A stretch of DNA of 64,000 nt, taken from NCBI GenBank assembly GCA_015228875.1, contig JADGCS010000006.1, positions 2,611-66,610 on the forward strand, written 5' to 3'. Positions 1 to 64,000 of this stretch are shown here, piece after piece (the stretch's first letter is position 1; the number at the start of each line of letters is the position of its first letter). This DNA comes from Deltaproteobacteria bacterium (GTDB taxonomy: Bacteria > UBA10199 > JADGCS01). The position numbers were made by a program, and so were the translations under genes. A model generated the notes under the pieces. That model made no database searches and was not told where the DNA came from. It saw only the letters and a list, made by a program, of their open reading frames with translations.

Positions 1-1
1 G

Positions 2-337
2 GGATGCGACATCTGTCAGGAGGTTTGTCCGCGCAACATCAGGGCCAGGGCCGGCAAAAATGTCCAGTGGCTCGAAGGATATGAAGAGACACACCTGGCG
101 GATATTGCCGGATTTCTTGAGCTTGACAAGGGTGGCTACCAGAAAAAATTCAAACACACCGCTATCAGCCGCGTGAAATATCAGGATTTTATGCGCAATG
201 TGTTTATTGTGATTGCCAATTTAAAAAGAAAAGATTTGATTGAACAGGTGAAGGCGTGGAAGATAAGAAACCCCCATGAGGGGCTTGCAGAACTGGAGTT
301 TTGTATTGGAGAACTCGAAAAAGAATATGAGGAGTGA
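2..337 (+). CDS. queG: epoxyqueuosine reductase, C-terminal part (gene starts before the window)
   Basis: Manual translation of frame +2 gives GCDICQEVCPRN...FKHTAISRVKYQDFMRNVFIVIAN, the second 4Fe-4S motif and C-terminus typical of QueG. TGA at 335-337. Confidence 0.8.
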   Translation, partial: GCDICQEVCPRNIRARAGKNVQWLEGYEETHLADIAGFLELDKGGYQKKFKHTAISRVKYQDFMRNVFIVIANLKRKDLIEQVKAWKIRNPHEGLAELEFCIGELEKEYEE

Positions 338-1188
338 TGATGTATAAATTGAAGTCTAGCAATTTCAAAGTTGACAGAGCGCGGGTGCATTCCTCGCAAA
401 ATGGAGGCATTCAATCGCGTCACAGTCAAGTGAGTAACTTGTATAGAACCTTGGAAGGTTTTTTCTACGCGTTTCGGCATCAATTTTTGCATGGTGTCCG
501 CCCGCGTAGTGTTTTCCGTTTTATGCGGGTTATGATTGTTGTGTGCCTCATGATGTTTGCCGTTATACCCGCCTGCCAGTCCGGGCGGGAACCCCTGCCG
601 GTGCTTGTCCCGCAGCAGATCGATGTGGCACAGGCATTACAGCGGGGTATTTTTAAACTTGTCATCGATGCCTCGATGATCAAGGTGAGGACAATCAAGG
701 ACAGCAGCATCCCCGTGGCCGCGAGTTTTTATTTTAATTCGGGGGCCTTAAATCTCAATCCCGGGCGGTCTTTTTTTAAAACCGAGATTGACATCACGAG
801 CTTTTATTCGGGACTCTCGGTGAGGGACGATAACGTGCTCAAGGTTTTCTTTAAGACGGACGAGACCCCAAACAAGGCTGCCTTTTTTTCTGTGGCAGGC
901 CTTGGGAAGGAAAAAACAGCAGGGTTAAAAACAGCGAAAAAACTGGACGAACTCTCTGTTGATGGGGTTCTCACATACAACCAGAAAGAGGTGATGGTTA
1001 AGGCAATCCTCAAGATCTCGTTTAACAAGTACGGGAGGCTTGTCGTTGAAACTGTCAAGCCGTTTGCAGTCAGCATTTCGGACCTTGGGTTAACCAAAAA
1101 TTTAAACGAGCTGCTGGTGGTCTGCAATCATCAATCCGTGGATGACGTGGTTCAGGTTGAAGTCCATATCGAATTTGAACCTGGGTGA
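337..1188 (+). CDS. YceI-like lipid/polyisoprenoid-binding lipoprotein with repeat A and repeat B inserted in frame in its N-terminus
   Basis: ATG 337 overlaps the queG stop (TGATG) and follows GAGGAG. Lipobox-like MIVVCLMMFAVIPAC. IDITSFYSG..VRDDNVLKVFF resembles YceI. Confidence 0.65.
   Translation: MMYKLKSSNFKVDRARVHSSQNGGIQSRHSQVSNLYRTLEGFFYAFRHQFLHGVRPRSVFRFMRVMIVVCLMMFAVIPACQSGREPLPVLVPQQIDVAQALQRGIFKLVIDASMIKVRTIKDSSIPVAASFYFNSGALNLNPGRSFFKTEIDITSFYSGLSVRDDNVLKVFFKTDETPNKAAFFSVAGLGKEKTAGLKTAKKLDELSVDGVLTYNQKEVMVKAILKISFNKYGRLVVETVKPFAVSISDLGLTKNLNELLVVCNHQSVDDVVQVEVHIEFEPG
353..442 (+). repeat. Repeat family A copy (87-bp unit), in frame within the CDS
   Basis: aatttcaaagttgacagagcgcgggtgcattcctcg...gtcaagtgagtaacttgt matches 8 other copies in the window. 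Confidence 0.95.
444..532 (+). repeat. Repeat family B copy (87-bp unit), in frame within the CDS
   Basis: tagaaccttggaaggttttttctacgcgtttcggcatcaatttttgcatgg...ttatgcgggtta matches copies at 9407, 23433, 35053, 55916 and 60296. Confidence 0.95.
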
Positions 1189-1949
1189 TGATAAAAAAAA
1201 TATTACATATATTATATCAGCCTTATAAATGGCTTGTGCTTCTTCCCTTTTTTGTTCTGGTGACAATCGGTTTGAGTTTTATTGCCTTAAGCACCATGGC
1301 GGTCTTTGGGCCCAAGCCCGGCGCGCTCTGCGGCGTGGTCTGGGCGCGTCTTAATGCGTGGATGACACCTGTGTGGGTCAGTGTCAGGGGGCGGGAGAAT
1401 GTCAATCCACAGCAATCTTACGTTATTGTCAGCAATCATCAGAGCATTTACGACATTTATTTGTTTTATGGCTGGATGGGCGTTGATTTTAAGTGGGTCA
1501 TGAAACAAGAGATCCGAAAAATCCCCTTTATCGGTATTTCCTGCGACAGGATCGGCAACATTTATATCGATCGCTCCAATACCGAGGCGGCTCTTAAGTC
1601 CCTCAACATGGCAAAGGAAAAAATAAAAGACGGGACCTCTGTCATGTTTTTTGCCGAGGGCACGCGTTCCAAAACAGGTGAGATTGGCCCTTTTAAAAAA
1701 GGGGCGTTTATGTTTGCAAGGGATCTTAATATTTCGATACTGCCGGTCACCGTCAGCGGCACATTCAAGATCATGCCGCCACACACCATGAATGTCTTTC
1801 CGGGCCACGCAAAGATGACGATTCACCCACCCGTTGATATCAACGCATGGAAGGACAGGGATATCAGTGAATTAATAAATTACGTGAGGGACATTATTGT
1901 GTCGGGATATAAAAAGGATACCATGGATGTGCGAAACTGTAGATCCTAA
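1185..1949 (+). CDS. plsC: 1-acyl-sn-glycerol-3-phosphate acyltransferase
   Basis: NHQSIYD and FAEGTRS acyltransferase motifs, N-terminal TM segment. Confidence 0.9.
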   Translation: MMIKKILHILYQPYKWLVLLPFFVLVTIGLSFIALSTMAVFGPKPGALCGVVWARLNAWMTPVWVSVRGRENVNPQQSYVIVSNHQSIYDIYLFYGWMGVDFKWVMKQEIRKIPFIGISCDRIGNIYIDRSNTEAALKSLNMAKEKIKDGTSVMFFAEGTRSKTGEIGPFKKGAFMFARDLNISILPVTVSGTFKIMPPHTMNVFPGHAKMTIHPPVDINAWKDRDISELINYVRDIIVSGYKKDTMDVRNCRS

Positions 1950-1990
1950 AAACGGCTATTGAACCGCCCTGTACTCTTTACTGCAGAATC

Positions 1991-2050
1991 CAGTGCTTCG
2001 ACAATTTAATAATTTTCTTTATTAGAAAATTATTAAACGCTCAGCACTAG
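1991..2050. repeat. Hairpin element between convergent genes; its ends resemble family E (agtgcttcga...ctcagcact); possible bidirectional terminator
   Basis: Outer stem agtgct/agcact and inner AT-rich stem tttaataattttct/agaaaattattaaa. Confidence 0.55.
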
Positions 2051-2055
2051 GTTAA

Positions 2056-3363
2056 TCAAAGGGAGTGTCTATTCCCCCCGTAGATCAACACATCAACCTT
2101 GTCCCTGCTTGTAAAGAGGTCGATGATTTCTTTGGTCCCGCGGAGTTTAAATCCGACCATGTCTGCCCGATACCCTTCTTTGATCATGCCGACTTTTTTC
2201 AATCCGATCGCATGGCACGCATTTGTTGTGATCATCGGCAGGAATTCGAACAGATTTGTCTTGGGATGTCTTTTTAAAAAAAGCCGGGTTTCCTGCAGAA
2301 AATTGAGTGTGCTGTTGCTGGCGATGCTGTCGGTCCCAAGGGCTATCGGGATTTTATTTTCTTTGTATTTTTTAAACGGAAATGAGTCATGCCCAAAAAA
2401 ATCAAAAGAGCCCGGGCAGTGCACGACACAGATGTTTGGCCACGTGGCCATGATTTTTATATCTTTGCTGTCTGTGTAATTTGCGTGGATGACGAGTGCG
2501 TGATGAAGGCTGTGTTTGTGATGGTGAATGAATTTAACAGCAGAGTCTGCTGCGTGCAGCGGGGATGTATGAATATCGGGCCTGAGGGCTGCAATAAAGA
2601 GCCACAGGGGGCCGGCGCGGTATTTAAAATAGTCACATTCCTCCCTTGATTCTGCAAGGTGCAGCGAGAGGGCCTTGTATTTTTTGCCAAGCACTGTTTT
2701 CAGCACCTCGGGTGACACGGCATGAACGGAATGCAGTGTCTGGTAAAAGGGGATCGGTGCATGCGTCAGGCTGTCCCTGATTTTACGCAATGCAAATTGA
2801 GACATCTCGGTTCTGGTCCCGACAACCTCTCCGAAGCCAATGACCCTGACCTGGACATCATTGTAGTAAGAGAGCGGTGTATCAAAACTGATGTGATCGA
2901 TGATTGTGGTACAGCCGGACAAAAGGTTGAGCCTTATGCCGGTGCGTATGGCATTCTTGACCTCTACTTTGCGTTGACCCTGTTTTTTTTCAAGGAGGGT
3001 TTTGATCCACGGTACAAATTTTTTTTCTTTGAGAGGACCAAGATTTGTGAGTTCGAGATGGCAGTGTGCATTGACAAAACCTGGGAGGAGCACGGTGTCT
3101 TTAAGCACTAAGCTGGGCGTGTCTACGCGTTTCGGCATCAATTTTTGCATGGCGCCCGCCCGCGTTGTGTTTTCAGCTTTATGCGGGTTAAGGATGCGCG
3201 CATGACTGAGCGCCTTTTTGGGGATGTGTTCTGAAATTTTTGTGATCACCCCGTTTTCAATGATGATCAGTGCCGGGCTGATTATTTTTGTATTTTCGAT
3301 TACGGCAGCAGAGGCGATGACCGCTATTTTTTTTTCCGCTTTATGCGGGTTATGAGATTTCAT
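2056..3363 (-). CDS. Amidohydrolase (probable aminodeoxyfutalosine deaminase) with an in-frame repeat B insertion
   Basis: LLPGFVNAHCHLE, HLAES and LGTDS metal-binding motifs; directly downstream of mqnC. Start placed at ATG 3363 (the ORF track gives 3393). Confidence 0.8.
   Translation of the reverse strand: MKSHNPHKAEKKIAVIASAAVIENTKIISPALIIIENGVITKISEHIPKKALSHARILNPHKAENTTRAGAMQKLMPKRVDTPSLVLKDTVLLPGFVNAHCHLELTNLGPLKEKKFVPWIKTLLEKKQGQRKVEVKNAIRTGIRLNLLSGCTTIIDHISFDTPLSYYNDVQVRVIGFGEVVGTRTEMSQFALRKIRDSLTHAPIPFYQTLHSVHAVSPEVLKTVLGKKYKALSLHLAESREECDYFKYRAGPLWLFIAALRPDIHTSPLHAADSAVKFIHHHKHSLHHALVIHANYTDSKDIKIMATWPNICVVHCPGSFDFFGHDSFPFKKYKENKIPIALGTDSIASNSTLNFLQETRLFLKRHPKTNLFEFLPMITTNACHAIGLKKVGMIKEGYRADMVGFKLRGTKEIIDLFTSRDKVDVLIYGGNRHSL
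3102..3190 (+). repeat. Repeat family B copy (left end diverged) inside the amidohydrolase, read on the minus strand as LNPHKAENTTRAGAMQKLMPKRVD
   Basis: 3122-3190 is near-identical to the B consensus (tctacgcgtttcggcatcaatttttgcatgg...ttatgcgggtta). Confidence 0.92.
3332..3354 (+). repeat. Right-end fragment of repeat B; contains the mqnC stop codon and encodes HNPHKAE in the amidohydrolase N-terminus
   Basis: ttttccgctttatgcgggttatg matches the B right end. Confidence 0.8.
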
Positions 3364-4435
3364 TATAAAAAGAATCCCGTTGATAAGGGACACACCCTGA
3401 TTTCTTTATGGCCCCTGCAAGATCCTCAGGTGTGAGATGCCCCGTGTTACTGCACCCTGCAAGACTGACCACATGCTCTTCGAGCATGACCGAACCGATA
3501 TCATCCGCCCCGTAGTGCAGGGCCATCTGCGCTGTTTTAATCCCCTGTGTGAGGCTGGATGCCTGAATGTGCTTAAAGTTGTCGAGGTAGAGACGGGCAA
3601 TGGAAATGAGTTTTAAATAATCATACGGTGTGGACAGGATGACGTCCTCGTTGTTTTTTAATCGCGGGTGAAGCGCCGTGTTTTCGGGCTGAAATGTCCA
3701 TGGTATAAACGAGATAAAACCCTGTGTCTTGTCCTGCAACTCCCTTAATTTTCTGAGATGTTCTATCCGGTCCGGCCACCTTTCGACATGACCCATCATC
3801 ATTGTCGCGGTGGTCTTTAAACCGAGTGTGTGGGCTGTCTGCATGACATCAAGCCACTGCGTGGCGGTACATTTGTTCATCGAGATGCGGTCGCGGATTT
3901 TGTCCACCAGTATTTCGGCCCCCCCGCCCGGGATGGAGGCAAGTCCCCTGTCCATCAGGCGATTAATGACCTCGCTGATACTTAAATGAGAGACCTGTGC
4001 TGCATGGTGAATCTCTGGAGGTGAAAAGGCGTGGATGTGAATTTTATGATGATTGTGAATATGCCCCACCAGGTTTTCCAGGTCGGTGATGGTGTAATCG
4101 GGGTGATTCCCTCCCTGCAACAGAACCCTTGTGCCCCCTTTTTTAAGGGTGTCCATGATTTTTTTGTCAATCGCCTCGTAAGATATTTCATAGGCCTCTT
4201 TGTGGCCCTTGGGTCTGTAAAATGCGCAGAAAAGGCATGTTGACTTGCAGATATTGGTGTAATTGATGTTCCGGTCGATCAGATAGGCAACACGGTTTTT
4301 GTTTTGCGCCCTGTTTTTTTTGTCGGCGTATCCTGCCAGTTTAAGGATGTCCCCGTTTTCTGCCAGGGCGAGTGCCTCGTCTTCGGAGAGGCGTCCTCCT
4401 GCATCTGCTTTAAAATAAATATTGTCCAATGACAT
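3350..4435 (-). CDS. mqnC: cyclic dehypoxanthinyl futalosine synthase (radical SAM)
   Basis: DRNINYTNICKSTCLFCAF (CxxxCxxC) and SIPGGGAEIL; next to mqnA. Confidence 0.9.
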   Translation of the reverse strand: MSLDNIYFKADAGGRLSEDEALALAENGDILKLAGYADKKNRAQNKNRVAYLIDRNINYTNICKSTCLFCAFYRPKGHKEAYEISYEAIDKKIMDTLKKGGTRVLLQGGNHPDYTITDLENLVGHIHNHHKIHIHAFSPPEIHHAAQVSHLSISEVINRLMDRGLASIPGGGAEILVDKIRDRISMNKCTATQWLDVMQTAHTLGLKTTATMMMGHVERWPDRIEHLRKLRELQDKTQGFISFIPWTFQPENTALHPRLKNNEDVILSTPYDYLKLISIARLYLDNFKHIQASSLTQGIKTAQMALHYGADDIGSVMLEEHVVSLAGCSNTGHLTPEDLAGAIKKSGCVPYQRDSFYNEIS

Positions 4436-4463
4436 GGCGGATAGCTTTGGGTTTTAAGAAGTA

Positions 4464-5225
4464 TCAGGCCACTTTTAATTTGCGCGGCTCGCTGTACTGG
4501 TACTCTTTAAGATAGTCCTTGTAGAGTCTTAACCCGTCTTTAATAGCGGGGGTGGGTTCGTAGATGATGCTGTTTGTCAGGTAGTCGTTGACCAAGCCCC
4601 TTTGCTCCTTGTTAAAGGTGGAGCTGATATGATCGATGTGGGCGAGGCCTGCTGTTTTTGCATTTTTTAAGACGGCGATTTCGGCAGGTGTCAATGCGCG
4701 TTGTGATGCCCACGAGGCGAACATAAAACCCGCGCCTGTGTTTTGTTTCCAGACCGAGCCGATATCCCAGAACTTGTAGGGGAGACTGCTGTTAATTTCT
4801 GAAAAGAGGACTTTGTCTCCAATCAAAAGTTGGGCATCTGCCATTTCACGGTTATCGTAATGAAAGAACTCAAGGTCATAGAGACTGACGCCGTAAAACT
4901 TTTTTAGAATTATTTTTGCAAGGTACACGGATGAGAGTGATTCTTTGTCCATGTATATAGATTGAATCTGGCTTAAGTTTTCGATGTAGGAGCGGGTGTA
5001 AAAACCCACACTGCCCACATCACCGTCACAGGCGATGATGCCGGCATCGGGGTGCATGCGCAATTTGTGTTTAATGATACTGTAAAGCGGGAGCAGGGCG
5101 CAGTCGACGGTGCCATTAAGCAGTGCCGCCGCAAGTTCTGAGGGATACATTTTGATGATCTGGTTATTCTCCAAAAAATAACTGAGCGGAAGAGCATTGA
5201 TATAAGGTACGATTCCAATCTTCAT
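4464..5225 (-). CDS. mqnA: chorismate dehydratase
   Basis: IGIVPYINALPL, IACDGDVGSV, SLSSVYLAKI and LLIGD motifs; futalosine cluster context. Confidence 0.85.
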   Translation of the reverse strand: MKIGIVPYINALPLSYFLENNQIIKMYPSELAAALLNGTVDCALLPLYSIIKHKLRMHPDAGIIACDGDVGSVGFYTRSYIENLSQIQSIYMDKESLSSVYLAKIILKKFYGVSLYDLEFFHYDNREMADAQLLIGDKVLFSEINSSLPYKFWDIGSVWKQNTGAGFMFASWASQRALTPAEIAVLKNAKTAGLAHIDHISSTFNKEQRGLVNDYLTNSIIYEPTPAIKDGLRLYKDYLKEYQYSEPRKLKVA

Positions 5226-5270
5226 AAGATTTCCTCCAAAAAAGTTTTTTATGATTAACCCTTACTCCAA

Positions 5271-5360
5271 TATCCAGGAATTTCAAAGTTGACAGAACGC
5301 GGGTGCAGTCCTCGCAAAATGAAGGAATTCAACCGCGTCAAAGTCAAGTTAGTAACTTGA
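5271..5360 (+). repeat. Repeat family A copy
   Basis: ggaatttcaaagttgacagaacgcgggtgcagtcctcg...gtcaagttagtaacttg. Confidence 0.95.
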
Positions 5361-5451
5361 AAAACTTATCGCCGTGCAGTTTAAAAAGTTGCCTGAAATT
5401 TTTGAGGTTTTGGTTAAACCATAACCTTTTGTGACTACTACAGTTTTTTAA

Positions 5452-5502
5452 TATTTCCGTCAATAAGTGGTACTTGGCTGGCAGGGCCTTGCAGAGAACG
5501 CC
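5452..5502 (+). repeat. 51-bp direct repeat, left of the TA module (partner at 6426-6476)
   Basis: tatttccgtcaataagtggtacttggctggcagggccttgcagagaacgcc; 47/51 identical to its partner by manual comparison. Confidence 0.85.
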
Positions 5503-5628
5503 TGTTTTCTGGCTGTGCCCATGAATATACAACCCAGGAGCGAGATTTATGGCAAGGTCTTCGAACATTTTATCTTTACAGAACTGAGTGCCTACAAATA
5601 TGTCGCTCACCCGTTAAATTTTTAACCC

Positions 5629-5658
5629 TTGAAAAATATAACAGTATTGTTATACAAT
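5629..5658 (+). promoter_or_regulatory. Putative sigma70 promoter with an operator palindrome for the TA operon
   Basis: TTGAAA (5629) to TACAAT (5653) with an 18-bp spacer. Inverted repeat TATAACA-gtat-TGTTATA at 5637-5654. ATG lies 4 nt after the -10 element and has no RBS. Confidence 0.6.
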
Positions 5659-5662
5659 AAGC

Positions 5663-5980
5663 ATGAAGACATTGATACTGCCGCAGGCCGCCAAGGCTGT
5701 TGAAAAAGAACCCTTTGAATTAAAGCAAAGCGTCTTTGGAGTCTTGGAGAGACTCTCTGACGGTGAAGAAATCGGGATGCCGTTATGCAGATCCCTTTCG
5801 ACAATAATGAGGGGATTGTATGAATTGCGGTTTTCATATCAAGCCGGCGAATATAGAGTTTTTTATTACATCAAGGTTGGAGAAGCCATTTATGTGGTTC
5901 ACGCGATGAAAAAGAAATCTCGAAAGATAGACACCAAAACGATCATGTTACTTAAAAACAGGATAAGGAGTCTGCCATGA
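5663..5980 (+). CDS. RelE/ParE-superfamily (HigB/Gp49-like) type II toxin
   Basis: GLYELRF...EYRVFY...YVVHAMKKKSRK; lies upstream of an HTH gene. Confidence 0.85.
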   Translation: MKTLILPQAAKAVEKEPFELKQSVFGVLERLSDGEEIGMPLCRSLSTIMRGLYELRFSYQAGEYRVFYYIKVGEAIYVVHAMKKKSRKIDTKTIMLLKNRIRSLP

Positions 5981-6276
5981 AAAGAAAAAATGCATTGTTA
6001 ACCCTTGATCAGTTTGGTTCGGATATTGGCTTGTCAGAAATTGATAAAAAGATGATCAGGCAAAAAAACAAAATCATCACATTTCTAAAAAACCTTCGTC
6101 TAAAAAAGAATATTTCACAAAAACAGCTCGCCAAGAAACTCGGCACTGCACAACCGGCGATAGCCAGAATGGAGGCCGGTCATGTCGGTAGTGTGAGTTT
6201 TGATTTTCTTGTGCGTGTCGGTATTATGCTTGGGGTGACGATCACGATGGTGGGGGAGCGCATGAAGGCCGCTTAG
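5977..6276 (+). CDS. XRE/HTH_3 antitoxin (HigA-like)
   Basis: LRLKKNISQKQLAKKLGTAQPAIARMEAG; ATGA overlap with the toxin gene. Confidence 0.85.
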   Translation: MKRKNALLTLDQFGSDIGLSEIDKKMIRQKNKIITFLKNLRLKKNISQKQLAKKLGTAQPAIARMEAGHVGSVSFDFLVRVGIMLGVTITMVGERMKAA

Positions 6277-6282
6277 ATTAAA

Positions 6283-6426
6283 TGTCCATGGACTTTCAAA
6301 GTTGACAGAGCGCGGGCCATGTTCCGTACGGAACATGGCGGGTGCATTCCTCGAATAACGGAGGAACTCAATCGTGTCCCCCAAGGGGATTTCCTTCGGG
6401 GCATAAAAGTCAAGTTACTAACTTGT
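6283..6426 (+). repeat. Repeat family A, expanded copy with two inserted hairpins
   Basis: A core plus the palindrome gccatgttccgtacggaacatggc (6316-6339) and cccaaggggatttccttcggggc. Confidence 0.92.
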
Positions 6427-6476
6427 ATTTCCGTCAATAAGCGGTACTTTGCTGGCAGGGTTTTGCAGAGAACGCC
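6426..6476 (+). repeat. 51-bp direct repeat, right of the TA module
   Basis: tatttccgtcaataagcggtactttgctggcagggttttgcagagaacgcc. Confidence 0.85.
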
Positions 6477-6560
6477 CTTAAGGGCCACGTGGCAGGTCTT
6501 GCTTATGAATTCACATGCTGCTTAAGGATGACAATCAGGAAAATTTATTCGGGACATAAT

Positions 6561-6719
6561 TTAGAGAACATTTTCCAAGACCAGAAATGTTTCGGTCTGT
6601 CCCAATCCCGGGATTTTTCTTAGGTGATTAAGCAACAAATGGTTGAGGTCGTTCATGTCCCTTAATCTGAATTTAAGCATAATGTCGTGTCGGCCTTCGC
6701 AAGCTCATGCCTCAACCAC
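6561..6719 (-). pseudogene. Lrp/AsnC-family ligand-binding-domain remnant
   Basis: Manual translation VVEA*ACEGRHDIMLKFRLRDMNDLNHLLLNHLRKIPGLGQTETFLVLENVL matches the AsnC C-terminal pattern; in-frame stops upstream. Confidence 0.6.
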
Positions 6720-6920
6720 CGGCTAATCGCTAAAAAAACCCTCCGGGTTTCACCAAGCCCCCCCAACCTCATGGACTCATCAAAATAACCTAAAATCACA
6801 GCCCCCATCTTCTGGTTTTTGGAAATATAAAAAAAATTTGCCTACGATGCCCTGGGCAACACCATCAGACCAGCAAGGTGGATCGCAGATGATGCCCAGG
6901 TTGGCTTCTCGGCGGTAAAA

Positions 6921-8141
6921 TCACGGCTTAAATAGATAAATCAGCACCGCGATGACTGTGATGATCACGAAGGTTCCAAAAACGAGCAGGATGGTTTCTG
7001 AGGCGGTGAGCTTTTTGCCCTTGTTCTTTTGGGGTGCTGGGGCAGGCGTGTCTTCGGTTTTTTGGGGTTCTTCTTTTTCGAGGTCCTGTTTTTTTTCTGC
7101 CGGGTCTTCTTTTTTATCTTTTTCTTTTGTTTGTTTTGTTGCGTTTTGATCTTTTGTTTCTGTGTTTGTGTTGTCTTTTGGTTTTTCTTCGGGGAGATTT
7201 TTATTTTTGGGTTCCTGTTTATTGTCCTCCGCTGACACTGTGGGGTCTTTCGCTTCGGGTTTTGTTTCTTTGTTTTCGGGGTCTGTTTGCGTCTTGTTTT
7301 TAAATTTGCTGAGGTCGAACGAGGCGGTGTCCTCGAATTTTTTCTCCTTGATTTTTTCTTCTTCGATCGTGCGGCTGATCACGCTGATGTCGAACTCCTG
7401 CGGGTTTTTAAAGATGGTCTTGATGGTGCCAAAGACAATCTCGTCCCCGTCTTTGATGGAGGCTTCTTCCACTTTTCGGCCGTTGACAAATGTTCTGTTT
7501 TTGCTGCCAAGGTCCTTGATGACAAAGCTGCCCCATTTCATGGAGAGGACGGCATGTTTGCGGCTGATGACTGCCGAGTTGAGTGAGAGATGACATTCGG
7601 GGTCGCGTCCAATGATCAGGTCTTCTGTGTTGTCTTCGAAGATGGCCTTTTTATCCTTGAATTCTTCGCTCACGACCGTGAGGCAGGGCTGTTTGTCCTG
7701 ATCCAACGCACCCAGCACCTTTTTGATCATGCTGATCTCTACCATGTCGGGCTTGTCTTTGCTGACTTTGGTGTCTTCAGGGTCCGGTTTGACAATGGCT
7801 GGGGGTTTTTCCGGGGAGGGGGTGTCCGTTGGTTGATTTGAAAAACTAAACTTGAGTTCAAACTCTTCGATCCTGACTGTATCAGAAGTTTGAAAGGGGA
7901 TTTTTTCGTTCTTTTGTATCTTTTGGTTATTGATGTTTGTCCCGTTGCCGCTGTTTAAGTCTTCCACTTCCAATACATCCTTGTCGACAGAAATTTTTGC
8001 GTGCCGGCGTGAAACAGACCCGGATGCAAGAACCACATCGCAATTCTGCTGACGGCCGATGAAAATGGTCTGCTGGGTGAGCTTGTAGGATTTTTGTTCT
8101 TTGGTGTTGCGGTTTGTGACAAGGATTTCCAGCATAATCAA
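6921..8141 (-). CDS. Tandem-FHA domain protein with a charged linker and C-terminal TM anchor
   Basis: Two GR...SR.HA...DL.S.N.T..N FHA motifs, a K/E/P-rich linker and a hydrophobic C-terminus. Confidence 0.85.
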   Translation of the reverse strand: MIMLEILVTNRNTKEQKSYKLTQQTIFIGRQQNCDVVLASGSVSRRHAKISVDKDVLEVEDLNSGNGTNINNQKIQKNEKIPFQTSDTVRIEEFELKFSFSNQPTDTPSPEKPPAIVKPDPEDTKVSKDKPDMVEISMIKKVLGALDQDKQPCLTVVSEEFKDKKAIFEDNTEDLIIGRDPECHLSLNSAVISRKHAVLSMKWGSFVIKDLGSKNRTFVNGRKVEEASIKDGDEIVFGTIKTIFKNPQEFDISVISRTIEEEKIKEKKFEDTASFDLSKFKNKTQTDPENKETKPEAKDPTVSAEDNKQEPKNKNLPEEKPKDNTNTETKDQNATKQTKEKDKKEDPAEKKQDLEKEEPQKTEDTPAPAPQKNKGKKLTASETILLVFGTFVIITVIAVLIYLFKP

Positions 8142-8153
8142 GACGGCCCTTTG

Positions 8154-9407
8154 TTAATGGCACCCCCCAAGTGATTTAATCAAGCCCTTTGCGGTCTCGA
8201 CGTCTTCTTTATACTCGTCTGGTTTTCGTTTTACAAATTCGCAGTAAACATTTGCGGCCTCCGAGTTTTTTCCCGTCAATTGGTACATTTGACCGAGGAC
8301 AAAATAGGCGCGGTAGAAGGTGGCATCGAGCGTGATGGTTTTTTTGTACCACTCTGCGGCACTGCTGAAATTTTTAAGCTGCTGGTAGTTGTAGCCGATA
8401 TTAAATGTGGCCTCGGGGTAGTTGGGTTTGAGGGTCACCGCCGATTGATAGGCCCTGTTGGATTCTTGATAGGCCTCGTGCGATTGCGCGCTGCTGCCTT
8501 TTTCACTGAGCATGCTGGCGAGCTTGTAATAAGAGTATCCAATATTAAAATAGGCAAGTTCATTTGTGGGATCATCGATAATCACCTTGTTGAATTCATT
8601 GATGGCCATTGTGATGTTGTCATCCTTTAAATAATTGAGACCCATGTTAAGATGGGCGTGCGACGAATCGGGGTTGGCGACAATGGAATGGTTGAGGGCC
8701 TGCTGCGCCTTAAGCGTTTGTCCGGTCTTTGTATAAAGCTCTGCAAGGTTGTTCCATGCCTCTGCGAGGTTGGGGTCGATTTCGAGCGCCAGCTTGTAAC
8801 GGATGATGGCCTTTTCGTATTCACCCAGCCTGTGATACGCCATACCAAGTTGCATGTGTGCGTAAGGGTGGTCGCTGTTGATCTGTGTGGCTTTAACAAA
8901 ACACGCGGCGGCATCACTTAAGTGATCGAGGTTTTTGTCCTGCTTGTACAGATCCACATGGACAAGCCCTGCATTGTAATGCGCATCGGAGTATTTGTTG
9001 TTGTATTTTAAGGCCAGACCAAACTGTCTGAGCGCTTCTTTGTGATTTTTTAATTTAAGATAAACAATCCCAAGATGATTGTATGTTGATGGAAATTTTT
9101 TATCGAGACTGATGGCCCTTTTGAGAACAACGATGGCATCGTCAAAGCGTCCCTTGTGCTTGTAGGCAAGACCAAGGTTGCTTAAGGCCTCGACATATTT
9201 TGGGTTGAGCTCTGTGGCGATTTTAAATTCAAAGATCGCCCTGTCGATGTCCCCCTGATAGAGGGCTGTGACCCCCTTGTTGTTGTGCTGCACGGCCCTG
9301 TCCGAGGGTTTCTCCGCCTTTTTTGCAGAGACAGCATGAGGGATCAGGCATAGGATTAAAAACAACAGGGTCAGCATGGCGGCGGTTTTGTTATTTATGG
9401 TGTGCAT
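8154..9407 (-). CDS. Secreted TPR protein
   Basis: Signal peptide followed by about 10 TPRs. The first 16 aa of the listed ORF come from repeat B, so the start is placed at ATG 9407. Confidence 0.85.
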   Translation of the reverse strand: MHTINNKTAAMLTLLFLILCLIPHAVSAKKAEKPSDRAVQHNNKGVTALYQGDIDRAIFEFKIATELNPKYVEALSNLGLAYKHKGRFDDAIVVLKRAISLDKKFPSTYNHLGIVYLKLKNHKEALRQFGLALKYNNKYSDAHYNAGLVHVDLYKQDKNLDHLSDAAACFVKATQINSDHPYAHMQLGMAYHRLGEYEKAIIRYKLALEIDPNLAEAWNNLAELYTKTGQTLKAQQALNHSIVANPDSSHAHLNMGLNYLKDDNITMAINEFNKVIIDDPTNELAYFNIGYSYYKLASMLSEKGSSAQSHEAYQESNRAYQSAVTLKPNYPEATFNIGYNYQQLKNFSSAAEWYKKTITLDATFYRAYFVLGQMYQLTGKNSEAANVYCEFVKRKPDEYKEDVETAKGLIKSLGGCH

Positions 9408-9495
9408 AGAACCTTGGAAGGTTTTTTCTACGCGTTTCGGCATCAATTTTTGCATGGTGTCCGCCCGCGTAGTGTCTTCCGCTTTATGCGGGTTA
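9407..9495 (+). repeat. Repeat family B copy (intergenic)
   Basis: Full 87-bp TA-to-TA unit. Confidence 0.95.
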
Positions 9496-9500
9496 TGGAT

Positions 9501-10589
9501 TCAAAAACATATGGGGTTATTAATCATGATTTCACCATCTCTTTTTGCTGCTGTTGTTAAATAGAGATTTTGCAGCAGGCCATCTTCGGGGACAAGTTTT
9601 AAAGCCTCGTAAGCGAGAGTGCCGGTCATCTTGGTGTTGCCGGTCATCGAGGCGGTCTCTGCTTTCATGGCCAGTTTGTAGGACTCCAAAAAACGGCCTG
9701 CCGCCAGATATTTTATTGATGATCGCTTTGTGGCAGGACTCACCAAACCCATGGCCGCAGTGGCGCTTCTCCAGTTGATTGAAAAATCATCCTTGTTGAG
9801 TTTGTTGATGAGCGCCATCATAAAATTGACACGGGCAAGATGGAGTGCTGCATTATCGTACCGTTGATAACTCTCTTTGAGGGCGTTTTCAAACCACAGC
9901 GAGGCCAGATCCAGCGCTGTGAGGTCGTACTGCATGGAGAACTCAAGCCCCTTGCCAAAGAGAACAAAGGCCTGCATGGAAGGTGAGGAGATGTAGGTCT
10001 TGTTGATTGTGCTCGTGACACCGGCGCGTTTTAACGCGATGGCCAGATGGTTTTTGACAAGATCTATAAAAGCATCATCGGCATTGGCGTCAAGTTCTTC
10101 TGCAGGGGACAGCATCTGATCTTTTTTCGAGTCGTAAATATTGATGATGACCCTTATTGTGCCCCTGTAGGTTCGTTGATACGTTCCAAAGACAACGTAA
10201 CTGGCAGATAGTTTTTGTGCCAGTTTTTGTGCGGTCTCTTTTTGCGCGAGAATCTGACCCGTCATGTTTTCGTTATTGATAAAATTAAAACTCACAAAGG
10301 GGTGAATCATGTTGTCATGCGAGGCCGAGTATATGTCATACACAAGAAAGGGGATGCCGTAGAACAGCGCCCTGTCTGGTTGTCCCACCGCGTTGTCAAA
10401 AAAAGGGAGCACGGCAATGCTGTTTTTTTTGTCTTTTGTCTGGTGGGCAAGAAAATTTAAAAAATTGTTGTTCATCGTTGATAAATTGGGCGAAGGATGA
10501 CATTGAGCTGTCGCTAAGGGTGTGGACAGAAGGTGCAGGAAAAAAAACAGGGCAGCCAACTTTAACAAAAAGATTTTTTTTCCACACAT
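9501..10589 (-). CDS. Secreted hypothetical protein with a TolB-N/FlgO-like domain and helical C-terminus
   Basis: Signal peptide; SIAVLPFFDN...AQKLSASYVVFGTYQ pattern. Confidence 0.55.
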   Translation of the reverse strand: MCGKKIFLLKLAALFFFLHLLSTPLATAQCHPSPNLSTMNNNFLNFLAHQTKDKKNSIAVLPFFDNAVGQPDRALFYGIPFLVYDIYSASHDNMIHPFVSFNFINNENMTGQILAQKETAQKLAQKLSASYVVFGTYQRTYRGTIRVIINIYDSKKDQMLSPAEELDANADDAFIDLVKNHLAIALKRAGVTSTINKTYISSPSMQAFVLFGKGLEFSMQYDLTALDLASLWFENALKESYQRYDNAALHLARVNFMMALINKLNKDDFSINWRSATAAMGLVSPATKRSSIKYLAAGRFLESYKLAMKAETASMTGNTKMTGTLAYEALKLVPEDGLLQNLYLTTAAKRDGEIMINNPICF

Positions 10590-10689
10590 GCCGTCAATTT
10601 AAGGCCAAAGACCGCGGCGGTCAATGATATTTTTTTGAAAATCTTTGTGATTTCTGGTAGTTAGTAGTGCCTTTGCTGTCCTGTCGGGT

Positions 10690-13035
10690 TTGTATAAACA
10701 CATGAAAAATGATTTTCCAAAACTGGTGGTCCTTTCCGGCGGCACAGAAGCGGGGCAGGAAATCGTGCTTAAGGGCAGGGAGCGGGTCAGTATTGGTCGT
10801 TCAGATGATAACGACTTTATCCTTGCCGATACCTCTGTTTCCCGCAGGCATTCTGCCCTGATCTTTAAAGATAATGTATGGATGATCGGTGACGAAAGCT
10901 CGCGAAACGGAACCCTTCTTAACGATGAGTCTGTAGAAGTAGACCATCCTGTCCCTGTTGCAAACCTCGATGTGATCAGGATTGGCATGTATGAGCTGAG
11001 GTTTGTCGAAAAAGAATCATCTCCTTCCGAGATCAGAGAAAAAACATCCTATAAAAAATTAACCCCCAAAGAGCAGGATGAGGTGGCGGCAATTGAAAAC
11101 AAAGACGCAACAGAAGAACAGCAGCGGGAGGCCGCAGACAAAGCGGCAGAGGGTGCGACTGATTTGGAAGAATCCTCCGGGGCAGAGACCGACAAAGAAG
11201 AACTTATCGAGCTTGAGCGCAAGGGATACCCCCCCGAAAACCAGCGTCTCATGGCAAAAGGGCTTTTGATATTTTCTATCATCGCCGTCTTGTTCTGTGG
11301 TCTTGGGGTGGGGTTGTATTTTACTTATGGGCATTACGCAGAAAAAAAGGTCGATGATCAGGCACAAACAACCGATGTGCAAAAAAACACCGGTGTTAAA
11401 GAGACTGTGTTCTTTGATATCCTGCGCGGGGCAAAGAGGTTTGTGATGGACAAACTGCGAGTGTTGCAGGGAAAAAAAAATCAGCAGGATGTTAAAACCG
11501 GTGGTGTGACGGGGGCGGGCGATGGCACAAAAGGGGCAGGGGTTGCAGCGCTTCAAACAGGCGGTGATGCGGTCAAAGGGCAGACACAGACGGGGCTAAA
11601 GGGTCAGACAGAAGATGGGGGCGATCAGGCCACGGACACGGTGACCCCGAATGACGATTTTACGGTCACTTCTTTGTCAACCGAAGACAAAGCAAAGATC
11701 GACTCGCAAAAGGCGCTTGATTTTTCTGTTTTTCTCGATGTCGAGACCACACCTCTTGCTGCCACTGTTTATTTTCAGGATGAAAGACTGGGGATGACAC
11801 CCTTTAAAAGAAATGTATCTGTCAAACCAAACCAGATCTACCCCCTCTATGTCGATTTTGAACTGCGTGAGATCAACGATGTCTTTCGTAAAAAAATAGA
11901 ATTCAAGGCCAGACCCGATACCGACGTTATCGAACTCAAACTCGACGCCGAGATTGGGGTGTTGAGGATTCTCAAACTTCCCCGCCGTGTCGATTTTTAT
12001 CTCGAGGGGTTTTACGATTACGATAAATTTAAGGCAAACCCCGTCAAGATCAGTGATATTGTTTACGGCAGGCCGGTGTATCTGCCTTACGGGACATACA
12101 CGGTTGAGTTGCGGGAAAAAACAACCATCGCCGGATCAGAAAATCTGATCACCCAGATTCGTTTTCAGAGGGAGTATACCATCAACAAAGAGAACAGGAC
12201 TCTTAATTTCTCTGTCTCTGACCGTGACCTGCAGTTTTTTCCGGCAGTCATCAACTCTTCACCGGAAAACGCAGAGGTCTATTTCGGCACCGAAAAAATA
12301 GGCACGACACCGTATACAGGAAATCTGGCCCTTGGAAAGAACCAGATCAAAATTGTCAAAGAGGGTTTTTTTCCTGCCGTGATCGACGTCGACATGCGGA
12401 TGCATTCTGTTTACGATGTCAATGTGACATTAAAAACCTCAAAAATGGGCGAGTTGGTCAACAAGGCAAAGGAGTACCTGCGCTACGAACAGACAAACAA
12501 CGCGGTGGTCACACTTGTCGATGCCCTCAAATACGGCGGTTCGGCAAAAGAAAAGGCCGAGGTTTATTATTTGTTGGGAGAGACGTATCTTGGACTCAAA
12601 GAATACAATCAGGCACTGCCCTATTTTGAAAAGGCAAAAGGGCACGAGGACTTTAAACACCTTGCCACATTGGGGATGGCAAGGGCCTACAATGCAGTGG
12701 GTCAGCAGGCTTATGCCCTCAAGACCGTTGTAGAGGTCCTTGTCACCATGAATCAAAATACCACAGCGAGGGTGAGGTCGGAGGCAGATTCTGTATTCAA
12801 ACTTGTCTCGCCGGTTAAATCGGTGATGTATCTTTATACCGATCCCCCCGGCGCTGCAGTTTACATCAACGAAAAAAAAATAGATCAAGACACCCCGCTT
12901 TTTTTGTCGGATCTTGGTCTGGGTAATTACAGGCTTCAGTTTGAAAGGCCTGGGTACAAAACCTATAAAACAAAACAAAACTTAAAGATCGGCGAGTTTG
13001 TGTTGGTCAAGGTTAGGATGGAAAAAGAAGACTAG
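10690..13035 (+). CDS. FHA + TM + PEGA/TPR domain protein
   Basis: N-terminal FHA (IGRSDDND..SRRHS..SRNGT), TM at about aa 190-212, PEGA-like repeats (SSPENAEVY..IGTTP; TDPPGAAVYIN) and TPRs. Start may be ATG 10702. Confidence 0.8.
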   Translation: MYKHMKNDFPKLVVLSGGTEAGQEIVLKGRERVSIGRSDDNDFILADTSVSRRHSALIFKDNVWMIGDESSRNGTLLNDESVEVDHPVPVANLDVIRIGMYELRFVEKESSPSEIREKTSYKKLTPKEQDEVAAIENKDATEEQQREAADKAAEGATDLEESSGAETDKEELIELERKGYPPENQRLMAKGLLIFSIIAVLFCGLGVGLYFTYGHYAEKKVDDQAQTTDVQKNTGVKETVFFDILRGAKRFVMDKLRVLQGKKNQQDVKTGGVTGAGDGTKGAGVAALQTGGDAVKGQTQTGLKGQTEDGGDQATDTVTPNDDFTVTSLSTEDKAKIDSQKALDFSVFLDVETTPLAATVYFQDERLGMTPFKRNVSVKPNQIYPLYVDFELREINDVFRKKIEFKARPDTDVIELKLDAEIGVLRILKLPRRVDFYLEGFYDYDKFKANPVKISDIVYGRPVYLPYGTYTVELREKTTIAGSENLITQIRFQREYTINKENRTLNFSVSDRDLQFFPAVINSSPENAEVYFGTEKIGTTPYTGNLALGKNQIKIVKEGFFPAVIDVDMRMHSVYDVNVTLKTSKMGELVNKAKEYLRYEQTNNAVVTLVDALKYGGSAKEKAEVYYLLGETYLGLKEYNQALPYFEKAKGHEDFKHLATLGMARAYNAVGQQAYALKTVVEVLVTMNQNTTARVRSEADSVFKLVSPVKSVMYLYTDPPGAAVYINEKKIDQDTPLFLSDLGLGNYRLQFERPGYKTYKTKQNLKIGEFVLVKVRMEKED

Positions 13036-13776
13036 ATGAATATTCTTGTCACAAATGATGATGGTTTCATGGCGCGGGGGATTAAACAGCTGGCGGGGGC
13101 TTTAAAAGAAGTCAGCGGTTGCAGGGTGGTGGTTGTGGCCCCGGAAACGGAGATGTCTACAACATCGCACTCCCTGACACTTAACAGACCCCTGCGCTGT
13201 GTCAAAAAAGGCCCCCATGTTTACGCTGTAAACGGCACGCCCGTTGATTGCGTCTATATGGCAGTGGCCGCTGTTTTTAAAGGCAACCCGGATCTCATTT
13301 TTTCGGGGATCAATCATGGAGCCAATCTCGGTGATGACATCCATTATTCGGGTACGGTGGCCGCAGCTATTGAGGGCGGGATCCGGGGTATTCCATCGGT
13401 CGCTGTTTCGCAGTTTGTTGTCAAAAAATTCAATGGACAAATGGCCGCAGCGTTTGCAAAAAGGCTTTTAATTTTTTTTAAAAAACACGGTCTGCCCCAG
13501 GGCTTGGTGCTTAATGTCAATGTGCCCGAGTCTGCCAAGTCTTTTGATTATGAGATCACAAAAATGGGCAAGCGGGACTACGGCGATCCTGTGGTCAACA
13601 AAACAGATCCCAGAGGACGGCCTTATTACTGGGTGGGTGGCAGTCAGTACAAATTTTTTGATATCAAGGGTTCGGACTGCAACGCCGTCGTGGCTGGCAA
13701 GATCTCTCTCACGCCCTTAAATATTAACATGACCTGCCATGTGGGATCGAAAGCCATGAAGCACTGGCGGGTGTAA
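13036..13776 (+). CDS. surE: 5'/3'-nucleotidase SurE
   Basis: ILVTNDDG, GTPVDCV and SGINHGANLG..YSGTV motifs. Confidence 0.95.
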   Translation: MNILVTNDDGFMARGIKQLAGALKEVSGCRVVVVAPETEMSTTSHSLTLNRPLRCVKKGPHVYAVNGTPVDCVYMAVAAVFKGNPDLIFSGINHGANLGDDIHYSGTVAAAIEGGIRGIPSVAVSQFVVKKFNGQMAAAFAKRLLIFFKKHGLPQGLVLNVNVPESAKSFDYEITKMGKRDYGDPVVNKTDPRGRPYYWVGGSQYKFFDIKGSDCNAVVAGKISLTPLNINMTCHVGSKAMKHWRV

Positions 13777-13861
13777 AACCAAACAATCATAAAAGATACC
13801 GCGCCATACGATCTGCTGAAAATAGTGGATAATATTCTTGATGTTGATTAATGCAAATAAA

Positions 13862-14530
13862 ATGACACCTGTTTTTGATGACAACGACACATACGCTGTT
13901 GCCCGCAAGAGGATGATCAGCGAACAGATCATCTCGCGTCATATTTCAGACAAGCGCGTGATCGACATCATGAGCAGGGTGCCGCGTCACGAGTTTGTTG
14001 ACGATGCACTTAAGGATCAGGCATATACGGACGGCCCCCTCAGTATTGGAGAGGGGCAGACGATCTCGCAGCCCTTTATTGTGGCCCTGATGACAGAGAC
14101 CCTGCTCCTGTCAGGTGCAGAAAAGGTCCTCGAAATCGGCACAGGCTGCGGCTATCAGACCCTGATTCTTGCCATGGCTGCAAGGCAGGTCTACACGATA
14201 GAGCGCATCAAATCGTTGGGACTCAAGGCAAGAACCAGGTTTAAAAAATTTGGTCTAAAAAATATTGTCATGCGGATAGGAGACGGTTCGCTTGGCTGGG
14301 CGGAGGCTGCGCCTTTTGACCGCATCCTCATTGCCTGTGCGGCGCCGCAGGTGCCCGATATTTTTGTCAAGCAACTTTCGGAAGGAGGGATCATGGTGAT
14401 CCCGGTCTCGACAGGTTCGGGCCACCAGGACTTACTCAGGATTACCCGAAAAAATAATTCTGTTTTTACCGAAAATCTTGGTGCCTGTCATTTTGTCAAA
14501 CTGGTTGGTCGGCACGGGTATCAGGCATAA
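13862..14530 (+). CDS. pcm: protein-L-isoaspartate O-methyltransferase
   Basis: GQTISQP, VLEIGTGCGYQ and APFDRI motifs; follows surE. Confidence 0.95.
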   Translation: MTPVFDDNDTYAVARKRMISEQIISRHISDKRVIDIMSRVPRHEFVDDALKDQAYTDGPLSIGEGQTISQPFIVALMTETLLLSGAEKVLEIGTGCGYQTLILAMAARQVYTIERIKSLGLKARTRFKKFGLKNIVMRIGDGSLGWAEAAPFDRILIACAAPQVPDIFVKQLSEGGIMVIPVSTGSGHQDLLRITRKNNSVFTENLGACHFVKLVGRHGYQA

Positions 14531-14545
14531 AGGCTGCATTTTTCT

Positions 14546-15442
14546 ATGAATAGAATAAACCTCATTGTTGTTTTCATCTGTCTGGCTTTGATTTCAAGCG
14601 GCTGCAGCCAGTTTCAGGCTGTCTTTAACAAAGAAGGGCGCGCGTCTCCTCATGCCTTGACAAAGGGTCCACAAACCAAAAAAACAGTTTCCCAAAAAAT
14701 AAAAAACAAAGACGCCACAATCGAAAAAAAGGATCATAAAAAAACCAAACCACCCAAAGAACAAAAAAAAATAAAAAAACAAAAACAACCTGCCCCGTTG
14801 CAAATTCAGGGAGACGGAAGACAGCCCATCGTTACAAAAAAAGGCACATACTATTTTGTGGTCAAGGGCGACACGATCTCACTCATTTCGGAAAAATACA
14901 AAATATCGCGTGATCACCTTGCCCAGATCAACGACTTGTACAACTCAGATCTTGTGGCCGGGAGGCGGATTTTTATCCCCAACAGAAAAACAAAAAAAGA
15001 CTTCCTCTCGGTCACGGATATTATCAGGGCCAAAAAAATTGAGCGCGAGAGGTCTTTACGTTCGATTAAATTTATCTGGCCTCTTAAAGAATACGTCATC
15101 ACCAGCGGTTTTGGGTGGCGGCGTGGCAGACCGCACGAAGCCCTTGATTTGTCCGCAAAACGGGGGACGCCTGTCTTTGCTGCGACTGATGGCGTGGTGA
15201 TCTTTGCCGAAAGATACGCCGGCTATGGCAATCTCCTTGTTCTTAAACACGCAAAAAATTATTTTACGGCCTACGCGCATCTGCATACAATGCAGACAGA
15301 GGTCGGGAAAAAAGTCAAAAAGGGCGAGCAGATCGCCACTGTTGGCAATACGGGACGATCCAGTGGTCCTCACCTGCACTTTGAGATTCATAAAAAGACG
15401 CAGGCCATAGACCCGCTCAAGCTCTTGCCCAAGAAAAAATAA
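14546..15442 (+). CDS. LysM + M23 peptidase lipoprotein (NlpD-like)
   Basis: Lipobox SSGC, LysM (YFVVKGDTISLIS), HEALD, YAHL and GPHLHFE. Confidence 0.9.
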   Translation: MNRINLIVVFICLALISSGCSQFQAVFNKEGRASPHALTKGPQTKKTVSQKIKNKDATIEKKDHKKTKPPKEQKKIKKQKQPAPLQIQGDGRQPIVTKKGTYYFVVKGDTISLISEKYKISRDHLAQINDLYNSDLVAGRRIFIPNRKTKKDFLSVTDIIRAKKIERERSLRSIKFIWPLKEYVITSGFGWRRGRPHEALDLSAKRGTPVFAATDGVVIFAERYAGYGNLLVLKHAKNYFTAYAHLHTMQTEVGKKVKKGEQIATVGNTGRSSGPHLHFEIHKKTQAIDPLKLLPKKK

Positions 15443-15533
15443 CACGGTCTGTGTGTTTCCGATGCCGAGTTTCTGGTCACGACATCACAGGTGATGTCTG
15501 GGGGCTGGTATTTTCAAAGAGAGGAGATAAAAA

Positions 15534-16046
15534 ATGGATTTAAGCAAAACCATCAGAGATGTTCCTGATTTTCCAAAAAAAGGCATCCTTTTTAAGGATA
15601 TCACAACCCTTCTTAAAGACCCTTCTGCGCTGCGCGAGTGTGTCCAGCAGTTAACACAGCCCTTTATCAACAAGGGGATCAAAAAGGTTTGCGGGATAGA
15701 ATCGCGGGGTTTTATTTTCGGTACGGCCCTGGCCCTTGAGCTTGGTGCAGGCTTTGTTCCTGTGCGCAAGGCAGGCAAGCTTCCCTATAAAACCGTTTCA
15801 CAAGAGTACGCCCTTGAGTATGGCACCGATAAAATAGAGATTCACGTAGATGCCATAGAAAAAGGCGAAAGGGTTCTTATTGTCGATGACCTTCTCGCAA
15901 CAGGGGGGACGGCCGCGGCCTGCATGGGTCTCTTAAAAAAAATCGACGCTCAAATTTATGGATTTGCCTTTCTGGTAGAGCTTGCCTTTCTCAACGGGCG
16001 GCAAAAACTGACAGAAGGTCAGGTGGTGTCGTTGGTTGTGTATTGA
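15534..16046 (+). CDS. apt: adenine phosphoribosyltransferase
   Basis: PDFPKKGILFKDIT, ESRGF and VDDLLATGGT. Confidence 0.95.
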   Translation: MDLSKTIRDVPDFPKKGILFKDITTLLKDPSALRECVQQLTQPFINKGIKKVCGIESRGFIFGTALALELGAGFVPVRKAGKLPYKTVSQEYALEYGTDKIEIHVDAIEKGERVLIVDDLLATGGTAAACMGLLKKIDAQIYGFAFLVELAFLNGRQKLTEGQVVSLVVY

Positions 16047-16072
16047 GGCTCCTCGTTGTTTTTAAAGTTTTA

Positions 16073-16243
16073 AACCTAGAAGCGGCAGTTGAAGAATACA
16101 AGGCGACAGGAGATACGGGATTTAATTGGGTTCTACGCGACTTCCCGTGCTTCACCCGTTGGGTGAGCAATTTTGACTCTCCGAACCCAATTAAATCCCG
16201 TATCTCCTGTCGCTTAGCATGGTTCAATTGCCGTTTGTAGGTT
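16073..16243. repeat. Repeat family D (long palindromic element) between convergent genes
   Basis: Perfect stem of about 31 bp (gcgacaggagatacgggatttaattgggttc / gaacccaattaaatcccgtatctcctgtcgc) plus an imperfect outer stem; homologous to 30127-30233 and 29373-29414. Confidence 0.9.
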
Positions 16244-17396
16244 AAAAACAATCGAGATACCTTGCAATCACCAGGCGCTGGATTTCTGATGTGCCTTCGC
16301 CGATGTCCAGTAGTTTTTGATCGCGGTAGTATTTTGCCGCGGGGTATTCTTCCATTAAGCCGTAGCCGCCGTGGAGCTGCACGCAGTGATTGGCGACCCT
16401 GTAAAACACCTCAGAGCAATACACCTTGGACATCGCGGCCTCTTTAGAGAACGCGCGGCCCTGATCCTTAAGCCAGCAGGCCCTGTAAAGAAGGCTGCGG
16501 GCGGCCTCGATCTCGGTGGCGCAGTCCACAAGTTTAAAGGCATTAATCTGAAAGGACGAGATAGGTTTTCCAAAGGCGATTCTTTCTTTTGAATATTTTA
16601 AGGCCTCTTCGAAGGCCCCCTGTGCGCCGCCAAGCCCCATCGCGGCAATCGCAAGACGCCCGCTGTCCAAGGTTTGAAGCATCTGTTTAAAACCGTCACC
16701 GCGTTTTCCCAACAGATTACCTTCGGGGACGGTGACATCATCAAAGTAAAGCTCGGCGGTATTTGATGATCTCCAGGTCATCTTGTTTTTCATGGCCTTG
16801 GCTGTGAGTCCCTTGCAGCTTTGCTCTGCGATGATGCAGGATATTTCTTTTTTACCGTTGTCTTTTGTGTCTGTAATAGCCTGCACGGTGACACCCGCGC
16901 TCATCTCGTTGGCAGAGTTTGTGATAAAAATTTTTGACCCGTTGATGATCCATTGACCATCTTTTAAAATCGCGTTGGTCTTTGAGTTGCCGGCATCAGA
17001 ACCCGCGTTGGGCTCGGTGAGTCCAAACCCCCACAGTTTTTTTTCGGAACACAGGGGAGGCAGGTATTTTTCCTTCTGTTCTTTGCTGCCAAAGTAATAC
17101 AGCGGGCCAATTCCCAGAGAATTGCCCGCGGCCACCGTTGCCGCCTGACACCCGTCGATCCTTGCGAGTTCTTCCACAACAATAATGTAAGACAGATAAT
17201 CCATCCCCTGCCCGCCGTATTCTGGGGAACAGGTGACCCCAAAGAGCCCAAGGTCAAACATTTTGCCGGTGAGTTCGTATGAAAATTCCTCTTTGCGGTC
17301 GAGTTCGAGCCTCACTGGTTTGATTTCCTTTTCGGCAAAATCACGGACGGTGTTTTTTAAAAGCATTTGTTCGGGGGTAAGGTCATAATTTGGCAT
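16242..17396 (-). CDS. acyl-CoA dehydrogenase
   Basis: FGLTEPNAGSD, NGSKIFITN, QLHGGYG and IGEGTSEIQR. Confidence 0.95.
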   Translation of the reverse strand: MPNYDLTPEQMLLKNTVRDFAEKEIKPVRLELDRKEEFSYELTGKMFDLGLFGVTCSPEYGGQGMDYLSYIIVVEELARIDGCQAATVAAGNSLGIGPLYYFGSKEQKEKYLPPLCSEKKLWGFGLTEPNAGSDAGNSKTNAILKDGQWIINGSKIFITNSANEMSAGVTVQAITDTKDNGKKEISCIIAEQSCKGLTAKAMKNKMTWRSSNTAELYFDDVTVPEGNLLGKRGDGFKQMLQTLDSGRLAIAAMGLGGAQGAFEEALKYSKERIAFGKPISSFQINAFKLVDCATEIEAARSLLYRACWLKDQGRAFSKEAAMSKVYCSEVFYRVANHCVQLHGGYGLMEEYPAAKYYRDQKLLDIGEGTSEIQRLVIARYLDCF

Positions 17397-17640
17397 GGCC
17401 CAGTATTAGGTGTTCCTTAGAAAAAGTTCAAACATTTATGTCCCTGGCGGCTATGCAATTGCCTAAAATGTCTAATAAAGGTCATGGTGGTGTCGCCTGG
17501 CAGGTGGACCATTGTTGCACTGTGCCAATTCGGGATACAATCTTGTTGTTTTTACACACAAAACAGGTATTTTTTTGTTTCGGGAATACGCAACTTATGG
17601 CACGGTTGGACGATAACTCCATCGTACGGTCGTACAAATA

Positions 17641-18831
17641 ATGCGGGGAGATTTATTTGCCTTTATGATGCACAAAGAAAAACTTACAATGATCATGGTC
17701 GTTCTCGTTTTGTTTTTTGCAGCCTGCTCGACCTTTAATTCCGAAAAGCAGTACACCAACAAGGTGGTGGCACCTGATTTTATTACCGAGCTTTATGGTC
17801 ACACCGATCAGACGATCGCTGTCAATCACCCGGACGGGGCCCACATTTCATGGATGGGGTTTATTCAATCCAACGACTACAAGTATTTTCAGATTACTAA
17901 GGTGCAGGTTGGTACGCAGACGATTGTTGCAGAGAACATGGAGATCGATGGGGAGCTTTTTACGCCGTCCTGCAACGCGATTGTCGAAGATATCACCGTC
18001 GGTGCCAGCGCATCCCAAACGACAGGTTATGCCAACGGAAACATATCTGTTGCGGGGGCCAACGATCTTAAGATCACTGTCCGTTACAGCCCGCTCATCG
18101 CGATAGAATCCGGGGACGCCCCCCACGAAACCTATTTAATTATCAACTACGATCAGCCCGAGGCCGGCTCCATGCGGATCAAGTTGCAGGGATTCACGCA
18201 GGGGGTCAAGGCCGACAAGTGCACACAGGCGGTCTCAACGATGGAGGTGATCGAATACCAGATCAAGGGCGGGGCGTTTGATCTGTACTTTTGCAGTTCG
18301 GAGGTGGCAAAGGCGGGACTTAATAATACTGAGCAGGATCCTGGCAGCCCCGATTATCACGGGGTTTCAACAAATCTGGCCACGGTCTCCGTGACCAACC
18401 CGGCGATGACATTTTATAAGGTTGATGAAGAGACGGTGTGTATTCTTACGGCACCAACACCGACAGTTGAGAAATTTGATTTGCCCATTCCTCCCATGCC
18501 CGGTGTGCCCATTGACTCCATGGAGATCAAACTCATGGAGGGCTCGATTGCCCAGTGTGATCTTGATGCGGACGGAAATATTTTATGCCCGGAGAGCATC
18601 AACATCGAGGCGTTGGTCTCTTTGTCAGGGTTTAGTTTGACAAACCAGCAAGTAACAGCCGAAGCACTTGTGACAACAGATTGTACGGATTTTGGCAGTA
18701 TCAGCGGTTCCGGCGCCTTTGGGGATGAGAGTCTCACCCTTATTCTTTCGGGCAAAACTCTGTCTGATCAAAATACACAGGAATACAACATTGTTGATTC
18801 GCTTATTGTGGCTGTGATTAAACTTGAATAG
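17641..18831 (+). CDS. Acidic, Cys-containing hypothetical lipoprotein
   Basis: Lipobox FAAC after a hydrophobic stretch; start is probably at 17665 or 17668. Confidence 0.7.
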   Translation: MRGDLFAFMMHKEKLTMIMVVLVLFFAACSTFNSEKQYTNKVVAPDFITELYGHTDQTIAVNHPDGAHISWMGFIQSNDYKYFQITKVQVGTQTIVAENMEIDGELFTPSCNAIVEDITVGASASQTTGYANGNISVAGANDLKITVRYSPLIAIESGDAPHETYLIINYDQPEAGSMRIKLQGFTQGVKADKCTQAVSTMEVIEYQIKGGAFDLYFCSSEVAKAGLNNTEQDPGSPDYHGVSTNLATVSVTNPAMTFYKVDEETVCILTAPTPTVEKFDLPIPPMPGVPIDSMEIKLMEGSIAQCDLDADGNILCPESINIEALVSLSGFSLTNQQVTAEALVTTDCTDFGSISGSGAFGDESLTLILSGKTLSDQNTQEYNIVDSLIVAVIKLE

Positions 18832-18857
18832 AGAGAGAGTCCTGTCGGTCCGATTCA

Positions 18858-20693
18858 CTACTCATTGCCGTATTTATCCACAAACACCTCAAGTTCGGTT
18901 TCGTATTTTGTGGTTGCCAGATCAAGAACGCTGTAGAGTTCATCAATCTCTCGTTTGATGACTGCCAGACTTTTAGAGAGGGCAATTGTTTCGTTGATGT
19001 CCTGCTGTTCGGAGGCTGCAATAAGCCTGTGTTTGATGTCTTCGATTTTTTTTTCTTTTTCGCGGATTTGATTTTCTGTCTGTTCCATTTTTTTCTTTAA
19101 AGGTCCGAGTACCCGCGACCGCTCTGCCGTTATTTCTGCGCGTTTCTGGCGTTTTTCCTTTTTTGATGTTTTTTCATCGGAAGTGTTTTGCCCCTCTGGG
19201 GGCGCGTCTTCCCAGCCAACGCGTCTTAAAAAATCGTCGTAATCACCCTCAAAGTTAATGGTCTCACCATTTTTAAAAATAATCAATCTTGTGGCAAAGC
19301 GGCGCAGGATCATTTCGCTGTGAGTGACAAGGATGACTGCCCCGTCAAAGTTGTCAAAGCCGTCAAGAAGGCCTTCTATTGATTCCTGATCGAGGTGGTT
19401 TGTCGGCTCATCCAACAGGAGCAGGTTGACCTCACGTGCGAGTATTTTGCCAAGCAGCACGCGGCTTCTTTCGCCGCCCGAGAGTACGCCGATTTTTTTT
19501 TCTGCGAGGGCCTGGTCAAAGAGCATGAGCCCGCAGATGGATTTGACCTGACGGCGGGTGAGGGTACTGCTTTCCATGGCTATTTCTGTTTCGATGGTGT
19601 TTTCGTGATGCAGGCGCTCGATATTCATTTGTCCAAAAAAACCCTTCTCTGTCTGCGGGTGGCATGAGCTTTTGCCGGTCAACGGTTTGAGTTCGCCCGC
19701 CATGAGGTTGAGCAGTGTGGATTTGCCGGCGCCATTTTTTCCGACGATCGCGATGCGGTCACCCTGTCTGATAAAAAGATTAAACCCCTTGATCAAAGGC
19801 TCGTTCATTTTATGATAGGCAAAGGAGTAGTTTTCGTACTGCGCCAATATTTTTGCAGGGCAGTGTTTGTAGTTGAACTTAAACGCCAGGGTGTCCTCGT
19901 TTTTGAGTGCAGCCATTTCTTTAAGTTTGGAGAGCTTTTTAAGTTTGGACTGCGCCTGCGTGGCCCTGCGCGCAGAGGCCCTGAAACGGTCAATGTAGGT
20001 CTGCATGTGTCTGATCGCGTGACCCTGCTTGACCCTCGATTTTTCGTAGAGTTCTTCTTCGGCAATAAGCTGCTGATAATATTTAAACGTGTCTCCTTTT
20101 ATTTTTTTAATTTTTTTTCTGTGAATCCCCATGGTGGCGTTGGTCACCTCGTCCATAAAACCGCGGTCGTGAGTGATGATGATAAATTCGCCGGAGAATG
20201 AATTTAAAAAAGACTTGAGCCAGCGGATGCTCACGATGTCCAGATAGTTTGTGGGTTCATCCAGAAGCAGAAGATCGGGTGACTGAATGAGCAGTTTTGC
20301 GAGAGTGATGCGCATCTGAAAACCGCCCGAAAAACTCTCTGGGGCGCTGGCAAAGTCCATTTCGCTAAATCCGAGGCCCATCAAGATTTTTTCAACATGG
20401 TATATTTGATCTTTTTCTTCTGCTTTAAGGGCTTGACTACATTCATCGAGCAGGTTCTTTTTTGAAAATTGAATGTATTGTTTGAGAGTGCCGATGATGT
20501 AATTTGACGGGATAATGATTTCGCCGCTGTCTGCCTCTTCTTCTTTGGTGATCAGTTTAAAGAGGGTGCTCTTGCCAAAACCGTTTCTGCCGACAAGACC
20601 GACCTTCTCTCCCTTGTCAAGAGTGAATGTGACATCATCAAACAGAAGCTGCGTGCCGTATGATTTTTTTAAACGTGAGACCTGTATCATCAC
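18858..20693 (-). CDS. ABC-F family ATP-binding protein
   Basis: Two ABC cassettes (GRNGFGKST/FSGG/LLDEPTN and GKNGAGKST/LSGGE), no TM segments, C-terminal coiled coil. Confidence 0.93.
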   Translation of the reverse strand: MMIQVSRLKKSYGTQLLFDDVTFTLDKGEKVGLVGRNGFGKSTLFKLITKEEEADSGEIIIPSNYIIGTLKQYIQFSKKNLLDECSQALKAEEKDQIYHVEKILMGLGFSEMDFASAPESFSGGFQMRITLAKLLIQSPDLLLLDEPTNYLDIVSIRWLKSFLNSFSGEFIIITHDRGFMDEVTNATMGIHRKKIKKIKGDTFKYYQQLIAEEELYEKSRVKQGHAIRHMQTYIDRFRASARRATQAQSKLKKLSKLKEMAALKNEDTLAFKFNYKHCPAKILAQYENYSFAYHKMNEPLIKGFNLFIRQGDRIAIVGKNGAGKSTLLNLMAGELKPLTGKSSCHPQTEKGFFGQMNIERLHHENTIETEIAMESSTLTRRQVKSICGLMLFDQALAEKKIGVLSGGERSRVLLGKILAREVNLLLLDEPTNHLDQESIEGLLDGFDNFDGAVILVTHSEMILRRFATRLIIFKNGETINFEGDYDDFLRRVGWEDAPPEGQNTSDEKTSKKEKRQKRAEITAERSRVLGPLKKKMEQTENQIREKEKKIEDIKHRLIAASEQQDINETIALSKSLAVIKREIDELYSVLDLATTKYETELEVFVDKYGNE

Positions 20694-20706
20694 AAGTTAC
20701 TAACTT
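20692..20706 (-). repeat. Terminal palindrome fragment of repeat A next to a family C element
   Basis: acaagttactaactt is identical to the end of the minus-strand A copy at 40791. Confidence 0.6.
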
Positions 20707-20711
20707 AACTG

Positions 20712-20865
20712 AGTGTCTGTCGGGAAAGCCCCTGTTTCGCAGGAGTCCTTAAAAATCATGTCCCGTGGAAAAATATACGGACATGATTTTTAAGGGTTTG
20801 AAATATTTTGCAAGCGGCAAAATTTTCAAACTTCCGGAGAAACAGGGGCTTTCCCGATAGACACT
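20712..20865 (-). mobile_element. Family C MITE-like element (inverted relative to the copies at 38893 and 44261)
   Basis: 27-bp TIRs agtgtctgtcgggaaagcccctgtttc / gaaacaggggctttcccgatagacact and two internal hairpins. Confidence 0.85.
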
Positions 20866-20871
20866 ATTTAC

Positions 20872-22305
<1,434 letters not shown>

Positions 22306-22426
22306 CTAAGGTAAAGGTCGTTATTCTGTACAAAGCGATAATCTGGCAACGAATAATCAATCAGATTCTTGTGTGTCAACTAAGTTAAATGGGCTATGAT
22401 GATCTTATTGTCGCGGAGGGGGCATC

Positions 22427-23242
22427 CTACACCAACAGCGAGATCTTTGCCTTTTCTACTTCGAGGATTTTTTTGAGTACCATGATGCCGGCCTTTTGTT
22501 TGATTTGATTTTGCACCATGAGAGAGGCACCCTGGCTGTAGTCCAGGTCTTCAATCACTGATCTTGCAGCGGTGATGTTTTCGAGGGACGTCTGGTTTGC
22601 TGCTTCTATATTGTCTACCCTGTTCATGTTGGAGCCGACACTCGCCATGGCGTTTGTGACCTCACCTATGGCGTTATCGATGGCTGTGAGGGCAGATCCT
22701 GCGCCGGCCTGTGTGCTTAAATCAATACTGTCAATGCCGAGTGAAGAGGTGCGCACATCATTCAGACTGATATTAACGGTGTCCCCTTCGTTGGGGCCGA
22801 TCTGGATTGACTTGTTAACATAAGCGCCATTGAGGAGTGTCTCACCGTTAAAATTGACCCCGTTGGCGAGTTGATCCATGGAAGACATCAGATCACCCGC
22901 TTGTGTAGACAATGCGGCCCTCGCACCCGAGGAGATGGTCCCATCGGCCGCCTGCACAGCGGTGGCCCTGAGGTCCTGCAGGGTGGTCATCATCTGTGTG
23001 AGCCCGCCGTTTGCGGTGTTAAGTACTCCGTTGACAGAACTGATATTGCTGTTTGCCACGCCGTAGCCGTTGATGCTCGCCGTGAACTCACCGATGCGTG
23101 ACAAAAGCACGGGACTGTCACGTCCTGTATTGACGGCCTTTCCCGATGAAAACTTGTTGTAGAGATCCGAGATGTTGTAGCTGATGCGCGACAGGCTGCC
23201 CAGTGTGGATAAAAAACCGCTTGAAGTATTAAAGCTCACCAT
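22427..23242 (-). CDS. flagellin-like protein (short, isolated from other flagellar genes)
   Basis: SSGKAVN, FNGETLLNG, IQIGPN and ENITAARSVIEDLDY. The ORF extension to 23332 runs into repeat A. Confidence 0.85.
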   Translation of the reverse strand: MVSFNTSSGFLSTLGSLSRISYNISDLYNKFSSGKAVNTGRDSPVLLSRIGEFTASINGYGVANSNISSVNGVLNTANGGLTQMMTTLQDLRATAVQAADGTISSGARAALSTQAGDLMSSMDQLANGVNFNGETLLNGAYVNKSIQIGPNEGDTVNISLNDVRTSSLGIDSIDLSTQAGAGSALTAIDNAIGEVTNAMASVGSNMNRVDNIEAANQTSLENITAARSVIEDLDYSQGASLMVQNQIKQKAGIMVLKKILEVEKAKISLLV

Positions 23243-23270
23243 AGATCCCCCCCGTGCAGGCGCCCCTTGA

Positions 23271-23386
23271 TGTATAGGCATTTCAAAGTCGACAGGGCGC
23301 GGGTGCATTCCTCGCAGAATGGAGAAATTCAATCGCGTACCCCAAGGGCATTTCCTTCGGGCATCAAAGTCAAGTTAGTAACTTGT
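23271..23386 (+). repeat. Repeat family A, expanded copy (26-bp hairpin insert shared with the 6283 copy)
   Basis: A core plus cccaagggcatttccttcgggca. Confidence 0.93.
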
Positions 23387-23432
23387 CTGCAGGTCTTTCT
23401 ATTGTAGCATAAACAGGGGCATTGGCAAGGGG

Positions 23433-23521
23433 TAGAACCTTGGAAGGTTTTTTTTACGCGTTTCGGCATCAATTTTTGCATGGTGTCCGCCCGCGTAGTA
23501 TTTTCAGCTTTATGCGGGTTA
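23433..23521 (+). repeat. Repeat family B copy
   Basis: Full 87-bp TA-to-TA unit. Confidence 0.95.
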
Positions 23522-23553
23522 TGTGATTGTGACAGCACGGTTGTTGTGAGTTG

Positions 23554-24888
23554 TTAACCAATGTCAATTAATTCCGCCAACCCGACACCTTTTTCGTTGA
23601 TCCCGATCAGTCTCACAGACCGGATTTGTTTTCTGATGTCGGTTTTTGAATCCACAAGGACCTGAATGTAATTTGTGCTGTAGCCTGAGTACTGATCTTT
23701 CTTTCGCTGATCGAAGAGGACATGAAGAAGGGAGCCCATGTGTTTTTTTAAATAGCCAAGTTTATGCATGCGGCCTGTCTCGATGAGTGTCTGACTGCGT
23801 TTTTTTGCTGTTGCCGGATCAACCCTGTCTTTTAAGGAACTGGAGGCCGTGCTGTCCCTTTTACTGTAGCGGAACACATGCAGATAAGTAAAGGGTGCAC
23901 TGTGCACAAAATTGAGAGTGGTCTCAAAATCATGATCGGTCTCGCCGGGGAATCCCACAATGATGTCGGTCCCGAGGGCAGAACCGGGAAGGATGTCGAC
24001 GATCTGATCCAGCAGGCGCTGATAGTCTTCAATCAAGTACTTGCGGTTCATTGCCCTGAGCTGCTTGTTACACGCACTTTGCAGGGGGACATGCAGGTGA
24101 CGGCAGATCACTGTTGAATCGCGCATGAGTTTTAACAGATCGGTGGTGATGGTGTTAGGTTCAAGAGAGCTGATGCGGATGCGCTTGAGCCCGTTGATAC
24201 TTTGCATGGCATCCAGCAGATCAGTGAGCGCAAGGGGCTTGTGCTCGTTAAAACTATATGTCCCGATGTTGACCCCTGTGAGGACGATTTCCTGATACCC
24301 CTGAGAGGCGAGTTTTTTTGCCTCTGCAAGGGTGTCTTTAAACGAACGGCTGCGCGGAAGGCCGCGTGCGAAAGGGACAATGCAGTACGAGCAGAAATAA
24401 TCACAGCCCTCCTGTATTTTTAAAAAGGCACGCGTGCGTGATGTGGTGGCTATAAACCCCTGATTGGTGTCATTGTTGCAGGCGACATCGTTGTTCACGC
24501 GCACTAGGGGGGTGTTGGGCTTGGTGTTTTCGAGGTGGTCGAGATAGTCAAAGATGCTGTATTTTTCGTTGTTGCCGAGAATGAGATCCACGCCTGGTAT
24601 TTTTTCGATGGCGGCGGGACTTATCTGTGCGTAACAGCCGGTCACCACAATCCTTGCTTGGGGTGCATGGCGCCGGGCCAGCCTGATCACGGCACGGCTG
24701 TCCGCATCGGCGGCGTTTGTGACGGTGCAGGTGTTGATGATCGTGAGGTCGACGTCTTCACCAAAGGGTTTTACGGAGTAACCATTTTCGGCAAACTTAT
24801 TCTGGATGGCGTCGGTTTCGGATTGGTTGAGTTTACAGCCAACGGTGGTAAGGCTCACTGTTCTTATTTTGCGGGGTGTCTTGTTCAT
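23554..24888 (-). CDS. mtaB: tRNA t6A37 methylthiotransferase
   Basis: TVGCKLNQSET, INTCTVT, KIQEGCDYFCSYC, RISSLEP and a TRAM-like tail. Confidence 0.9.
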   Translation of the reverse strand: MNKTPRKIRTVSLTTVGCKLNQSETDAIQNKFAENGYSVKPFGEDVDLTIINTCTVTNAADADSRAVIRLARRHAPQARIVVTGCYAQISPAAIEKIPGVDLILGNNEKYSIFDYLDHLENTKPNTPLVRVNNDVACNNDTNQGFIATTSRTRAFLKIQEGCDYFCSYCIVPFARGLPRSRSFKDTLAEAKKLASQGYQEIVLTGVNIGTYSFNEHKPLALTDLLDAMQSINGLKRIRISSLEPNTITTDLLKLMRDSTVICRHLHVPLQSACNKQLRAMNRKYLIEDYQRLLDQIVDILPGSALGTDIIVGFPGETDHDFETTLNFVHSAPFTYLHVFRYSKRDSTASSSLKDRVDPATAKKRSQTLIETGRMHKLGYLKKHMGSLLHVLFDQRKKDQYSGYSTNYIQVLVDSKTDIRKQIRSVRLIGINEKGVGLAELIDIG

Positions 24889-24906
24889 GTATTGGCCCTG
24901 TCGAGG

Positions 24907-25884
24907 CTAAATCCACCCTGCTGCCTTGTATCCCGCGGCTGTTTCCTTAAGGGCCTGTGCGAGGGCAATGTGGGGGACCCAGTTAAAATCAGACTGCAGT
25001 TTTTGACTGGAACAGAGCCACGTTTTTTGCTGAAGCTGCTGATAATATTTTTTATCAAGGACAATGGGGACCGGCAAAATATTTGAGAGCAGGGTATTGG
25101 CCTTCATGGCGAGATACAGCAGGGGCATGGGGACAGGAACCAGTTTAATCTTTGTACCCAGTGATTGTGCCACCTCGTTCCACAGGGCATGCACATCGGT
25201 GGGTTCGTTGTGCGAGACAAAATAAAGCCTGTGATCCGTGGAGGAATCCTGTGTGAGTTTTATAATGACATCAACCAGATCGGAGAGGGCAATAAAACTG
25301 ATGTGCTGGTTTTGGTTTTGGGGGACAAAACCAAACCCTCTTTTTGCCATTTTGTAAAGATTGAGAATATTGGTGTCCAAGGGGCCCACAACAGTGCAGG
25401 GCCTGAATACGGTGACGGGGATGTCTTTTTGTGACAGCAAAAATTTTTCTGCATTGAATTTTGAAAGGCCGTAGGCGTCAACGGGGGAGGCTTTGTCTGA
25501 TTCTGTCAGGGGCTGATCTGTTATTGCCGGCCCGGCGGCGGCTTGTGAACTGCAGAACAGGATGCGTTGCGGTTGCCATTTTTGATTTTTTAAAAAACTG
25601 TAAAGATTAACAGTGCTGAAAAAATTTGTTTTTTCGTAATCAGACTGTTTTTTTGCGGTGACAATGCCTGCCAGATGGATGATCTGATCGCAGTGGGGGA
25701 TTTTAAACGCAGGGTCTTTAAAAGAGTCGAGGTCACCATAAATGATTTCGAGGCGGTCATGCTTAAGTGACGCGGCCTTTTTGTGTGATCTGACGAGTGC
25801 GGCAACCTCATGGCCGTGTTTAATAAGATCACGGCAGAGATGCTGTCCAATAAAACCGGTAGCCCCGGTGATAAAAAACTTCAT
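24907..25884 (-). CDS. NAD-dependent epimerase/dehydratase (extended SDR)
   Basis: TGATGFIG, HLAG and YGLSK. Confidence 0.9.
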   Translation of the reverse strand: MKFFITGATGFIGQHLCRDLIKHGHEVAALVRSHKKAASLKHDRLEIIYGDLDSFKDPAFKIPHCDQIIHLAGIVTAKKQSDYEKTNFFSTVNLYSFLKNQKWQPQRILFCSSQAAAGPAITDQPLTESDKASPVDAYGLSKFNAEKFLLSQKDIPVTVFRPCTVVGPLDTNILNLYKMAKRGFGFVPQNQNQHISFIALSDLVDVIIKLTQDSSTDHRLYFVSHNEPTDVHALWNEVAQSLGTKIKLVPVPMPLLYLAMKANTLLSNILPVPIVLDKKYYQQLQQKTWLCSSQKLQSDFNWVPHIALAQALKETAAGYKAAGWI

Positions 25885-25973
25885 GGCACCTTTTTTACGG
25901 GATCAGGGGGCGTTGAGGCAAGGGGAATAAAAAGGGTGAGTGTGGATCAATGCAAAGACCGCACACCCACAGA

Positions 25974-27365
25974 CTACACAAGCTCTTTTAACATTTCCTG
26001 CAGACGGCTGCTTAAATAGTGCGGGATTGTGATCAACGGGACCCTTCTGGACAAAGAAGATGCGGGGATGCTGGCTATAAAATGGTGATTAACTGAGGGG
26101 CGTTCCTTGCTGATCTTGACCATGTATTCGAGGTCTTTTTCGAAAACGGCACAGCTTTCGAGTGATTTAGAATCCCCGCGAGTGCTCTTGACATCTATGG
26201 CTGTAAAAAACGGTGATTTAAGGACATACTCCACCTGTGCCCCCCGTTTTGATTTCCAGTAAAAGATATCATCACGCGTGGAGAGCCCGGCAATGATTTC
26301 GTTCCCAACTGCGGTTTCGTATTGAATTGCGGCGTTAAGTTCGGACATTCGTGTCTGCATGATATCGGAGCCGTTTAAAAGATAATTGAGCACACCCGCA
26401 TCGAAAATGATATATTTTGAGAGATCTGTAGCAGACTCAAACAGCCTGATTTTGTGGGCAACACGGGCCCCGACCGTTTTTCCCACGAGTCGCTTTGCCT
26501 CGTTTCTCTTGATGTGTTGGACCTGTAATTTTGAGAACTTGAGTGTCTCCATTGAAAGCAGGGCGAGCCTGCGCAGGACATCCTCGTATTCGTAGAGCGA
26601 TGCTTTTTCTTCAAGCACCGATTTGACATTTTCTTCTATTGTCGTGACGATATTGGATATCAACTGTGGCAGAGGTTGCTCGCCGTCTTTTTTGTCGAGG
26701 TAATTGTCAACGATTCTTGGCATTCCGCCGAGTCGCATGTAGATGCCAAACAAACGGTTTAATTCGTTGTGGAGCATCTCCGAGAATTTTTTGTCCTTCA
26801 GGGATATTTGATTGAGATATCGAATCTCCACTTCTTTGGAATGCGCTCTTAAGAACTCAAGGAAGGTGAGTGGGTAGAGATCAAAATATCTCTTTCTGCC
26901 GGTGGCGGCGTTGTCGACTTTGAGGTTCTCCAGATTTGAACCGGTATAGATGACCTTAAGTTTGTTTGAAAGTCCGGCAAGGTCCTGGATCAATTCGAGA
27001 GAGGGCGCATACTTGTCTGCTTCATCGATAAAAACGATGACTGCCTTTTTTACACCGGCTAAGTCGCCGGTCACGAAAGATATGTTTTGTAAGAAAGGCT
27101 GGACCCCTTTTAAGCAATTTCCAAAAAGATCTCTGCCAAAATACTCGATCCCGTCTATATGTGTCTTCGTGGGCGAAGAGAGATTTGTCCTGATCTGGGG
27201 ATACGCGCTCATTTCTGCAAGGCAGTTGTTGATAAAAGCGGTCTTTCCCACCTGCCTCGCCCCTCTTAAGATGAGGACTTGCGACCTTAAAGACGTAACA
27301 GATTGAATAAATTCAGCTTTTTTATTGATTCGTTCTATCCACACACAGATATTTTTACATAACAC
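25974..27365 (-). CDS. AAA_14 + DUF4143-type ATPase
   Basis: LRGARQVGKT, FIDE, TGS, LYPLTFLEFL, GGMP and C-terminal FYWK...IDVKS. Confidence 0.8.
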   Translation of the reverse strand: MLCKNICVWIERINKKAEFIQSVTSLRSQVLILRGARQVGKTAFINNCLAEMSAYPQIRTNLSSPTKTHIDGIEYFGRDLFGNCLKGVQPFLQNISFVTGDLAGVKKAVIVFIDEADKYAPSLELIQDLAGLSNKLKVIYTGSNLENLKVDNAATGRKRYFDLYPLTFLEFLRAHSKEVEIRYLNQISLKDKKFSEMLHNELNRLFGIYMRLGGMPRIVDNYLDKKDGEQPLPQLISNIVTTIEENVKSVLEEKASLYEYEDVLRRLALLSMETLKFSKLQVQHIKRNEAKRLVGKTVGARVAHKIRLFESATDLSKYIIFDAGVLNYLLNGSDIMQTRMSELNAAIQYETAVGNEIIAGLSTRDDIFYWKSKRGAQVEYVLKSPFFTAIDVKSTRGDSKSLESCAVFEKDLEYMVKISKERPSVNHHFIASIPASSLSRRVPLITIPHYLSSRLQEMLKELV

Positions 27366-27416
27366 ACGTCATAAATCAACGTAATTGTGCAAAAACTGAC
27401 GTCAGTTTTAATTTAA

Positions 27417-27506
27417 TGCATAGGAATTTCAAAGTCGACAGAGCGCGGGTGCATATCTCGCAAGATGGAGGCATTCAACCGCGTCATAGTCAAGTTAGTA
27501 ACTTGT
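27417..27506 (+). repeat. Repeat family A copy
   Basis: Full 87-bp unit. Confidence 0.95.
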
Positions 27507-27568
27507 TGCATACATCGACAGCCTCTATGGTGTGGGGTGGTTGAGTTTTTTTGCATAAGAGTGATTCT

Positions 27569-29356
27569 TCAGCGGTCGTCCTTTATTATTTTTAATGCTT
27601 CCCTGGCAAGTTGATTATCGGGATCAATTTTTAAGACCCTGTTAAAGAGGGCTTGTGATGCGGCGTGTTTGTTTTCGTTGTGCCTTATGAGGCCCAGTCT
27701 GTTGAGGGCGTTGACGTGCGAGGGGGTCATGACCAGTGCTGCCTCAAGATAGGCTGCGGCCCCCGTTGTGTTTTGATCGGCAATCATTGATTCTGCAAGC
27801 CCAAAGAGGACATCACTTTTTTTTCTGTTGAGCACTTGGGGATCTGCATTTTCTGTTTCAAGCATCAGGGCGTTAAAAAAATACTCTTTCGCCTCGTCGT
27901 ACTGTTTAAGGGCTTTTTTTGCGACGGCGAGGTTGTGGTGGACAAAAGGGTTGTAGGGCCTGAGGCGTATGGATTTTGAAAGGTACTGCACGGCTGCATG
28001 ATAATCTTTTCTTTTGACAAGCTCGGTCCCAAGGTAATCAGTGATCCTGTAACTGCCGGGGACCTGGGTGTATGACGCTGTCATTTTTTGTTCGGCATCA
28101 CTCCATAACTCGTATTCTGATGAGAATGTTTTAAGAAGTTGTCTGGATTCCAGTACACACACAACCGAGAGGAGTATGAGCGCCGTGTAAAGGATTTTTT
28201 TGTATCTGATGAAGGAAAGACAGGGCATTAAAAGAAACAGGCCGCTGGCCCAGAGGTAACTTCGGTAGAGGACAAAATTTTCGGTGTACCTGACCGCGGC
28301 AAACTCGGTGAAGAACATCACCCACGGGAAAAGTAAAGCGGCCGCAGGTATGATATGCCTCCTGATTACCAGGGTGACAACAATCAAAGGGTACAGACAA
28401 AAGGAGCCCAAGCCAAGGAGGTGGGGCCAAGATTTAAGGCCCTGCGGAAAAACACTCTGGCAGTCGATGGACAGCAGGCCGGGCAGGGGTATGATCCAGA
28501 GCAGCATGTATTTAAAAAAGAGCAGGGACTGATTGAGGATGCTTAAAGGGTAAAAATCTTTCAGTTGAAGCCCCTCCAGGCCTGTCGGGGCAAGGGTGTT
28601 CTGGTTGCCAAAGCTGGCCATGAGTTGTCCGTGTGGTTCGTAGAGGGAAAACAAAATCCCCCTGTTTCTCAGCGTCATTTCGGCGGCAATGAGAATAAAC
28701 ATCACAAAGGGGACAAAAACATCCCTTACAGACTGCCAGACTGATTTTTTATAAAAACACGTGATGACAAACAAAAAAAACGGCAGCATGATGACGTGTT
28801 CCTTGGCGTGGATTGCAAAAAAATAGAGGGCCGTTGCGAACATGGTAAACCAGAAACTTTTCTGCTGCAGGGCCTTAAGGTAGGTCAGGATTGTCAGTAG
28901 TGTGAAAAATGTTGCAAGCAGCATCGAGCGCTGAATAAGGTAGGCTGTAGTATAGACGGCGACAGGATGAACCGCAAAAAGCAGGGCTCCAAAAAAACAG
29001 AGAATCTGATGATCCTGACTGTGTGCGTTCGTGGGCTTTTTTTCAAATACCACCGCAAACCGGTTGATCATAAAAAAAACAAGGATGGCGTTTGAGGCGT
29101 GCACAAGGATGTTGATCAGTCGGTGAAAAAGAATATTTTCGCCACATATTTTATAGACAGCGTAGAAGCTGAGATGGCTGATCCATCGTTTGTCAAATAT
29201 GGTAAACTGGTTAAATAACTCTCTGTAAAAATGATGATCCAGAAGCAGCCGTGAATCATAGACCAGCGGGTTTTTAAGGGCGCCCGCGTAAAGGAGGGCC
29301 GTGATGATAAAAAGGGCAAGACAGGCGGTGAGTGTCTGTGTTTGCGTTGATTTCAT
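27569..29356 (-). CDS. TMTC-like multi-pass membrane glycosyltransferase with C-terminal TPRs
   Basis: About 11 TMs; HRLINILVHASN, FAVHPV, QRS, KE and YRSY motifs; TPR tail. Confidence 0.8.
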   Translation of the reverse strand: MKSTQTQTLTACLALFIITALLYAGALKNPLVYDSRLLLDHHFYRELFNQFTIFDKRWISHLSFYAVYKICGENILFHRLINILVHASNAILVFFMINRFAVVFEKKPTNAHSQDHQILCFFGALLFAVHPVAVYTTAYLIQRSMLLATFFTLLTILTYLKALQQKSFWFTMFATALYFFAIHAKEHVIMLPFFLFVITCFYKKSVWQSVRDVFVPFVMFILIAAEMTLRNRGILFSLYEPHGQLMASFGNQNTLAPTGLEGLQLKDFYPLSILNQSLLFFKYMLLWIIPLPGLLSIDCQSVFPQGLKSWPHLLGLGSFCLYPLIVVTLVIRRHIIPAAALLFPWVMFFTEFAAVRYTENFVLYRSYLWASGLFLLMPCLSFIRYKKILYTALILLSVVCVLESRQLLKTFSSEYELWSDAEQKMTASYTQVPGSYRITDYLGTELVKRKDYHAAVQYLSKSIRLRPYNPFVHHNLAVAKKALKQYDEAKEYFFNALMLETENADPQVLNRKKSDVLFGLAESMIADQNTTGAAAYLEAALVMTPSHVNALNRLGLIRHNENKHAASQALFNRVLKIDPDNQLAREALKIIKDDR

Positions 29357-29372
29357 CTGTTAAAATGCATTC

Positions 29373-29414
29373 TTGACTCTCCGAACCCAATTAAATCCCG
29401 TGTCTCCTGTTGCC
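29373..29414. repeat. Half copy of repeat family D
   Basis: ttgactctccgaacccaattaaatcccgtgtctcctgttgcc matches the right arm of the 16073 element. Confidence 0.85.
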
Positions 29415-29518
29415 TTGCGCAGTCCCACAGTCGCATTTGGGGTTCAGTTCATGTCTACACACGTCCTGCAGTTTGGATCAGTTGCGGAACTAAAGGTGCA
29501 GCCGCAGGTTTGCGAGGT

Positions 29519-30079
29519 TTATCTTTTCACACGCTCCTGGTAGGTTTTTTCCTCGATGTTGATGCGGATGACATCACCCACTTTTACAAACTGGGGGACT
29601 TGAATCGAGACGCCGTTTGAGAGCGTGGCGTTTTTATAAGAGGCACTTGCTGTGGCCCCTTTTATTTCGGGGTCGGCCTCAACGACCTGAAAGTCCATGG
29701 TGGTGGGGAGTCTGATCATGAGTGGTGTCTGGTCGTGAAACAGGACAGTGAATATATTTTCGGGTTGCAGATACACGGCAGCGTCACCGATCAGCTCTTT
29801 GGATAATTCGACCTGTTCGTAACTTTCGGTATCCATAAAACAAAACGCCTGCCCGTCAGCGTACAGGTACTGCATTTTTCGTTCGAAGACATCAACCTGT
29901 TCAAGTTTTTCTGTTGATGAGAACCTGAATTCCTTTTGCGTGCCGTCCATAATATTGCGCAGCTTGGCCTGCATAAAGGCCCTGAGGTTTCCGGGGGTGC
30001 GGTGTTCGCACGACATGCACATCCACAGAATATTGTCGATCTTGATGACGGTCCCTTTTCTGAGTTCGTTTCCTTGCAT
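29519..30079 (-). CDS. efp: elongation factor P
   Basis: ELRKG, HRTPGNLRAF loop, MQYLY, FMDTESYEQ and VPQFVKVGD. Confidence 0.95.
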   Translation of the reverse strand: MQGNELRKGTVIKIDNILWMCMSCEHRTPGNLRAFMQAKLRNIMDGTQKEFRFSSTEKLEQVDVFERKMQYLYADGQAFCFMDTESYEQVELSKELIGDAAVYLQPENIFTVLFHDQTPLMIRLPTTMDFQVVEADPEIKGATASASYKNATLSNGVSIQVPQFVKVGDVIRINIEEKTYQERVKR

Positions 30080-30126
30080 AAAGCCTCTCTGGTTAATTTT
30101 GCCTTCGCAGTCAAAGCACAGTGGGT

Positions 30127-30233
30127 GGCAGGAGATGCTGGATTTAATTGAGTTCTACGCGACTTCCCGTGCGTCACTTGTTTGTTGCGCAACTCTGACT
30201 CTCCGAACTTAATTAAATCCAGCCTCTCCTGCC
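30127..30233. repeat. Repeat family D copy
   Basis: Stem ggcaggagatgctggatttaattgagttc / gaacttaattaaatccagcctctcctgcc with conserved loop segments tacgcgacttcccgtgc...tgactctcc. Confidence 0.9.
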
Positions 30234-30325
30234 TGTTTATCGTGTCGCCGTTTTTTGGTTAATGGTTATCGCACAATAATAACGGCGGCCCTGCCTCATG
30301 GAACAGTTGAGAAAAAAATTCAACC

Positions 30326-31108
30326 TCAAAAATGTGGGGCGAGCGCTCTGCGTTTTTGTGATTTTGTCCCCAATGCCACCTGAATCTTTGACAAAAAACC
30401 GCGCCAGATATTGACATCACGGTTTTTAAGCTGTGTGCGCTGCAGGATGCGACGGATGCGCCCCTGCACGCGTTCGGGGTTTCCCGCCTTTGTCATGCCG
30501 GCGTTGATCATGACCTCTTTAAAGTGCTCCATAAGGTCATCCACATCCTTTAGGGTGGCGGGGCTGTCGCTTATTGATTTTGCTGCCCTGTGCTGGTTGG
30601 TTAACGGGCCGCTGTGCCAGTTGATGTAGATTGTGGAGACGATGACCGCAACGGCATGGCTTAAATTCATTGTGGGCATGCATTGAGAGGTGGGGATCTG
30701 GCAGAAATGCGTGCAGAGCTGCAGTTCTTCCCATGTGAGACAGTTGTCTTCCCTGCCAAAGACGAGTGCTGTTTTTATGGCACTGGTTTTATTTTTATTT
30801 GCAATCCATTGTGGCAATTCCAAGAGGGGGATTTCGGCGGGACTCCATTCGCCTGTTTTGCGTGTGATGGCTATCGAGCAATGGCAGTCTTTAAGCGCTT
30901 CGGAAAGCGTCTGTGCTGTTTTGATACCCAGAAGAAATTCCCTTGAGGACCCTTTGCCGTAAAGTTCTGCCTGTTTATCCCTGATGTCGCATTGAGGGGC
31001 CACAGCATAGATATCGGGACAGTTAAAGTTTGCGGCAACCCGCGCGCAGGCGCCCACGTTACCCGAATATTTGGGGGCAACAAGAATGATGCGGATGTTT
31101 TGATCCAT
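30326..31108 (-). CDS. TrmJ/LasT-family SPOUT RNA methyltransferase
   Basis: GNVGACAR, ALVFGRED and MNLSHAV. Confidence 0.88.
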   Translation of the reverse strand: MDQNIRIILVAPKYSGNVGACARVAANFNCPDIYAVAPQCDIRDKQAELYGKGSSREFLLGIKTAQTLSEALKDCHCSIAITRKTGEWSPAEIPLLELPQWIANKNKTSAIKTALVFGREDNCLTWEELQLCTHFCQIPTSQCMPTMNLSHAVAVIVSTIYINWHSGPLTNQHRAAKSISDSPATLKDVDDLMEHFKEVMINAGMTKAGNPERVQGRIRRILQRTQLKNRDVNIWRGFLSKIQVALGTKSQKRRALAPHF

Positions 31109-31215
31109 GGGCTGTTATGTAGAGGGGAATGAGCGCTGGATCAAGCTGGAATATTTGGTAGCAGGTCTGTCCCTCCGTCCTCAACTCTGCATCGCGGATG
31201 TGACAACCGAAGGGT

Positions 31216-33453
31216 CTACGGCAACCGATTTATTTCCCGCTCAATCTCTTCTATGTTTGTGAGCCTTGCCCCCATGTCAAAGAGGTGAAGGAGTTTTGAC
31301 CCTCCTTTTTTAAGGAGAGCGCCATCGCCTTTTAAGAGACCCGCGTAGACATCTTCTGCGGCATGGAGTGCCGTTTGAAAACCGCCTGTGTACGACACAT
31401 AGTACCCGGGAAGACCTGCAAAATGGGGTGTTGCCCAGACACGCCCACCTTCACTGCCCTTGAGGGCCTCGACGTGCAGATATTTTTTTGCCCACTCTGT
31501 CCAAAAATCTAGCCGCTCCTTAAGTGATCTCGCTGTGCCGTCGGGGTTTTTGTCCTGATAAAGATTGATCTCAAAGCGTGCGCGGGACATCGCAACCATT
31601 TGATCATAAATAGTGAGCCCCTCATCGGCCTCTGCTATGGCTTTGCGGACAGCAGGGTCGCTAAACTGTGGCAGGTGAGAGAGATATCTGTCCAGAAAAC
31701 CCTGGCTGGTCACCAATTTGTCGGTCGCCACGGCAATGCCTTCGACCCAGATGTTGGGGTTGCCGTCAAGGCCCATGGCACGGTTGCCCCTTGCCCTTTG
31801 TGCCGCTGTAATAAAGTGAATGTCGTGGACAAGCTCGTGGATAATCGTGCCCAGGTCTTCCAGTGAAATCTCTTCTGTTGTATCAAAGTTGGTATTAAAC
31901 CAGGCCTGTCTGCCGTCTCCCAAGGCCTCGGCAAAGGCGTTGCCGTATTTGTCTGCTCTTTTGTTTGTGTCAAAAAAGATATTTCCCTTAAGGGGGGCCT
32001 GATCAAGATCAATACCAAGATCCTTAAAAAACATTTTTGCCGCATCAAGGGCATCTGAGAAACGGATTTTTGGGATCTCCCCGCCCGAAAGTTTTTCTTT
32101 TGCAAGTTGATCGGCAAGGTGGTGGACGTCCCATTCGTAAACTGTTTTACCGCCATTAAGGCGCGTGAGCTCTTTTATAAATGCCTCGAGCGCAGCGCTG
32201 TTTGCCTCGTGATATTCGCGGCACTGTTTGTCAAATTGTTCGGGTGTGATCCCGTGCATGACATCACCCTTGTAGGCTGCAAAGTTTGTGTAGCCGTACT
32301 TTTGCGCGAGCGCGTTGAGCCTGTCAATCATCGGGAAGAGCCCGTTTTGATGGGCCTTAAGGACGGCTCCTGAGTAGGTTTCGAGGAGTTCGCGTCTGTC
32401 TTTGGGGTCGTTTAATTCTCTGAGTGTTTGATAAAATTCGGCGCGTGTGAGTTGTTTGCCCTTCCACTTGAATTTTTCGAGGGCCCCGGTCATGAGTTTT
32501 TCGGACGCTGTGGCGAGTTCGGTTATGGTATTGGCGTCCTCTTTTTTGAGCAGGAGTTCTTTTTTTGCATAGATGGTCATGGCCTTCATGAAGGGGATAA
32601 GGTCAGGGTCTCTTTGTGAGTAATAGGCCTTGAGGGCTTCGTCTTTCATGATGGCGTCAAAGCGGTCAACAAGGCGCATCAGCGGTGCGCTGAGAAGATG
32701 CACAACCTCTGTGGCAGTCTTGCCCGCTTGCTCAACTGAGGCATTGCCCTTTGAGAATTCCGCGCCCTGCAGAATGGCAAAATATCCCAGGCTGTTTAAG
32801 ACATAACCCTGAATTTCAAAGAGGGCATCAAAGAGTTGTCGGTCCTTGAGGTATTGTTTCTCTACTGTATCGGCAGGCTCTGACATACCGGTATCCAGGG
32901 TCTTGTCGACGTATTGCCCTGTAGCCGGGTCGTAAGCGCGGTAATGGACCGCATGTTGGCCATCGGTGGCTGTGACTGCAAAATCGGTAAAGGGGTGGCA
33001 TTCCCCTAGGTGTTGTGCAACGGCAATGACAGCCCCTTGTTTGATCATATCGGGGGAGGGGATATCGCCTTCTTTGTCTCCGTTTTGTCCTGGAACTTTA
33101 ATAAGGAAGCTGATTGTTTTGTGGTCTGTGACCTTGGCATCGGGCTCCGCGTAGATTTGGAACGAGCGGATCATCAAGACACCAGCCGTTGTTTCGCCCT
33201 GTTGTTGCAGTCCCCCCAGCATAACGGTGTTGACAGGCATTTTAACTGCATCCCAGGGGGTGAGTGTCCTGATGGCCGCCTGGCTTGTGCCATGTCCTGC
33301 AATCAGCCTCCCCAACTCCTTAAGGATGACCGGATTGCCTACAGTGACCTGTGTGGCAGCACTCATTGAGTAGGGTGCGCCCCTCACACGGAATAGAGAG
33401 GGGTTTGCCGGTTGTGGAAAGGTGGGTGATAAAAAGGGCGCGATTCCTGCCAT
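31216..33453 (-). CDS. M2/M3-like gluzincin metallopeptidase with an extra N-terminal region
   Basis: HELVH zinc motif, downstream EGIA, PHF..YYVSY and AQKYGYTNF. Confidence 0.7.
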   Translation of the reverse strand: MAGIAPFLSPTFPQPANPSLFRVRGAPYSMSAATQVTVGNPVILKELGRLIAGHGTSQAAIRTLTPWDAVKMPVNTVMLGGLQQQGETTAGVLMIRSFQIYAEPDAKVTDHKTISFLIKVPGQNGDKEGDIPSPDMIKQGAVIAVAQHLGECHPFTDFAVTATDGQHAVHYRAYDPATGQYVDKTLDTGMSEPADTVEKQYLKDRQLFDALFEIQGYVLNSLGYFAILQGAEFSKGNASVEQAGKTATEVVHLLSAPLMRLVDRFDAIMKDEALKAYYSQRDPDLIPFMKAMTIYAKKELLLKKEDANTITELATASEKLMTGALEKFKWKGKQLTRAEFYQTLRELNDPKDRRELLETYSGAVLKAHQNGLFPMIDRLNALAQKYGYTNFAAYKGDVMHGITPEQFDKQCREYHEANSAALEAFIKELTRLNGGKTVYEWDVHHLADQLAKEKLSGGEIPKIRFSDALDAAKMFFKDLGIDLDQAPLKGNIFFDTNKRADKYGNAFAEALGDGRQAWFNTNFDTTEEISLEDLGTIIHELVHDIHFITAAQRARGNRAMGLDGNPNIWVEGIAVATDKLVTSQGFLDRYLSHLPQFSDPAVRKAIAEADEGLTIYDQMVAMSRARFEINLYQDKNPDGTARSLKERLDFWTEWAKKYLHVEALKGSEGGRVWATPHFAGLPGYYVSYTGGFQTALHAAEDVYAGLLKGDGALLKKGGSKLLHLFDMGARLTNIEEIEREINRLP

Positions 33454-33690
33454 AAGGACTCCTTTTATGTGGATAATAAAAAAGTCTTTCTATTGCGGAC
33501 TGCTTTGTCAACTGGTTGATTAAATATGTTTTGTGTTTTTTTGGGATGACGCAGACACGTGAATATGTCAAGTAATTACAAATGGTTGGTGCGCGTGTGT
33601 TTTTCTGTTTCCCCCCATGACGTCTCAGCACGATTGAATGTTTTTAACAAAAGGGCTATCGGCTAAAAAAAATCAAAAAGGTGCACAACG

Positions 33691-35055
33691 ATGAAACCAA
33701 TCATGTACTATTCAACAAATTTAAAAACAAAACCCGTCACTTTTAAAGACGCACTGATCAAGGGGCTTGCCCCTGACAAGGGGCTTTTTATGCCGGAGAA
33801 AATCCCTGAAATCTCCCGGGATGAACTCGTCTCGTTCCCGCAGATGCCGTATCACGAGATTGCCTATGCCATTGCCAATAAATTTCTTGAAGGCGAGATC
33901 CCCGCCCAAAAATTAAAAGATCTTATCAGTGACGCCTACAATTACGAGGTGCCACTCCAAAATGTCTATGACAGGAAATACGTGATGAGACTCGATCAGG
34001 GGCCAACAGCGTCCTTTAAGGATTTTGCGGCACGGCAGATGGCGCGGCTCATGCAGTTTTATCTTGGCGAAGAAAAAAGGGAGCTCCTGATACTCACCGC
34101 CACATCAGGCGATACGGGGAGTGCCATTGCCAATGCCTTTTATGGGCTCGATAACATCAAGATTGTTGTTCTCTTTCCCTTGCATGAAGTGACCAGCCGT
34201 CAGAGAAAACAGATGACCACTCTGGGGAGAAACGTGCGGATCATGGCGCTTGATGCCAAGTTTGATGACTGTCAGGCCCTTGTCAAAAGGGCGTTTACGG
34301 ACAGTGACCTCGATCATCTTAAACTCTCTTCGGCAAATTCCATCAATATTGGCAGACTCCTGCCGCAGACGATGTATTATTTTTACGCGTATGCAAAGCT
34401 CACACGTTCGGTTGACGAACAGATCATCTTTTCTGTTCCGTCGGGCAATTTTGGAGACATGATGGGCGGGCTGATCGCGATGCGCATGGGGCTCCCGGTC
34501 AAGCGGTTTGTGATTGCGACCAACTCAAACGATGAGTTTCCAGAATTTTTAAGTTCGGGCCGGTATGAAAAAATAGTCCCTTCAAAAAATTGTATTTCAT
34601 CCGCGATGAACGTGGGACACCCGAGCAATCTTTCCCGCGTTGTTGCGCTGTATGGCGGGGTGATGGATGAGACGGGGCTTGTGACAAAAATGCCCGATCT
34701 CAAACAGATGAACCGGGACATGCACGCGGTCAGCATTTCGGAGGCCGAGACAAAAAACGCCATCAAAGAGGCCTATGCAAAGCACAAACTCATCCTCGAA
34801 CCGCACGGTGCGGTCGCGTGGGCGGCCCTGCAGCAATACATTAACGACAGCGGGCAAAACACCCCGGACCAACTCATGGTCTCGCTCGAAACCGCCCACC
34901 CCGCAAAGTTTCCCGAAGAGATCAGGGAGATCCTTTCAATCGAGCCCAACCTGCCGCAGAGTCTCGAGGGCATCGAGGCCAAAGAAGAGTCTTTTATGCA
35001 GCTGGAAAATAATTATGAAGTTTTTAAGAGGCACCTGCTTCAAAATTATGGTTAA
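33691..35055 (+). CDS. thrC: threonine synthase
   Basis: GLAPDKGLF, GPTASFKDF, ATSGDTG, VPSGNFG and TAHPAKF. Confidence 0.95.
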   Translation: MKPIMYYSTNLKTKPVTFKDALIKGLAPDKGLFMPEKIPEISRDELVSFPQMPYHEIAYAIANKFLEGEIPAQKLKDLISDAYNYEVPLQNVYDRKYVMRLDQGPTASFKDFAARQMARLMQFYLGEEKRELLILTATSGDTGSAIANAFYGLDNIKIVVLFPLHEVTSRQRKQMTTLGRNVRIMALDAKFDDCQALVKRAFTDSDLDHLKLSSANSINIGRLLPQTMYYFYAYAKLTRSVDEQIIFSVPSGNFGDMMGGLIAMRMGLPVKRFVIATNSNDEFPEFLSSGRYEKIVPSKNCISSAMNVGHPSNLSRVVALYGGVMDETGLVTKMPDLKQMNRDMHAVSISEAETKNAIKEAYAKHKLILEPHGAVAWAALQQYINDSGQNTPDQLMVSLETAHPAKFPEEIREILSIEPNLPQSLEGIEAKEESFMQLENNYEVFKRHLLQNYG

Positions 35056-35190
35056 AACCTTAGAAGGTTTTTTCGACGCGTTTTTGCATCAATATTTTAC
35101 AAGGTGCCAGCCCGCGTAGGATCCGGCGCATAGCGCCAAACATGAAACCCTTCATGTTTGATCGCAATGCACTCCGCTTTATGCGGGTTA
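35053..35190 (+). repeat. Repeat family B long form containing module M
   Basis: Diverged B ends with ggcgcatagcgccaaacatgaaacccttcatgtttgatcgcaatgcac inserted. Confidence 0.9.
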
Positions 35191-35212
35191 TGGTTTAACG
35201 TGAGGAAAAAAA

Positions 35213-36418
35213 ATGAAATCCATTATCATCCTCTGTGATGGCATTGCCGATCATCCCATACAAAGACTGGGCGGGAAAACGCCGCTCATGGCTGCACGCA
35301 CACCCCACATCGATAAACTCTGCGCGATGGGGAGAACAGGGCGACTGCTTACTGTGCCCGCAGGCATGGCCCCCGGGAGTGAGGTTGCCAATCTGGGGGT
35401 GCTTGGGTACAATGCCAAAGAGGTCTATCAGGGGAGGGGGGTGCTCGAGGCGGCCAGTATGGGTGTTGAGCTTGAGTTGACCGACCTTGCGATGAGGTGC
35501 AATCTTGTCTGTATTGAAAACGAAAACATAAAAAACCATTCGGCGGGACATATCTCTTCCGAAGAGGGCCGCGAGTTGATTAAAACCCTCAATGAGCGAC
35601 TGGGTTCCCAAACGGTCAAATTTTATCCCGGTGTGAGTTATCGCCACCTCCTGGTGATTGCGCACGGGAACAACGATATCACCATGACACCGCCGCACGA
35701 TGTGCCTGGCAAGCCCTTTAGGGACGTACTTCCCAGGGCGACAACAGATCATGGTGCCCAGACGGCGGGTCTGATCAATGAGCTGATTCACAAATCACAG
35801 CAGATTTTACAGGACCACCCCGTTAATCAGGGGCGCGTCAGGGGTAAAAAAGATCCCGGCAACAGCATCTGGCCGTGGGCTGCAGGGTATAAACCAAAGA
35901 TGAAGACCCTTGACGAATTGTTTCATGTGACAGGTGCCGTGATTGCCGCCGTTGATCTCATCAAGGGGATTGGCCGTTACGCGGGGATGCGGGTGATAGA
36001 GGTCCCGGGGGCAACAGGGCTTCATGATACCAACTACGAGGGCAAGGCTAGGGCCGCTGTCCATGCCCTTAAGGATGTCGATCTCGTCTACCTGCACATC
36101 GAGGCGAGTGACGAGGCGGGGCACGAGGGGGACGTTGACTTAAAAGTAAGGACTGTCGAGTTTTTAGATCAAAGGGTCGTCAAATATATTCTTGAAGAAA
36201 CGGCGCGTATAAACGATGACGTGGCCATTGCCCTGCTCCCTGATCACCCGACACCGTGCGAACTTAAGACCCACACCGCTGCACCTGTCCCGTTTATCAT
36301 CTATCATCCCGGTGAGCAACCGGACGGGGTGATGGAATACAACGAAGAGAGCGTTAAACAAGGGTATTATGGACTGCTTGAGGGAGACCACTTTATCAGG
36401 GCATTGCTCCAGAAGTGA
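35213..36418 (+). CDS. ApgM-family cofactor-independent phosphoglycerate mutase (proposed homoserine-kinase subgroup)
   Basis: DGIAD, GKTPL, PGSEVAN, DEAGH and PDHPTP; directly after thrC. Confidence 0.85.
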   Translation: MKSIIILCDGIADHPIQRLGGKTPLMAARTPHIDKLCAMGRTGRLLTVPAGMAPGSEVANLGVLGYNAKEVYQGRGVLEAASMGVELELTDLAMRCNLVCIENENIKNHSAGHISSEEGRELIKTLNERLGSQTVKFYPGVSYRHLLVIAHGNNDITMTPPHDVPGKPFRDVLPRATTDHGAQTAGLINELIHKSQQILQDHPVNQGRVRGKKDPGNSIWPWAAGYKPKMKTLDELFHVTGAVIAAVDLIKGIGRYAGMRVIEVPGATGLHDTNYEGKARAAVHALKDVDLVYLHIEASDEAGHEGDVDLKVRTVEFLDQRVVKYILEETARINDDVAIALLPDHPTPCELKTHTAAPVPFIIYHPGEQPDGVMEYNEESVKQGYYGLLEGDHFIRALLQK

Positions 36419-36433
36419 TGCGTTTTTTCAGGG

Positions 36434-37141
36434 GTGTTTATGGGAACAAAAGAGACCGTCAAATTTGATTTAAAGGACTACTACGACGCGGAAAATCCGT
36501 TTTATTATTTTACAGGACAGGGAAACAAGCAGGCCATTGTCCGGATCAGACGGATTGGGGTGAGCGACCTTATTGTGGACACCCACGTGGAGATCAAGAT
36601 GCGGGAGACCACGCAGGGTTTTATCATCATCAAAAACAATCAGGGGATCTTAAATTTTACTGCGCGGTTCGTGCCAGAGAAACTTGTTGATAATAAACTC
36701 GATGTCTTAAAACTGCAGATTGATCCAAAAAGCATCAAGTCGGTCAACCGCAGGGAGTATTACCGTATCAAGATCAACCCGCCGATTGAGTGCCGGCTCA
36801 TCGACGAAGCAGGATTGCAAGGCTCTGTTTTTTTAAATGACCTCAGCGCGGGTGGTGTTGGTTTTGGTTCCCCTGTGCCGCTAAAATGCAACAAGGTCTA
36901 TCAGATCTCGGTCCCGCTCGATATCGCCAAAACCAACCCGCTCAAACTTCCCATTCTTGTCTTGCACGACATCACAAACAGGTTTCCCAAAGGGGAGATC
37001 ACCTTTTTTTACGGGGCGAGTTTTGTTGCGGGGCAGACAGCAAAAGGCTTTGAGCCCTTTACCGAGGACACACGCGCTGGTATTATCCGATACGTCAATC
37101 AATACCTCATCGAGTTAAGAAGAAAACTTAAGGATTTATAA
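36434..37141 (+). CDS. PilZ-domain protein
   Basis: RREYYR and DLSAGG c-di-GMP-binding motifs. Confidence 0.8.
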   Translation: MFMGTKETVKFDLKDYYDAENPFYYFTGQGNKQAIVRIRRIGVSDLIVDTHVEIKMRETTQGFIIIKNNQGILNFTARFVPEKLVDNKLDVLKLQIDPKSIKSVNRREYYRIKINPPIECRLIDEAGLQGSVFLNDLSAGGVGFGSPVPLKCNKVYQISVPLDIAKTNPLKLPILVLHDITNRFPKGEITFFYGASFVAGQTAKGFEPFTEDTRAGIIRYVNQYLIELRRKLKDL

Positions 37142-37156
37142 ACCGTGCGCGTTATT

Positions 37157-37666
37157 TTAAAACCCTTCAAGCTCCCTCTTGAGTTGTTGCGACAGCCTGT
37201 CGTCACTGTTTGTGGGGTTGTTTAAGGTGGTGCTGGTTTTGTTGTTTAAGTGCTGTGACAGGCTGGCTAAATCTTGCAGGCGATGACCCCGCCATCTTTT
37301 TAACAAAACGAGGACGGTGACAAGACTCAAGACACCGAGGGCAAGCGGCATCACAAAGGCAAGCCTGTTAAAGCCCGACTGCGGGGGGATGGAGAGGATT
37401 TTGATGCCGTATTGCTTGACATACTCATCAAGGATGGCTTGTTTTGATTTTCCAAGCCCAAGCATTTTACGAATCTCTGCCTTGATCTCGTCTGAAACGC
37501 CGGAAGGGTGGATGGAGACAGGCTGCGTAAAGCAGCAGGGGGCGATGATCTCGGTTTCCAGCTCCTTTGCCGTTTTTTCCTGATCGGGGGTGAGTGCGTG
37601 TGATGGCAGAGTCTGGACCAAGAGCAGTACGAAGAACAGGGCAGTCAACGGATTTTTTTTAAACAC
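37157..37666 (-). CDS. ccmH: cytochrome c biogenesis CcmH/NrfF-like protein
   Basis: IIAPCCFTQPV, EIRKML..GKSKQAILDEYVKQYG..ILSIP and a TM segment; GTG start after AAGGA. Confidence 0.75.
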   Translation of the reverse strand: MFKKNPLTALFFVLLLVQTLPSHALTPDQEKTAKELETEIIAPCCFTQPVSIHPSGVSDEIKAEIRKMLGLGKSKQAILDEYVKQYGIKILSIPPQSGFNRLAFVMPLALGVLSLVTVLVLLKRWRGHRLQDLASLSQHLNNKTSTTLNNPTNSDDRLSQQLKRELEGF

Positions 37667-37963
37667 GGTTGTTCCTTTTTTTAAGGTTGAGCAATATGCC
37701 CTGATCGAATTTTGATCAATCATTCTCAAAGACGCCTTGTTTTCACCATGAGTAAAAGAACACTCATCTCCAAAGGAATGCATTATTTTTATAACGCAGG
37801 GAATAATTCTTAAGGCATTGATCACACTTGACAATTTTAATCAATTGGTCGCGATTTTGGCGCGTTTGTTTTTCCTGTTGCAATTGACATCGTTCATATC
37901 AATGCTACCTGCAAGATCAGCAGGTTGTTTGACACGTGTGATCAGTGAAGGGGTTTTATTCAT

Positions 37964-38851
37964 ATGAGTTTGCTCGAACACATTGGTTTGGGACGATCGC
38001 GATCAGATTTATCTGGCGAGGTGCTGCAGGCACACGTTTCTGGTGCAGGGGTACCTCACACTCAAGGCGGTGATCTTGGCAAGGCTCACGATGCAGGGTT
38101 TGTTTCTCAGGGGAGTGATGCGGCAAGGGGTCGTGAGTTATTAAAGGGAGACAGGTGGATTCGTTCGGCAGGGCTTTGGAAGACCCTCAACATGAGGGTG
38201 AGTCAATTGCGGGGCAGCGCGGCTGTTGATCAAGAATCTTTTGAGGTTTTATGGCCCAACATAGAAGCGGGTATTTTATTCCCTGACCCTGATCAACGAA
38301 GGGCGGCATACAACACGCTTCTGACGCGCCTGTTGGAACAACCGGTTACAAATGAACAGGCAGAGATCATTGCTGCTGCTGTGGTTGTTGATCTCACAAA
38401 AAAGGTTGAGCAACAGATGATCCCCACACCCCTGTGGAAGGCCTCTCAACCCATGGCGACACTCCCCTCTTACCCGCTTGCGGTCTTAAAAAAAATCAGG
38501 GGGCAGCTTTCGCAGTCATGGCAGAGCGATATCGACCTGATCACGCGGGAAGAACTCAGGCCCCCCTTTCTGGATTATTGCGGGAATCCTGTGCCCCACA
38601 CCGACATACCTCAAAAGGCTGCTCAGTGGAATCGCTTGACAGACGCGGGTTTGCTGTTTGTTCTGTATCGTGATTCCACTCATTGTTCCCAGCCAGCCCT
38701 CGAAGAACTGACCGGTCGCTATGCGGAACTGGGGGCGTTTTTAATGGACGAGCCTGCGCTGGACCTTTCCACAGTCTCTCTCAACATGTATCCCTACTAT
38801 AAACCGATCGCCTTTACGGCGCACGAAAAACGGCGGAGAGGGGCGGGTTGA
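37964..38851 (+). CDS. hypothetical protein
   Basis: 295-aa ORF with an upstream purine-rich GAAGGGG; no motif recognised. Confidence 0.6.
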   Translation: MSLLEHIGLGRSRSDLSGEVLQAHVSGAGVPHTQGGDLGKAHDAGFVSQGSDAARGRELLKGDRWIRSAGLWKTLNMRVSQLRGSAAVDQESFEVLWPNIEAGILFPDPDQRRAAYNTLLTRLLEQPVTNEQAEIIAAAVVVDLTKKVEQQMIPTPLWKASQPMATLPSYPLAVLKKIRGQLSQSWQSDIDLITREELRPPFLDYCGNPVPHTDIPQKAAQWNRLTDAGLLFVLYRDSTHCSQPALEELTGRYAELGAFLMDEPALDLSTVSLNMYPYYKPIAFTAHEKRRRGAG

Positions 38852-38892
38852 GATTTTTGCATGACTATTCAACCAAAATAAGATATCGGGTT

Positions 38893-39044
38893 GGGGCCTG
38901 TCGGACAGCACCTGTTTCTCCGGAAGTTTGAAAATTTTGCCGCTTGCAAAATATTTCAAACCCTGAAAAATCATGTCTTTACATTTTGTCACGGGACATG
39001 ATTTTTCAGGACTCCTCCGAAACAGGTTCTGTCCGACAGGCCCC
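38893..39044 (+). mobile_element. Family C MITE-like element
   Basis: TIR ggggcctgtcggacagcacctgtttc / gaaacaggttctgtccgacaggcccc; interior almost identical to the 44261 copy. Confidence 0.88.
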
Positions 39045-39086
39045 TAGCTTAGTCCAGGCCCGCCAATCATATAAAATAAAAAAGGG

Positions 39087-39593
39087 GTGTGTGTGAGCCA
39101 AAACTCAACCGCAGAAGCAAACAAAAAAAAGGACAACTCTGTTAAAGAAGAAAAAACAAGTTTAACCAAAGAAGATATCGACAGCATGACCGCCAGACAG
39201 GTCATGGAAAAGAGATACCCCACCATCGATGCCTCAAAACAAATCAGCGACGCCTACGAGCTCATGACAGAACTGGGACTCGAGTATCTGCCTGTGGTGC
39301 AGGATCAAAGGGTTGTGCGGGTGCTTACAAAAAACAGCATCGAAACAATCCGCTCCGCCCATTTTGATGCCCCCGGTCAAGATCAGCGTGTTGCGAGGCT
39401 CATGTGTCTTCCCCTTTCGATCGTCAATAACAATCAAGAACTCATTACCGCAAAGGCCGATGATCCTGTGAGAAAGGTCATGAGGGTCATGTCAGAAAAT
39501 AAAATCAATTCGGTGCCTGTGGTTAAAGACAACGGCGAGATAGAGGGTATGATCACCACACACAAAATTCTTAAATTGATCTGCGATGTTTAA
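39087..39593 (+). CDS. CBS-domain pair protein
   Basis: TARQVM...LPVV and SVPVV...GMIT motifs. Confidence 0.85.
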   Translation: MCVSQNSTAEANKKKDNSVKEEKTSLTKEDIDSMTARQVMEKRYPTIDASKQISDAYELMTELGLEYLPVVQDQRVVRVLTKNSIETIRSAHFDAPGQDQRVARLMCLPLSIVNNNQELITAKADDPVRKVMRVMSENKINSVPVVKDNGEIEGMITTHKILKLICDV

Positions 39594-40206
39594 TGGCCTT
39601 GAGTTCAAAGAGGGTCTGCCCCTGATCCTGATATTTCTTTTCAAACGCTGTCCGCGGGTTTTCGTCCTTTGCCCTTTCCTGATGACACGCGATTGTGTAT
39701 CCCCAAAACCTGGAAAGAAAGTCACAGGCCTCACTCGCATACCCCTTGATGTTACTGGCAAGGCAGATGGTTCCGTGTTCCTTTAAACAATCATCAAAGA
39801 CCTTAAATGACGCGCCCACAAAGAAGCGCCGGTTTGCCTGTTTTTTGAGGGGGAGGGGGTTTGGGTAAAAAAAATACAACGCGCTGACCGATGCGGCGGG
39901 GACTTTTTGCGAGATCAGCGCTGTGGCATCTGCACGGATGGCTATCAGGTTGCTGTGCTTAAGCCCGCCAGCCCTCTCGATAAAGGCGCCCCCACGGAGC
40001 GCTGTGCGTTCGATGCCGATAAATAATGTTTCGGGATCCTTTGATGCCTGTCCGATCAGCCAGTCTCCCTTGCCGCACCCTACCTCGATGACAATGTTTT
40101 TATTCCAGTCCACCCGATCAAGGGCCTGCCAGCCTTTTGGTTCGGGGGTGTAGATGTAAGGATGGTAAGCACGGGGCCTGATCAGTTCTGCAGGCTGAAA
40201 GTCCAT
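39571..40206 (-). CDS. trmB: tRNA (guanine-N7)-methyltransferase-like protein
   Basis: EVGCGKG, FIGIE, YPNP.P.K and TAFEKKY. Confidence 0.8.
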   Translation of the reverse strand: MDFQPAELIRPRAYHPYIYTPEPKGWQALDRVDWNKNIVIEVGCGKGDWLIGQASKDPETLFIGIERTALRGGAFIERAGGLKHSNLIAIRADATALISQKVPAASVSALYFFYPNPLPLKKQANRRFFVGASFKVFDDCLKEHGTICLASNIKGYASEACDFLSRFWGYTIACHQERAKDENPRTAFEKKYQDQGQTLFELKAIKHRRSI

Positions 40207-40625
40207 TACTCTCCAATGATTTTGACAAGGACGCGTTTTCTTCGTCTGCCGTCAAACTCGCCGTAGAAGATCTGCTCCCATGTGCCAAAATCAAACTCGC
40301 CCCCTGTAATCGCAACGGTGACCTGATGTCCCATCAACTGACGCTTAAGGTGGGCATCGGCGTTGTCCTCGCCGGTCCTGTTGTGGAGGTACTGACCTAC
40401 GGGTTCGTGCGGTGCAAGTCGTTCCAGCATTTTCTCGTAATCGTGGTGCAGCCCGGATTCGTTGTCGTTGATAAATACCGATGCTGTGATGTGCATGGGG
40501 GTGACCAGGCAGAGTCCCTCTTTAATGCCGCTCTCCTGCAGGCACTCGCGCACCTTGCCCGAAATATTAACAAAGGCGCGCCTTGAGTTGATATTGAATA
40601 CAAGTTCTTTGCGGTAGGATTTCAT
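40206..40625 (-). CDS. yjbQ: YjbQ/UPF0047 family protein
   Basis: HITAS..INDNE, NADAHLK and [13 protein letters not shown]. Confidence 0.9.
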
Positions 40626-40790
40626 AGGGACAACCTTTCAGCCCCAAGCCTAATCAGTCCTAAAACGAAACAGCTTGAGGTTCTTTTTCACCGGGCCTGT
40701 TTTAATCAGGTGTTTGTCCGGCAGTCAAATGCAAAAAAATATTGCATTGAAGATTATCGACGAAGGTTTTATGACGCACGAGAATGAAGG

Positions 40791-40880
40791 ACAAGTTACT
40801 AACTTGACTTTGACGCGGTTGAGTCCCCCCGTTGTGCGAGGAATGCACCCGCGCTCTGTCAATTTTAAAATTCCTATACA
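40791..40880 (-). repeat. Repeat family A copy
   Basis: Reverse-complement full 87-bp unit. Confidence 0.95.
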
Positions 40881-40889
40881 CGGACTTAT

Positions 40890-42137
40890 ATGCCCCTCGA
40901 CACACTTTATTCAGAGCAGACAATAAAAATTAAAGACACAGTCAAAGATTTTGTCTCTGCAGTCCCCAAAAAACTCCTGCTTGATATGGACGCCGAAAGA
41001 ATCAATTACCCGCGCGACTACCTCGAAGAGGCGGGCAGGCGAGGCATTCTGGGACTTCGCTTTGACAAAGAGTGGGGCGGAAAAAATATGGGCTGGACCA
41101 CAGAACTCGCGGCCCTTGAAGAAGTGGGCGTGCTCGGGACATCCCTGGCATGCCTGTATTCACTTGTCTCGATTGTTGGTGAGGCCATTCATTGTTTTGG
41201 CACACACGAGCAAAAGAAAAAATACTTAAGGCCCATGATCATGGGCAAGCTCGCGCCGGCAGAGGCTTTGACCGAGCCGCGGGGCGGGTCTGATTTTTTT
41301 GGGGCGACCACAGTGGCCACGCGCAAGGGCGATCTGTTTTATCTTAATGGTCAAAAGCGCTTTGTTGTTGGTTCTGAAGGCGCCGATCTTTTTTTGGTCT
41401 ACGCACGTGTTGAGGGCATAGATGACCCGCACAAGGCGATGACGGCCTTTCTGGTAGAGCGTTCCGACACGGTCGAGGTGAAGCACGTCTACGGATTGAT
41501 GGGGACGCGCGGTGGCGGCACAGGGCGTCTTGTCTTTCGTGATACCCCTGTGCCCATTTCAAATGTGTTGGGCGAGGAAAGCGGTATTGGCCGTGGTTCC
41601 GATGTCTTTCATCAAATGATGGTCCCGGAGCGGATGACGTCCGCCGGAGGGGCCGTGGGCATGGGCAGGGCGGCCATTGAAGTCGCTGCCCGCTATGCCG
41701 ACAGACGCAAGGCCTTTGGGCAGAAGATCAGGCGCTTTGAGGCCGTGAGTTTTAAAATAGCGGAGAGCCTGACACTGCTTGATGCGGCACGCTCCCTTAA
41801 TTATACGGTTGGTCGGGCCTGCGAAACAGGCGGCTCTACGGGCAAGATCAGGCGCCTGGTGAGCGAGGCAAAAAAGTTTTCCACCGAGACCGCGTGGACT
41901 GTAGTCAATCACGCCATGCAGGTCATGGGCGGGATTGGTTACACCAATGTGTTTCCGATCGAGCGCATGCTCAGAGACGTGAGGCTCATCACCATCTGGA
42001 CCGGCACCAACGAGATCATGAATCAGGTGATTCAACACGAATACTACAAAGAGTTTTCAGGCACGCCACTTAAGGGGCGTGATACCGAAATGGACGCGGA
42101 AGGCTCTGATCTTGAAGGTGAAAAAATTTATGAGTGA
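40890..42137 (+). CDS. acyl-CoA dehydrogenase
   Basis: [25 protein letters not shown] and IWTGTNEI. Confidence 0.93.
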
Positions 42138-42349
42138 ATCACAGGGAGAAAACCATGTACATGGAAGATTATATCAGGGTCATTGCGGGTTTTTTTATTT
42201 TACTGTCAACAGCGCTGGGATACTGGTACAGCCCTTACTGGTTCTTGTTTACAGCGTTTGTTGGTGTTAACCTGATTCAGTCAGCATTTACAAAGTGGTG
42301 CCTGATGGAGACCTTACTCAAAAAACTTAAGGTGCCCACACGGTCGTGA
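42134..42349 (+). CDS. DUF2892/YgaP-like small membrane protein
   Basis: IRVIAG...[15 protein letters not shown]; start is probably 42155. Confidence 0.8.
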
Positions 42350-42675
42350 TCATGGGGTTTATGGTCAAAAAAAATCAAGAGGAGGTGTCTGTGCCCACAG
42401 GCAAAATTTCGCTTACGTTGCACGAAAAAGAGCAATTTGAGTCCCAGACAGTCATGCTTTCGGGACACGGTTATGTGAGGTGTGTGTTTAAAAAATGTAC
42501 CGTTGTGGTGACCAACTCGCCCTTGATGATCAAACACTGCCAGTTTTATAACTGCAACTGGCGTTTCGAATACGACGTCCTGTGGGGCAATCGGGGTCAC
42601 ACCAAGCTGCTTAAAGAGATTATCGCGATGATCGAAGGGGGCACTGTCAAGGATGTTTCATCCGTTGTCCATTAA
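42346..42675 (+). CDS. hypothetical protein
   Basis: ORF in operon context; F..QTV.L.G..YVRCVFKKC pattern. Confidence 0.6.
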   Translation: MIMGFMVKKNQEEVSVPTGKISLTLHEKEQFESQTVMLSGHGYVRCVFKKCTVVVTNSPLMIKHCQFYNCNWRFEYDVLWGNRGHTKLLKEIIAMIEGGTVKDVSSVVH

Positions 42676-42679
42676 TATT

Positions 42680-44206
42680 ATGAATGCCATAGTGAGGTTC
42701 AAAAAAGTTCTAATGTCTAGGAATTTTAAAGTTGACAGAGCGCGGGTGCATGCCTCGCATAACGGAGGAATTCGACCGCGTAAGAGTCAAGTTAGTAACT
42801 TGTTGCTCACCCTGTCTCTGGCAATATTGCTACAGGGTTTCTTTGTTGATGCCTTTGCCTTCGAAGGGGAGAGTCCTGCCTTAAAAGAAAAATGGCAGAT
42901 AGGCGTTGACGCGATCATGCAACCCGCGATCGAGGCAAAAAGGCTTGTCGGTGCCGTTGTGGGGATCATCACACCCGAGGGGATGGCCGTGTACGGGTAT
43001 GGGGCTACAAAACTTAATGGCAAAGATGTCCCTGATGGCGATACCGTTTTTTACATCGCGTCAATTACAAAGACGGTTACGTCCCTTGTCCTTGCACAGA
43101 TGGCTGAAAATAAAGACCTTAAACTCACCGACCCCGTGGCAAAATTTTTGCCGCAGGGTGTGACAGTTCCTCATTACAAAGGCAGGGAGATCACACTACT
43201 TGATTTATCAACACACCATTCGGGATTGCCCTTGATGCCGTCAAACTTTGATCTTTCAAATCCCGTAAAGTCCTTCAAGGCTTATGATACAAAAATGCTT
43301 TATGATTTTTTATCGGACCACAAACTCAAATACATGCCAGGGACACGGTACGAGTACAGCAATTTGGGAGCAGGGCTTTTGGGGCACGTGCTTTCGCTTA
43401 AAAGCGGCAAAACCTACGAGGATCTTGTGACCGATCTTGTGCTTAAACCCCTTAAAATGCACGACACAGGGCAATCACGCAATAAGATCAAAAACACACT
43501 CGTCACAGGTTACGACTGGGACCTGCAAAAAAGGGTGCCTTGGCCGGATAAGGTGATCCTCGAAGGCGCGGGGGCCCTCTATTCAACGGCGCATGACATG
43601 TTAAGATATCTTGGCGCCAACATGGGATTCATTGATTCCCCACTGGGCAAGGCCATGCAGATCACGCATGTGCCGAAAAAAAAGGCCCAAGCAAAATCCA
43701 TCGGTCTCGGGTGGTTTATCAGCGATCATCAGGGACAGACGCTTGTCTGGCACAATGGGGACACACCGAGTTGCAGTTCTTGGGCGGGTTTTATCAAATC
43801 AAAAAACACTGGTGTGGTTGTCCTTGCCAATACATCGACACTCTTTAACGGGATTATTGATGATGCGGGCCTTAACGTGGTGAGTCTGCTGCTTGGACGA
43901 TCCTACAAACCCTTTATATTTCCGGAAGAGGTAAAGATAAAATCGGGATTGTTAAAGGAGTACTCAGGCGAGTACAGGTCGCAGGACGCGAAAAAGACCG
44001 TGCAGATCAAACCACAGGCAGGCGGGCTGTGGGTGGTGTTTTCAAAAAATGAGAGCATCAGGTTTTATGCCGCATCAGAGACCTCATTTTTTTCCAAGCT
44101 CAATCTGACAAACCTTGTCTTTAAAAGAGACAACCTTGGGACCGTCTCCCGTTTAATTTTTAACACTTATGATGGCGACGAAGCAGAATACCGGAGAGCA
44201 AGATAA
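42680..44206 (+). CDS. Class C beta-lactamase-like serine hydrolase with repeat A inserted in frame in the signal peptide
   Basis: SITK, YSN and WHNG motifs; signal peptide ends AFA. Confidence 0.88.
   Translation: MNAIVRFKKVLMSRNFKVDRARVHASHNGGIRPRKSQVSNLLLTLSLAILLQGFFVDAFAFEGESPALKEKWQIGVDAIMQPAIEAKRLVGAVVGIITPEGMAVYGYGATKLNGKDVPDGDTVFYIASITKTVTSLVLAQMAENKDLKLTDPVAKFLPQGVTVPHYKGREITLLDLSTHHSGLPLMPSNFDLSNPVKSFKAYDTKMLYDFLSDHKLKYMPGTRYEYSNLGAGLLGHVLSLKSGKTYEDLVTDLVLKPLKMHDTGQSRNKIKNTLVTGYDWDLQKRVPWPDKVILEGAGALYSTAHDMLRYLGANMGFIDSPLGKAMQITHVPKKKAQAKSIGLGWFISDHQGQTLVWHNGDTPSCSSWAGFIKSKNTGVVVLANTSTLFNGIIDDAGLNVVSLLLGRSYKPFIFPEEVKIKSGLLKEYSGEYRSQDAKKTVQIKPQAGGLWVVFSKNESIRFYAASETSFFSKLNLTNLVFKRDNLGTVSRLIFNTYDGDEAEYRRAR
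42714..42803 (+). repeat. Repeat family A copy, in frame within the CDS
   Basis: TGT to TGT distance is 87 bp. Confidence 0.95.
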
Positions 44207-44260
44207 AAGAGGGCATCAGCGTTTTACGAGGGGCCAGACCGCGTTGTTATCTGCTATCGC

Positions 44261-44418
44261 CTAGGAGCCTGTCGGACAACTCCTGTTTCTCCGGAAGTTT
44301 GAAAATTTTGCCGCTTGCAAAATATTTCAAACCCTGAAAAATCATGTCTTTACGTTTTGTCACGGGACATGATTTTTCAGGACTCCTCCGAAACAGGAGT
44401 TGTCCGACAGGCTCCTAG
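44261..44418 (+). mobile_element. Family C MITE-like element bounded by CTAG
   Basis: Perfect 29-bp IR ctaggagcctgtcggacaactcctgtttc / gaaacaggagttgtccgacaggctcctag. Confidence 0.9.
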
Positions 44419-44424
44419 GGCGGT

Positions 44425-46413
44425 TCAATTGCTTTTTTTGGGTTCGAGCATTTCCAGAATCTGCTGTATCTTCTTTTTTGTCTCGGGGTTGTTGGGGTTG
44501 ATTTCGAGTGCGTGATTAAAATCGTCAAGGGCCTCTTTGGGTCTTTTAAGACGCAGAAGGGCCCCGCCTCTCTTTATATAACTGTCTTCGTGATTTGGGT
44601 TGGCAATCACATAACGGCTTAAATCTGTGATGGCGTTTTGGAAATCCAGGATGCCGAGGTAAGTCATGGCCCTGTTGTAAAAAGGGGGCGTAAAGTTTGG
44701 ATCCAACTGTATGGCTGTAGTGAAATCAGTGATGGCAGATTGAAACTGTTTGAGTCTTCTCAAGACATTCCCCCTGTTGTTGTAGCCCTTGGCGTGCGCA
44801 GGTTGCATCGAGAGGAGCGTGTTGTAATCGTTAAGGGCCTCTACGTTTTTATTGAGGGCGTAATGGGTGGTCCCCCTGTTGAAGTAAGCCTTTGCAAGTT
44901 GCGGATTTATTTTTATGGCCTCTGTATAATCCTGAACGGCTTCATCATATTTGCCCTGCATGTGAAACACAGCACCCCTGTTAAGACGGGCGAATTCGTT
45001 CTCAGGTCTGAGTGTCACAGCCTTGTTAAGATCGTTGAGGGCCTCGTTGAGCCGGCCCATCTCAATCAGCTCTTTGCCCCTGTTGTTGTAGGCCCTGCCC
45101 TCGGACTGTGTTATTGCAATGCAGTGATCCCACAAGCTGAGGTTGGTTTTCCATACCGGAACCTGCACCAGGGAAGTTCTCAGTGCCAACAGGCCAATTA
45201 CCAACACAGGGATGGACCAGACTGCTTGTTTGTTGATGTGCCTTACCATACAGGAAAGAAATAAAGAGATGCCCGCCATTGAAAAATAAAAGTAGCGGTC
45301 GGCCACTGTAGACCACTCTTGAAATCCAAAGATTACAAGACCCGAGACGGGCAAAAACCCAGCCACAATCATTGTGAGGGCTGTCAGAAACCAGGGCTGC
45401 TTTTTTCTCAATAAAAGGGCCGCTGTGCCAAACAGCACGGGGATCACCCACTCGATAAAGAACCACCATTCCAAAATGAGCGTGTGTGGCTTTCGTGCAT
45501 AGGTTGCGGCAAGTGTGAGCGGGTTGATGACCTTTAAGAGATAAAAATTCACGGCGTCCATAAAGATCAACGGCCGCGCCCACAGTGGGCTTTGCACCTG
45601 AATGGCTACATCAGGTTGATTTAAGTTTGTGGTGATGAGTACAGGGACAAGAATGATAACAAAGGGGAGGGTCTTGATGAGGGATTTTTTAAAACCACTG
45701 CAAAGGACCACAAAAAAAATGACAAACACCGTCAGGGGCAGGCCCGCCATGATGGGTTTTGAGAGGATTGCAGGGATAAAGACCGCGAGGGCCACAACGT
45801 AGCTGGCCTTGGTATTTTTTACCAGGAGGTTGACCAGAATCAGTCCAAAGAATGTCCCTGTCAGTCCTCCGAGATTTGAAACATAACAGACAGCCTCTGT
45901 CTGCAGCGGGTGGACAAGAAACAACAGCGTGCCAAAGAGCGCGGCCCCCTTGTGTCTTGTCATGCGAAATAGAAAACAGAAGAGCAGCAGTCCGTTTGAT
46001 ATGTGAATGCCCAGATTAAACAGGTGAAAATAAAACGGATCATATGTCCCACCGCCGAGCATCTTAAGGAGATACCAGATGAGATAGGGGACAAACATAA
46101 ACATGTCTGTCGTGGCTGCCTGAGAGATATTACTGACCGACAGTTGACTGATGTTAAAATTTTCAAAGAACCGCCACGGGTCATCCCAGACAAACTCAAA
46201 AGCCATGGTTTGTCCAAAGACAGCGAGGGGGAGCAGGATCAACGTGATCAGACATAACCAGTTGGTTGGCGATTGTAAAAAACAAGTTACTAACCTGACT
46301 GTGACGCGGTTGCATTCCGCCGTCTTGCGAGGAATGCACCCGCGCTCTGTCGACTTTGAAATTTCTATACATCCAGTTGCCGGGGGTGAGGGGGTTATAG
46401 ATTTATGCTCCAT
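44425..46413 (-). CDS. TMTC-like glycosyltransferase-TPR protein with repeat A in frame near the N-terminus
   Basis: FVWDD, HLFNLGIH, HPLQTEAV and ADRYFY motifs; about 6 TPRs. Confidence 0.85.
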   Translation of the reverse strand: MEHKSITPSPPATGCIEISKSTERGCIPRKTAECNRVTVRLVTCFLQSPTNWLCLITLILLPLAVFGQTMAFEFVWDDPWRFFENFNISQLSVSNISQAATTDMFMFVPYLIWYLLKMLGGGTYDPFYFHLFNLGIHISNGLLLFCFLFRMTRHKGAALFGTLLFLVHPLQTEAVCYVSNLGGLTGTFFGLILVNLLVKNTKASYVVALAVFIPAILSKPIMAGLPLTVFVIFFVVLCSGFKKSLIKTLPFVIILVPVLITTNLNQPDVAIQVQSPLWARPLIFMDAVNFYLLKVINPLTLAATYARKPHTLILEWWFFIEWVIPVLFGTAALLLRKKQPWFLTALTMIVAGFLPVSGLVIFGFQEWSTVADRYFYFSMAGISLFLSCMVRHINKQAVWSIPVLVIGLLALRTSLVQVPVWKTNLSLWDHCIAITQSEGRAYNNRGKELIEMGRLNEALNDLNKAVTLRPENEFARLNRGAVFHMQGKYDEAVQDYTEAIKINPQLAKAYFNRGTTHYALNKNVEALNDYNTLLSMQPAHAKGYNNRGNVLRRLKQFQSAITDFTTAIQLDPNFTPPFYNRAMTYLGILDFQNAITDLSRYVIANPNHEDSYIKRGGALLRLKRPKEALDDFNHALEINPNNPETKKKIQQILEMLEPKKSN
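46282..46371 (-). repeat. Repeat family A copy, in frame within the CDS
   Basis: 87-bp unit translated as IEISKSTERGCIPRKTAECNRVTVRLVTC. Confidence 0.95.
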
Positions 46414-46557
46414 ATGATTGATCTTCTGTTCTTTTATCTATAAATGTTCAGCAAGGATTTGTAAATCATGAATCAGGATCCTGTGGTTCCTGTAGAGCCC
46501 GTGTGTTTTCGCTGCTGCGTGCGTGGTTGAATGTATCCAAAAAAACGAGGAGGGGTG

Positions 46558-47562
46558 ATGAACAAAAAACTGATTTTTTTTATTTTTGTTGTGATCATTG
46601 CAATTCTTGTGGTCATTGCCATGTGGGGAGGCGATAATTCGGAGAGATCGGGAAAAACAAATACGCGCTCTCTGGGAGAGGGGCGGCAATTCGACCCAAG
46701 GTTTGCAAACAGGGGAGGCAACATCAGCCTGTTCAAGAGTCAGGATGGGGTATGGGAGTCAGACGATTGCGAAAACATCATGACCAGCATTGATGTGCAG
46801 GGCGCAAAGAAAAATATTTCCATCAGCAATTGTCCCGGGATCTGTGAGCAGGACCTGCTCGTTGCCACCGAGTTTGGCAGATACACGCAGGGTTTTACAG
46901 CGGACGAGATCAGCACGCTTAAAACAATGCTTGAGGCAGATTTGTCAGACAACGGTGGAAACTACTTTGCCATCTGTGATCAACAGAGGTGCGATGACAG
47001 GGGGATATTCAAGGATCTCAATCAGGAAGACCCCCTGTATCACGTAGATGAATGCGGGCAGATGATGGCGAATCCGGATGAGGTCTCAGCTTCCGGGACT
47101 TATGCGGGCGAGATGCGATCGTGTGAATGTGAAATATCAGGGAGGATCATTCACGGACAGCCCTGTCAGCAGCAAGGACAAAAAAAGATGGCCTGTCTGA
47201 ACGGGCAGGTGCTTTATGAACTGGTCCAGCAGGAAAAAGACTCAAGGCCCGAAGTTAAAACCACAGCAGATGTTTTGGGCAGTGATGATGCTGTGACCGA
47301 CTCGAAGACCGATGCGGGGAGTGATGTGAATGCGAAGGCTGTGGTGAAGAAAGAAAAAGCAGTCAAGGTCCCTCGCAAACCCAAAGATGACACAGAAGAC
47401 CCCGACGCCCTGGATGATGAGGAAGACGGCGAGGATCAACCCACGCGTGATCATGCAAGGGATGGGGAAGATGGCAGCCCCGATGGTCTCGAGAAAGACG
47501 AAAAGGACGCTGATGGTGACGCGGGCCGCACGGGCAGGGATGAAGAAGAGACCGAAGAGTAA
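46558..47562 (+). CDS. Membrane-anchored Cys-rich hypothetical protein with an acidic tail
   Basis: GAGGAGG RBS, N-terminal TM, 10 Cys and a D/E-rich C-terminus. Confidence 0.7.
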   Translation: MNKKLIFFIFVVIIAILVVIAMWGGDNSERSGKTNTRSLGEGRQFDPRFANRGGNISLFKSQDGVWESDDCENIMTSIDVQGAKKNISISNCPGICEQDLLVATEFGRYTQGFTADEISTLKTMLEADLSDNGGNYFAICDQQRCDDRGIFKDLNQEDPLYHVDECGQMMANPDEVSASGTYAGEMRSCECEISGRIIHGQPCQQQGQKKMACLNGQVLYELVQQEKDSRPEVKTTADVLGSDDAVTDSKTDAGSDVNAKAVVKKEKAVKVPRKPKDDTEDPDALDDEEDGEDQPTRDHARDGEDGSPDGLEKDEKDADGDAGRTGRDEEETEE

Positions 47563-47575
47563 AAAAATCGTTGTT

Positions 47576-49339
47576 TTATCTCCAGTACATTTGCATAGAC
47601 CTGTAAAGTGAGTCTGTAATACTTGGCTGACCGGCAATCAGTTCGGCGAATCGGATCATCGCCTGCTGGCAGTCTTCGTCATAAAACAGACGCGCGGTAT
47701 GCTTATGCTCTGCGCCTGACAGGTAACACTCGCGGATCCACAGGGCCCTCAACAGAGCGATCTCTTCACGAACCGAGAGCGAGCGGTCGGTTGAGCGGAG
47801 ATGGGCTTCAACAATAATATCTTTGTAATCGTCAAACAGGGCGGCCTTGCCGAGATCGTGACCTTTGTCGAGACGCTTACTCAGCCACCGAGCTGTCTGC
47901 TCATATGTCATGGCGGTTTTGCTTTTGCACAGTCTCTTAAATTGTCTGTAAAGGGATACAAGGGCGGGCCAGCGGGTGAGTCCTGTCTCAATGTCAAAAC
48001 GGGCGAGTGCCGATGCCACCATGACCGCATCGCGTGTGCAAAGGTGCGTCCCCGCTTGCTGTAACATGCCCTGCAAGAGGTCTCTTTTCCACACGGCCAT
48101 ATCATAGTAGAAGGGTTTTTTAAGCGCGATGGCCTCTTCGAGGCTTCGTGTTCCAGTGACAAGGACGGGGAGGTCAGACTGCTGCATGAACCTTAAAAAG
48201 AGTTGATGACCGACAGGTCCGACCCTGATGATGGTGACATCGGGATACTCAACGCCTTGGTTGATGACACCCTGATAAAAAACTTGTGTAAAGGGATGGC
48301 TTGTGTCCTTGAGGACCTGTAATCTTGTGCTGCATGAACTGCTAAAGTCAAAGATGACAATACCTCCCTCTGATGAAATCTCGCCAGAGTCCAGTGCCTG
48401 CTTGAGCCGATTAAAATAACCGTTCTCCCTGTTCTGAAACAAGAAGTTGCCATCGTGATAATAGGCAAAGCCCCATCTTGCCTGGGCATAATTTTTTAGC
48501 GTGTCTCGAAGCCAGATATCGTGTTTGGTACAAAGATCCAGCAGGAGAACTTCGCGGTATTTGTCATCGCCAACGGGAGGGGTTTTGGGCAGTTCGGTAT
48601 CGTCGATTAAAATGCCGTGATCGGTATCCAATAGCCCCGCGGTCATCACAGCGTGAAGGCGGCTTTTTCTATCGCGGCATACGTCGTTGAGTGACAACTG
48701 TGGGGGTAGCAGGATGTCTTGCGAGGCCCCGGGTTCTGTAAGATAAATATTCAAGGGTGCAAGGGGCGGGTGGGGGAGGGCCTCGTCAATAAAATCAAGA
48801 TCAGTCGTTGCGGCGAGGCGGATAACTTGCACTGAGTCGCGGGGGAGTTTTTTTTCGCCTTCGCGGGAAGGGTCCAAGAGAACCCTGACACCGTCAAGAT
48901 AAAATGGACGGGTCCCGTTTGGTTTTGTTGCGAAGACGCGTGATGAAAAAATTGACAAGTCTCTTTTTGCCTCGAAGACAAGGTCGACCTTGAGGTGCGG
49001 GTGCTCGTGTTTAAAACGTCTCGCTACACTAAAGAATGACATGGCATCGCCAAAACCATCATCGGGTGTGATAGGTAGAAAAAAACGGACCCTTTGAAAC
49101 CCTTCGGGGGCAGGGCCAGAGTTTTTTTGATTTCTCTTAACGCCTGTTAACGCGGAGCGGGTCGTTACCTGTCTTGGGGTGGCGGGGGGCAAGGGGGCAC
49201 AGCAGGCATCTGTCTTGACATAACTTATGTCTAAGGCCCTTGAATGCCGGACGAGAGGACAAATTGTAGATGCCCCCGCGGCCGTAGACAATACGGCATG
49301 ACTGGTCATCGCAAGTTGTGGGCAGGTCGAGGGTCTCAT
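47576..49339 (-). CDS. Hypothetical protein, possibly a GT-B fold (EarP-like) glycosyltransferase
   Basis: DDGFGDAMSFFSVARRF and SDLPVLVTGTRSLEEAIALKKPFYYD resemble the two GT-B motif regions. Confidence 0.5.
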   Translation of the reverse strand: MRPSTCPQLAMTSHAVLSTAAGASTICPLVRHSRALDISYVKTDACCAPLPPATPRQVTTRSALTGVKRNQKNSGPAPEGFQRVRFFLPITPDDGFGDAMSFFSVARRFKHEHPHLKVDLVFEAKRDLSIFSSRVFATKPNGTRPFYLDGVRVLLDPSREGEKKLPRDSVQVIRLAATTDLDFIDEALPHPPLAPLNIYLTEPGASQDILLPPQLSLNDVCRDRKSRLHAVMTAGLLDTDHGILIDDTELPKTPPVGDDKYREVLLLDLCTKHDIWLRDTLKNYAQARWGFAYYHDGNFLFQNRENGYFNRLKQALDSGEISSEGGIVIFDFSSSCSTRLQVLKDTSHPFTQVFYQGVINQGVEYPDVTIIRVGPVGHQLFLRFMQQSDLPVLVTGTRSLEEAIALKKPFYYDMAVWKRDLLQGMLQQAGTHLCTRDAVMVASALARFDIETGLTRWPALVSLYRQFKRLCKSKTAMTYEQTARWLSKRLDKGHDLGKAALFDDYKDIIVEAHLRSTDRSLSVREEIALLRALWIRECYLSGAEHKHTARLFYDEDCQQAMIRFAELIAGQPSITDSLYRSMQMYWR

Positions 49340-49429
49340 GGCATAGCATGCGCAGCGCAGTCCTGTCTTGCGTGCTCCTTAAAATAAACGGAATGCATGG
49401 GCACGTCCGTTCCGGTGTTTACATTATAT

Positions 49430-49629
49430 AGAGTCTGTCGGGAAACCCTCGATTTGAACAACAAAAGAGGATCGTCATCGCGAGCGGTGCGTTGCGGTGG
49501 ACATGACGGGGTCATGTCTAACGCTGTGCGCCCACGTGGCGATCTCCCGGATATTAATTGGTTACGGGAGATTGCTTCGTCGCTAATGCTCCTCGCAATG
49601 ACGTAAACCGGGCTTTCCCGACAGACTCT
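49430..49629. mobile_element. Composite element: family C-type TIRs enclosing a CGTC-type palindromic repeat that contains module M
   Basis: agagtctgtcgggaaa / tttcccgacagactct; cgtcatcgcgag...gagattgcttcg...ctcgcaatgacg; inner 49487-49535 aligns to module M. Confidence 0.8.
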
Positions 49630-49772
49630 CTGTACAAGTTACATCGTACAGGCCAATCTAAAGTTGTGGGGAAAATTGCCCCTAAATTCCGCAGATGCAT
49701 AACTTTACAGGATGATTTATAATTTCCGGGGGGCTTTTTTTAAAAAAACTTTTCCCCATTGTTTTAGTATCA

Positions 49773-50636
49773 TCAGCTATCACTGGCAATGGCATTTGCA
49801 AGACCCTTGATCATCGCGAGAGAAAGAAGATGTGTCCTCGCCATTTCTGACAAGTGCTGTTGTCCAAGTGTTGTGGCACCCGACAAATTGCGGACAGTTT
49901 TCCATGCATCTTCTGCCTCAAGTGTGGCGGCGATGACGGCAGATTCGTCAGGGCGTTTAAGTGCAATCCATGCCGACATCGTAAGATACAGGGCTTTCTG
50001 GAAAGCGGCGCGAGTAATGATAAAGTCCGGAATTTGTGCTGCCTTGATATTATTTGGGTTAAGATAGGACTCGCATTCCTTGACCAGGCAGGCCATGATG
50101 CCGGAAAAAATTTCCATATTGGCATTAACCGGAGAAGTTGTTTCATCGGTTTTGACAAAGGCATGTGTGAGAAAAAAGTAAACACCGGCTACAAGGTGCA
50201 GGCGCTGCATGTTAAATGCAGTTTCGGGATACCTGTTGAGGTACATCAAGATTGAAACAGCATCCGACAGGCAGACACTGGCCAGTGCTTCTTTTGCTTT
50301 TTTTTGTTGATCAGAAACGCCTTTCATAAAGCGAACAGTTGCAGAAAGATCAGAGGCCCCTTTCCCAAGCTGTGTGTTTATGACCGTTTCGGGGCCTCTG
50401 TCTGGAATAAACGGGACACCGGCTTGTGTCATTGATGTAAAAAGTGTTTTGTAGAGCGCTCTTGCGGTCCTGGCGGATGAATCGGCAGTTGTCGTCACAA
50501 GATCCGCGACGTAGTCGGTGGTAAAAAAAGTGGCCCTGCGCGATAATCTCGCGGGTGTCTGTGTGTAAAACGGTGCCGCCAACGCAAGAGTATTGACAGC
50601 GCACGCACTTCCTGAAGCTGCTTCTGTGATAAACAT
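49773..50636 (-). CDS. hypothetical helical protein
   Basis: Long ORF; GGAG RBS before ATG 50636. Confidence 0.6.
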   Translation of the reverse strand: MFITEAASGSACAVNTLALAAPFYTQTPARLSRRATFFTTDYVADLVTTTADSSARTARALYKTLFTSMTQAGVPFIPDRGPETVINTQLGKGASDLSATVRFMKGVSDQQKKAKEALASVCLSDAVSILMYLNRYPETAFNMQRLHLVAGVYFFLTHAFVKTDETTSPVNANMEIFSGIMACLVKECESYLNPNNIKAAQIPDFIITRAAFQKALYLTMSAWIALKRPDESAVIAATLEAEDAWKTVRNLSGATTLGQQHLSEMARTHLLSLAMIKGLANAIASDS

Positions 50637-50998
50637 TGTAAATCGTCTCCATGCGATCGTGTGTTTAAACATTTGAGAATTTTATTTTGACAGGCCGCGT
50701 GTGATTGATGCACCTGTTTGGATTAAAATCAGGTGTCTCCCCGCAGAGGGGCCTCTTTGGCGCCCGACGCGGGTTGTGGAAATTAACCGCGAGAAGTCAA
50801 GTTGCCGATTTTTTTTTTGGCCGGCAACGCTACTGATCGCAAAATAACGCCAGTCATCAAAAATCGGGAGCGGAATCTAACAAAAAAAAACGGTGTTTAG
50901 CAAGAGAAAAATTAAAAAAAAATCGTACACGATGGTGTCATCAAGTAAATCTGCGGGGATGTTTTTTTGTATCACTTGGCAAAGTGTTGATTTTAAAG

Positions 50999-51073
50999 CC
51001 TTAGCACTTCGATTCGCAAATACGGTAACGTAATTTGACTACCATTGAATTAAATTTTTGCTCACTCAGTACT
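50999..51073 (+). repeat. Repeat family E, 75-bp direct repeat (left of the arsA pair)
   Basis: 73/75 identical to 53126-53200. Confidence 0.92.
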
Positions 51074-52188
51074 TAGCTGTCCAACCAACCCATGACGTCG
51101 GCAACCATCTTCAGAGTCTTGATGTCGTGAACATCCGAGAGAAAGAGGGGGATAGTGCTTACATAATCGTTTCCAACAGAGTTGGTGATGGATGTGATCT
51201 GCCTCTTGTCTTTTTTGATCATGGGGACAAACAACCTGTAGTTATCGATGAGCAGATCAGCTTCGGCAGGTGAAAACTGCCCGACAAGCTCGTCCCTGCA
51301 GCTTTTTATTTTTTCGGGTGACAAAACATTTCCCTCATACACCCTGTTGATGATGATTTTTTTTAAGTTAAATCCCTGGTCGGAAATCTGCTTGAAGAAA
51401 TCCTGTGTTTCCATGATGGAATTGGCGTTTGTGGTGCAGACGATCACAAAGTGTGTGGTGTCGAGTTTAAGCAGCGAGTTGACTTCGGATGCCCTTGTTT
51501 CAAAGCCGCCCAGCAGATCTTTAAAGGCGACAATCATCTCGGACATTTCTTGAAGAAAGGCAAAACCCGTGATGCGGTCAAAGGCCTTGAGGATCTGCTG
51601 CGAACCTCTTTCAAGAAACTTGAGTCCTGATTTGCCGAGTGACAGTGAGGGCTTGAGCAACAGATGCAGCATCGAGTTGTTGATCATGTTCATCATTCTC
51701 TGAGGCGCACTTAAAAAATCCCTGGCATTTTGTACGGGAGGGGTGTCGACAATCATGACGTCAAATGTGTTTTGTTTGTAAATTTCGTACAGCCTTTCCA
51801 TGGCCATGTATTCCTGCGTGCCGGCGAGCATCTGCGACATGTGCTGATAAAGTTTGTTGTTGATGATTTTGTTTCTGGTTTCTGCGGATGAGGCGTATTT
51901 TTCGATGATGCGGTCGAAGGTTCTCTTGGTGTCGAGCATCATGGCCCACATCTCACCCCCGTTGTTTTCGGGGAGTGTTATTTTTTCCGGTTCGTCGGAG
52001 AGGCTTTTGATCCCCAGAGAATCGGCGAGCCTTTTTGCGGGATCAATGGTCAACACAATGGTCTTGTATCCTGCGAGGCTCATTTTAAGCCCCATGGCGG
52101 CTGCGATGGTTGTTTTTCCAACACCGCCGCTGCCGCAGACGAGCAGAACTCTGGTTTCCCTATGATGATCCGGATTGAGAGTATTCAC
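51073..52188 (-). CDS. ArsA/GET3-family ATPase (GSGGVGKT type)
   Basis: GSGGVGKTT, TIDPAKRLA, GTQEYMAME and DTPP. Confidence 0.9.
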   Translation of the reverse strand: MNTLNPDHHRETRVLLVCGSGGVGKTTIAAAMGLKMSLAGYKTIVLTIDPAKRLADSLGIKSLSDEPEKITLPENNGGEMWAMMLDTKRTFDRIIEKYASSAETRNKIINNKLYQHMSQMLAGTQEYMAMERLYEIYKQNTFDVMIVDTPPVQNARDFLSAPQRMMNMINNSMLHLLLKPSLSLGKSGLKFLERGSQQILKAFDRITGFAFLQEMSEMIVAFKDLLGGFETRASEVNSLLKLDTTHFVIVCTTNANSIMETQDFFKQISDQGFNLKKIIINRVYEGNVLSPEKIKSCRDELVGQFSPAEADLLIDNYRLFVPMIKKDKRQITSITNSVGNDYVSTIPLFLSDVHDIKTLKMVADVMGWLDS

Positions 52189-53108
52189 GAGGAACCCTCC
52201 GTCAACAAGTGAAGGAGCGGTATCAGTCCCCGGTAGTCCCTGATTTCATTGAATTGGAAAGGCAGAACGATCTTTTTAAAATCGGGGAAAAACTCGTTGA
52301 TTTTTTTGATGTAGATCTGGTTGAGTTTGGCCCTTTCGACGGCAAGGTTGTGATAGTTTTTGATCGTGTTGATCCCGGACTCTGTTGATGGGATACTGCG
52401 GCTCAGGGATTTTATTTCCGGCATGACGGCATTGACAAACAGCGGGCCAAAATTAAGGTTGGTGCGCTCTTTAAGGGCGTTGATGTATTCTCTTGATTCG
52501 TTAACAGGCATTTCTTCGGCAAGGGTGACCAGGCAGAAGATGGTCTTTTTTTTGTCGGCCAGCATGTTTAGTATGTCAGTTGCGTGACTGTTGAGTGGAC
52601 CAATCTTGACGGCAGATCTGAGGACCCTGGGGACTTCAAGCGTGGAGAGTCCATGACCTGTGGCTGGCGCATCCACTATGACGAGATCGTAGGTGCGTTG
52701 TGCCATAAGCTTGTTTTTGTATTGCCGTTCCAAATCGTATATTTTGCCGAGCATCAGGATATCGTTTAAGCCCGGAATGGCGTCCAGAAAATTGCTGACG
52801 AACTTGTTGTTGAAGAAGGCCTGGTAAAGCGCCTTGAAATGGAGGCGTTTGAGTACGTATTCTTCGAAGCATTTGTTTGGTGACAGGTTGATGCCGGAGA
52901 TGTAGGGGGCGAGCGAGATTTCTTCCTGCCCGTTGCTCGATGTGTTGAACAGGGGGGCAATAAGACCTGATGAATTCATTTCTACAATGAGGGTGCGTTT
53001 TTTTTTCTTGGCGGCAAAGAGGGCAAGCAGCATCGCTGTGGTTGTTTTGCCAACACCGCCTTTCCCGGAGACAAAGACGAGTCTGTGATCAAGTATTTCG
53101 GAAAGCAT
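52185..53108 (-). CDS. ArsA/GET3-family ATPase (GKGGVGKT type)
   Basis: GKGGVGKTT, PGL.D..MLGK, DAPATGH and TLAEEMP. Confidence 0.9.
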   Translation of the reverse strand: MLSEILDHRLVFVSGKGGVGKTTTAMLLALFAAKKKKRTLIVEMNSSGLIAPLFNTSSNGQEEISLAPYISGINLSPNKCFEEYVLKRLHFKALYQAFFNNKFVSNFLDAIPGLNDILMLGKIYDLERQYKNKLMAQRTYDLVIVDAPATGHGLSTLEVPRVLRSAVKIGPLNSHATDILNMLADKKKTIFCLVTLAEEMPVNESREYINALKERTNLNFGPLFVNAVMPEIKSLSRSIPSTESGINTIKNYHNLAVERAKLNQIYIKKINEFFPDFKKIVLPFQFNEIRDYRGLIPLLHLLTEGSS

Positions 53109-53125
53109 AAATCTGTCTTTTAAGT

Positions 53126-53200
53126 CCTTAGTACTTCGATTCGCAAATACGGTAACGTAATTTGATTACCATTGAATTAAATTTTTGCTCACTCAGTACT
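53126..53200 (+). repeat. Repeat family E, 75-bp direct repeat (right of the arsA pair)
   Basis: ccttagtacttcgattcgcaaatacgg...gctcactcagtact. Confidence 0.92.
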
Positions 53201-53258
53201 GAGTGCCGAGTGAATAAATATGTTGCCATATTTATGAATCGAGGTCCTTAGCTCCACA

Positions 53259-53311
53259 AAACGAAGAACGAAGAACGTAAACGAAGAATGAAGAACGCGA
53301 ACGAATAACGA
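53259..53311 (+). repeat. Degenerate 7-bp tandem repeat (ACGAAGA)n
   Basis: aacgaagaacgaagaacgtaaacgaagaatgaagaacgcgaacgaataacga. Confidence 0.8.
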
Positions 53312-53383
53312 GCACCCTCCCATCCCTTGGCAATGGACATCCTGTCAAGGAGGCTCAAGGGCTGTGGGGGCTCAAGGCCAAAT

Positions 53384-53938
53384 TTATCTGTTTTCGTAGG
53401 TGCGGAGTTTTTTTTCGAGAAACATGACGCGTTGTCTGAGTTTTCGAATTTCCTGTTGCAGGTTGTTTACATGAGCAAGGGAGCCGACGGTGTCCTTGAT
53501 TTTGCCCTCGATATTTTTTGATATCTGCTGCGTTTTTTCTAGTACTTCTTTGATGATGTTGTCTTCACGCGATTCGATTGCCTGACCGATTTTTTCGTAG
53601 AATGACCCCGCGCCTTCTTTGGCGCTGGACAGCGTGTTTTGCACAGAGTCGGTTGTCTTGCTGACGATATCTTTGATAGCGTCGCCGCCGTTACGGATGA
53701 TGCTTTTCAGGACGTTGAGAGGCAGGAGACTCTTGGTTTTCTTTTCTTCTTCAAAGATGATTTGAGTCAGAGTGACGCTGGTCAAGTCGGACTTGGTTTT
53801 GTTGTCGATGATCCTTACATCGTGTCCATCACGCACCATCACACCGATGTCATCAAGGGTCACGTACGTTGAGTTTTGTGTGTCGTAGAGTTTTCTGTTT
53901 TGATATCTTTTAATAATGATCGTTTTTCTGTCTTTCAA
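53384..53938 (-). CDS. PHA synthesis regulator (PhaR-type DNA-binding domain)
   Basis: IIKRYQNRKLYDTQNSTYVTLDDI...DLTSVTLTQIIFEEE. Confidence 0.85.
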   Translation of the reverse strand: MKDRKTIIIKRYQNRKLYDTQNSTYVTLDDIGVMVRDGHDVRIIDNKTKSDLTSVTLTQIIFEEEKKTKSLLPLNVLKSIIRNGGDAIKDIVSKTTDSVQNTLSSAKEGAGSFYEKIGQAIESREDNIIKEVLEKTQQISKNIEGKIKDTVGSLAHVNNLQQEIRKLRQRVMFLEKKLRTYENR

Positions 53939-54079
53939 ATGGCCTCCGGTTAATAATGCAGTTCAAAATGATACACATCCCCCGATTTTGCAATAATTTT
54001 ATCACACGCATCTATCAAGTGATAAAATGGGCGCGCTGTTTGGGTGTTTTTTTTTGGGGGGGGGCTGGATGTTCCAAGT

Positions 54080-54550
54080 TCACAGATTAATGGCGTTTTC
54101 GAGTTCAAAAATGTTTTCGAGGTTGTTGCCTCTCTGGCTTTTGCGAGTGTGCTGGTAGAGGACGCCTTTGACAGTATGAAGGGCCTCAATTTTTAAATCT
54201 TTGTTTTGTTCGCTTGATTGCGCAATTTTTTCTATTTCTTCATCGAGGACAGTAACAAGCGAGTCTACAATGTTTTTTTTGAGTTTTGTTGCGCTGTAGG
54301 GCACTGCGGGTGTGGTTTCGAGCTGATTGATGGAGTATGTCAGCAGCAACTCTATTTTTTTAAAAGTCTTTTTGAATGCGCTGATATTTTTTATGATAAA
54401 GGTATCCTGGGTGATTTGTGTGGTGATGTCGAGGGTTGACGCCATGGCGAGGAGCAGCTCTTTAAGGGCCCCGCCCAGGTGAGATTTGACGCTCTCAATT
54501 TGCTGGATGTACTTGATAAAAAGGATAAGGCCAATTTTTTCGAGGTTCAT
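54080..54550 (-). CDS. hypothetical protein
   Basis: 156-aa helical ORF co-oriented with the phaR-like gene. Confidence 0.55.
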   Translation of the reverse strand: MNLEKIGLILFIKYIQQIESVKSHLGGALKELLLAMASTLDITTQITQDTFIIKNISAFKKTFKKIELLLTYSINQLETTPAVPYSATKLKKNIVDSLVTVLDEEIEKIAQSSEQNKDLKIEALHTVKGVLYQHTRKSQRGNNLENIFELENAINL

Positions 54551-54896
54551 AATTTGTCTTGAGTTATCACAATATGTGTCATCGAAAAACGACGAGACAA
54601 CAGACCCACGCGCTTATCGATGAGCAATGCATTGTAAGTCAACAAGCATTGTAGCGTAGTGCAATATATGGCAACTTGGTATCATGAGTCACTCGAAAAA
54701 TCTGCCCCAAAAGTATAAAAAACGAGAAAAAACTGTACCTTTATGATTTTAAACAAAAAAAACTTTCGCCCATTAATTAAAGGTTGCGTTAAAAAATGTC
54801 TCATAATTTTATAATTGGCGTGTTTTTGATTGCTTTGACTAATTTGACCTTTTGATTTAGTGGGGCGGGAGTTTGTTTGTTTTTTGAGGAGGTTTT

Positions 54897-55913
54897 ATGA
54901 CACGGCATATGACGACCCTTTTTATCTCTGTTATTTTTGTCTTAATGGTTGCGGTGGGTTTTCTTGCGATGCGGGTTTCGGAGCTTGGCAGTCTTTACGA
55001 GGCTCATGTCCACGCAAAACCAGCCGGCACCATGGTGGATGCCGAGGAGTTATTTGGCGGTTTGACAGCCCTCGAAAAAGAAATCAAAGCCCAAAAAGAG
55101 GTGTTGTCGGGTCTATCCGTCAGTCTCACAAACCTGTCCGACAGGATGAACGATAAAACAGCAAACGGGGCTGGTTTTATGAGGGCCCCGGAGTATTCTG
55201 TTACTGCCCCCATTTACTTTGTCAAAGAGGCCGGATCCGCACTCATCTCGGTCACTGGCGACAAATCGCGACTGACCCAATGGATCGAAAACAACGAGAT
55301 TTTTCTGGAGCATGTTATGAAGAAAAGCATGCCTCTTGAGTACGACAGAAGAACGGGCGGCGTGGTTGTGGAAGGGCTTGTCTCTGACTCTGTGTTTTAC
55401 CAGATGGGGATCAGAGACGGGGACAAGATCCTGACAGTCAATGGCAGGAGGATGGCCAAGGGGATGGACTTAAGAAACGAGTTGGTCAATCAAAAACCCG
55501 CACGCATCGCCATTATAAGGGATCACAAGAGAATGCAGATCGAGATTACCTACAAGGACAAGATTGACGATCTGTTTAACAAAATGAATAAAAAAGAAAA
55601 CAATGAGATTGTCCTCGATATAACAAAAGAACAGTTCAACGAGGTTTTGGACCAGCAGATGTCCAAAATCAAAACAGAACCTGCGCTTGTCAATGGAGAA
55701 ACCCCCGGTGTCAAGATTCTCGGCATCGATGAGGTCAGCGTCTTTTCCCTCATGGAATTTAAGGCGTACGATATTATCACAAAGATAGATGGGGCCCCTG
55801 TGTCCGATTCAAAGCTTGCGTCCGTGTTGGAGAATGCCGATGACCCCATAGAAATTGACTTCGTAAGGGAAAATCAATCAGACAAAGTCCTTGTCAGGTT
55901 CAGTCGTGATTGA
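54897..55913 (+). CDS. Membrane-anchored tandem-PDZ protein (GspC-like)
   Basis: GAGGAGG RBS, TM, coiled coil, GIRDGDKILTVNG and DIITKIDG. Confidence 0.7.
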   Translation: MTRHMTTLFISVIFVLMVAVGFLAMRVSELGSLYEAHVHAKPAGTMVDAEELFGGLTALEKEIKAQKEVLSGLSVSLTNLSDRMNDKTANGAGFMRAPEYSVTAPIYFVKEAGSALISVTGDKSRLTQWIENNEIFLEHVMKKSMPLEYDRRTGGVVVEGLVSDSVFYQMGIRDGDKILTVNGRRMAKGMDLRNELVNQKPARIAIIRDHKRMQIEITYKDKIDDLFNKMNKKENNEIVLDITKEQFNEVLDQQMSKIKTEPALVNGETPGVKILGIDEVSVFSLMEFKAYDIITKIDGAPVSDSKLASVLENADDPIEIDFVRENQSDKVLVRFSRD

Positions 55914-55915
55914 CA

Positions 55916-56052
55916 TAACCCGCATAAAGCGGAGTGCATTGCGATCAAACATGAAGGGTTTCATGTTTGGCGCTATGCGCCAGACACTACGCGGGCGGAC
56001 ACCATGCAAAAATTGATGCCGAAACGCGTAGAAAAAACCTTCCAAGGTTATA
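55916..56052 (-). repeat. Repeat family B long form containing module M
   Basis: Reverse complement of B with a 48-bp net insert. Confidence 0.93.
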
Positions 56053-56077
56053 ATAGCGGTGTCTTTTATTTTCGCCC

Positions 56078-58183
56078 ATGAAAAAACAAAACAGCTCTCA
56101 TCAGACCTCTCTTTTTGACAGAGAGCTGCACTCTCTGTGTGTGGCTGCCTTTTTTTTTGCAGCCGCCTTTCTACTCTATTTTAAAACCCTGGATAATCCC
56201 CTTGTCTTTGATTCCGCGTCACACTTTAACAACGGGGACATCATGGGTGGGCTGCGTAATTTTTCCTTTTTAAACGTTCGGGCATTTCCGTTGTTGTCAT
56301 ATGCTCTCATCTACAAATTTCTTGGCCAAGGATGGGCGTGGCAGCGCGTCTTTAATATTTTTCTGCATGCATCAAACGCGCTCCTTGTTTATATTTTTTT
56401 GAGGGGCCTGTTTTGTCATGTGTTGGGTGGCAAAAGCAAATCGACATCCGTTAACCCTGCCTGGATTGCTTTTTTCGCAGGGCTTATTTTTTTGATTCAC
56501 CCCGTGTCTGTCTACGCAACGGCCTATCTGGTTCAGAGATCCATTCAAATGGGACTTGCTTTTGGCCTCTTAAGCCTGATTTTTTATCTTAAAGGGGTTT
56601 TGTCCAACAGATGGTATTGGTTTTTGCCCGCTGCGTTTTTTTATTTTTTCTGTGTTCATTCCAAAGAACACTGTGTGACTCTACCGGCTGTAGCTTTGAT
56701 GGTGACACTCATGCTGGATCCTTTCTCGGTGAAAAAATATTTGAAAAAATATTTCTGGGTGTATCTTTTGTTTGCAGCTATTTCCACAGAAATCATACTC
56801 AGTAGCAAAGGGTATCTGGGCAAAATCTACGAGCCACACGGTATCGACATGATCAACAATGCAGTTGTTCAGGGGGAGGCCCTGATCAGTCAGGACAATG
56901 CCTATTTTTTAAGTGTCATGACGCAGACTCATATGTTCTTCAGGTATCTTTTTCTGTGGCTTATTCCCCTCCCGCACCTGATTTACATCGATATCCACCT
57001 CCCATTTGCCGCTGGTTTTTTAAGCTGGCCCGAGACTTTTACAGCATTCTGTTTTTGTGTGTTTGTCCTGTTTTCGTTGTGGCTGCTTGTTAAAAAAGGT
57101 CTCAGATCCCTGTTTGGCTTTGCCCTGCTTTCTCCGGTTGTCCTGTTTTCAACAGAAATGTCAGTGGTGAGACTCTCCGAGCAGTTTGTTCTTTATCGTA
57201 GTTATTTCTGGGTCATTGGGCTGGTCTCTGTCCTGCCCCTGCTGGTTTTCTGGATTGCAAAAAACAAAAAGGCTGCGCCTTTTATTCTGGCGACTTTTTT
57301 TGTCTACCTTGTCCTGCTTGTCTTTGTGACCCTTGATCGCCTTAAGACATTTGATTCCGAAATAGCGCTGTGGCGTGATGTGGTCGAAAAAGTAGATCGC
57401 ACAAGCAGTAAGGTTTTGTATAAAAATTACAGACCGTTTAACAACCTCGCCAATAAACTCACAGATATTGACCGTTTTGATGAAGCTTTGCAGTATTACA
57501 TGATTGGTCTAAAGTTAAATCCAAATTATGGTCTGGCAAGGGCCAACATGGGCATCATGTACTACAAACAGGGAAAATACGACGAGGCCATGACATATTA
57601 TCGGGATGCGATAGAAAAAGAACCGGGGTATCTTCAATCTTACATCGGTCTTGGCCTGTGTTTTTACAAGCAGGGAAAATATCAGGAGGCCATTGATTCT
57701 TACAACAGGGTGCTCAAAATACGCCCGTCAGATGATGACGCCCATTTTAATCTGGGCAATGCCTTCTACAAGTTGCGCGATTACCAAAAGGCAATAGCGC
57801 ACTACGTAAAAGCGCTGAGCCTTAATCCAAACCTTGAGGACGTGTATTACAATCTGGCCCTTGCTTATCTTCAAAATGGACAGCATCAGGAGTCACTTGA
57901 GCAATTCAATAAAATAGTGACCGCGCAACCGGATCATAAAAGAAAGGCAGATGCCTGTTTTGAAATGGCCAACATTTATTTCAGGCTCAAAGATTTTGAT
58001 CGGGCTGCACGTTATTATCAAATGGTCATTGACGTAAATCCCAAAATGGCCGATGCACACTATAATCTTGGCATCATTTATCTTAATAAGGGTGAAAGGG
58101 CGTTGGCAAAGACCCGCTTTGAAAAGGCCGTTGACATTGACCCCGCCCATCAAAAGAGTCTCAATGCCTTGAAGCAGTTTTGA
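56078..58183 (+). CDS. TMTC-like glycosyltransferase-TPR protein
   Basis: Multi-TM; HPVSVYATAYLVQRS, KEHCV and SEQFVLYRSY; about 7 TPRs. Confidence 0.82.
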   Translation: MKKQNSSHQTSLFDRELHSLCVAAFFFAAAFLLYFKTLDNPLVFDSASHFNNGDIMGGLRNFSFLNVRAFPLLSYALIYKFLGQGWAWQRVFNIFLHASNALLVYIFLRGLFCHVLGGKSKSTSVNPAWIAFFAGLIFLIHPVSVYATAYLVQRSIQMGLAFGLLSLIFYLKGVLSNRWYWFLPAAFFYFFCVHSKEHCVTLPAVALMVTLMLDPFSVKKYLKKYFWVYLLFAAISTEIILSSKGYLGKIYEPHGIDMINNAVVQGEALISQDNAYFLSVMTQTHMFFRYLFLWLIPLPHLIYIDIHLPFAAGFLSWPETFTAFCFCVFVLFSLWLLVKKGLRSLFGFALLSPVVLFSTEMSVVRLSEQFVLYRSYFWVIGLVSVLPLLVFWIAKNKKAAPFILATFFVYLVLLVFVTLDRLKTFDSEIALWRDVVEKVDRTSSKVLYKNYRPFNNLANKLTDIDRFDEALQYYMIGLKLNPNYGLARANMGIMYYKQGKYDEAMTYYRDAIEKEPGYLQSYIGLGLCFYKQGKYQEAIDSYNRVLKIRPSDDDAHFNLGNAFYKLRDYQKAIAHYVKALSLNPNLEDVYYNLALAYLQNGQHQESLEQFNKIVTAQPDHKRKADACFEMANIYFRLKDFDRAARYYQMVIDVNPKMADAHYNLGIIYLNKGERALAKTRFEKAVDIDPAHQKSLNALKQF

Positions 58184-58333
58184 CCTCCCGCTAGACAGCG
58201 TCTCTTGGGAAGATCCATGGTGCGTCGGTTGTTTAAAAACAAAATCGTTTGAGGCGTGTTTCTGCATTGCAATTAAGGCGCGCCGGGTGACATGTGAGGC
58301 GGGATTAAATTGCGTTTTTAGGATGATTATAAA

Positions 58334-60286
58334 ATGGTAAAAAATACTCCGATAGCACAACCCTCAAAAAGTCTCTTTAAAAAAGATGTAGCCTCTCTCT
58401 TGTTGATCTTTGTGCTGTTTATCACTGCGGTCCTTTTGTATCTGCAGCATCTTGACAACCCCATCGTGTTTGACACGGCCCAGAGCTTTAATGGACCATT
58501 TCTCGAAGGTTGCTACGATTCATTCAATCTGTTCAACCTGAGAAGCCTTGCGTATGTGACCTTTGGTATTTTTTACAAATGGATCGGGATGGACTGGTTC
58601 TGGCACCGGATATTAAACCTTGTCTTTCACGCGACCAATACCTGTCTTGTCTTTGTTTTTTTAAAGGGGTTATTTGGTGAGGTACTCAAAGAAACAAAGG
58701 AGGAACTTCCCGTCAGTGTTTCGTGGATGGCCTTTCTGGGTGGGATTTTTTTTGCGGTTGATCCCATCTCCGTTTATGCAACAGCGTATCTTGTTCAACG
58801 AAGCATCCAGATGGCGACCCTTTTCTCGCTCATCTCGTTATTGTTTTACCAGAGGGCCGTGATCTTAAAACAATGGTACTGGTTTTTACCTTCCGTTCTT
58901 TCTTTTTTTCTGGCGGTTCATTGCAAAGAGCACTGTGTGATGCTGCCTGCGGTTGCCTTTATCATGACGCTGATCCTCGATCCCTTTGAGTTTAAAAAAT
59001 ACCTTGAGCGCTATGGCTGGGTGTTTCTGTTGTTTACTGTGGTGGCTGTTGAAATCACCCTGTATCAAATAGGCATTTTGGGTAAGGTCTACGAACCCCA
59101 TGGCGAGGGGATGATCGACAGTGCCAATGTCAAAGAATCTGTCTTTACAGCAGAGAACGCCTACCCCTTAAGTGTGATCACACAGGCGTACATGTTCTTT
59201 CGCTACCTGTATCTGTGGATCATTCCCGATGTCCGGCTTATTTACATCGATATTCAACTGCCGTTTGCCACATCGCTCATGAGTTGGCCGGAGACCTTTG
59301 CCTTTATTTGTTTTTGCTGTTATCCCGTGATGGCCTTCTGGCTCCTGCGTAAAAAAGGAACAAAGGCCCTTTTGGGTTTTGGACTTTTATCCCCCTGGCT
59401 TCTGTTTTTGACAGAGGTCAGTGTCGTCAGATTATCCGAGCAGTTTGTGCTGTACCGCAGTTACCTGTGGATGTTTGCCCTGCCTTCTGTCCTGCCTTTC
59501 TTGTTTTCAATCAGGATTAATAATCATCTCCACAAGAAGCTCATGGGCATTTTAGTTTTTTTATACCTTGCAGGTCTTACCGTGGCCACAGTTGACAGAC
59601 TCGATTCTTTCGACACGAAGGTCTCCATATGGGAGGACGCCGTCTCCAAAATAAGGGCTTATGGTGATTACGATGCCCTGTACAAAAACTACAGGCCCTT
59701 TAATAACCTTGCGTTTGCGCTTACATCCACCGGCAAGCTTATCGAATCGATCCCCTATTACTACGAGGCCGTGCGCATTAACCCCAACTATGTCAAGGCG
59801 CGCAGCAATCTTGGTGCTGTTTTGACCAACCAGGGGAGATATCAAGAGGCCATCGAACACTTTAAACATGCGGTCAAGGTTAACCCGCTGTATATAGATG
59901 CCTTCGTGGGGCTGGGTGTCTGTGCGGCAGAGCAGGGAAACCAGGAAGAGGCCATCGAATACTATCAACAGGCCATTAAAATAAAAGAAGACTATCCGGA
60001 TGCCAATTTTAATATGGGCAACGCCTACCTTAAGCTCAAGGATTTTAACAAGGCTGTTTATTACTATCAGGTGGCAATTAAGGCTAATCCAAGCTTTGCA
60101 GATGCCCATCATAATCTGGGGCTTGCGTTGGGAAACCTTGGCAAATTTATGGAGGCAAGGGCCACGTTCGAAAACACACTCAAGATTGACCCCAATCACA
60201 CACGAAGCCAAAATGCCCTTAAACTATTAAACGAACAATTATTAAAAATCACTCAAATGAGAATGATGCAGGGTGCGACAAAATAA
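58334..60286 (+). CDS. TMTC-like glycosyltransferase-TPR protein (tandem paralogue)
   Basis: Highly similar to 56078-58183. Confidence 0.82.
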   Translation: MVKNTPIAQPSKSLFKKDVASLLLIFVLFITAVLLYLQHLDNPIVFDTAQSFNGPFLEGCYDSFNLFNLRSLAYVTFGIFYKWIGMDWFWHRILNLVFHATNTCLVFVFLKGLFGEVLKETKEELPVSVSWMAFLGGIFFAVDPISVYATAYLVQRSIQMATLFSLISLLFYQRAVILKQWYWFLPSVLSFFLAVHCKEHCVMLPAVAFIMTLILDPFEFKKYLERYGWVFLLFTVVAVEITLYQIGILGKVYEPHGEGMIDSANVKESVFTAENAYPLSVITQAYMFFRYLYLWIIPDVRLIYIDIQLPFATSLMSWPETFAFICFCCYPVMAFWLLRKKGTKALLGFGLLSPWLLFLTEVSVVRLSEQFVLYRSYLWMFALPSVLPFLFSIRINNHLHKKLMGILVFLYLAGLTVATVDRLDSFDTKVSIWEDAVSKIRAYGDYDALYKNYRPFNNLAFALTSTGKLIESIPYYYEAVRINPNYVKARSNLGAVLTNQGRYQEAIEHFKHAVKVNPLYIDAFVGLGVCAAEQGNQEEAIEYYQQAIKIKEDYPDANFNMGNAYLKLKDFNKAVYYYQVAIKANPSFADAHHNLGLALGNLGKFMEARATFENTLKIDPNHTRSQNALKLLNEQLLKITQMRMMQGATK

Positions 60287-60295
60287 TTTATTGTC

Positions 60296-60460
60296 CAGAA
60301 CCTTGGAAGGTTTTTTCTACGCGCCGGGGTCTGGCGCATAGCGCCGGACATGAAATCATTCATGTCCGATCGCAATGCACCCCGCGTAGTGTCTGGCGCA
60401 TAGCGCCAAACATGAAACCCTTCATGTTTGATCGCAATGCACTCCGCTTTATGCGGGTTA
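60296..60460 (+). repeat. Repeat family B variant with two copies of module M
   Basis: B ends; M at 60329-60380 (replacing the B centre) and at 60391-60442. Confidence 0.92.
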
Positions 60461-60461
60461 T

Positions 60462-60544
60462 GAATTTCAAAGTCGACAGAGCGCGGGTGCAGTCCTCGCA
60501 TGACGAAGGGACTCAATCGCATAAAAGTCAAGCTGGTAATTTGT
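60462..60544 (+). repeat. Repeat family A copy fused directly to the preceding B element
   Basis: gaatttcaaagtcgacagagcgcgggtgcagtcctcg...gtcaagctggtaatttgt. Confidence 0.92.
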
Positions 60545-60853
60545 GCCAAAAACAAAACCATCAAGGGCCAAACAATCCTCGTATCGCAAGAAGATTCAAA
60601 ATATCAAAAATCAGGTTGTTCGTGATTCATTAGCAAAAAAATCACATGCAAACACAGCGCGTTTTTTTTCATTGCAAAAATCCAAAACACCAAAGAATTG
60701 ATGCCCCCTTAGCGTATCATCACAGCGACAACCCGATGGGATGGCTGCTTTATTGCGTGTAACACACTGATTACAGGGAAAAATTTTGGGTATTTACTTT
60801 GTGGGTAAGTTTTTTTATTGAGGCGGCTCTTATTTTTTACGAGGGCATATTTT

Positions 60854-62113
60854 ATGGCAAACCAAGGCAATCTTGCAGAGGTTCAGGAACATCCCAACAT
60901 CGACAGCTACGTTTCTTTTTTTACAAAGGGCGGCAAAGATGTCTTTGCAAACGCCTATAATTTTCAAGAAGCAGAAATGGCCAAGCAGTTTAACATGTAC
61001 CCTTACTATCAGGTTATCGACCGCAATGAGGCCGCAACCTGTGTGATAGAGGGTAGAGAGACCATTATGCTTGGCTCAAACAATTATCTGGGGCTTACCA
61101 TTCACCCAGAGGTCAGGCAGGCGGCGATCAAGGCTATTGCTGAGCACGGCCCAAGTCTTACAGGGTCACGTATTCTCAATGGGACTCACAGGTTGCACCT
61201 TGAGTTAGAAGAACAACTCGCTGGTTTTTTGGGCAAAGAATCCTGTCTCGTTTTTACAACGGGTTATCAGGCCAATCTTGGTTTTCTGTCCGCGTTTTTA
61301 AAAAAGGGCACGATGCTCGCCATGGACAAGGGCGATCACGCCAGTATTTATGATGGCGCAAGACTGGGCAAGGGAGAGACCGTCGGGTTTGCACACAACA
61401 ACCCTGCTGATCTTGACAGGGTGTTGAGCGCGGTTCCCGATGATATAGGCAAGATGGTCATGGTCGACGGTGTCTTTAGCATGGAAGGCGATGTGGTTGA
61501 TCTCCCCCAAATACAAAAAGTGGCGCAAAAATATCAGGCCCGTCTTGTCGTCGACGATGCCCACGGCATAGGTGTGATGGGGCCTGGCGGGCGCGGCACG
61601 GTTTCTCATTTTAATCTTAATGACAAGGTGGATATTATTATCGGGACATTCAGCAAGACACTTGCTTCTATTGGAGGGTTTGTTGCCGGAGAGGCAAAGG
61701 TGATTGATTTTATAAAACACTTTGGCAGGCCCATGGTGTTTTCGGCTAGTCTTCCACCGGCCTCTGCTGCCGCTGCCTTAAAGGCACTCGAGATTTTAAA
61801 ACGTGAGCCGGAGAGAGTGGGCAGGGTCAATGCCAATGCCCACTACTTACGGGAAAACCTTTTGTCCCGCGGATTTAATCTGGGTCATTCACAAACACCC
61901 ATCATGCCCATTATCGTAGGGGACGAGATTATCACATTAACCCTGTGGCGCGAACTGCTCAACGAAGGGATCTACGTTAATTCTGTCCTGTACCCTGCCG
62001 TTCCCAGAGAGATGTCCCTGTTAAGAATGAGCGTGACATCAGAACACACCCGCGAGCAACTCGACAAGGTTGTGGCAGCGCTTGTTAAACTTAAAAATAA
62101 ACACAGGTGGTGA
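60854..62113 (+). CDS. PLP-dependent alpha-oxoamine synthase, serine palmitoyltransferase-like
   Basis: YPYY, MLGSNNYLGL, GSRILNGT, HASIYDG, DDAHG and GTFSK. Confidence 0.75.
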   Translation: MANQGNLAEVQEHPNIDSYVSFFTKGGKDVFANAYNFQEAEMAKQFNMYPYYQVIDRNEAATCVIEGRETIMLGSNNYLGLTIHPEVRQAAIKAIAEHGPSLTGSRILNGTHRLHLELEEQLAGFLGKESCLVFTTGYQANLGFLSAFLKKGTMLAMDKGDHASIYDGARLGKGETVGFAHNNPADLDRVLSAVPDDIGKMVMVDGVFSMEGDVVDLPQIQKVAQKYQARLVVDDAHGIGVMGPGGRGTVSHFNLNDKVDIIIGTFSKTLASIGGFVAGEAKVIDFIKHFGRPMVFSASLPPASAAAALKALEILKREPERVGRVNANAHYLRENLLSRGFNLGHSQTPIMPIIVGDEIITLTLWRELLNEGIYVNSVLYPAVPREMSLLRMSVTSEHTREQLDKVVAALVKLKNKHRW

Positions 62114-62269
62114 TGTTTGGTTCTTTCTTGGTCCTTCCTCCGTCGCAACACGCCGCGCAAACGCCGGCGCTGCGGGGAGCTTTGGCGCGACAAGTAGCTC
62201 TGAGATTTTAATAAAGGTTGGCATGACGCCGCGCTGTTTATGGCATCGTCTGCAAGCCTTTATCCGTGC

Positions 62270-62467
62270 TCATCCGCAGGTGTCCACCATCATGCAGTGG
62301 CCGTCACAACATTTGTGACTGACGCCGCAATCATCATCCTGGGTGCAGAGGTGTGTTCCGTGATTTGATGTTGCGGGCTCCTGCGATTTTAATAACAAGG
62401 TCCCAGCTACGGCAGTGCCCGCGATGACAAACAGTCCAAGAATGATCAGTGTCTTTAGTATTTTCAT
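62270..62467 (-). CDS. Small secreted or anchored six-cysteine peptide
   Basis: GAAAGGA RBS, hydrophobic N-terminus, C-x5-C-x5-CC-x3-C-x5-C. Confidence 0.65.
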   Translation of the reverse strand: MKILKTLIILGLFVIAGTAVAGTLLLKSQEPATSNHGTHLCTQDDDCGVSHKCCDGHCMMVDTCG

Positions 62468-62706
62468 AAATAATCCTTTCTGAGTGTATGATGAGGGTGG
62501 TCATTTTTTTTTTTTTGTTGGGAAGATAATGCCCTACTTTAAGCGTGGCTGTCAATTTTCAAATCTGGAAGTTAATGGACGGCTGATGCTATGAAAATGC
62601 TCCTTGCGGGTTAAAGGTGTTTTTTTGAAAATGCCCTGCCGGAACCAGTTTTAAGATATTTTTCAATTTTCTCGATCTGTAACCGGATTTATCCTAATTG
62701 GGCTGT

Positions 62707-62991
62707 ATGAAAAAAGAATTGATCACAAAACTGCATGGGGATTTTGAAAACTGTGCCCAGACAAAAGAAGGAATCGAATATTGGTACGCCAGAGAATTGC
62801 AAGAACTGCTGGGCTACACAGAGTGGCGCAATTTTACCCTTGTGATCGACAAGGCCAAGATTGCCTGTAAAAATGCAGGCCACCCTGTTGAAGACCATTT
62901 TGTTGACGTCAACAAAATGGTTGATGTGGGGTCGGGGGCCCAGCGTGAGGTACCAGATATTGCTCTCACAAGATATCCACATGCTTGGTGA
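62707..62991 (+). pseudogene. dinD: Truncated DinD/BRO-N family gene
   Basis: EYWYARELQELLGY..WRNF...DHFVDVNKMV..GSGAQRE..LTRY, then an early stop where DinD continues. Confidence 0.7.
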
Positions 62992-63126
62992 CATCATCAA
63001 AGACAGATTCAAGGGCAAGTATCCGGCTCGAAAGGCCTTTGAAACAAAATTTCTGAGAGATGAAATTTTGTTCTAGGTTGATGCAATAGCCTGTAGAGAA
63101 TAGACATTGTAAATTAGGGGAAATTT

Positions 63127-63816
63127 ATGAAAACTATCGGAATATTGGGGAGTGTAACTTGGCAGGCTACGATTGAATACTACAGAATAATAAACGAAAT
63201 TGTTGCCAATAAACTCGGAGGGCATCACTGCGCAAAGATTGTGATGACATGCACAGATTTTGAAAATCTGGTTCAGCTTGCAAAGACAAATAAATGGGAT
63301 GAAATGGCAAGTATGCTGACCAAAGAGGTGCAAAAGCTCGAAAAAAGTGGCGCAGATTTTTTTCTGATTTGTTCCAATAGCATTCACAAAATAGCCGAGA
63401 AGATTACTACACAGGTCAGCATTCCTATTCTTCATATTGTGGAGGTTACAGCTCAAAAAATACAAGAACTAAAAATTCAAAAAACAGCATTGTTTGGAAC
63501 CAATTTTACAATGGAGGATGGCTTCTATCATAAAATAATGGATAAATATGGAATCGAGATTATGGTGCCTGATAAACCCGATAGACACTTTATTCACAAC
63601 TCAATTTTTGAAGAGCTTGCATATGGTAAATTTCAAGAAAGCACGAAGAAAGAATACATAAGAATCATTCAGTCTCAAGTTGATAAAGGCGCCGAAGGTC
63701 TCATTCTCGGTTGCACGGAAATACCTTTATTGATGAGGCAGGTAGATGTGCATATTCCGATATTTGATACCACACAAATCCACGCTGTAGCCGCCGCACA
63801 CATGGCGTTGGCTTAA
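63127..63816 (+). CDS. aspartate/glutamate racemase family protein
   Basis: MKTIGILG, ICSNSIH and ILGCTEIP; AT-rich relative to its neighbours. Confidence 0.9.
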   Translation: MKTIGILGSVTWQATIEYYRIINEIVANKLGGHHCAKIVMTCTDFENLVQLAKTNKWDEMASMLTKEVQKLEKSGADFFLICSNSIHKIAEKITTQVSIPILHIVEVTAQKIQELKIQKTALFGTNFTMEDGFYHKIMDKYGIEIMVPDKPDRHFIHNSIFEELAYGKFQESTKKEYIRIIQSQVDKGAEGLILGCTEIPLLMRQVDVHIPIFDTTQIHAVAAAHMALA

Positions 63817-64000
63817 TTGAGTGGCTGGCTAAAAAAGGCTTATGCTGCCAAGCCCATCAAACAGGTTCGAACTTGGTTATCTAAAAAAATAAAAAATAAT
63901 TTTACAGGCTTTTCAATAGCACTGAATTATTGCTGTTTTTTGTATCAAGTGTCGGATTTTGGGATAAAAAACATAGCAACATTTACTTAAACTTGACGAA

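Follow-up and report, generated by a model that had tools for sequence, protein, structure and literature searches.

The DNA considered here, hereafter the window, is a stretch of 64,000 nucleotides from the draft genome of a Deltaproteobacteria bacterium (GCA_015228875.1, JADGCS010000006.1:2611-66610). Scattered among its genes are nine copies of a short repeat, family A, and seven of a second one, family B. These are two unrelated families. Repeat finding and nhmmer profiles built from genome copies agree on the numbers, and find the copies where the initial annotation of the window had put them.

Four protein genes contain copies in frame, as that annotation had rightly proposed. The first is a lipoprotein gene (gene frame 337-1188), the signal peptide of which holds a 90-nt A copy (352..441, plus strand, frame +0) followed, 5 nt further on, by an 87-nt B copy (447..533, plus strand), also in frame; the final two bases of the latter make, with the flanking G, an in-frame ATG. 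The gene labels used earlier were somewhat loose: a shorter database gene call of this frame does carry a precomputed PF04264 (YceI) tag, whereas the 284-aa frame (334-1188) has no Pfam match at E<=0.001. The second, an amidohydrolase gene (2056-3393, minus strand), has an 87-nt B copy (3105..3191, plus strand) with a diverged left end, lying in frame and antisense to the gene. In the third, a beta-lactamase-family gene (42653/42680-44206), a 90-nt A copy (42713..42802, plus strand) again occupies the signal peptide in frame +0, and in the fourth, coding for a TPR membrane (TMTC/PMT-like) protein (44425-46413, minus strand), a 90-nt A copy (46283..46372, minus strand) is read in frame +1 within the N-terminal tail.

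Elsewhere in the window (plus strand unless stated), A is found as 90-nt copies at 5270..5359, intergenic and upstream of an MqnA-like gene (4464-5225, minus strand), at 27416..27505, also intergenic, and, on the minus strand, at 40792..40881, 8 nt before the ATG with which an acyl-CoA dehydrogenase gene (40890-42137) begins. Two intergenic A copies are enlarged by modules: the one at 6282..6425 (144 nt) has two nested hairpin modules, and the one at 23270..23385 (116 nt, not a multiple of three), ahead of a gene of the flagellin family with its Pfam domain beginning at frame residue 35, has one of 26 nt. B copies of 87 nt lie at 9410..9496, 2 nt before the probable ATG start of a secreted TPR protein gene (8154-9407, minus strand), where an ATG within the copy lengthens the open frame to 9455, and at 23436..23522, intergenic. 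A longer B copy directly follows the thrC TAA (35053-35055), at 35056..35191 (136 nt, not a multiple of three, with an internal module of about 48 nt), while another, on the minus strand, stands in intergenic DNA 29 nt upstream of the frame 56078-58183, at 55915..56049 (135 nt, 48-nt module). Finally, a composite B of 163 nt (60299..60461) has split an intergenic A copy at its 5' TAG^G site, leaving an 82-nt remnant (60462..60543). A 27-nt hairpin module is nested in both families.

In the 4.58-Mb draft genome (228 contigs, 94.8% complete) nhmmer found about 417 matches to A, 346 of them full length, and about 212 to B, 140 of them full length; with hundreds of matches, chance is excluded. A DNA search of 40 relatives gave A in none, and B in none either, save one 24-nt match at chance level, and Rfam at gathering thresholds has no family in the window. 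Exact-pattern scans, two of genome_contigs and two of metagenome_contigs, which leave out the records of this genome itself, had no outside stretch among the matches listed. As far as these searches go, A and B have multiplied in this genome only. The surmise that both families are probably undescribed agrees with the Rfam and pattern searches; that they make up an independent set of coding-tolerant miniature elements, with lengths that are multiples of three, is supported as well, save that minor subfamilies depart from such lengths.

Unit size, targets and orientation

The inserted unit of A is 90 nt, or 30 codons. It had been described as 87 bp between TGT trinucleotides; this spacing is literally there, but the 29-codon unit read from it gives way to the 90 nt measured at paralogous empty sites, a figure backed by a 30-residue gap in uvrB orthologues and by A-A tandem periods of 90 nt. 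For B, a length of 87 bp between TA dinucleotides describes the main subfamily (87 nt, 29 codons; 87 of the 140 full copies) and not the second one, of 88 nt (41 of the 140). B is young, with a median identity to its consensus of 97.7%.

The effect of insertion on the target can be read where a copy has landed in some other repeat. A sits inside another repeat family at C193:16003 and C4:12576, empty copies of which exist elsewhere, and B inside a fourth repeat family at C93:4549. The comparison of empty with filled sites, which amounts to one independent paralogous empty site per family, leaves a single possible placement of the insert, 90 nt long for A, and no duplication. Copies of B nested in A at TAG^G provide 14-15 further junctions, and the junction that a TA duplication would have made at the common B-in-A site was seen 0 times, against 14 observed; there are also seven A-A tandem junctions. 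According to the empty sites and nested junctions, the terminal TGT of A and TA of B, which the earlier spacing measurements might suggest to be target duplications, are not duplications at all. The 5' flank logo reads T.89, T.76, N for A and T.80, A.84, G.76 for B. A goes in as an exact block on the 3' side of TTN and B on that of TAG, both of them specific short targets, and neither family makes a duplication. In 15 of the 140 copies, the TAG or TAA flanking B closes a long frame as its stop codon.

Orientation is biased too. Set against local GC skew, a test that takes the G-rich strand as leading in a 228-contig draft and is partly confounded by gene orientation, the counts are 191:62 for A (p=2e-16) and 68:41 for B (p=0.012), the preferred orientation of both placing the target-bearing strand on the G-rich strand. 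For A the bias holds in the gaps between genes that diverge or converge (49:20) and also within lagging-strand genes (12:4). With GC skew as a proxy, this fits the lagging-strand template.

Terminal inverted repeats of some 15-30 bp were not found; the folds pair internal segments and form small terminal hairpins. Folding as single-stranded DNA gives z=-4.8 for B and z=-2.25 for A, and the left hairpin of B begins at base 1 while the right hairpin of A ends at the last base. B opens with a short hairpin, then a T-run, and contains two inward-facing, inverted GTAGs that pair together, a small hairpin standing a few bases away from each; GTAG is absent from A. These are minimum-free-energy structures of the consensus, the RNAalifold default consensus being uninformative, and the excess of compensatory cells in the consensus folds may reflect subfamily structure. 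The first base of A opens a conserved ATG, and an ATG also arises where B meets its flank.

Copies within protein genes

A is free of stops in three of its six frames (+0, +1, -0), in keeping with the minimum of three first reported, and B in three of six as well (+1, +2, -2). Full copies lie inside long open frames in 45 of 346 cases for A and 30 of 140 for B (13-21%), and these genic copies use only stop-free frames. We are dealing, then, with palindromic dispersed repeats that stand in frame in protein genes and have a conserved encoded peptide. Genes so occupied are, for instance, those for UvrB, NadE, IspG, a kinase and a radical-SAM enzyme, and Pfam families were recognized in 14 of the 18 host frames tested. 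Coding-like flanks accompany 57 of 389 copies with a length that is a multiple of three, as against 6 of 97 others (Fisher p=0.027, pooled); the enrichment, which the initial annotation had anticipated, is modest, with p=0.09 for each family alone.

Orthologues were expected to have empty sites, and they do. Exactly 30 residues of UvrB are missing from 8/8 relatives, with contiguous flanks, and the 29 residues inserted in the amidohydrolase are missing from 4/4 same-family orthologues and 54/54 aligned homologues. In an AlphaFold2 model of the amidohydrolase (mean pLDDT 92.3) the insert scores 46-69 and is predicted to lack secondary structure. For the TPR membrane and beta-lactamase-like genes, the 12 relatives provided no orthologue close enough to reveal an empty site.

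In the lipoprotein and beta-lactamase-like genes the elements lie within signal peptides, which raises the matter of where translation begins. Gene callers set wrong starts around A and B, and for two of the four window genes (P0121, P0123) the start given in the database lies downstream of the elements. Nonetheless, true starts do not all lie downstream: the amidohydrolase insert is internal, and the TPR membrane protein has a first membrane helix, conserved in 8/8 fetched homologues, with no start codon between it and the A copy, so that A would have to be translated for the helix to be kept. We considered, and rejected, the view that the N-terminal cases are one and all artefacts of frames drawn too long; it applies only to the flagellin-family gene and probably to the TPR gene at 8154.

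How the elements may spread

With a probability that we put at about 0.6, A (90 nt) and B (87 nt, with its 88-nt subfamily) are non-autonomous, hairpin-rich selfish elements, moved in trans by a Y1 HUH enzyme. Insertion 3' of the target, the lack of duplication and the strand bias together point to single-strand transposition of the HUH type. The enzyme, an IS200/IS605 TnpA or a RAYT-like relative, would mobilize A and B by single-strand 'peel-and-paste'. The main subfamilies being multiples of three and open in three of six frames, a copy that enters a tolerant region of a gene would add a loop of 29-30 residues, probably disordered, and survive, while insertions elsewhere would be purged; the tolerant regions seen are loops, inter-domain linkers, N-terminal tails and signal-peptide n-regions. 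In end architecture A and B differ from IS608, the left hairpin of B and the right one of A lying so near the tip that a guide sequence of the IS608 type would not fit at those ends. The TTN target of A is very loose for an HUH cleavage site, which counts against an HUH enzyme. In the passages of PMC5027513 on IS200/IS605 elements, insertion puts the left end 3' to a motif of four or five nucleotides, and orientation is that of the lagging-strand template, rules that the orientation and 3'-of-target insertion of A and B match.

The genome has 10 Y1 HUH matches, one of them a clear IS200/IS605 TnpA (138.5 bits, cut-off 55), and five long RAYT-like genes, scoring below the NCBIfam RayT cut-off (46.4 vs 80); TnpB (PF07282) was not found in it. 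Within 2 kb of the 10 Y1 genes, two Y2 fragments and one IS110-type gene, A and B termini never occur as ends, the whole copies near such genes on C91 and C116 being incidental. No HUH or RAYT gene bordered by A or B ends, of the kind the initial annotation had envisaged, is among these genes, and its remark that no mobilizing enzyme is in view extends to the whole draft, where a cognate enzyme was not found either. Nor did the 94.8%-complete draft yield an autonomous parent or separated half-copies of A or B. A bolder proposition, that A, B and the nested 27-nt module form a hierarchy of peel-and-paste elements that Y1 HUH enzymes move in trans, shaped for coding sequence and even for signal peptides (multiples of three, three open frames, ATG), is tentative, and we would rather doubt it; if true, it would supply a mechanism for the 'coding palindromes' of the Rickettsia type and place the 27-nt module among the smallest mobile DNA units seen.

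An enzyme of the same class, yet of another family and with another biology (vertical, single-copy, in long-term association), would be at work if A and B were REP/REPIN-type repeats of the GTAG-tagged super-family, spread by a domesticated RAYT and not derived from IS200/IS605. The two inverted GTAGs of B near small hairpins and the five long RAYT-like genes invite this comparison, as do the hit in uvrB and the stop codons provided by the flank of B, for which GTAG REPs as treated in parts of PMC3733652 offer a parallel. But the GTAGs of B pair with each other instead of forming unpaired tags, and A has none; the units measure 87-90 nt, not 20-40; the RAYT-like genes are flanked by other repeats, with no A or B copy beside them to form a REPtron, and the long proteins miss the RayT cut-off; finally, the repeats occur in 0/40 relatives and B is young. 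Such an origin seems unlikely.

It is quite improbable that A and B are classical MITEs, that is, deletion derivatives of an IS with a DDE transposase, moved by cut-and-paste, with TA and TGT as target-site duplications. Size and copy number would fit, TA and TGT border most copies at the 87-nt spacing, and one junction of the TA-duplication type exists. Against this, every exact comparison of empty and filled sites gives a unique placement; the TA model requires the same G-to-T change at every nested site and predicts the junction never met in 14; uvrB has gained exactly 30 codons between contiguous flanks; pairing is internal, in the place of long terminal inverted repeats; and the strand bias is not something that a DDE mechanism would lead one to expect.

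Might the repeats serve their host, as terminators, RNA stabilizers, translation-start cassettes or a useful peptide module? The hairpin and T-run that open B, the ATGs of both families and the many copies abutting gene starts or stops could be so understood, but the host genes are unrelated in function, the peptide changes with orientation and frame, the inserts are modelled as disordered, relatives do entirely without the repeats, and copies are found inside one another and inside other repeats, which makes a host function very improbable. Most improbable of all is multiplication with no transposition, by recombination, gene conversion or hairpin-primed replication errors: slippage could yield tandem copies and nested 27-nt modules, and the genome has no cognate enzyme that we found, but hundreds of dispersed copies share exact ends, defined short targets and unrelated flanks, and have entered conserved genes with precision.

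Relation to known palindromic elements

Classical MITEs such as Correia/NEMIS, RUP and ERIC, as presented in sections of the review PMC10969869, resemble A and B in size range, in encoding no transposase and in occasional in-frame host fusions, but their defining terminal inverted repeats and target-site duplications were not found in A and B. With IS200/IS605 elements the two families share the absence of target duplication and of terminal inverted repeats, a left end 3' of a fixed sequence, end hairpins and an orientation bias, and a TnpA of that family is present in the genome. PATEs are non-autonomous derivatives of this very family. The differences are that no resident IS has A or B ends, that there is no TnpB gene, that the hairpins are terminal, not subterminal, and that the target of A has only two fixed bases.

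GTAG/CGTC-tagged REPs and REPINs, with their RAYT transposases, are likewise hairpin repeats, some within genes, with termini giving TAG stops and with mosaic or nested arrangements, and they are linked to Y1 HUH enzymes, a link that for A and B is an inference. A and B exceed them in length two- to fourfold, have no flanked RAYT-like gene, lack GTAG (A) or have it base-paired (B), and of the genomes searched are confined to this one. For GTAG REPs, parts of PMC3733652 report copies within genes, often genes of replication and repair, and TAG ends that act as stop codons; REP-type repeats inside genes have already been published outside Rickettsia.

By description, a close likeness exists with the palindromic elements of Rickettsia, RPE-1 to RPE-10 (Ogata et al. 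2000, 2002), which the relevant passages of PMC10969869 present as short, multi-copy and, for a sizeable share, in frame in housekeeping genes, with a conserved peptide per family and insertions seemingly compatible with protein fold and function; those passages give no mechanism for these coding palindromes. A and B are also short, palindromic, multi-copy and partly in frame in unrelated genes. They are smaller, 87-90 nt against about 150 bp, and less often genic, 13-21% against nearly half in some RPE families (both RPE figures from the same passages), and their host is an uncultured bacterium of free-living type with a 4.6-Mb genome, not a Rickettsia. Should our main reading be true, selfish palindromic DNA would have a second clear instance of settling in protein genes, this time in a bacterium unrelated to Rickettsia and apparently free-living, and a concrete enzyme class would become testable. 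The insertions in uvrB and in signal peptides would be natural experiments on how far essential proteins and export signals tolerate foreign peptides, and, because gene callers mis-start genes around the elements, annotation of this lineage needs a repeat-aware pass. A and B are a further case of a known sort, to which Rickettsia palindromic elements and intragenic REPs belong, and one where the insertion anatomy, with no duplication, placement 3' of the target and a strand bias, can be read: the youth of B and the exact empty sites make the chemistry of insertion more easily legible here than in Rickettsia.

Census of the repeats and the unit that is inserted

A repeat search of the window recovered both families where the initial annotation had placed them, together with several composite forms. 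In the whole genome, a draft assembly of 4.58 Mb in 228 contigs (47% G+C), one copy of each family used as a BLASTN query found 403 matches for A and 220 for B. Profiles made from the long matches (280 for A, 124 for B) gave 417 A and 212 B hits with nhmmer, and they uphold the earlier counts of nine A and seven B copies in the window. Once matches were extended to the ends of the model, the full-length copies number 346 for A and 140 for B. Of the former, 258 have the basic length, 34 are longer by 27 nt and 18 by 26 nt; of the latter, 87 keep to the basic length and 41 exceed it by one nucleotide. An Rfam search of the window matched no family. Median identity to consensus reaches 0.911 in A and 0.977 in B, a value that makes B a young family; genic copies are no more diverged than the others. 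The genome is the sole member of its genus, carries six or more families of small dispersed repeats and exceeds in size all 40 relatives sampled (1.6–3.7 Mb).

What exactly is inserted was read from empty sites, found by joining the flanks of every copy and searching the genome for uninterrupted versions. At C193:16003, and at the same site in C4:12576 (contigs of the draft), an A copy interrupts a different dispersed repeat, about 145 nt long, of which dozens of copies elsewhere in the genome are empty. Alignment of filled and empty copies allows a single placement, without target duplication: the block measures 90 nt, starts at its ATG, ends with its last CTTG and is framed by TTT and TGT. 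The host repeat, which has at least 40 genome copies, is also present in the window (38884-39047, 44255-44418 and about 20711-20853). Likewise, a fourth repeat is interrupted at C93:4549 by a B copy that belongs to the longer subfamily. Here, too, a single placement is possible: the inserted 88 nt extend from AACC to GGGTTAT, preceded by TAG and followed by G, again with no target duplication in the filled-to-empty alignment. The main subfamily therefore measures 87 nt. The fourth repeat is frequently found at contig ends, and may therefore be the terminus of a longer element.

Nested copies agree with the empty sites. B is found within A, after the TAG of its 5′ end, through 15 left and 14 right junctions, none of these nested copies showing the junction that a TA duplication would create; one further B copy sits in the 3′ hairpin of A. 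In the seven direct A-A tandems, successive starts are about 90 nt apart. Over all full copies, A is preceded by T (.89) T (.76) N, and B by T (.80) A (.84) G (.76) and followed by G (.94). The 87-nt spacing from TGT to TGT initially described in A is thus correct as a spacing, but the inserted unit is 30 codons long; the 29 codons proposed for B stand for its main subfamily.

Length variants come from smaller modules. A hairpin module of 26–27 nt is inserted after CGCGT in A, is reverse-complemented in B, and is sometimes in tandem; in the window it is seen in the A copies at 6282-6425 and 23270-23385. All its 97 genome occurrences lie in sequence resembling A or B, with 63 in A, 6 in B and 28 in degenerate copies, and the module may be a very small mobile unit in its own right. 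Another hairpin module, of about 48 nt, is found inside B (window 35056-35191, 55915-56049 and 60299-60461); its core occurs 55 times genome-wide and yields a B variant of about 135 nt. A further B variant keeps its ends unchanged around a replaced centre. The five genic copies of the window are exactly 90 or 87 nt long, and the composites of 116, 136 and 163 nt are all intergenic.

Copies carried within genes

The clearest internal insertion lies in an amidohydrolase gene (2056-3393, minus strand; Pfam Amidohydro_1 from residue 101), adjacent to an MqnA-like gene and with some homologues that carry the source name aminodeoxyfutalosine deaminase. Its B copy (3105-3191) is antisense to the gene. 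In four of four genomes of the same family the orthologue aligns as adjacent pieces on both sides of the insert, and in an alignment of 55 rows none of the 54 homologues fills the columns that correspond to query residues 54-73, the gap amounting to 29 residues. In silico excision of the 87 nt brings back the spacing of the orthologues. An AlphaFold2 model made from the same alignment has a mean pLDDT of 92.3, with residues 51-80 at 46-69 and devoid of secondary structure.

Two other genes received their repeats within signal peptides. The lipoprotein gene (337-1188) has ATG codons at 337 and 340, with a GAGGAG box 3–6 nt ahead, followed in frame by A (352-441) and B (447-533). Removal of both in silico leaves a standard lipoprotein signal, with basic start, hydrophobic core and cysteine at position 21; in the sole homologue found, at 56% identity, the cysteine occupies position 20. 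In a beta-lactamase-family gene, whose Pfam domain starts at residue 85, once A (42713-42802) is taken out, what remains is a standard Sec signal, comprising a basic n-region, a hydrophobic core and an A-x-A site. An in-frame position within the ancestral coding sequence is well supported for both genes, although their present-day translation could start further downstream. The database call for the lipoprotein, of 212 amino acids, starts beyond the repeats and cuts off most of the signal peptide.

The fourth case is the open frame of a TPR membrane protein, initially described as TMTC-like (44425-46413, minus strand). Among 12 relatives no close orthologue was found. In all eight homologues that were fetched, a short N-terminal tail is present, and the first membrane helix immediately precedes a conserved F-V-W-D-D motif. 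In the window protein this helix comes directly after A. Neither inside A in that frame nor between A and the helix is there an in-frame ATG, GTG or TTG, so that the start at 46413 has to be used, and A is predicted from the sequence to be read in the second of its open frames. At 593 amino acids, the database call, which starts beyond the first helix, is probably too short, deprived of this conserved segment; gene calling that is blind to the repeats probably mis-starts genes in this genome. The in-frame copies initially proposed for these four genes are therefore all borne out, including the different frame used here. Two other frames of the window are probably non-coding extensions: that of a flagellin-family gene running into an element, where the domain starts at residue 35, and that of a TPR gene at 8154 running into B, where a signal-like start comes just after B.

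Genome-wide, copies were counted as genic when a stop-free frame had at least 40 codons before and at least 60 after them, which retains 45 of 346 full A copies and 30 of 140 B copies. Twenty top-ranked candidate regions were fetched and 18 run against Pfam (all save the two longest, L049 and L053); 14 of the 18 hold families at E ≤ 1e-5. Hosts include UvrB, IspG/GcpE, NAD synthase, a Ser/Thr kinase, a radical-SAM enzyme, an AAA ATPase, an ArsP permease, PLD and spermine synthase, and the inserts in these regions mostly lie between domains. In uvrB, the two sides of the insert match as abutting pieces in eight of eight relatives, and alignment with five relatives shows the surplus to be exactly 30 residues, placed between two invariant blocks. 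Genic copies are confined to open frames of the element, save one 'other' per family: A is read same-sense in +0 (24) and +1 (5) and antisense in -0 (15), B antisense in -2 (21) and same-sense in +2 (6) and +1 (2). The expected excess of lengths that are multiples of three, a modest one, is found among copies with coding-like flanks: of 389 copies whose length is a multiple of three, 57 have both flanks free of stops over 100 codons or more on one strand, versus 6 of 97 copies of other lengths (Fisher p = 0.027 pooled, 0.09 for each family alone). Measured against a crude gene set spanning 88.5% of the genome, the repeats are strongly depleted from coding sequence.

Hairpins, strand bias and candidate enzymes

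As single-stranded DNA, B folds into three hairpins (z = -4.8; none of 200 shuffles is as stable), and A into two, one central and imperfect, the other terminal (z = -2.25). For 191 of 253 A copies (p = 2e-16) and 68 of 109 B copies (p = 0.012), the strand with the target 5′ of the element is the one that is locally G-rich. For A the bias persists in divergent or convergent gene gaps (49:20), in genes opposing the skew (12:4) and in tandem gaps opposing it (17:12). IS200/IS605 elements are described as inserting 3′ of a short fixed sequence with a preference for the lagging-strand template (PMC5027513).

Ten Y1 HUH proteins are encoded in the genome, three of which were scanned against family cut-offs: one clear IS200/IS605 TnpA; three short proteins, among which the one scanned (C151) scores about at the cut-off; five long RAYT-like proteins with a DnaA-C-like tail, among which the one scanned (C143) falls below the RayT cut-off; and an atypical protein of 248 amino acids (C101) with a weak match of 28 bits. 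Two IS91-type fragments at contig ends and one IS110-type gene are also present, and no TnpB gene was found in the draft. No A or B ends lie near its Y1, IS91-type or IS110-type genes, which are flanked by other repeat families; because no candidate gene has such ends nearby, we can only infer the enzyme class of A and B, as HUH-type, a mechanism that is testable. Among these other families, an 86-nt pair in the window (50991-51076 and 53118-53203) belongs to a repeat of about 22 copies located just upstream of the short, IS200-like Y1 gene of C102. A hairpin-rich repeat of about 100 nt, in about 12 copies, starts with ATG after a TT-rich flank (G000:C188:13683-13784, L001), and one copy lies about 220 nt upstream of the sole clear tnpA. 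Finally, a long RAYT-like gene (G000:C143:45033-46194) is bracketed by inverted repeats of about 30–40 nt, with about 45 genome occurrences, corresponding to the 'TIRtron' arrangement of PMC3733652.

Place among known mobile repeats

Classical MITEs do not match, as their defining duplication and terminal inverted repeats are both missing in A and B. A REPtron fails as well, the RAYT genes being without flanking A or B. With the IS200/IS605 type, A and B share three of the five features compared; no matching autonomous element was found in the draft, and the hairpins, though present, are terminal rather than subterminal. Intragenic copies are reported for GTAG/CGTC-tagged REPs, many in replication or repair genes, as are termini that supply TAG stop codons (PMC3733652). 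This is paralleled by B, the 5′ flank of which, TAG or TAA, closes a frame of 100 codons or more as its stop codon in 15 of 140 copies; the thrC stop TAA (window 35053-35055) is the target triplet directly ahead of a B copy. Rickettsia palindromic elements behave as A and B do, making in-frame fusions in unrelated genes with conserved peptides (PMC10969869). The initial reading of coding-tolerant miniature elements is thus supported, the observation being real and the size of A corrected, and A and B are a further case of a behaviour known from Rickettsia palindromic elements and intragenic REPs.

Follow-up and report, generated by a model that had tools for sequence, protein, structure and literature searches.

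An in-frame copy of a dispersed three-hairpin repeat in an mqnC-linked amidohydrolase gene

The amidohydrolase gene and its extra segment

The window analysed here is a stretch of 64,000 nucleotides from a deltaproteobacterial genome, and all positions are counted from its first letter. The locus (Table 1) contains an amidohydrolase gene that resembles aminofutalosine deaminases and hosts the insert described below. The mqnC gene lies directly upstream and overlaps the amidohydrolase start by 14 nt; a gene of the VitK2_biosynth family (MqnA/MqnD-type) precedes both in the same direction. The order mqnC then amidohydrolase was also present in a relative (G002). An alternative GTG start at position 3393 was called by the ORF finder, giving a 445-aa ORF (2056-3393, minus strand). 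Residue numbers below follow the 435-aa protein.

Table 1. Coordinates of the genes and repeat-derived features at the amidohydrolase locus.
Feature	Positions	Strand	Remarks
Amidohydrolase gene, host of the insert, aminofutalosine-deaminase-like	2056..3363	-	435 aa from ATG 3363
mqnC (cyclic dehypoxanthinyl futalosine synthase)	3350..4435	-	TIGR03699, 432.6 bits vs cut-off 428.1
VitK2_biosynth family gene (MqnA/MqnD-type)	4464..5225	-	Pfam PF02621, E=4.5e-32
Net insert, one copy of the dispersed three-hairpin repeat, subfamily B2	3103..3189	+	87 nt = 29 codons
TTAAG, left copy of 5-bp direct repeat	3101..3105	.	Read from sequence
TTAAG, right copy of direct repeat, 87 nt from left copy	3188..3192	.	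Read from sequence
Left hairpin module of B2 plus T-run, now degenerate	3105..3122	+	Codes D81-L87 (DTPSLVL)
Central module CTACGCG ... CGCGTTG	3123..3167	+	Consensus CGCGTAG, one stem pair broken
Right hairpin CAGC-TTTAT-GCGG	3174..3186	+	Consensus CCGC, one pair weakened
Solo right-hand module of the same repeat, 5' end of amidohydrolase gene	3331..3354	+	nhmmer second match, E=5.9e-5

The product matched Pfam Amidohydro_1 (E=5.9e-28) and scored 137.7 bits against the NCBIfam equivalog NF006269, below its cut-off of 320. In G002 the orthologue, which lacks the insert, scored 134.3 bits, and the low score of the amidohydrolase therefore reflects the clade and not the insert. Among solved structures the best sequence matches were 3v7p/4m51 and 7lkj (E=2.7e-22 and 1.4e-16), and the predicted fold matched the aminofutalosine deaminases 4m51 and 7lkj with TM scores of 0.82-0.85, normalised to the target. 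The protein resembles the aminodeoxyfutalosine deaminases (Nis_0429, 3v7p/4m51; H. pylori AFLDA, 7lkj) in its amidohydrolase fold and in adjoining mqnC. It differs from them in its low identity to the solved proteins (19-22%), in the family score below cut-off, and in a 29-residue loop and an 8-residue repeat-derived N-terminal segment that are absent from the solved proteins and from 24 orthologues. A futalosine-pathway function is suggested by gene context together with the below-cut-off family match. The genome contained one orthologue only, the next match being 26% identical, and the homologues were labelled Deltaproteobacteria or simply "bacterium".

A first-pass annotation of the sequence had placed a repeat at about 3102..3190, inside the folded domain of this enzyme, and the analysis confirmed it. 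Positions 3098-3192 belong to a four-copy family in the window, together with 440-534, 9403-9497, and 23429-23523 (79% ungapped identity to the reference copy). An nhmmer profile built from 89 near-full-length genome copies of the repeat aligned to 3118-3191 (E=1.6e-22). Alignment with orthologues, the check proposed in that annotation, showed that the segment was absent from 24 of 24 aligned homologues (40-49% identity, 386-414 aa), and in the MAFFT alignment the amidohydrolase carried 29-30 extra codons relative to the 24 orthologues and three same-family genomes. The annotated number of 27-29 extra codons was slightly low, the net gain being 29. A 15-mer from the right end of the repeat occurred 8 times in the window, compared with 0.14 occurrences expected by chance.

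Read by the gene from the minus strand, the insert corresponds to residues N59-L87. It is located between the N-terminal beta-sandwich strands and the strand leading to the HxH motif. In tblastn searches against the three same-family genomes the alignment stopped at query residues 52/53 and restarted at 84-86, with 2-4 subject codons between. The N-terminal strands upstream of the insert aligned with those of the orthologues, which bears out the earlier argument that a mis-called start does not explain the extra segment. The earlier observation of an intact frame with all catalytic motifs was likewise upheld: 39 columns were invariant across the 25 aligned sequences, the insert-bearing gene among them, and by definition it keeps every one. 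These columns include H100, H102, H235, E238, H293, H315, and D345, which we take to be the metal-binding and catalytic residues (HxH, HxxE, His, Asp).

The TTAAG pair around the insert may be a target-site duplication. Because of this direct repeat, the register of the net insert can shift by up to 3 nt in either direction. The segment to the right of the insert (3191-3215, with the palindrome ATGCGCGCAT) was considered as a further repeat module and ruled out, since it is unique in the genome. No relative with more than 50% identity and an empty site was found, and a search for the locus in the genome contig collection returned distant homologues only (23-33% identity) and no empty site. For this reason we infer the insertion from distant orthologues.

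The repeat in this gene and across the genome

Three hairpins make up the repeat: one on the left, one in the centre with the stem CTACGCG...CGCGTAG, and one on the right with the stem CCGC...GCGG. The central stem is bounded by GTAG and its complement, outward of each of which lies a short hairpin, and the unit is always a composite of about 88 nt. Its architecture is modular: the left hairpins are interchangeable, and a 48-nt module is optional. The net length is 87 nt, and 135 nt in the long form. Folding of the consensus gave three hairpins, with z-scores of -3.5 for the minus strand and -2.4 for the plus strand.

A genome-wide blastn search gave 232 matches. Of these, 89 were close to full length, most with 95-99% identity. 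Both end modules were present in 159 copies, and the main end-to-end sizes among these were 88 nt (79 copies), 136 nt (30 copies), and 89 nt (26 copies). The two common sizes would lengthen a reading frame by exactly 29 or 45 codons. TA was found at the left end of 68 of the 89 near-full-length copies. The copy in the lysyl-tRNA synthetase gene (LysRS; row C145) is bordered by TTAA in the same register as TTAAG at the amidohydrolase, and there too the direct repeats are 87 nt apart. Terminal inverted repeats were weak (approximately A[G/T]AACC, matching at about 5 of 6 nt). The search for an autonomous parent sharing these ends found none, a single end pair lying 401-3000 nt apart (2414 nt, contig C11). 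Ten Y1_Tnp matches over cut-off were present in the genome and none of these genes was flanked by the repeat: nine had no copy within 3 kb, and the tenth lay about 1.3 kb from one copy. The idea of a RAYT/REPtron system was rejected on this basis.

BLAST searches of 40 relatives returned no full-length copy and three matches of 19-24 nt only (E=2.4e-4 to 9e-3). An exact 30-mer from the repeat core had no match in genome and metagenome contig collections, which may omit the genome itself. An Rfam scan of the whole window gave no family at or above its gathering score. The assembly comprises 228 contigs with an estimated contamination of 4.55%, and at 4.6 Mb it is larger than the genomes of all 40 relatives searched (1.6-3.7 Mb).

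In the amidohydrolase copy, positions 3105-3122 correspond to the left hairpin found in B2 (GCACTAAGCAGTGC followed by TTTT), a minor subfamily with seven other copies in the genome; the B1 profile gave no confident alignment to these positions. Two earlier interpretations of the left arm were dropped when B2 was discovered. One took the copy to be truncated to 69 nt and to lie in a loop that is longer by nature; the other took it to be full length, with many mutations in its left hairpin. The B2 consensus itself codes for ...RVEKHCLVL. Only four substitutions are private to the amidohydrolase copy (3114, 3116, 3119, and 3121); all four are nonsynonymous, changing EKHC to DTPS, and they break the left hairpin. 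The first-pass proposal that the left 20 bp had diverged through protein-level adaptation was not sustained, as most of this divergence is the B2 hairpin. The four private changes are compatible with local adaptation and are too few for a test. At the 5' end of the gene, the solo right-hand module gives mqnC its TAA stop and codes for residues H4-K11 of the amidohydrolase (HNPHKAEK) in the same frame as the main insert. These residues are absent in the orthologues.

The same repeat adds codons in many other genes, and the pattern is genome-wide. With the element deleted in silico, 20 junction frames ran open for 100 codons or more to either side. The element was stop-free in 18 of these 20 frames, and 15 of them used the single open minus-strand, hydrophilic frame, as in the amidohydrolase. 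None of the 26 copies of 89 nt was found in such a context, and the intragenic copies are thus biased in both frame and length. Three of the six frames of the consensus were stop-free, the hydrophilic one (GRAVY -1.48) being that used in the amidohydrolase. Three stop-free frames are not unusual for 87 nt, at an estimate of approximately 0.25 per frame, and this number gives no evidence of evolved coding compatibility.

Of 30 frames scanned, 7 had Pfam domains that spanned the repeat or lay on either side of it. The hosts included the sole LysRS, a FabD-like acyltransferase, Mfd, ComEC, and an MqnB-like nucleosidase. The full-length copy in LysRS appeared as a gap of exactly 29 codons in comparison with two relatives, and alignments to solved LysRS and acyltransferase structures split exactly at the repeat. 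This repeat-bearing LysRS was the only one found in the genome.

Predicted consequences for the enzyme

The AlphaFold2 model of the amidohydrolase had a mean pLDDT of 90.3. Values below 50 were confined to residues 1-7 and 59-80, both of which are repeat-coded. Residues 59-80, coded mostly by the central module, had no secondary structure in the model, and the low pLDDT there denotes a lack of confident prediction and is not proof of disorder or exposure. The last three element-coded residues (LVL) were modelled as the start of the strand entering the barrel, and the native ...ARIL was displaced into a loop. The model is consistent with the surface loop that the first-pass annotation had expected from structure prediction. 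The insert most likely adds a floppy surface loop to the enzyme.

We consider it highly probable that a mobile repeat inserted in frame and that the enzyme is most likely active, the insert being a tolerated passenger and not a new functional domain. In the mechanism we propose, a non-autonomous mobile repeat of 85-88 nt would have entered the coding region of the mqnC-linked amidohydrolase gene by a transposition that would have duplicated TA or TTAA. As the net gain is 87 nt, the reading frame of the gene continues, and as there is no stop codon in this orientation and phase, the element would be transcribed and translated together with the gene. The translated element would contribute about 29 extra, mostly hydrophilic residues. 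On the small N-terminal beta-sandwich domain these residues would make up a disordered loop, directly ahead of the barrel-entry strand that carries HxH, and catalytic activity would be retained.

Four other explanations were weighed. The loop, including the change from EKHC to DTPS, might serve the enzyme through oligomer contacts, regulation, or partner binding and be kept by selection. The copy is older than most, differing from its nearest subfamily member at 7 of about 66 positions where 95-99% identity is typical; all three hairpins are weakened (fold z-score -1.4 on the gene's strand vs. -3.5 for a typical copy); the four left-arm changes fall within 8 nt and lose one Cys and one His; and the model places the element-coded LVL in a beta-strand. 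However, the same peptide occurs in the unrelated LysRS, acyltransferase, Mfd, and ComEC, which speaks against a specific function, and the loop is predicted to lack structure. Four substitutions are too few for statistics, and hairpin decay is equally expected from neutral drift or from selection against mRNA structure. We therefore regard a selected function of the loop as unlikely. It is less likely still that the insert disturbs folding near the metal site, the ORF being a young pseudogene that has not yet acquired stops. The insert does lie only about 13 residues ahead of HxH, and the NCBIfam match begins after it, at profile position 36, whereas in G002 it is contiguous from position 15. 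Yet the ORF is intact over 435 codons with every residue invariant across the 25 aligned sequences, and the copy is diverged, hence not very recent, in a frame that is nonetheless clean. In addition, the gene is the sole orthologue in the genome and its mqnC and MqnA/D-type operon partners are intact, the sole LysRS, which is necessarily functional, tolerates the same element, and the model folds confidently around the insert.

The remaining two explanations would place the insert outside the mature enzyme or outside the gene, and we give each of them hardly any weight. RNA processing or ribosome bypassing could yield an enzyme without the loop. Hairpin-rich mobile inserts are bypassed by ribosomes in phage T4 gene 60 and in a yeast mitochondrion, and the consensus element forms stable hairpins. 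An untranslated insert would be free in phase and length, but the long junction frames are stop-free in 18 of 20 cases, with 15 in one phase and no 89-nt copies among them; moreover, the hairpins of the amidohydrolase copy are degraded. Misplacement of a repeat copy into the gene by the assembler is conceivable in a fragmented assembly rich in near-identical repeats. Against such an artefact, the flanks are adjacent parts of one gene in one frame, and 87 nt is shorter than usual reads. A rare diverged subfamily with private substitutions does not correspond to a collapsed consensus, and the same clean in-frame pattern occurs in at least seven other genes.

Relation to known repeats

The closest known analogues of the repeat are Rickettsia palindromic elements (RPEs) and intragenic REPs. 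In the portions of the literature consulted, RPEs are short dispersed hairpin repeats, a sizeable fraction of which lie in frame in unrelated housekeeping genes (Ogata et al. 2000, 2002; PMC10969869, PMC3733652). The peptide that they code for is conserved, and host proteins are considered to remain functional with it at the surface (PMC10969869, PMC3733652); the elements are about 150 bp long, occur in Rickettsia, and carry a CGTC tag (PMC3733652). The present repeat is likewise dispersed, high-copy, hairpin-forming, and in frame within unrelated conserved genes. Unlike RPEs as described there, it is 87 nt net (long form 135 nt) and modular, with CTAC/GTAG tags at the central stem. These tags and a 4.6-Mb host that is not Rickettsia-like set it apart from the families RPE-1 to RPE-10 as those accounts present them.

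GTAG-tagged REPs are described in the corresponding portions of Di Nocera et al. (2013, PMC3733652) as palindromes of 20-40 bp ending in GTAG, often in inverted pairs and as a rule associated with RAYT (Y1) transposase genes that have the repeats on their flanks; some are found within ORFs of known proteins, which they extend by a few tens of residues. The repeat may share with them the GTAG-tagged palindromic build, and like them it has intragenic copies that add residues. It differs from that description in being a fixed three-hairpin composite that flanks none of the 10 Y1_Tnp genes. Bacterial MITEs with in-frame fusions, as outlined in parts of PMC10969869 and PMC5896051, include ERIC, QMITE1 of Coxiella, and Anabaena MITEs. 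The repeat resembles these in being non-autonomous and high-copy, in falling within the 70-300 bp size range, and in sometimes lying in frame within genes. Direct repeats of TA or TTAA flanking the insert would be in keeping with a transposase that duplicates TA. The weakness of the terminal inverted repeats may set it apart from MITEs as these sources portray them, as does the failure to find an autonomous parent with matching ends.

In-frame palindromic repeats in housekeeping genes are best known from Rickettsia, and other cases have been treated as sporadic, as far as the relevant part of PMC10969869 goes. The genome described here offers a second, independent system for studying the tolerance of proteins to random 29-residue insertions and the location of permissive loops, and for testing whether such inserts give rise to new function. 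A more far-reaching reading, which we consider doubtful, is that the repeat is an independent RPE analogue of this uncultured lineage, a modular family whose one hydrophilic stop-free frame is read in nearly all intragenic copies, and that it has colonised at least 18 long frames and has been selected to be harmless when translated. The traits concerned would be a length that is a multiple of three, a disordered hydrophilic peptide, and a terminator-like hairpin in the other orientation only; the hosts named in this connection are the only LysRS and two enzymes assigned to the futalosine pathway. If selected harmlessness were true, coding regions would be a niche for the element, and the host would have a steady supply of new surface loops.

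The repeat also affects annotation. It distorts gene calling because starts get called inside it, and it lowers family scores because the match is split. Essential genes that carry it can look aberrant in automated annotation. Finally, one homologue of the amidohydrolase (P0020), from another lineage, contains a shorter, unrelated insert in the same loop of the enzyme.

The insert in the amidohydrolase gene

The first-pass annotation had placed a copy of the dispersed repeat inside the folded amidohydrolase, and this was borne out by repeat searches and homologue comparisons alike. A repeat search of the window grouped 3098-3192 with 440-534, 9403-9497 and 23429-23523, and a profile built from 89 near-full-length genome copies matched 3118-3191 (E=1.6e-22). 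In an alignment with 24 homologues (386-414 aa, 40-49% identity) the stretch between EHIPKKA and LLPGFVNAHCH spans about 47 residues in the amidohydrolase versus mostly 17-18 in the homologues. The PG[FL]xNAHxH motif was found in 115 of the 120 listed homologues; 89 of these 115 have its first residue at 53-59, as against 94 in the amidohydrolase. In tblastn comparisons with three same-family genomes the match ends at query residue 52/53 and restarts at 84-86, with 2-4 subject codons between, and 29-30 extra codons were counted by MAFFT alignment. A 5-bp direct repeat, TTAAG, occurs at 3101-3105 and 3188-3192, exactly 87 nt apart. The repeat copy in the LysRS gene (L094), a typical one of full length and 97.7% identity, has TTAA on its flanks in the same register, and its gap is exactly 29 codons against the same-family genomes G004 and G001. 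Because of this spacing and the exact LysRS gap, the net insert is put at 87 nt in both genes. Without it the amidohydrolase would read ...SHARIL/KDTVLLPGF, and the orthologue loop length is regained.

A mis-called start is excluded, as proposed earlier, since conserved N-terminal strands precede the insert. The situation is unlike that of the 433-aa ORF at 8154-9455 (minus strand), a case of mis-called start whose called ATG lies inside repeat copy 9403-9497 (MQKLMPKR...); many other long frames of the source genome likewise start inside a repeat copy. All 39 invariant columns of the 25-sequence alignment are, by definition, present in the amidohydrolase. An AlphaFold2 model from that alignment had a mean pLDDT of 90.3 and a pTM of 0.89. 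Values below 50 were confined to residues 1-7 and 59-80, the two repeat-coded pieces, and residues 84-94, opening with the element-coded S-L-V-L, were modelled as a strand into HxH (H100, H102). We regard the insert as real, and as probably a harmless, translated passenger. In the homologue P0020, which belongs to another lineage, the same loop (before LFPGF) holds an unrelated insert, about 20 residues long (...PNTTEILRFAQDDKIQL...), suggesting that the loop is permissive. Its RFAQDDK-like peptide presumably resembles translated repeats of other uncultured bacteria.

A right-hand module of the repeat, standing alone, supplies the TAA stop of mqnC and encodes amidohydrolase residues 4-11 (HNPHKAEK), eight codons in the frame of the main insert that are absent from the orthologues in our alignments. 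The ORF matches Amidohydro_1 (Pfam, E=5.9e-28); its top NCBIfam model, NF006269 'aminofutalosine deaminase family hydrolase', scored 137.7 bits, well below the cut-off of 320. The closest solved proteins by sequence and fold are Nis_0429 (3v7p/4m51) and H. pylori aminofutalosine deaminase (7lkj). The order mqnC, amidohydrolase is also present in the same-family genome G002.

Host gene, neighbours and further repeat-bearing genes (plain coordinates, window positions; G000, source genome; C, contig; L, locus)
Feature	Position	Strand	Details
Amidohydrolase ORF	2056-3393	-	445 aa from GTG; 435 aa from ATG 3363
Solo right-hand module	3331-3354		mqnC/amidohydrolase junction; profile search
mqnC	3350-4435		directly upstream of amidohydrolase; TIGR03699, 432.6 bits (cut-off 428.1)
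VitK2_biosynth gene	4464-5225		also upstream of amidohydrolase; Pfam/NCBIfam scan
LysRS (L094)	G000:C145:23939-25594	+	repeat at residues 378-407, catalytic domain
PNP_UDP_1 / futalosine-hydrolase-like nucleosidase (L103)	G000:C165:4610-5329	-	repeat in frame within domain, residues 109-138
PMT_2-type membrane glycosyltransferase (L093)	G000:C144:45001-46785	+	repeat at residues 232-261
ComEC-like protein (L095)	G000:C148:20690-23329	+	long-form repeat in frame within Lactamase_B domain, residues about 669-704

The repeat family, its subfamilies and its relatives

At 4.58 Mb in 228 contigs, the source assembly (94.8% complete, 4.55% contamination) exceeds in size each of the 40 relatives searched (1.6-3.7 Mb). 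It gave 232 blastn matches to the repeat, typical copies being 95-99% identical. Both end modules were present in 159 copies, with end-to-end lengths of 88 nt (79 copies), 136 nt (30), 89 nt (26) and 137 nt (7). The long form has an additional module of 48 nt and so it too adds a whole number of codons. No full-length copy was found in any of the 40 relatives, and a search of two public contig collections for the exact core 30-mer gave no match. Three of the six consensus frames lack stops: a minus-strand frame, HNPHKAENTTRADTMQKLMPKRVEKTFQGS, that is strongly hydrophilic (GRAVY -1.48), and two plus-strand frames that are hydrophobic or neutral.

The left 20 bp of the amidohydrolase copy had been described as diverged, and no alignment over 3105-3122 is obtained with the profile of B1, the main subfamily (left hairpin AACCTTGGAAGGTT). 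A genome search with this segment uncovered a minor subfamily, B2, in which the left hairpin GCACTAAGCAGTGC is followed by TTTT and the usual CTACGCG... core; its seven further genome copies are rather diverged among themselves, and its consensus encodes ...MPKRVEKHCLVL in the frame used by the amidohydrolase. Most of the divergence is therefore accounted for by subfamily, since the B2 left module matches at all but four positions (3114, 3116, 3119 and 3121). What remains of the original claim is this cluster private to the amidohydrolase copy: all four changes are nonsynonymous (EKHC to DTPS), and jointly they abolish the left hairpin. The cluster, although very small, could reflect selection on the protein or on the structure of its mRNA. 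In this copy the three stems are all weaker, with fold z-scores of -1.4 (gene strand) and -0.1 (other strand); a typical copy scores -3.5 and -2.4.

The GTAG tags of the element are reminiscent of REPs, but none of the 10 Y1-transposase genes in the source genome is flanked by the repeat. The possible TA/TTAA duplications resemble those of TA-targeting MITEs, but the termini form only weak inverted repeats, and a search of paired ends in this genome revealed no autonomous parent. In a 2024 review (PMC10969869) and in Di Nocera et al. 2013 (PMC3733652), Rickettsia palindromic elements, about 150 bp long, are described as lying in frame within many genes, and REPs as occurring within ORFs of several further species. 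Keyword searches of open-access text surfaced no prior report of the element or of such elements in the source lineage.

A second family of 98 nt (core GCGCGGGTGCA...TCGCAAAATGGAGG) has six window copies, one at 60447-60544, and often directly adjoins the studied repeat, as at 345-442 with 444-534. Many of its genome copies are immediately followed by AATTTCAAAGTCGACAGAGCGCGGGTGCAT, giving composite arrays of both families. Two two-copy direct repeats, 38884-39047 with 44255-44418 (164 nt, 93% identity) and 50991-51076 with 53118-53203 (86 nt, 94% identity), are unrelated to the studied element.

Repeat copies within other genes

A first screen, for copies flanked on both sides by 50 or more open codons, yielded 37 copy-frame combinations. 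From these, 30 distinct frames were taken to Pfam, leaving out the amidohydrolase itself, two alternative frames of copies already included (contigs C11 and C54), a duplicate locus (C149) and three short frames (C122, C156 and C93). In seven frames the repeat is spanned by a Pfam domain or has domains to its left and right: a class II aaRS, ComEC Lactamase_B, an OppD-like ATPase, Mfd, a PNP_UDP_1 protein, a FabD-like acyltransferase and a radical-SAM/DUF2344 protein, the last of which could instead be two genes joined by the repeat. Four more have a domain upstream of the repeat in the same unbroken frame. In nine the domains are all downstream of the repeat, which may thus belong to a leader, and 10 gave no match in Pfam. 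With solved LysRS and acyltransferase structures, the alignments break exactly at the repeat.

Because this screen demanded an open frame it was blind to broken genes, and it was therefore redone after in-silico deletion of each of the 159 elements. This gave 20 junction frames with at least 100 open codons on both sides. The element is stop-free in phase in 18 of them, 15 using the single open minus-strand phase; the exceptions are a copy of 137 nt and a plus-strand copy that contains a stop. None of the 26 copies of 89 nt is among these frames. Were the element excised or bypassed, such a stop-free, single-phase pattern would be unexpected; it matches the trace expected of purifying selection acting on a translated insert.

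The repeat-bearing LysRS is the sole LysRS found in the source genome, where the next class II match is 31% identical and no class I LysRS scored above cut-off. L103 is a candidate second futalosine-pathway gene with an in-frame repeat, its TIGR03664 score being 69.9 bits, under the cut-off of 124.7. In L093 the copy has the reverse orientation and its reading frame is the hydrophobic one (EPWKVFSTRFGINFCMVSARVVFSALCGL), giving an insert that might be tolerable in a membrane glycosyltransferase. The copy in L095 measures 136 nt end to end; its extra 48-nt module encodes ...IKHEGFHVWRCAPD..., and in about ten further open frames this same long-form peptide stands ahead of the core.
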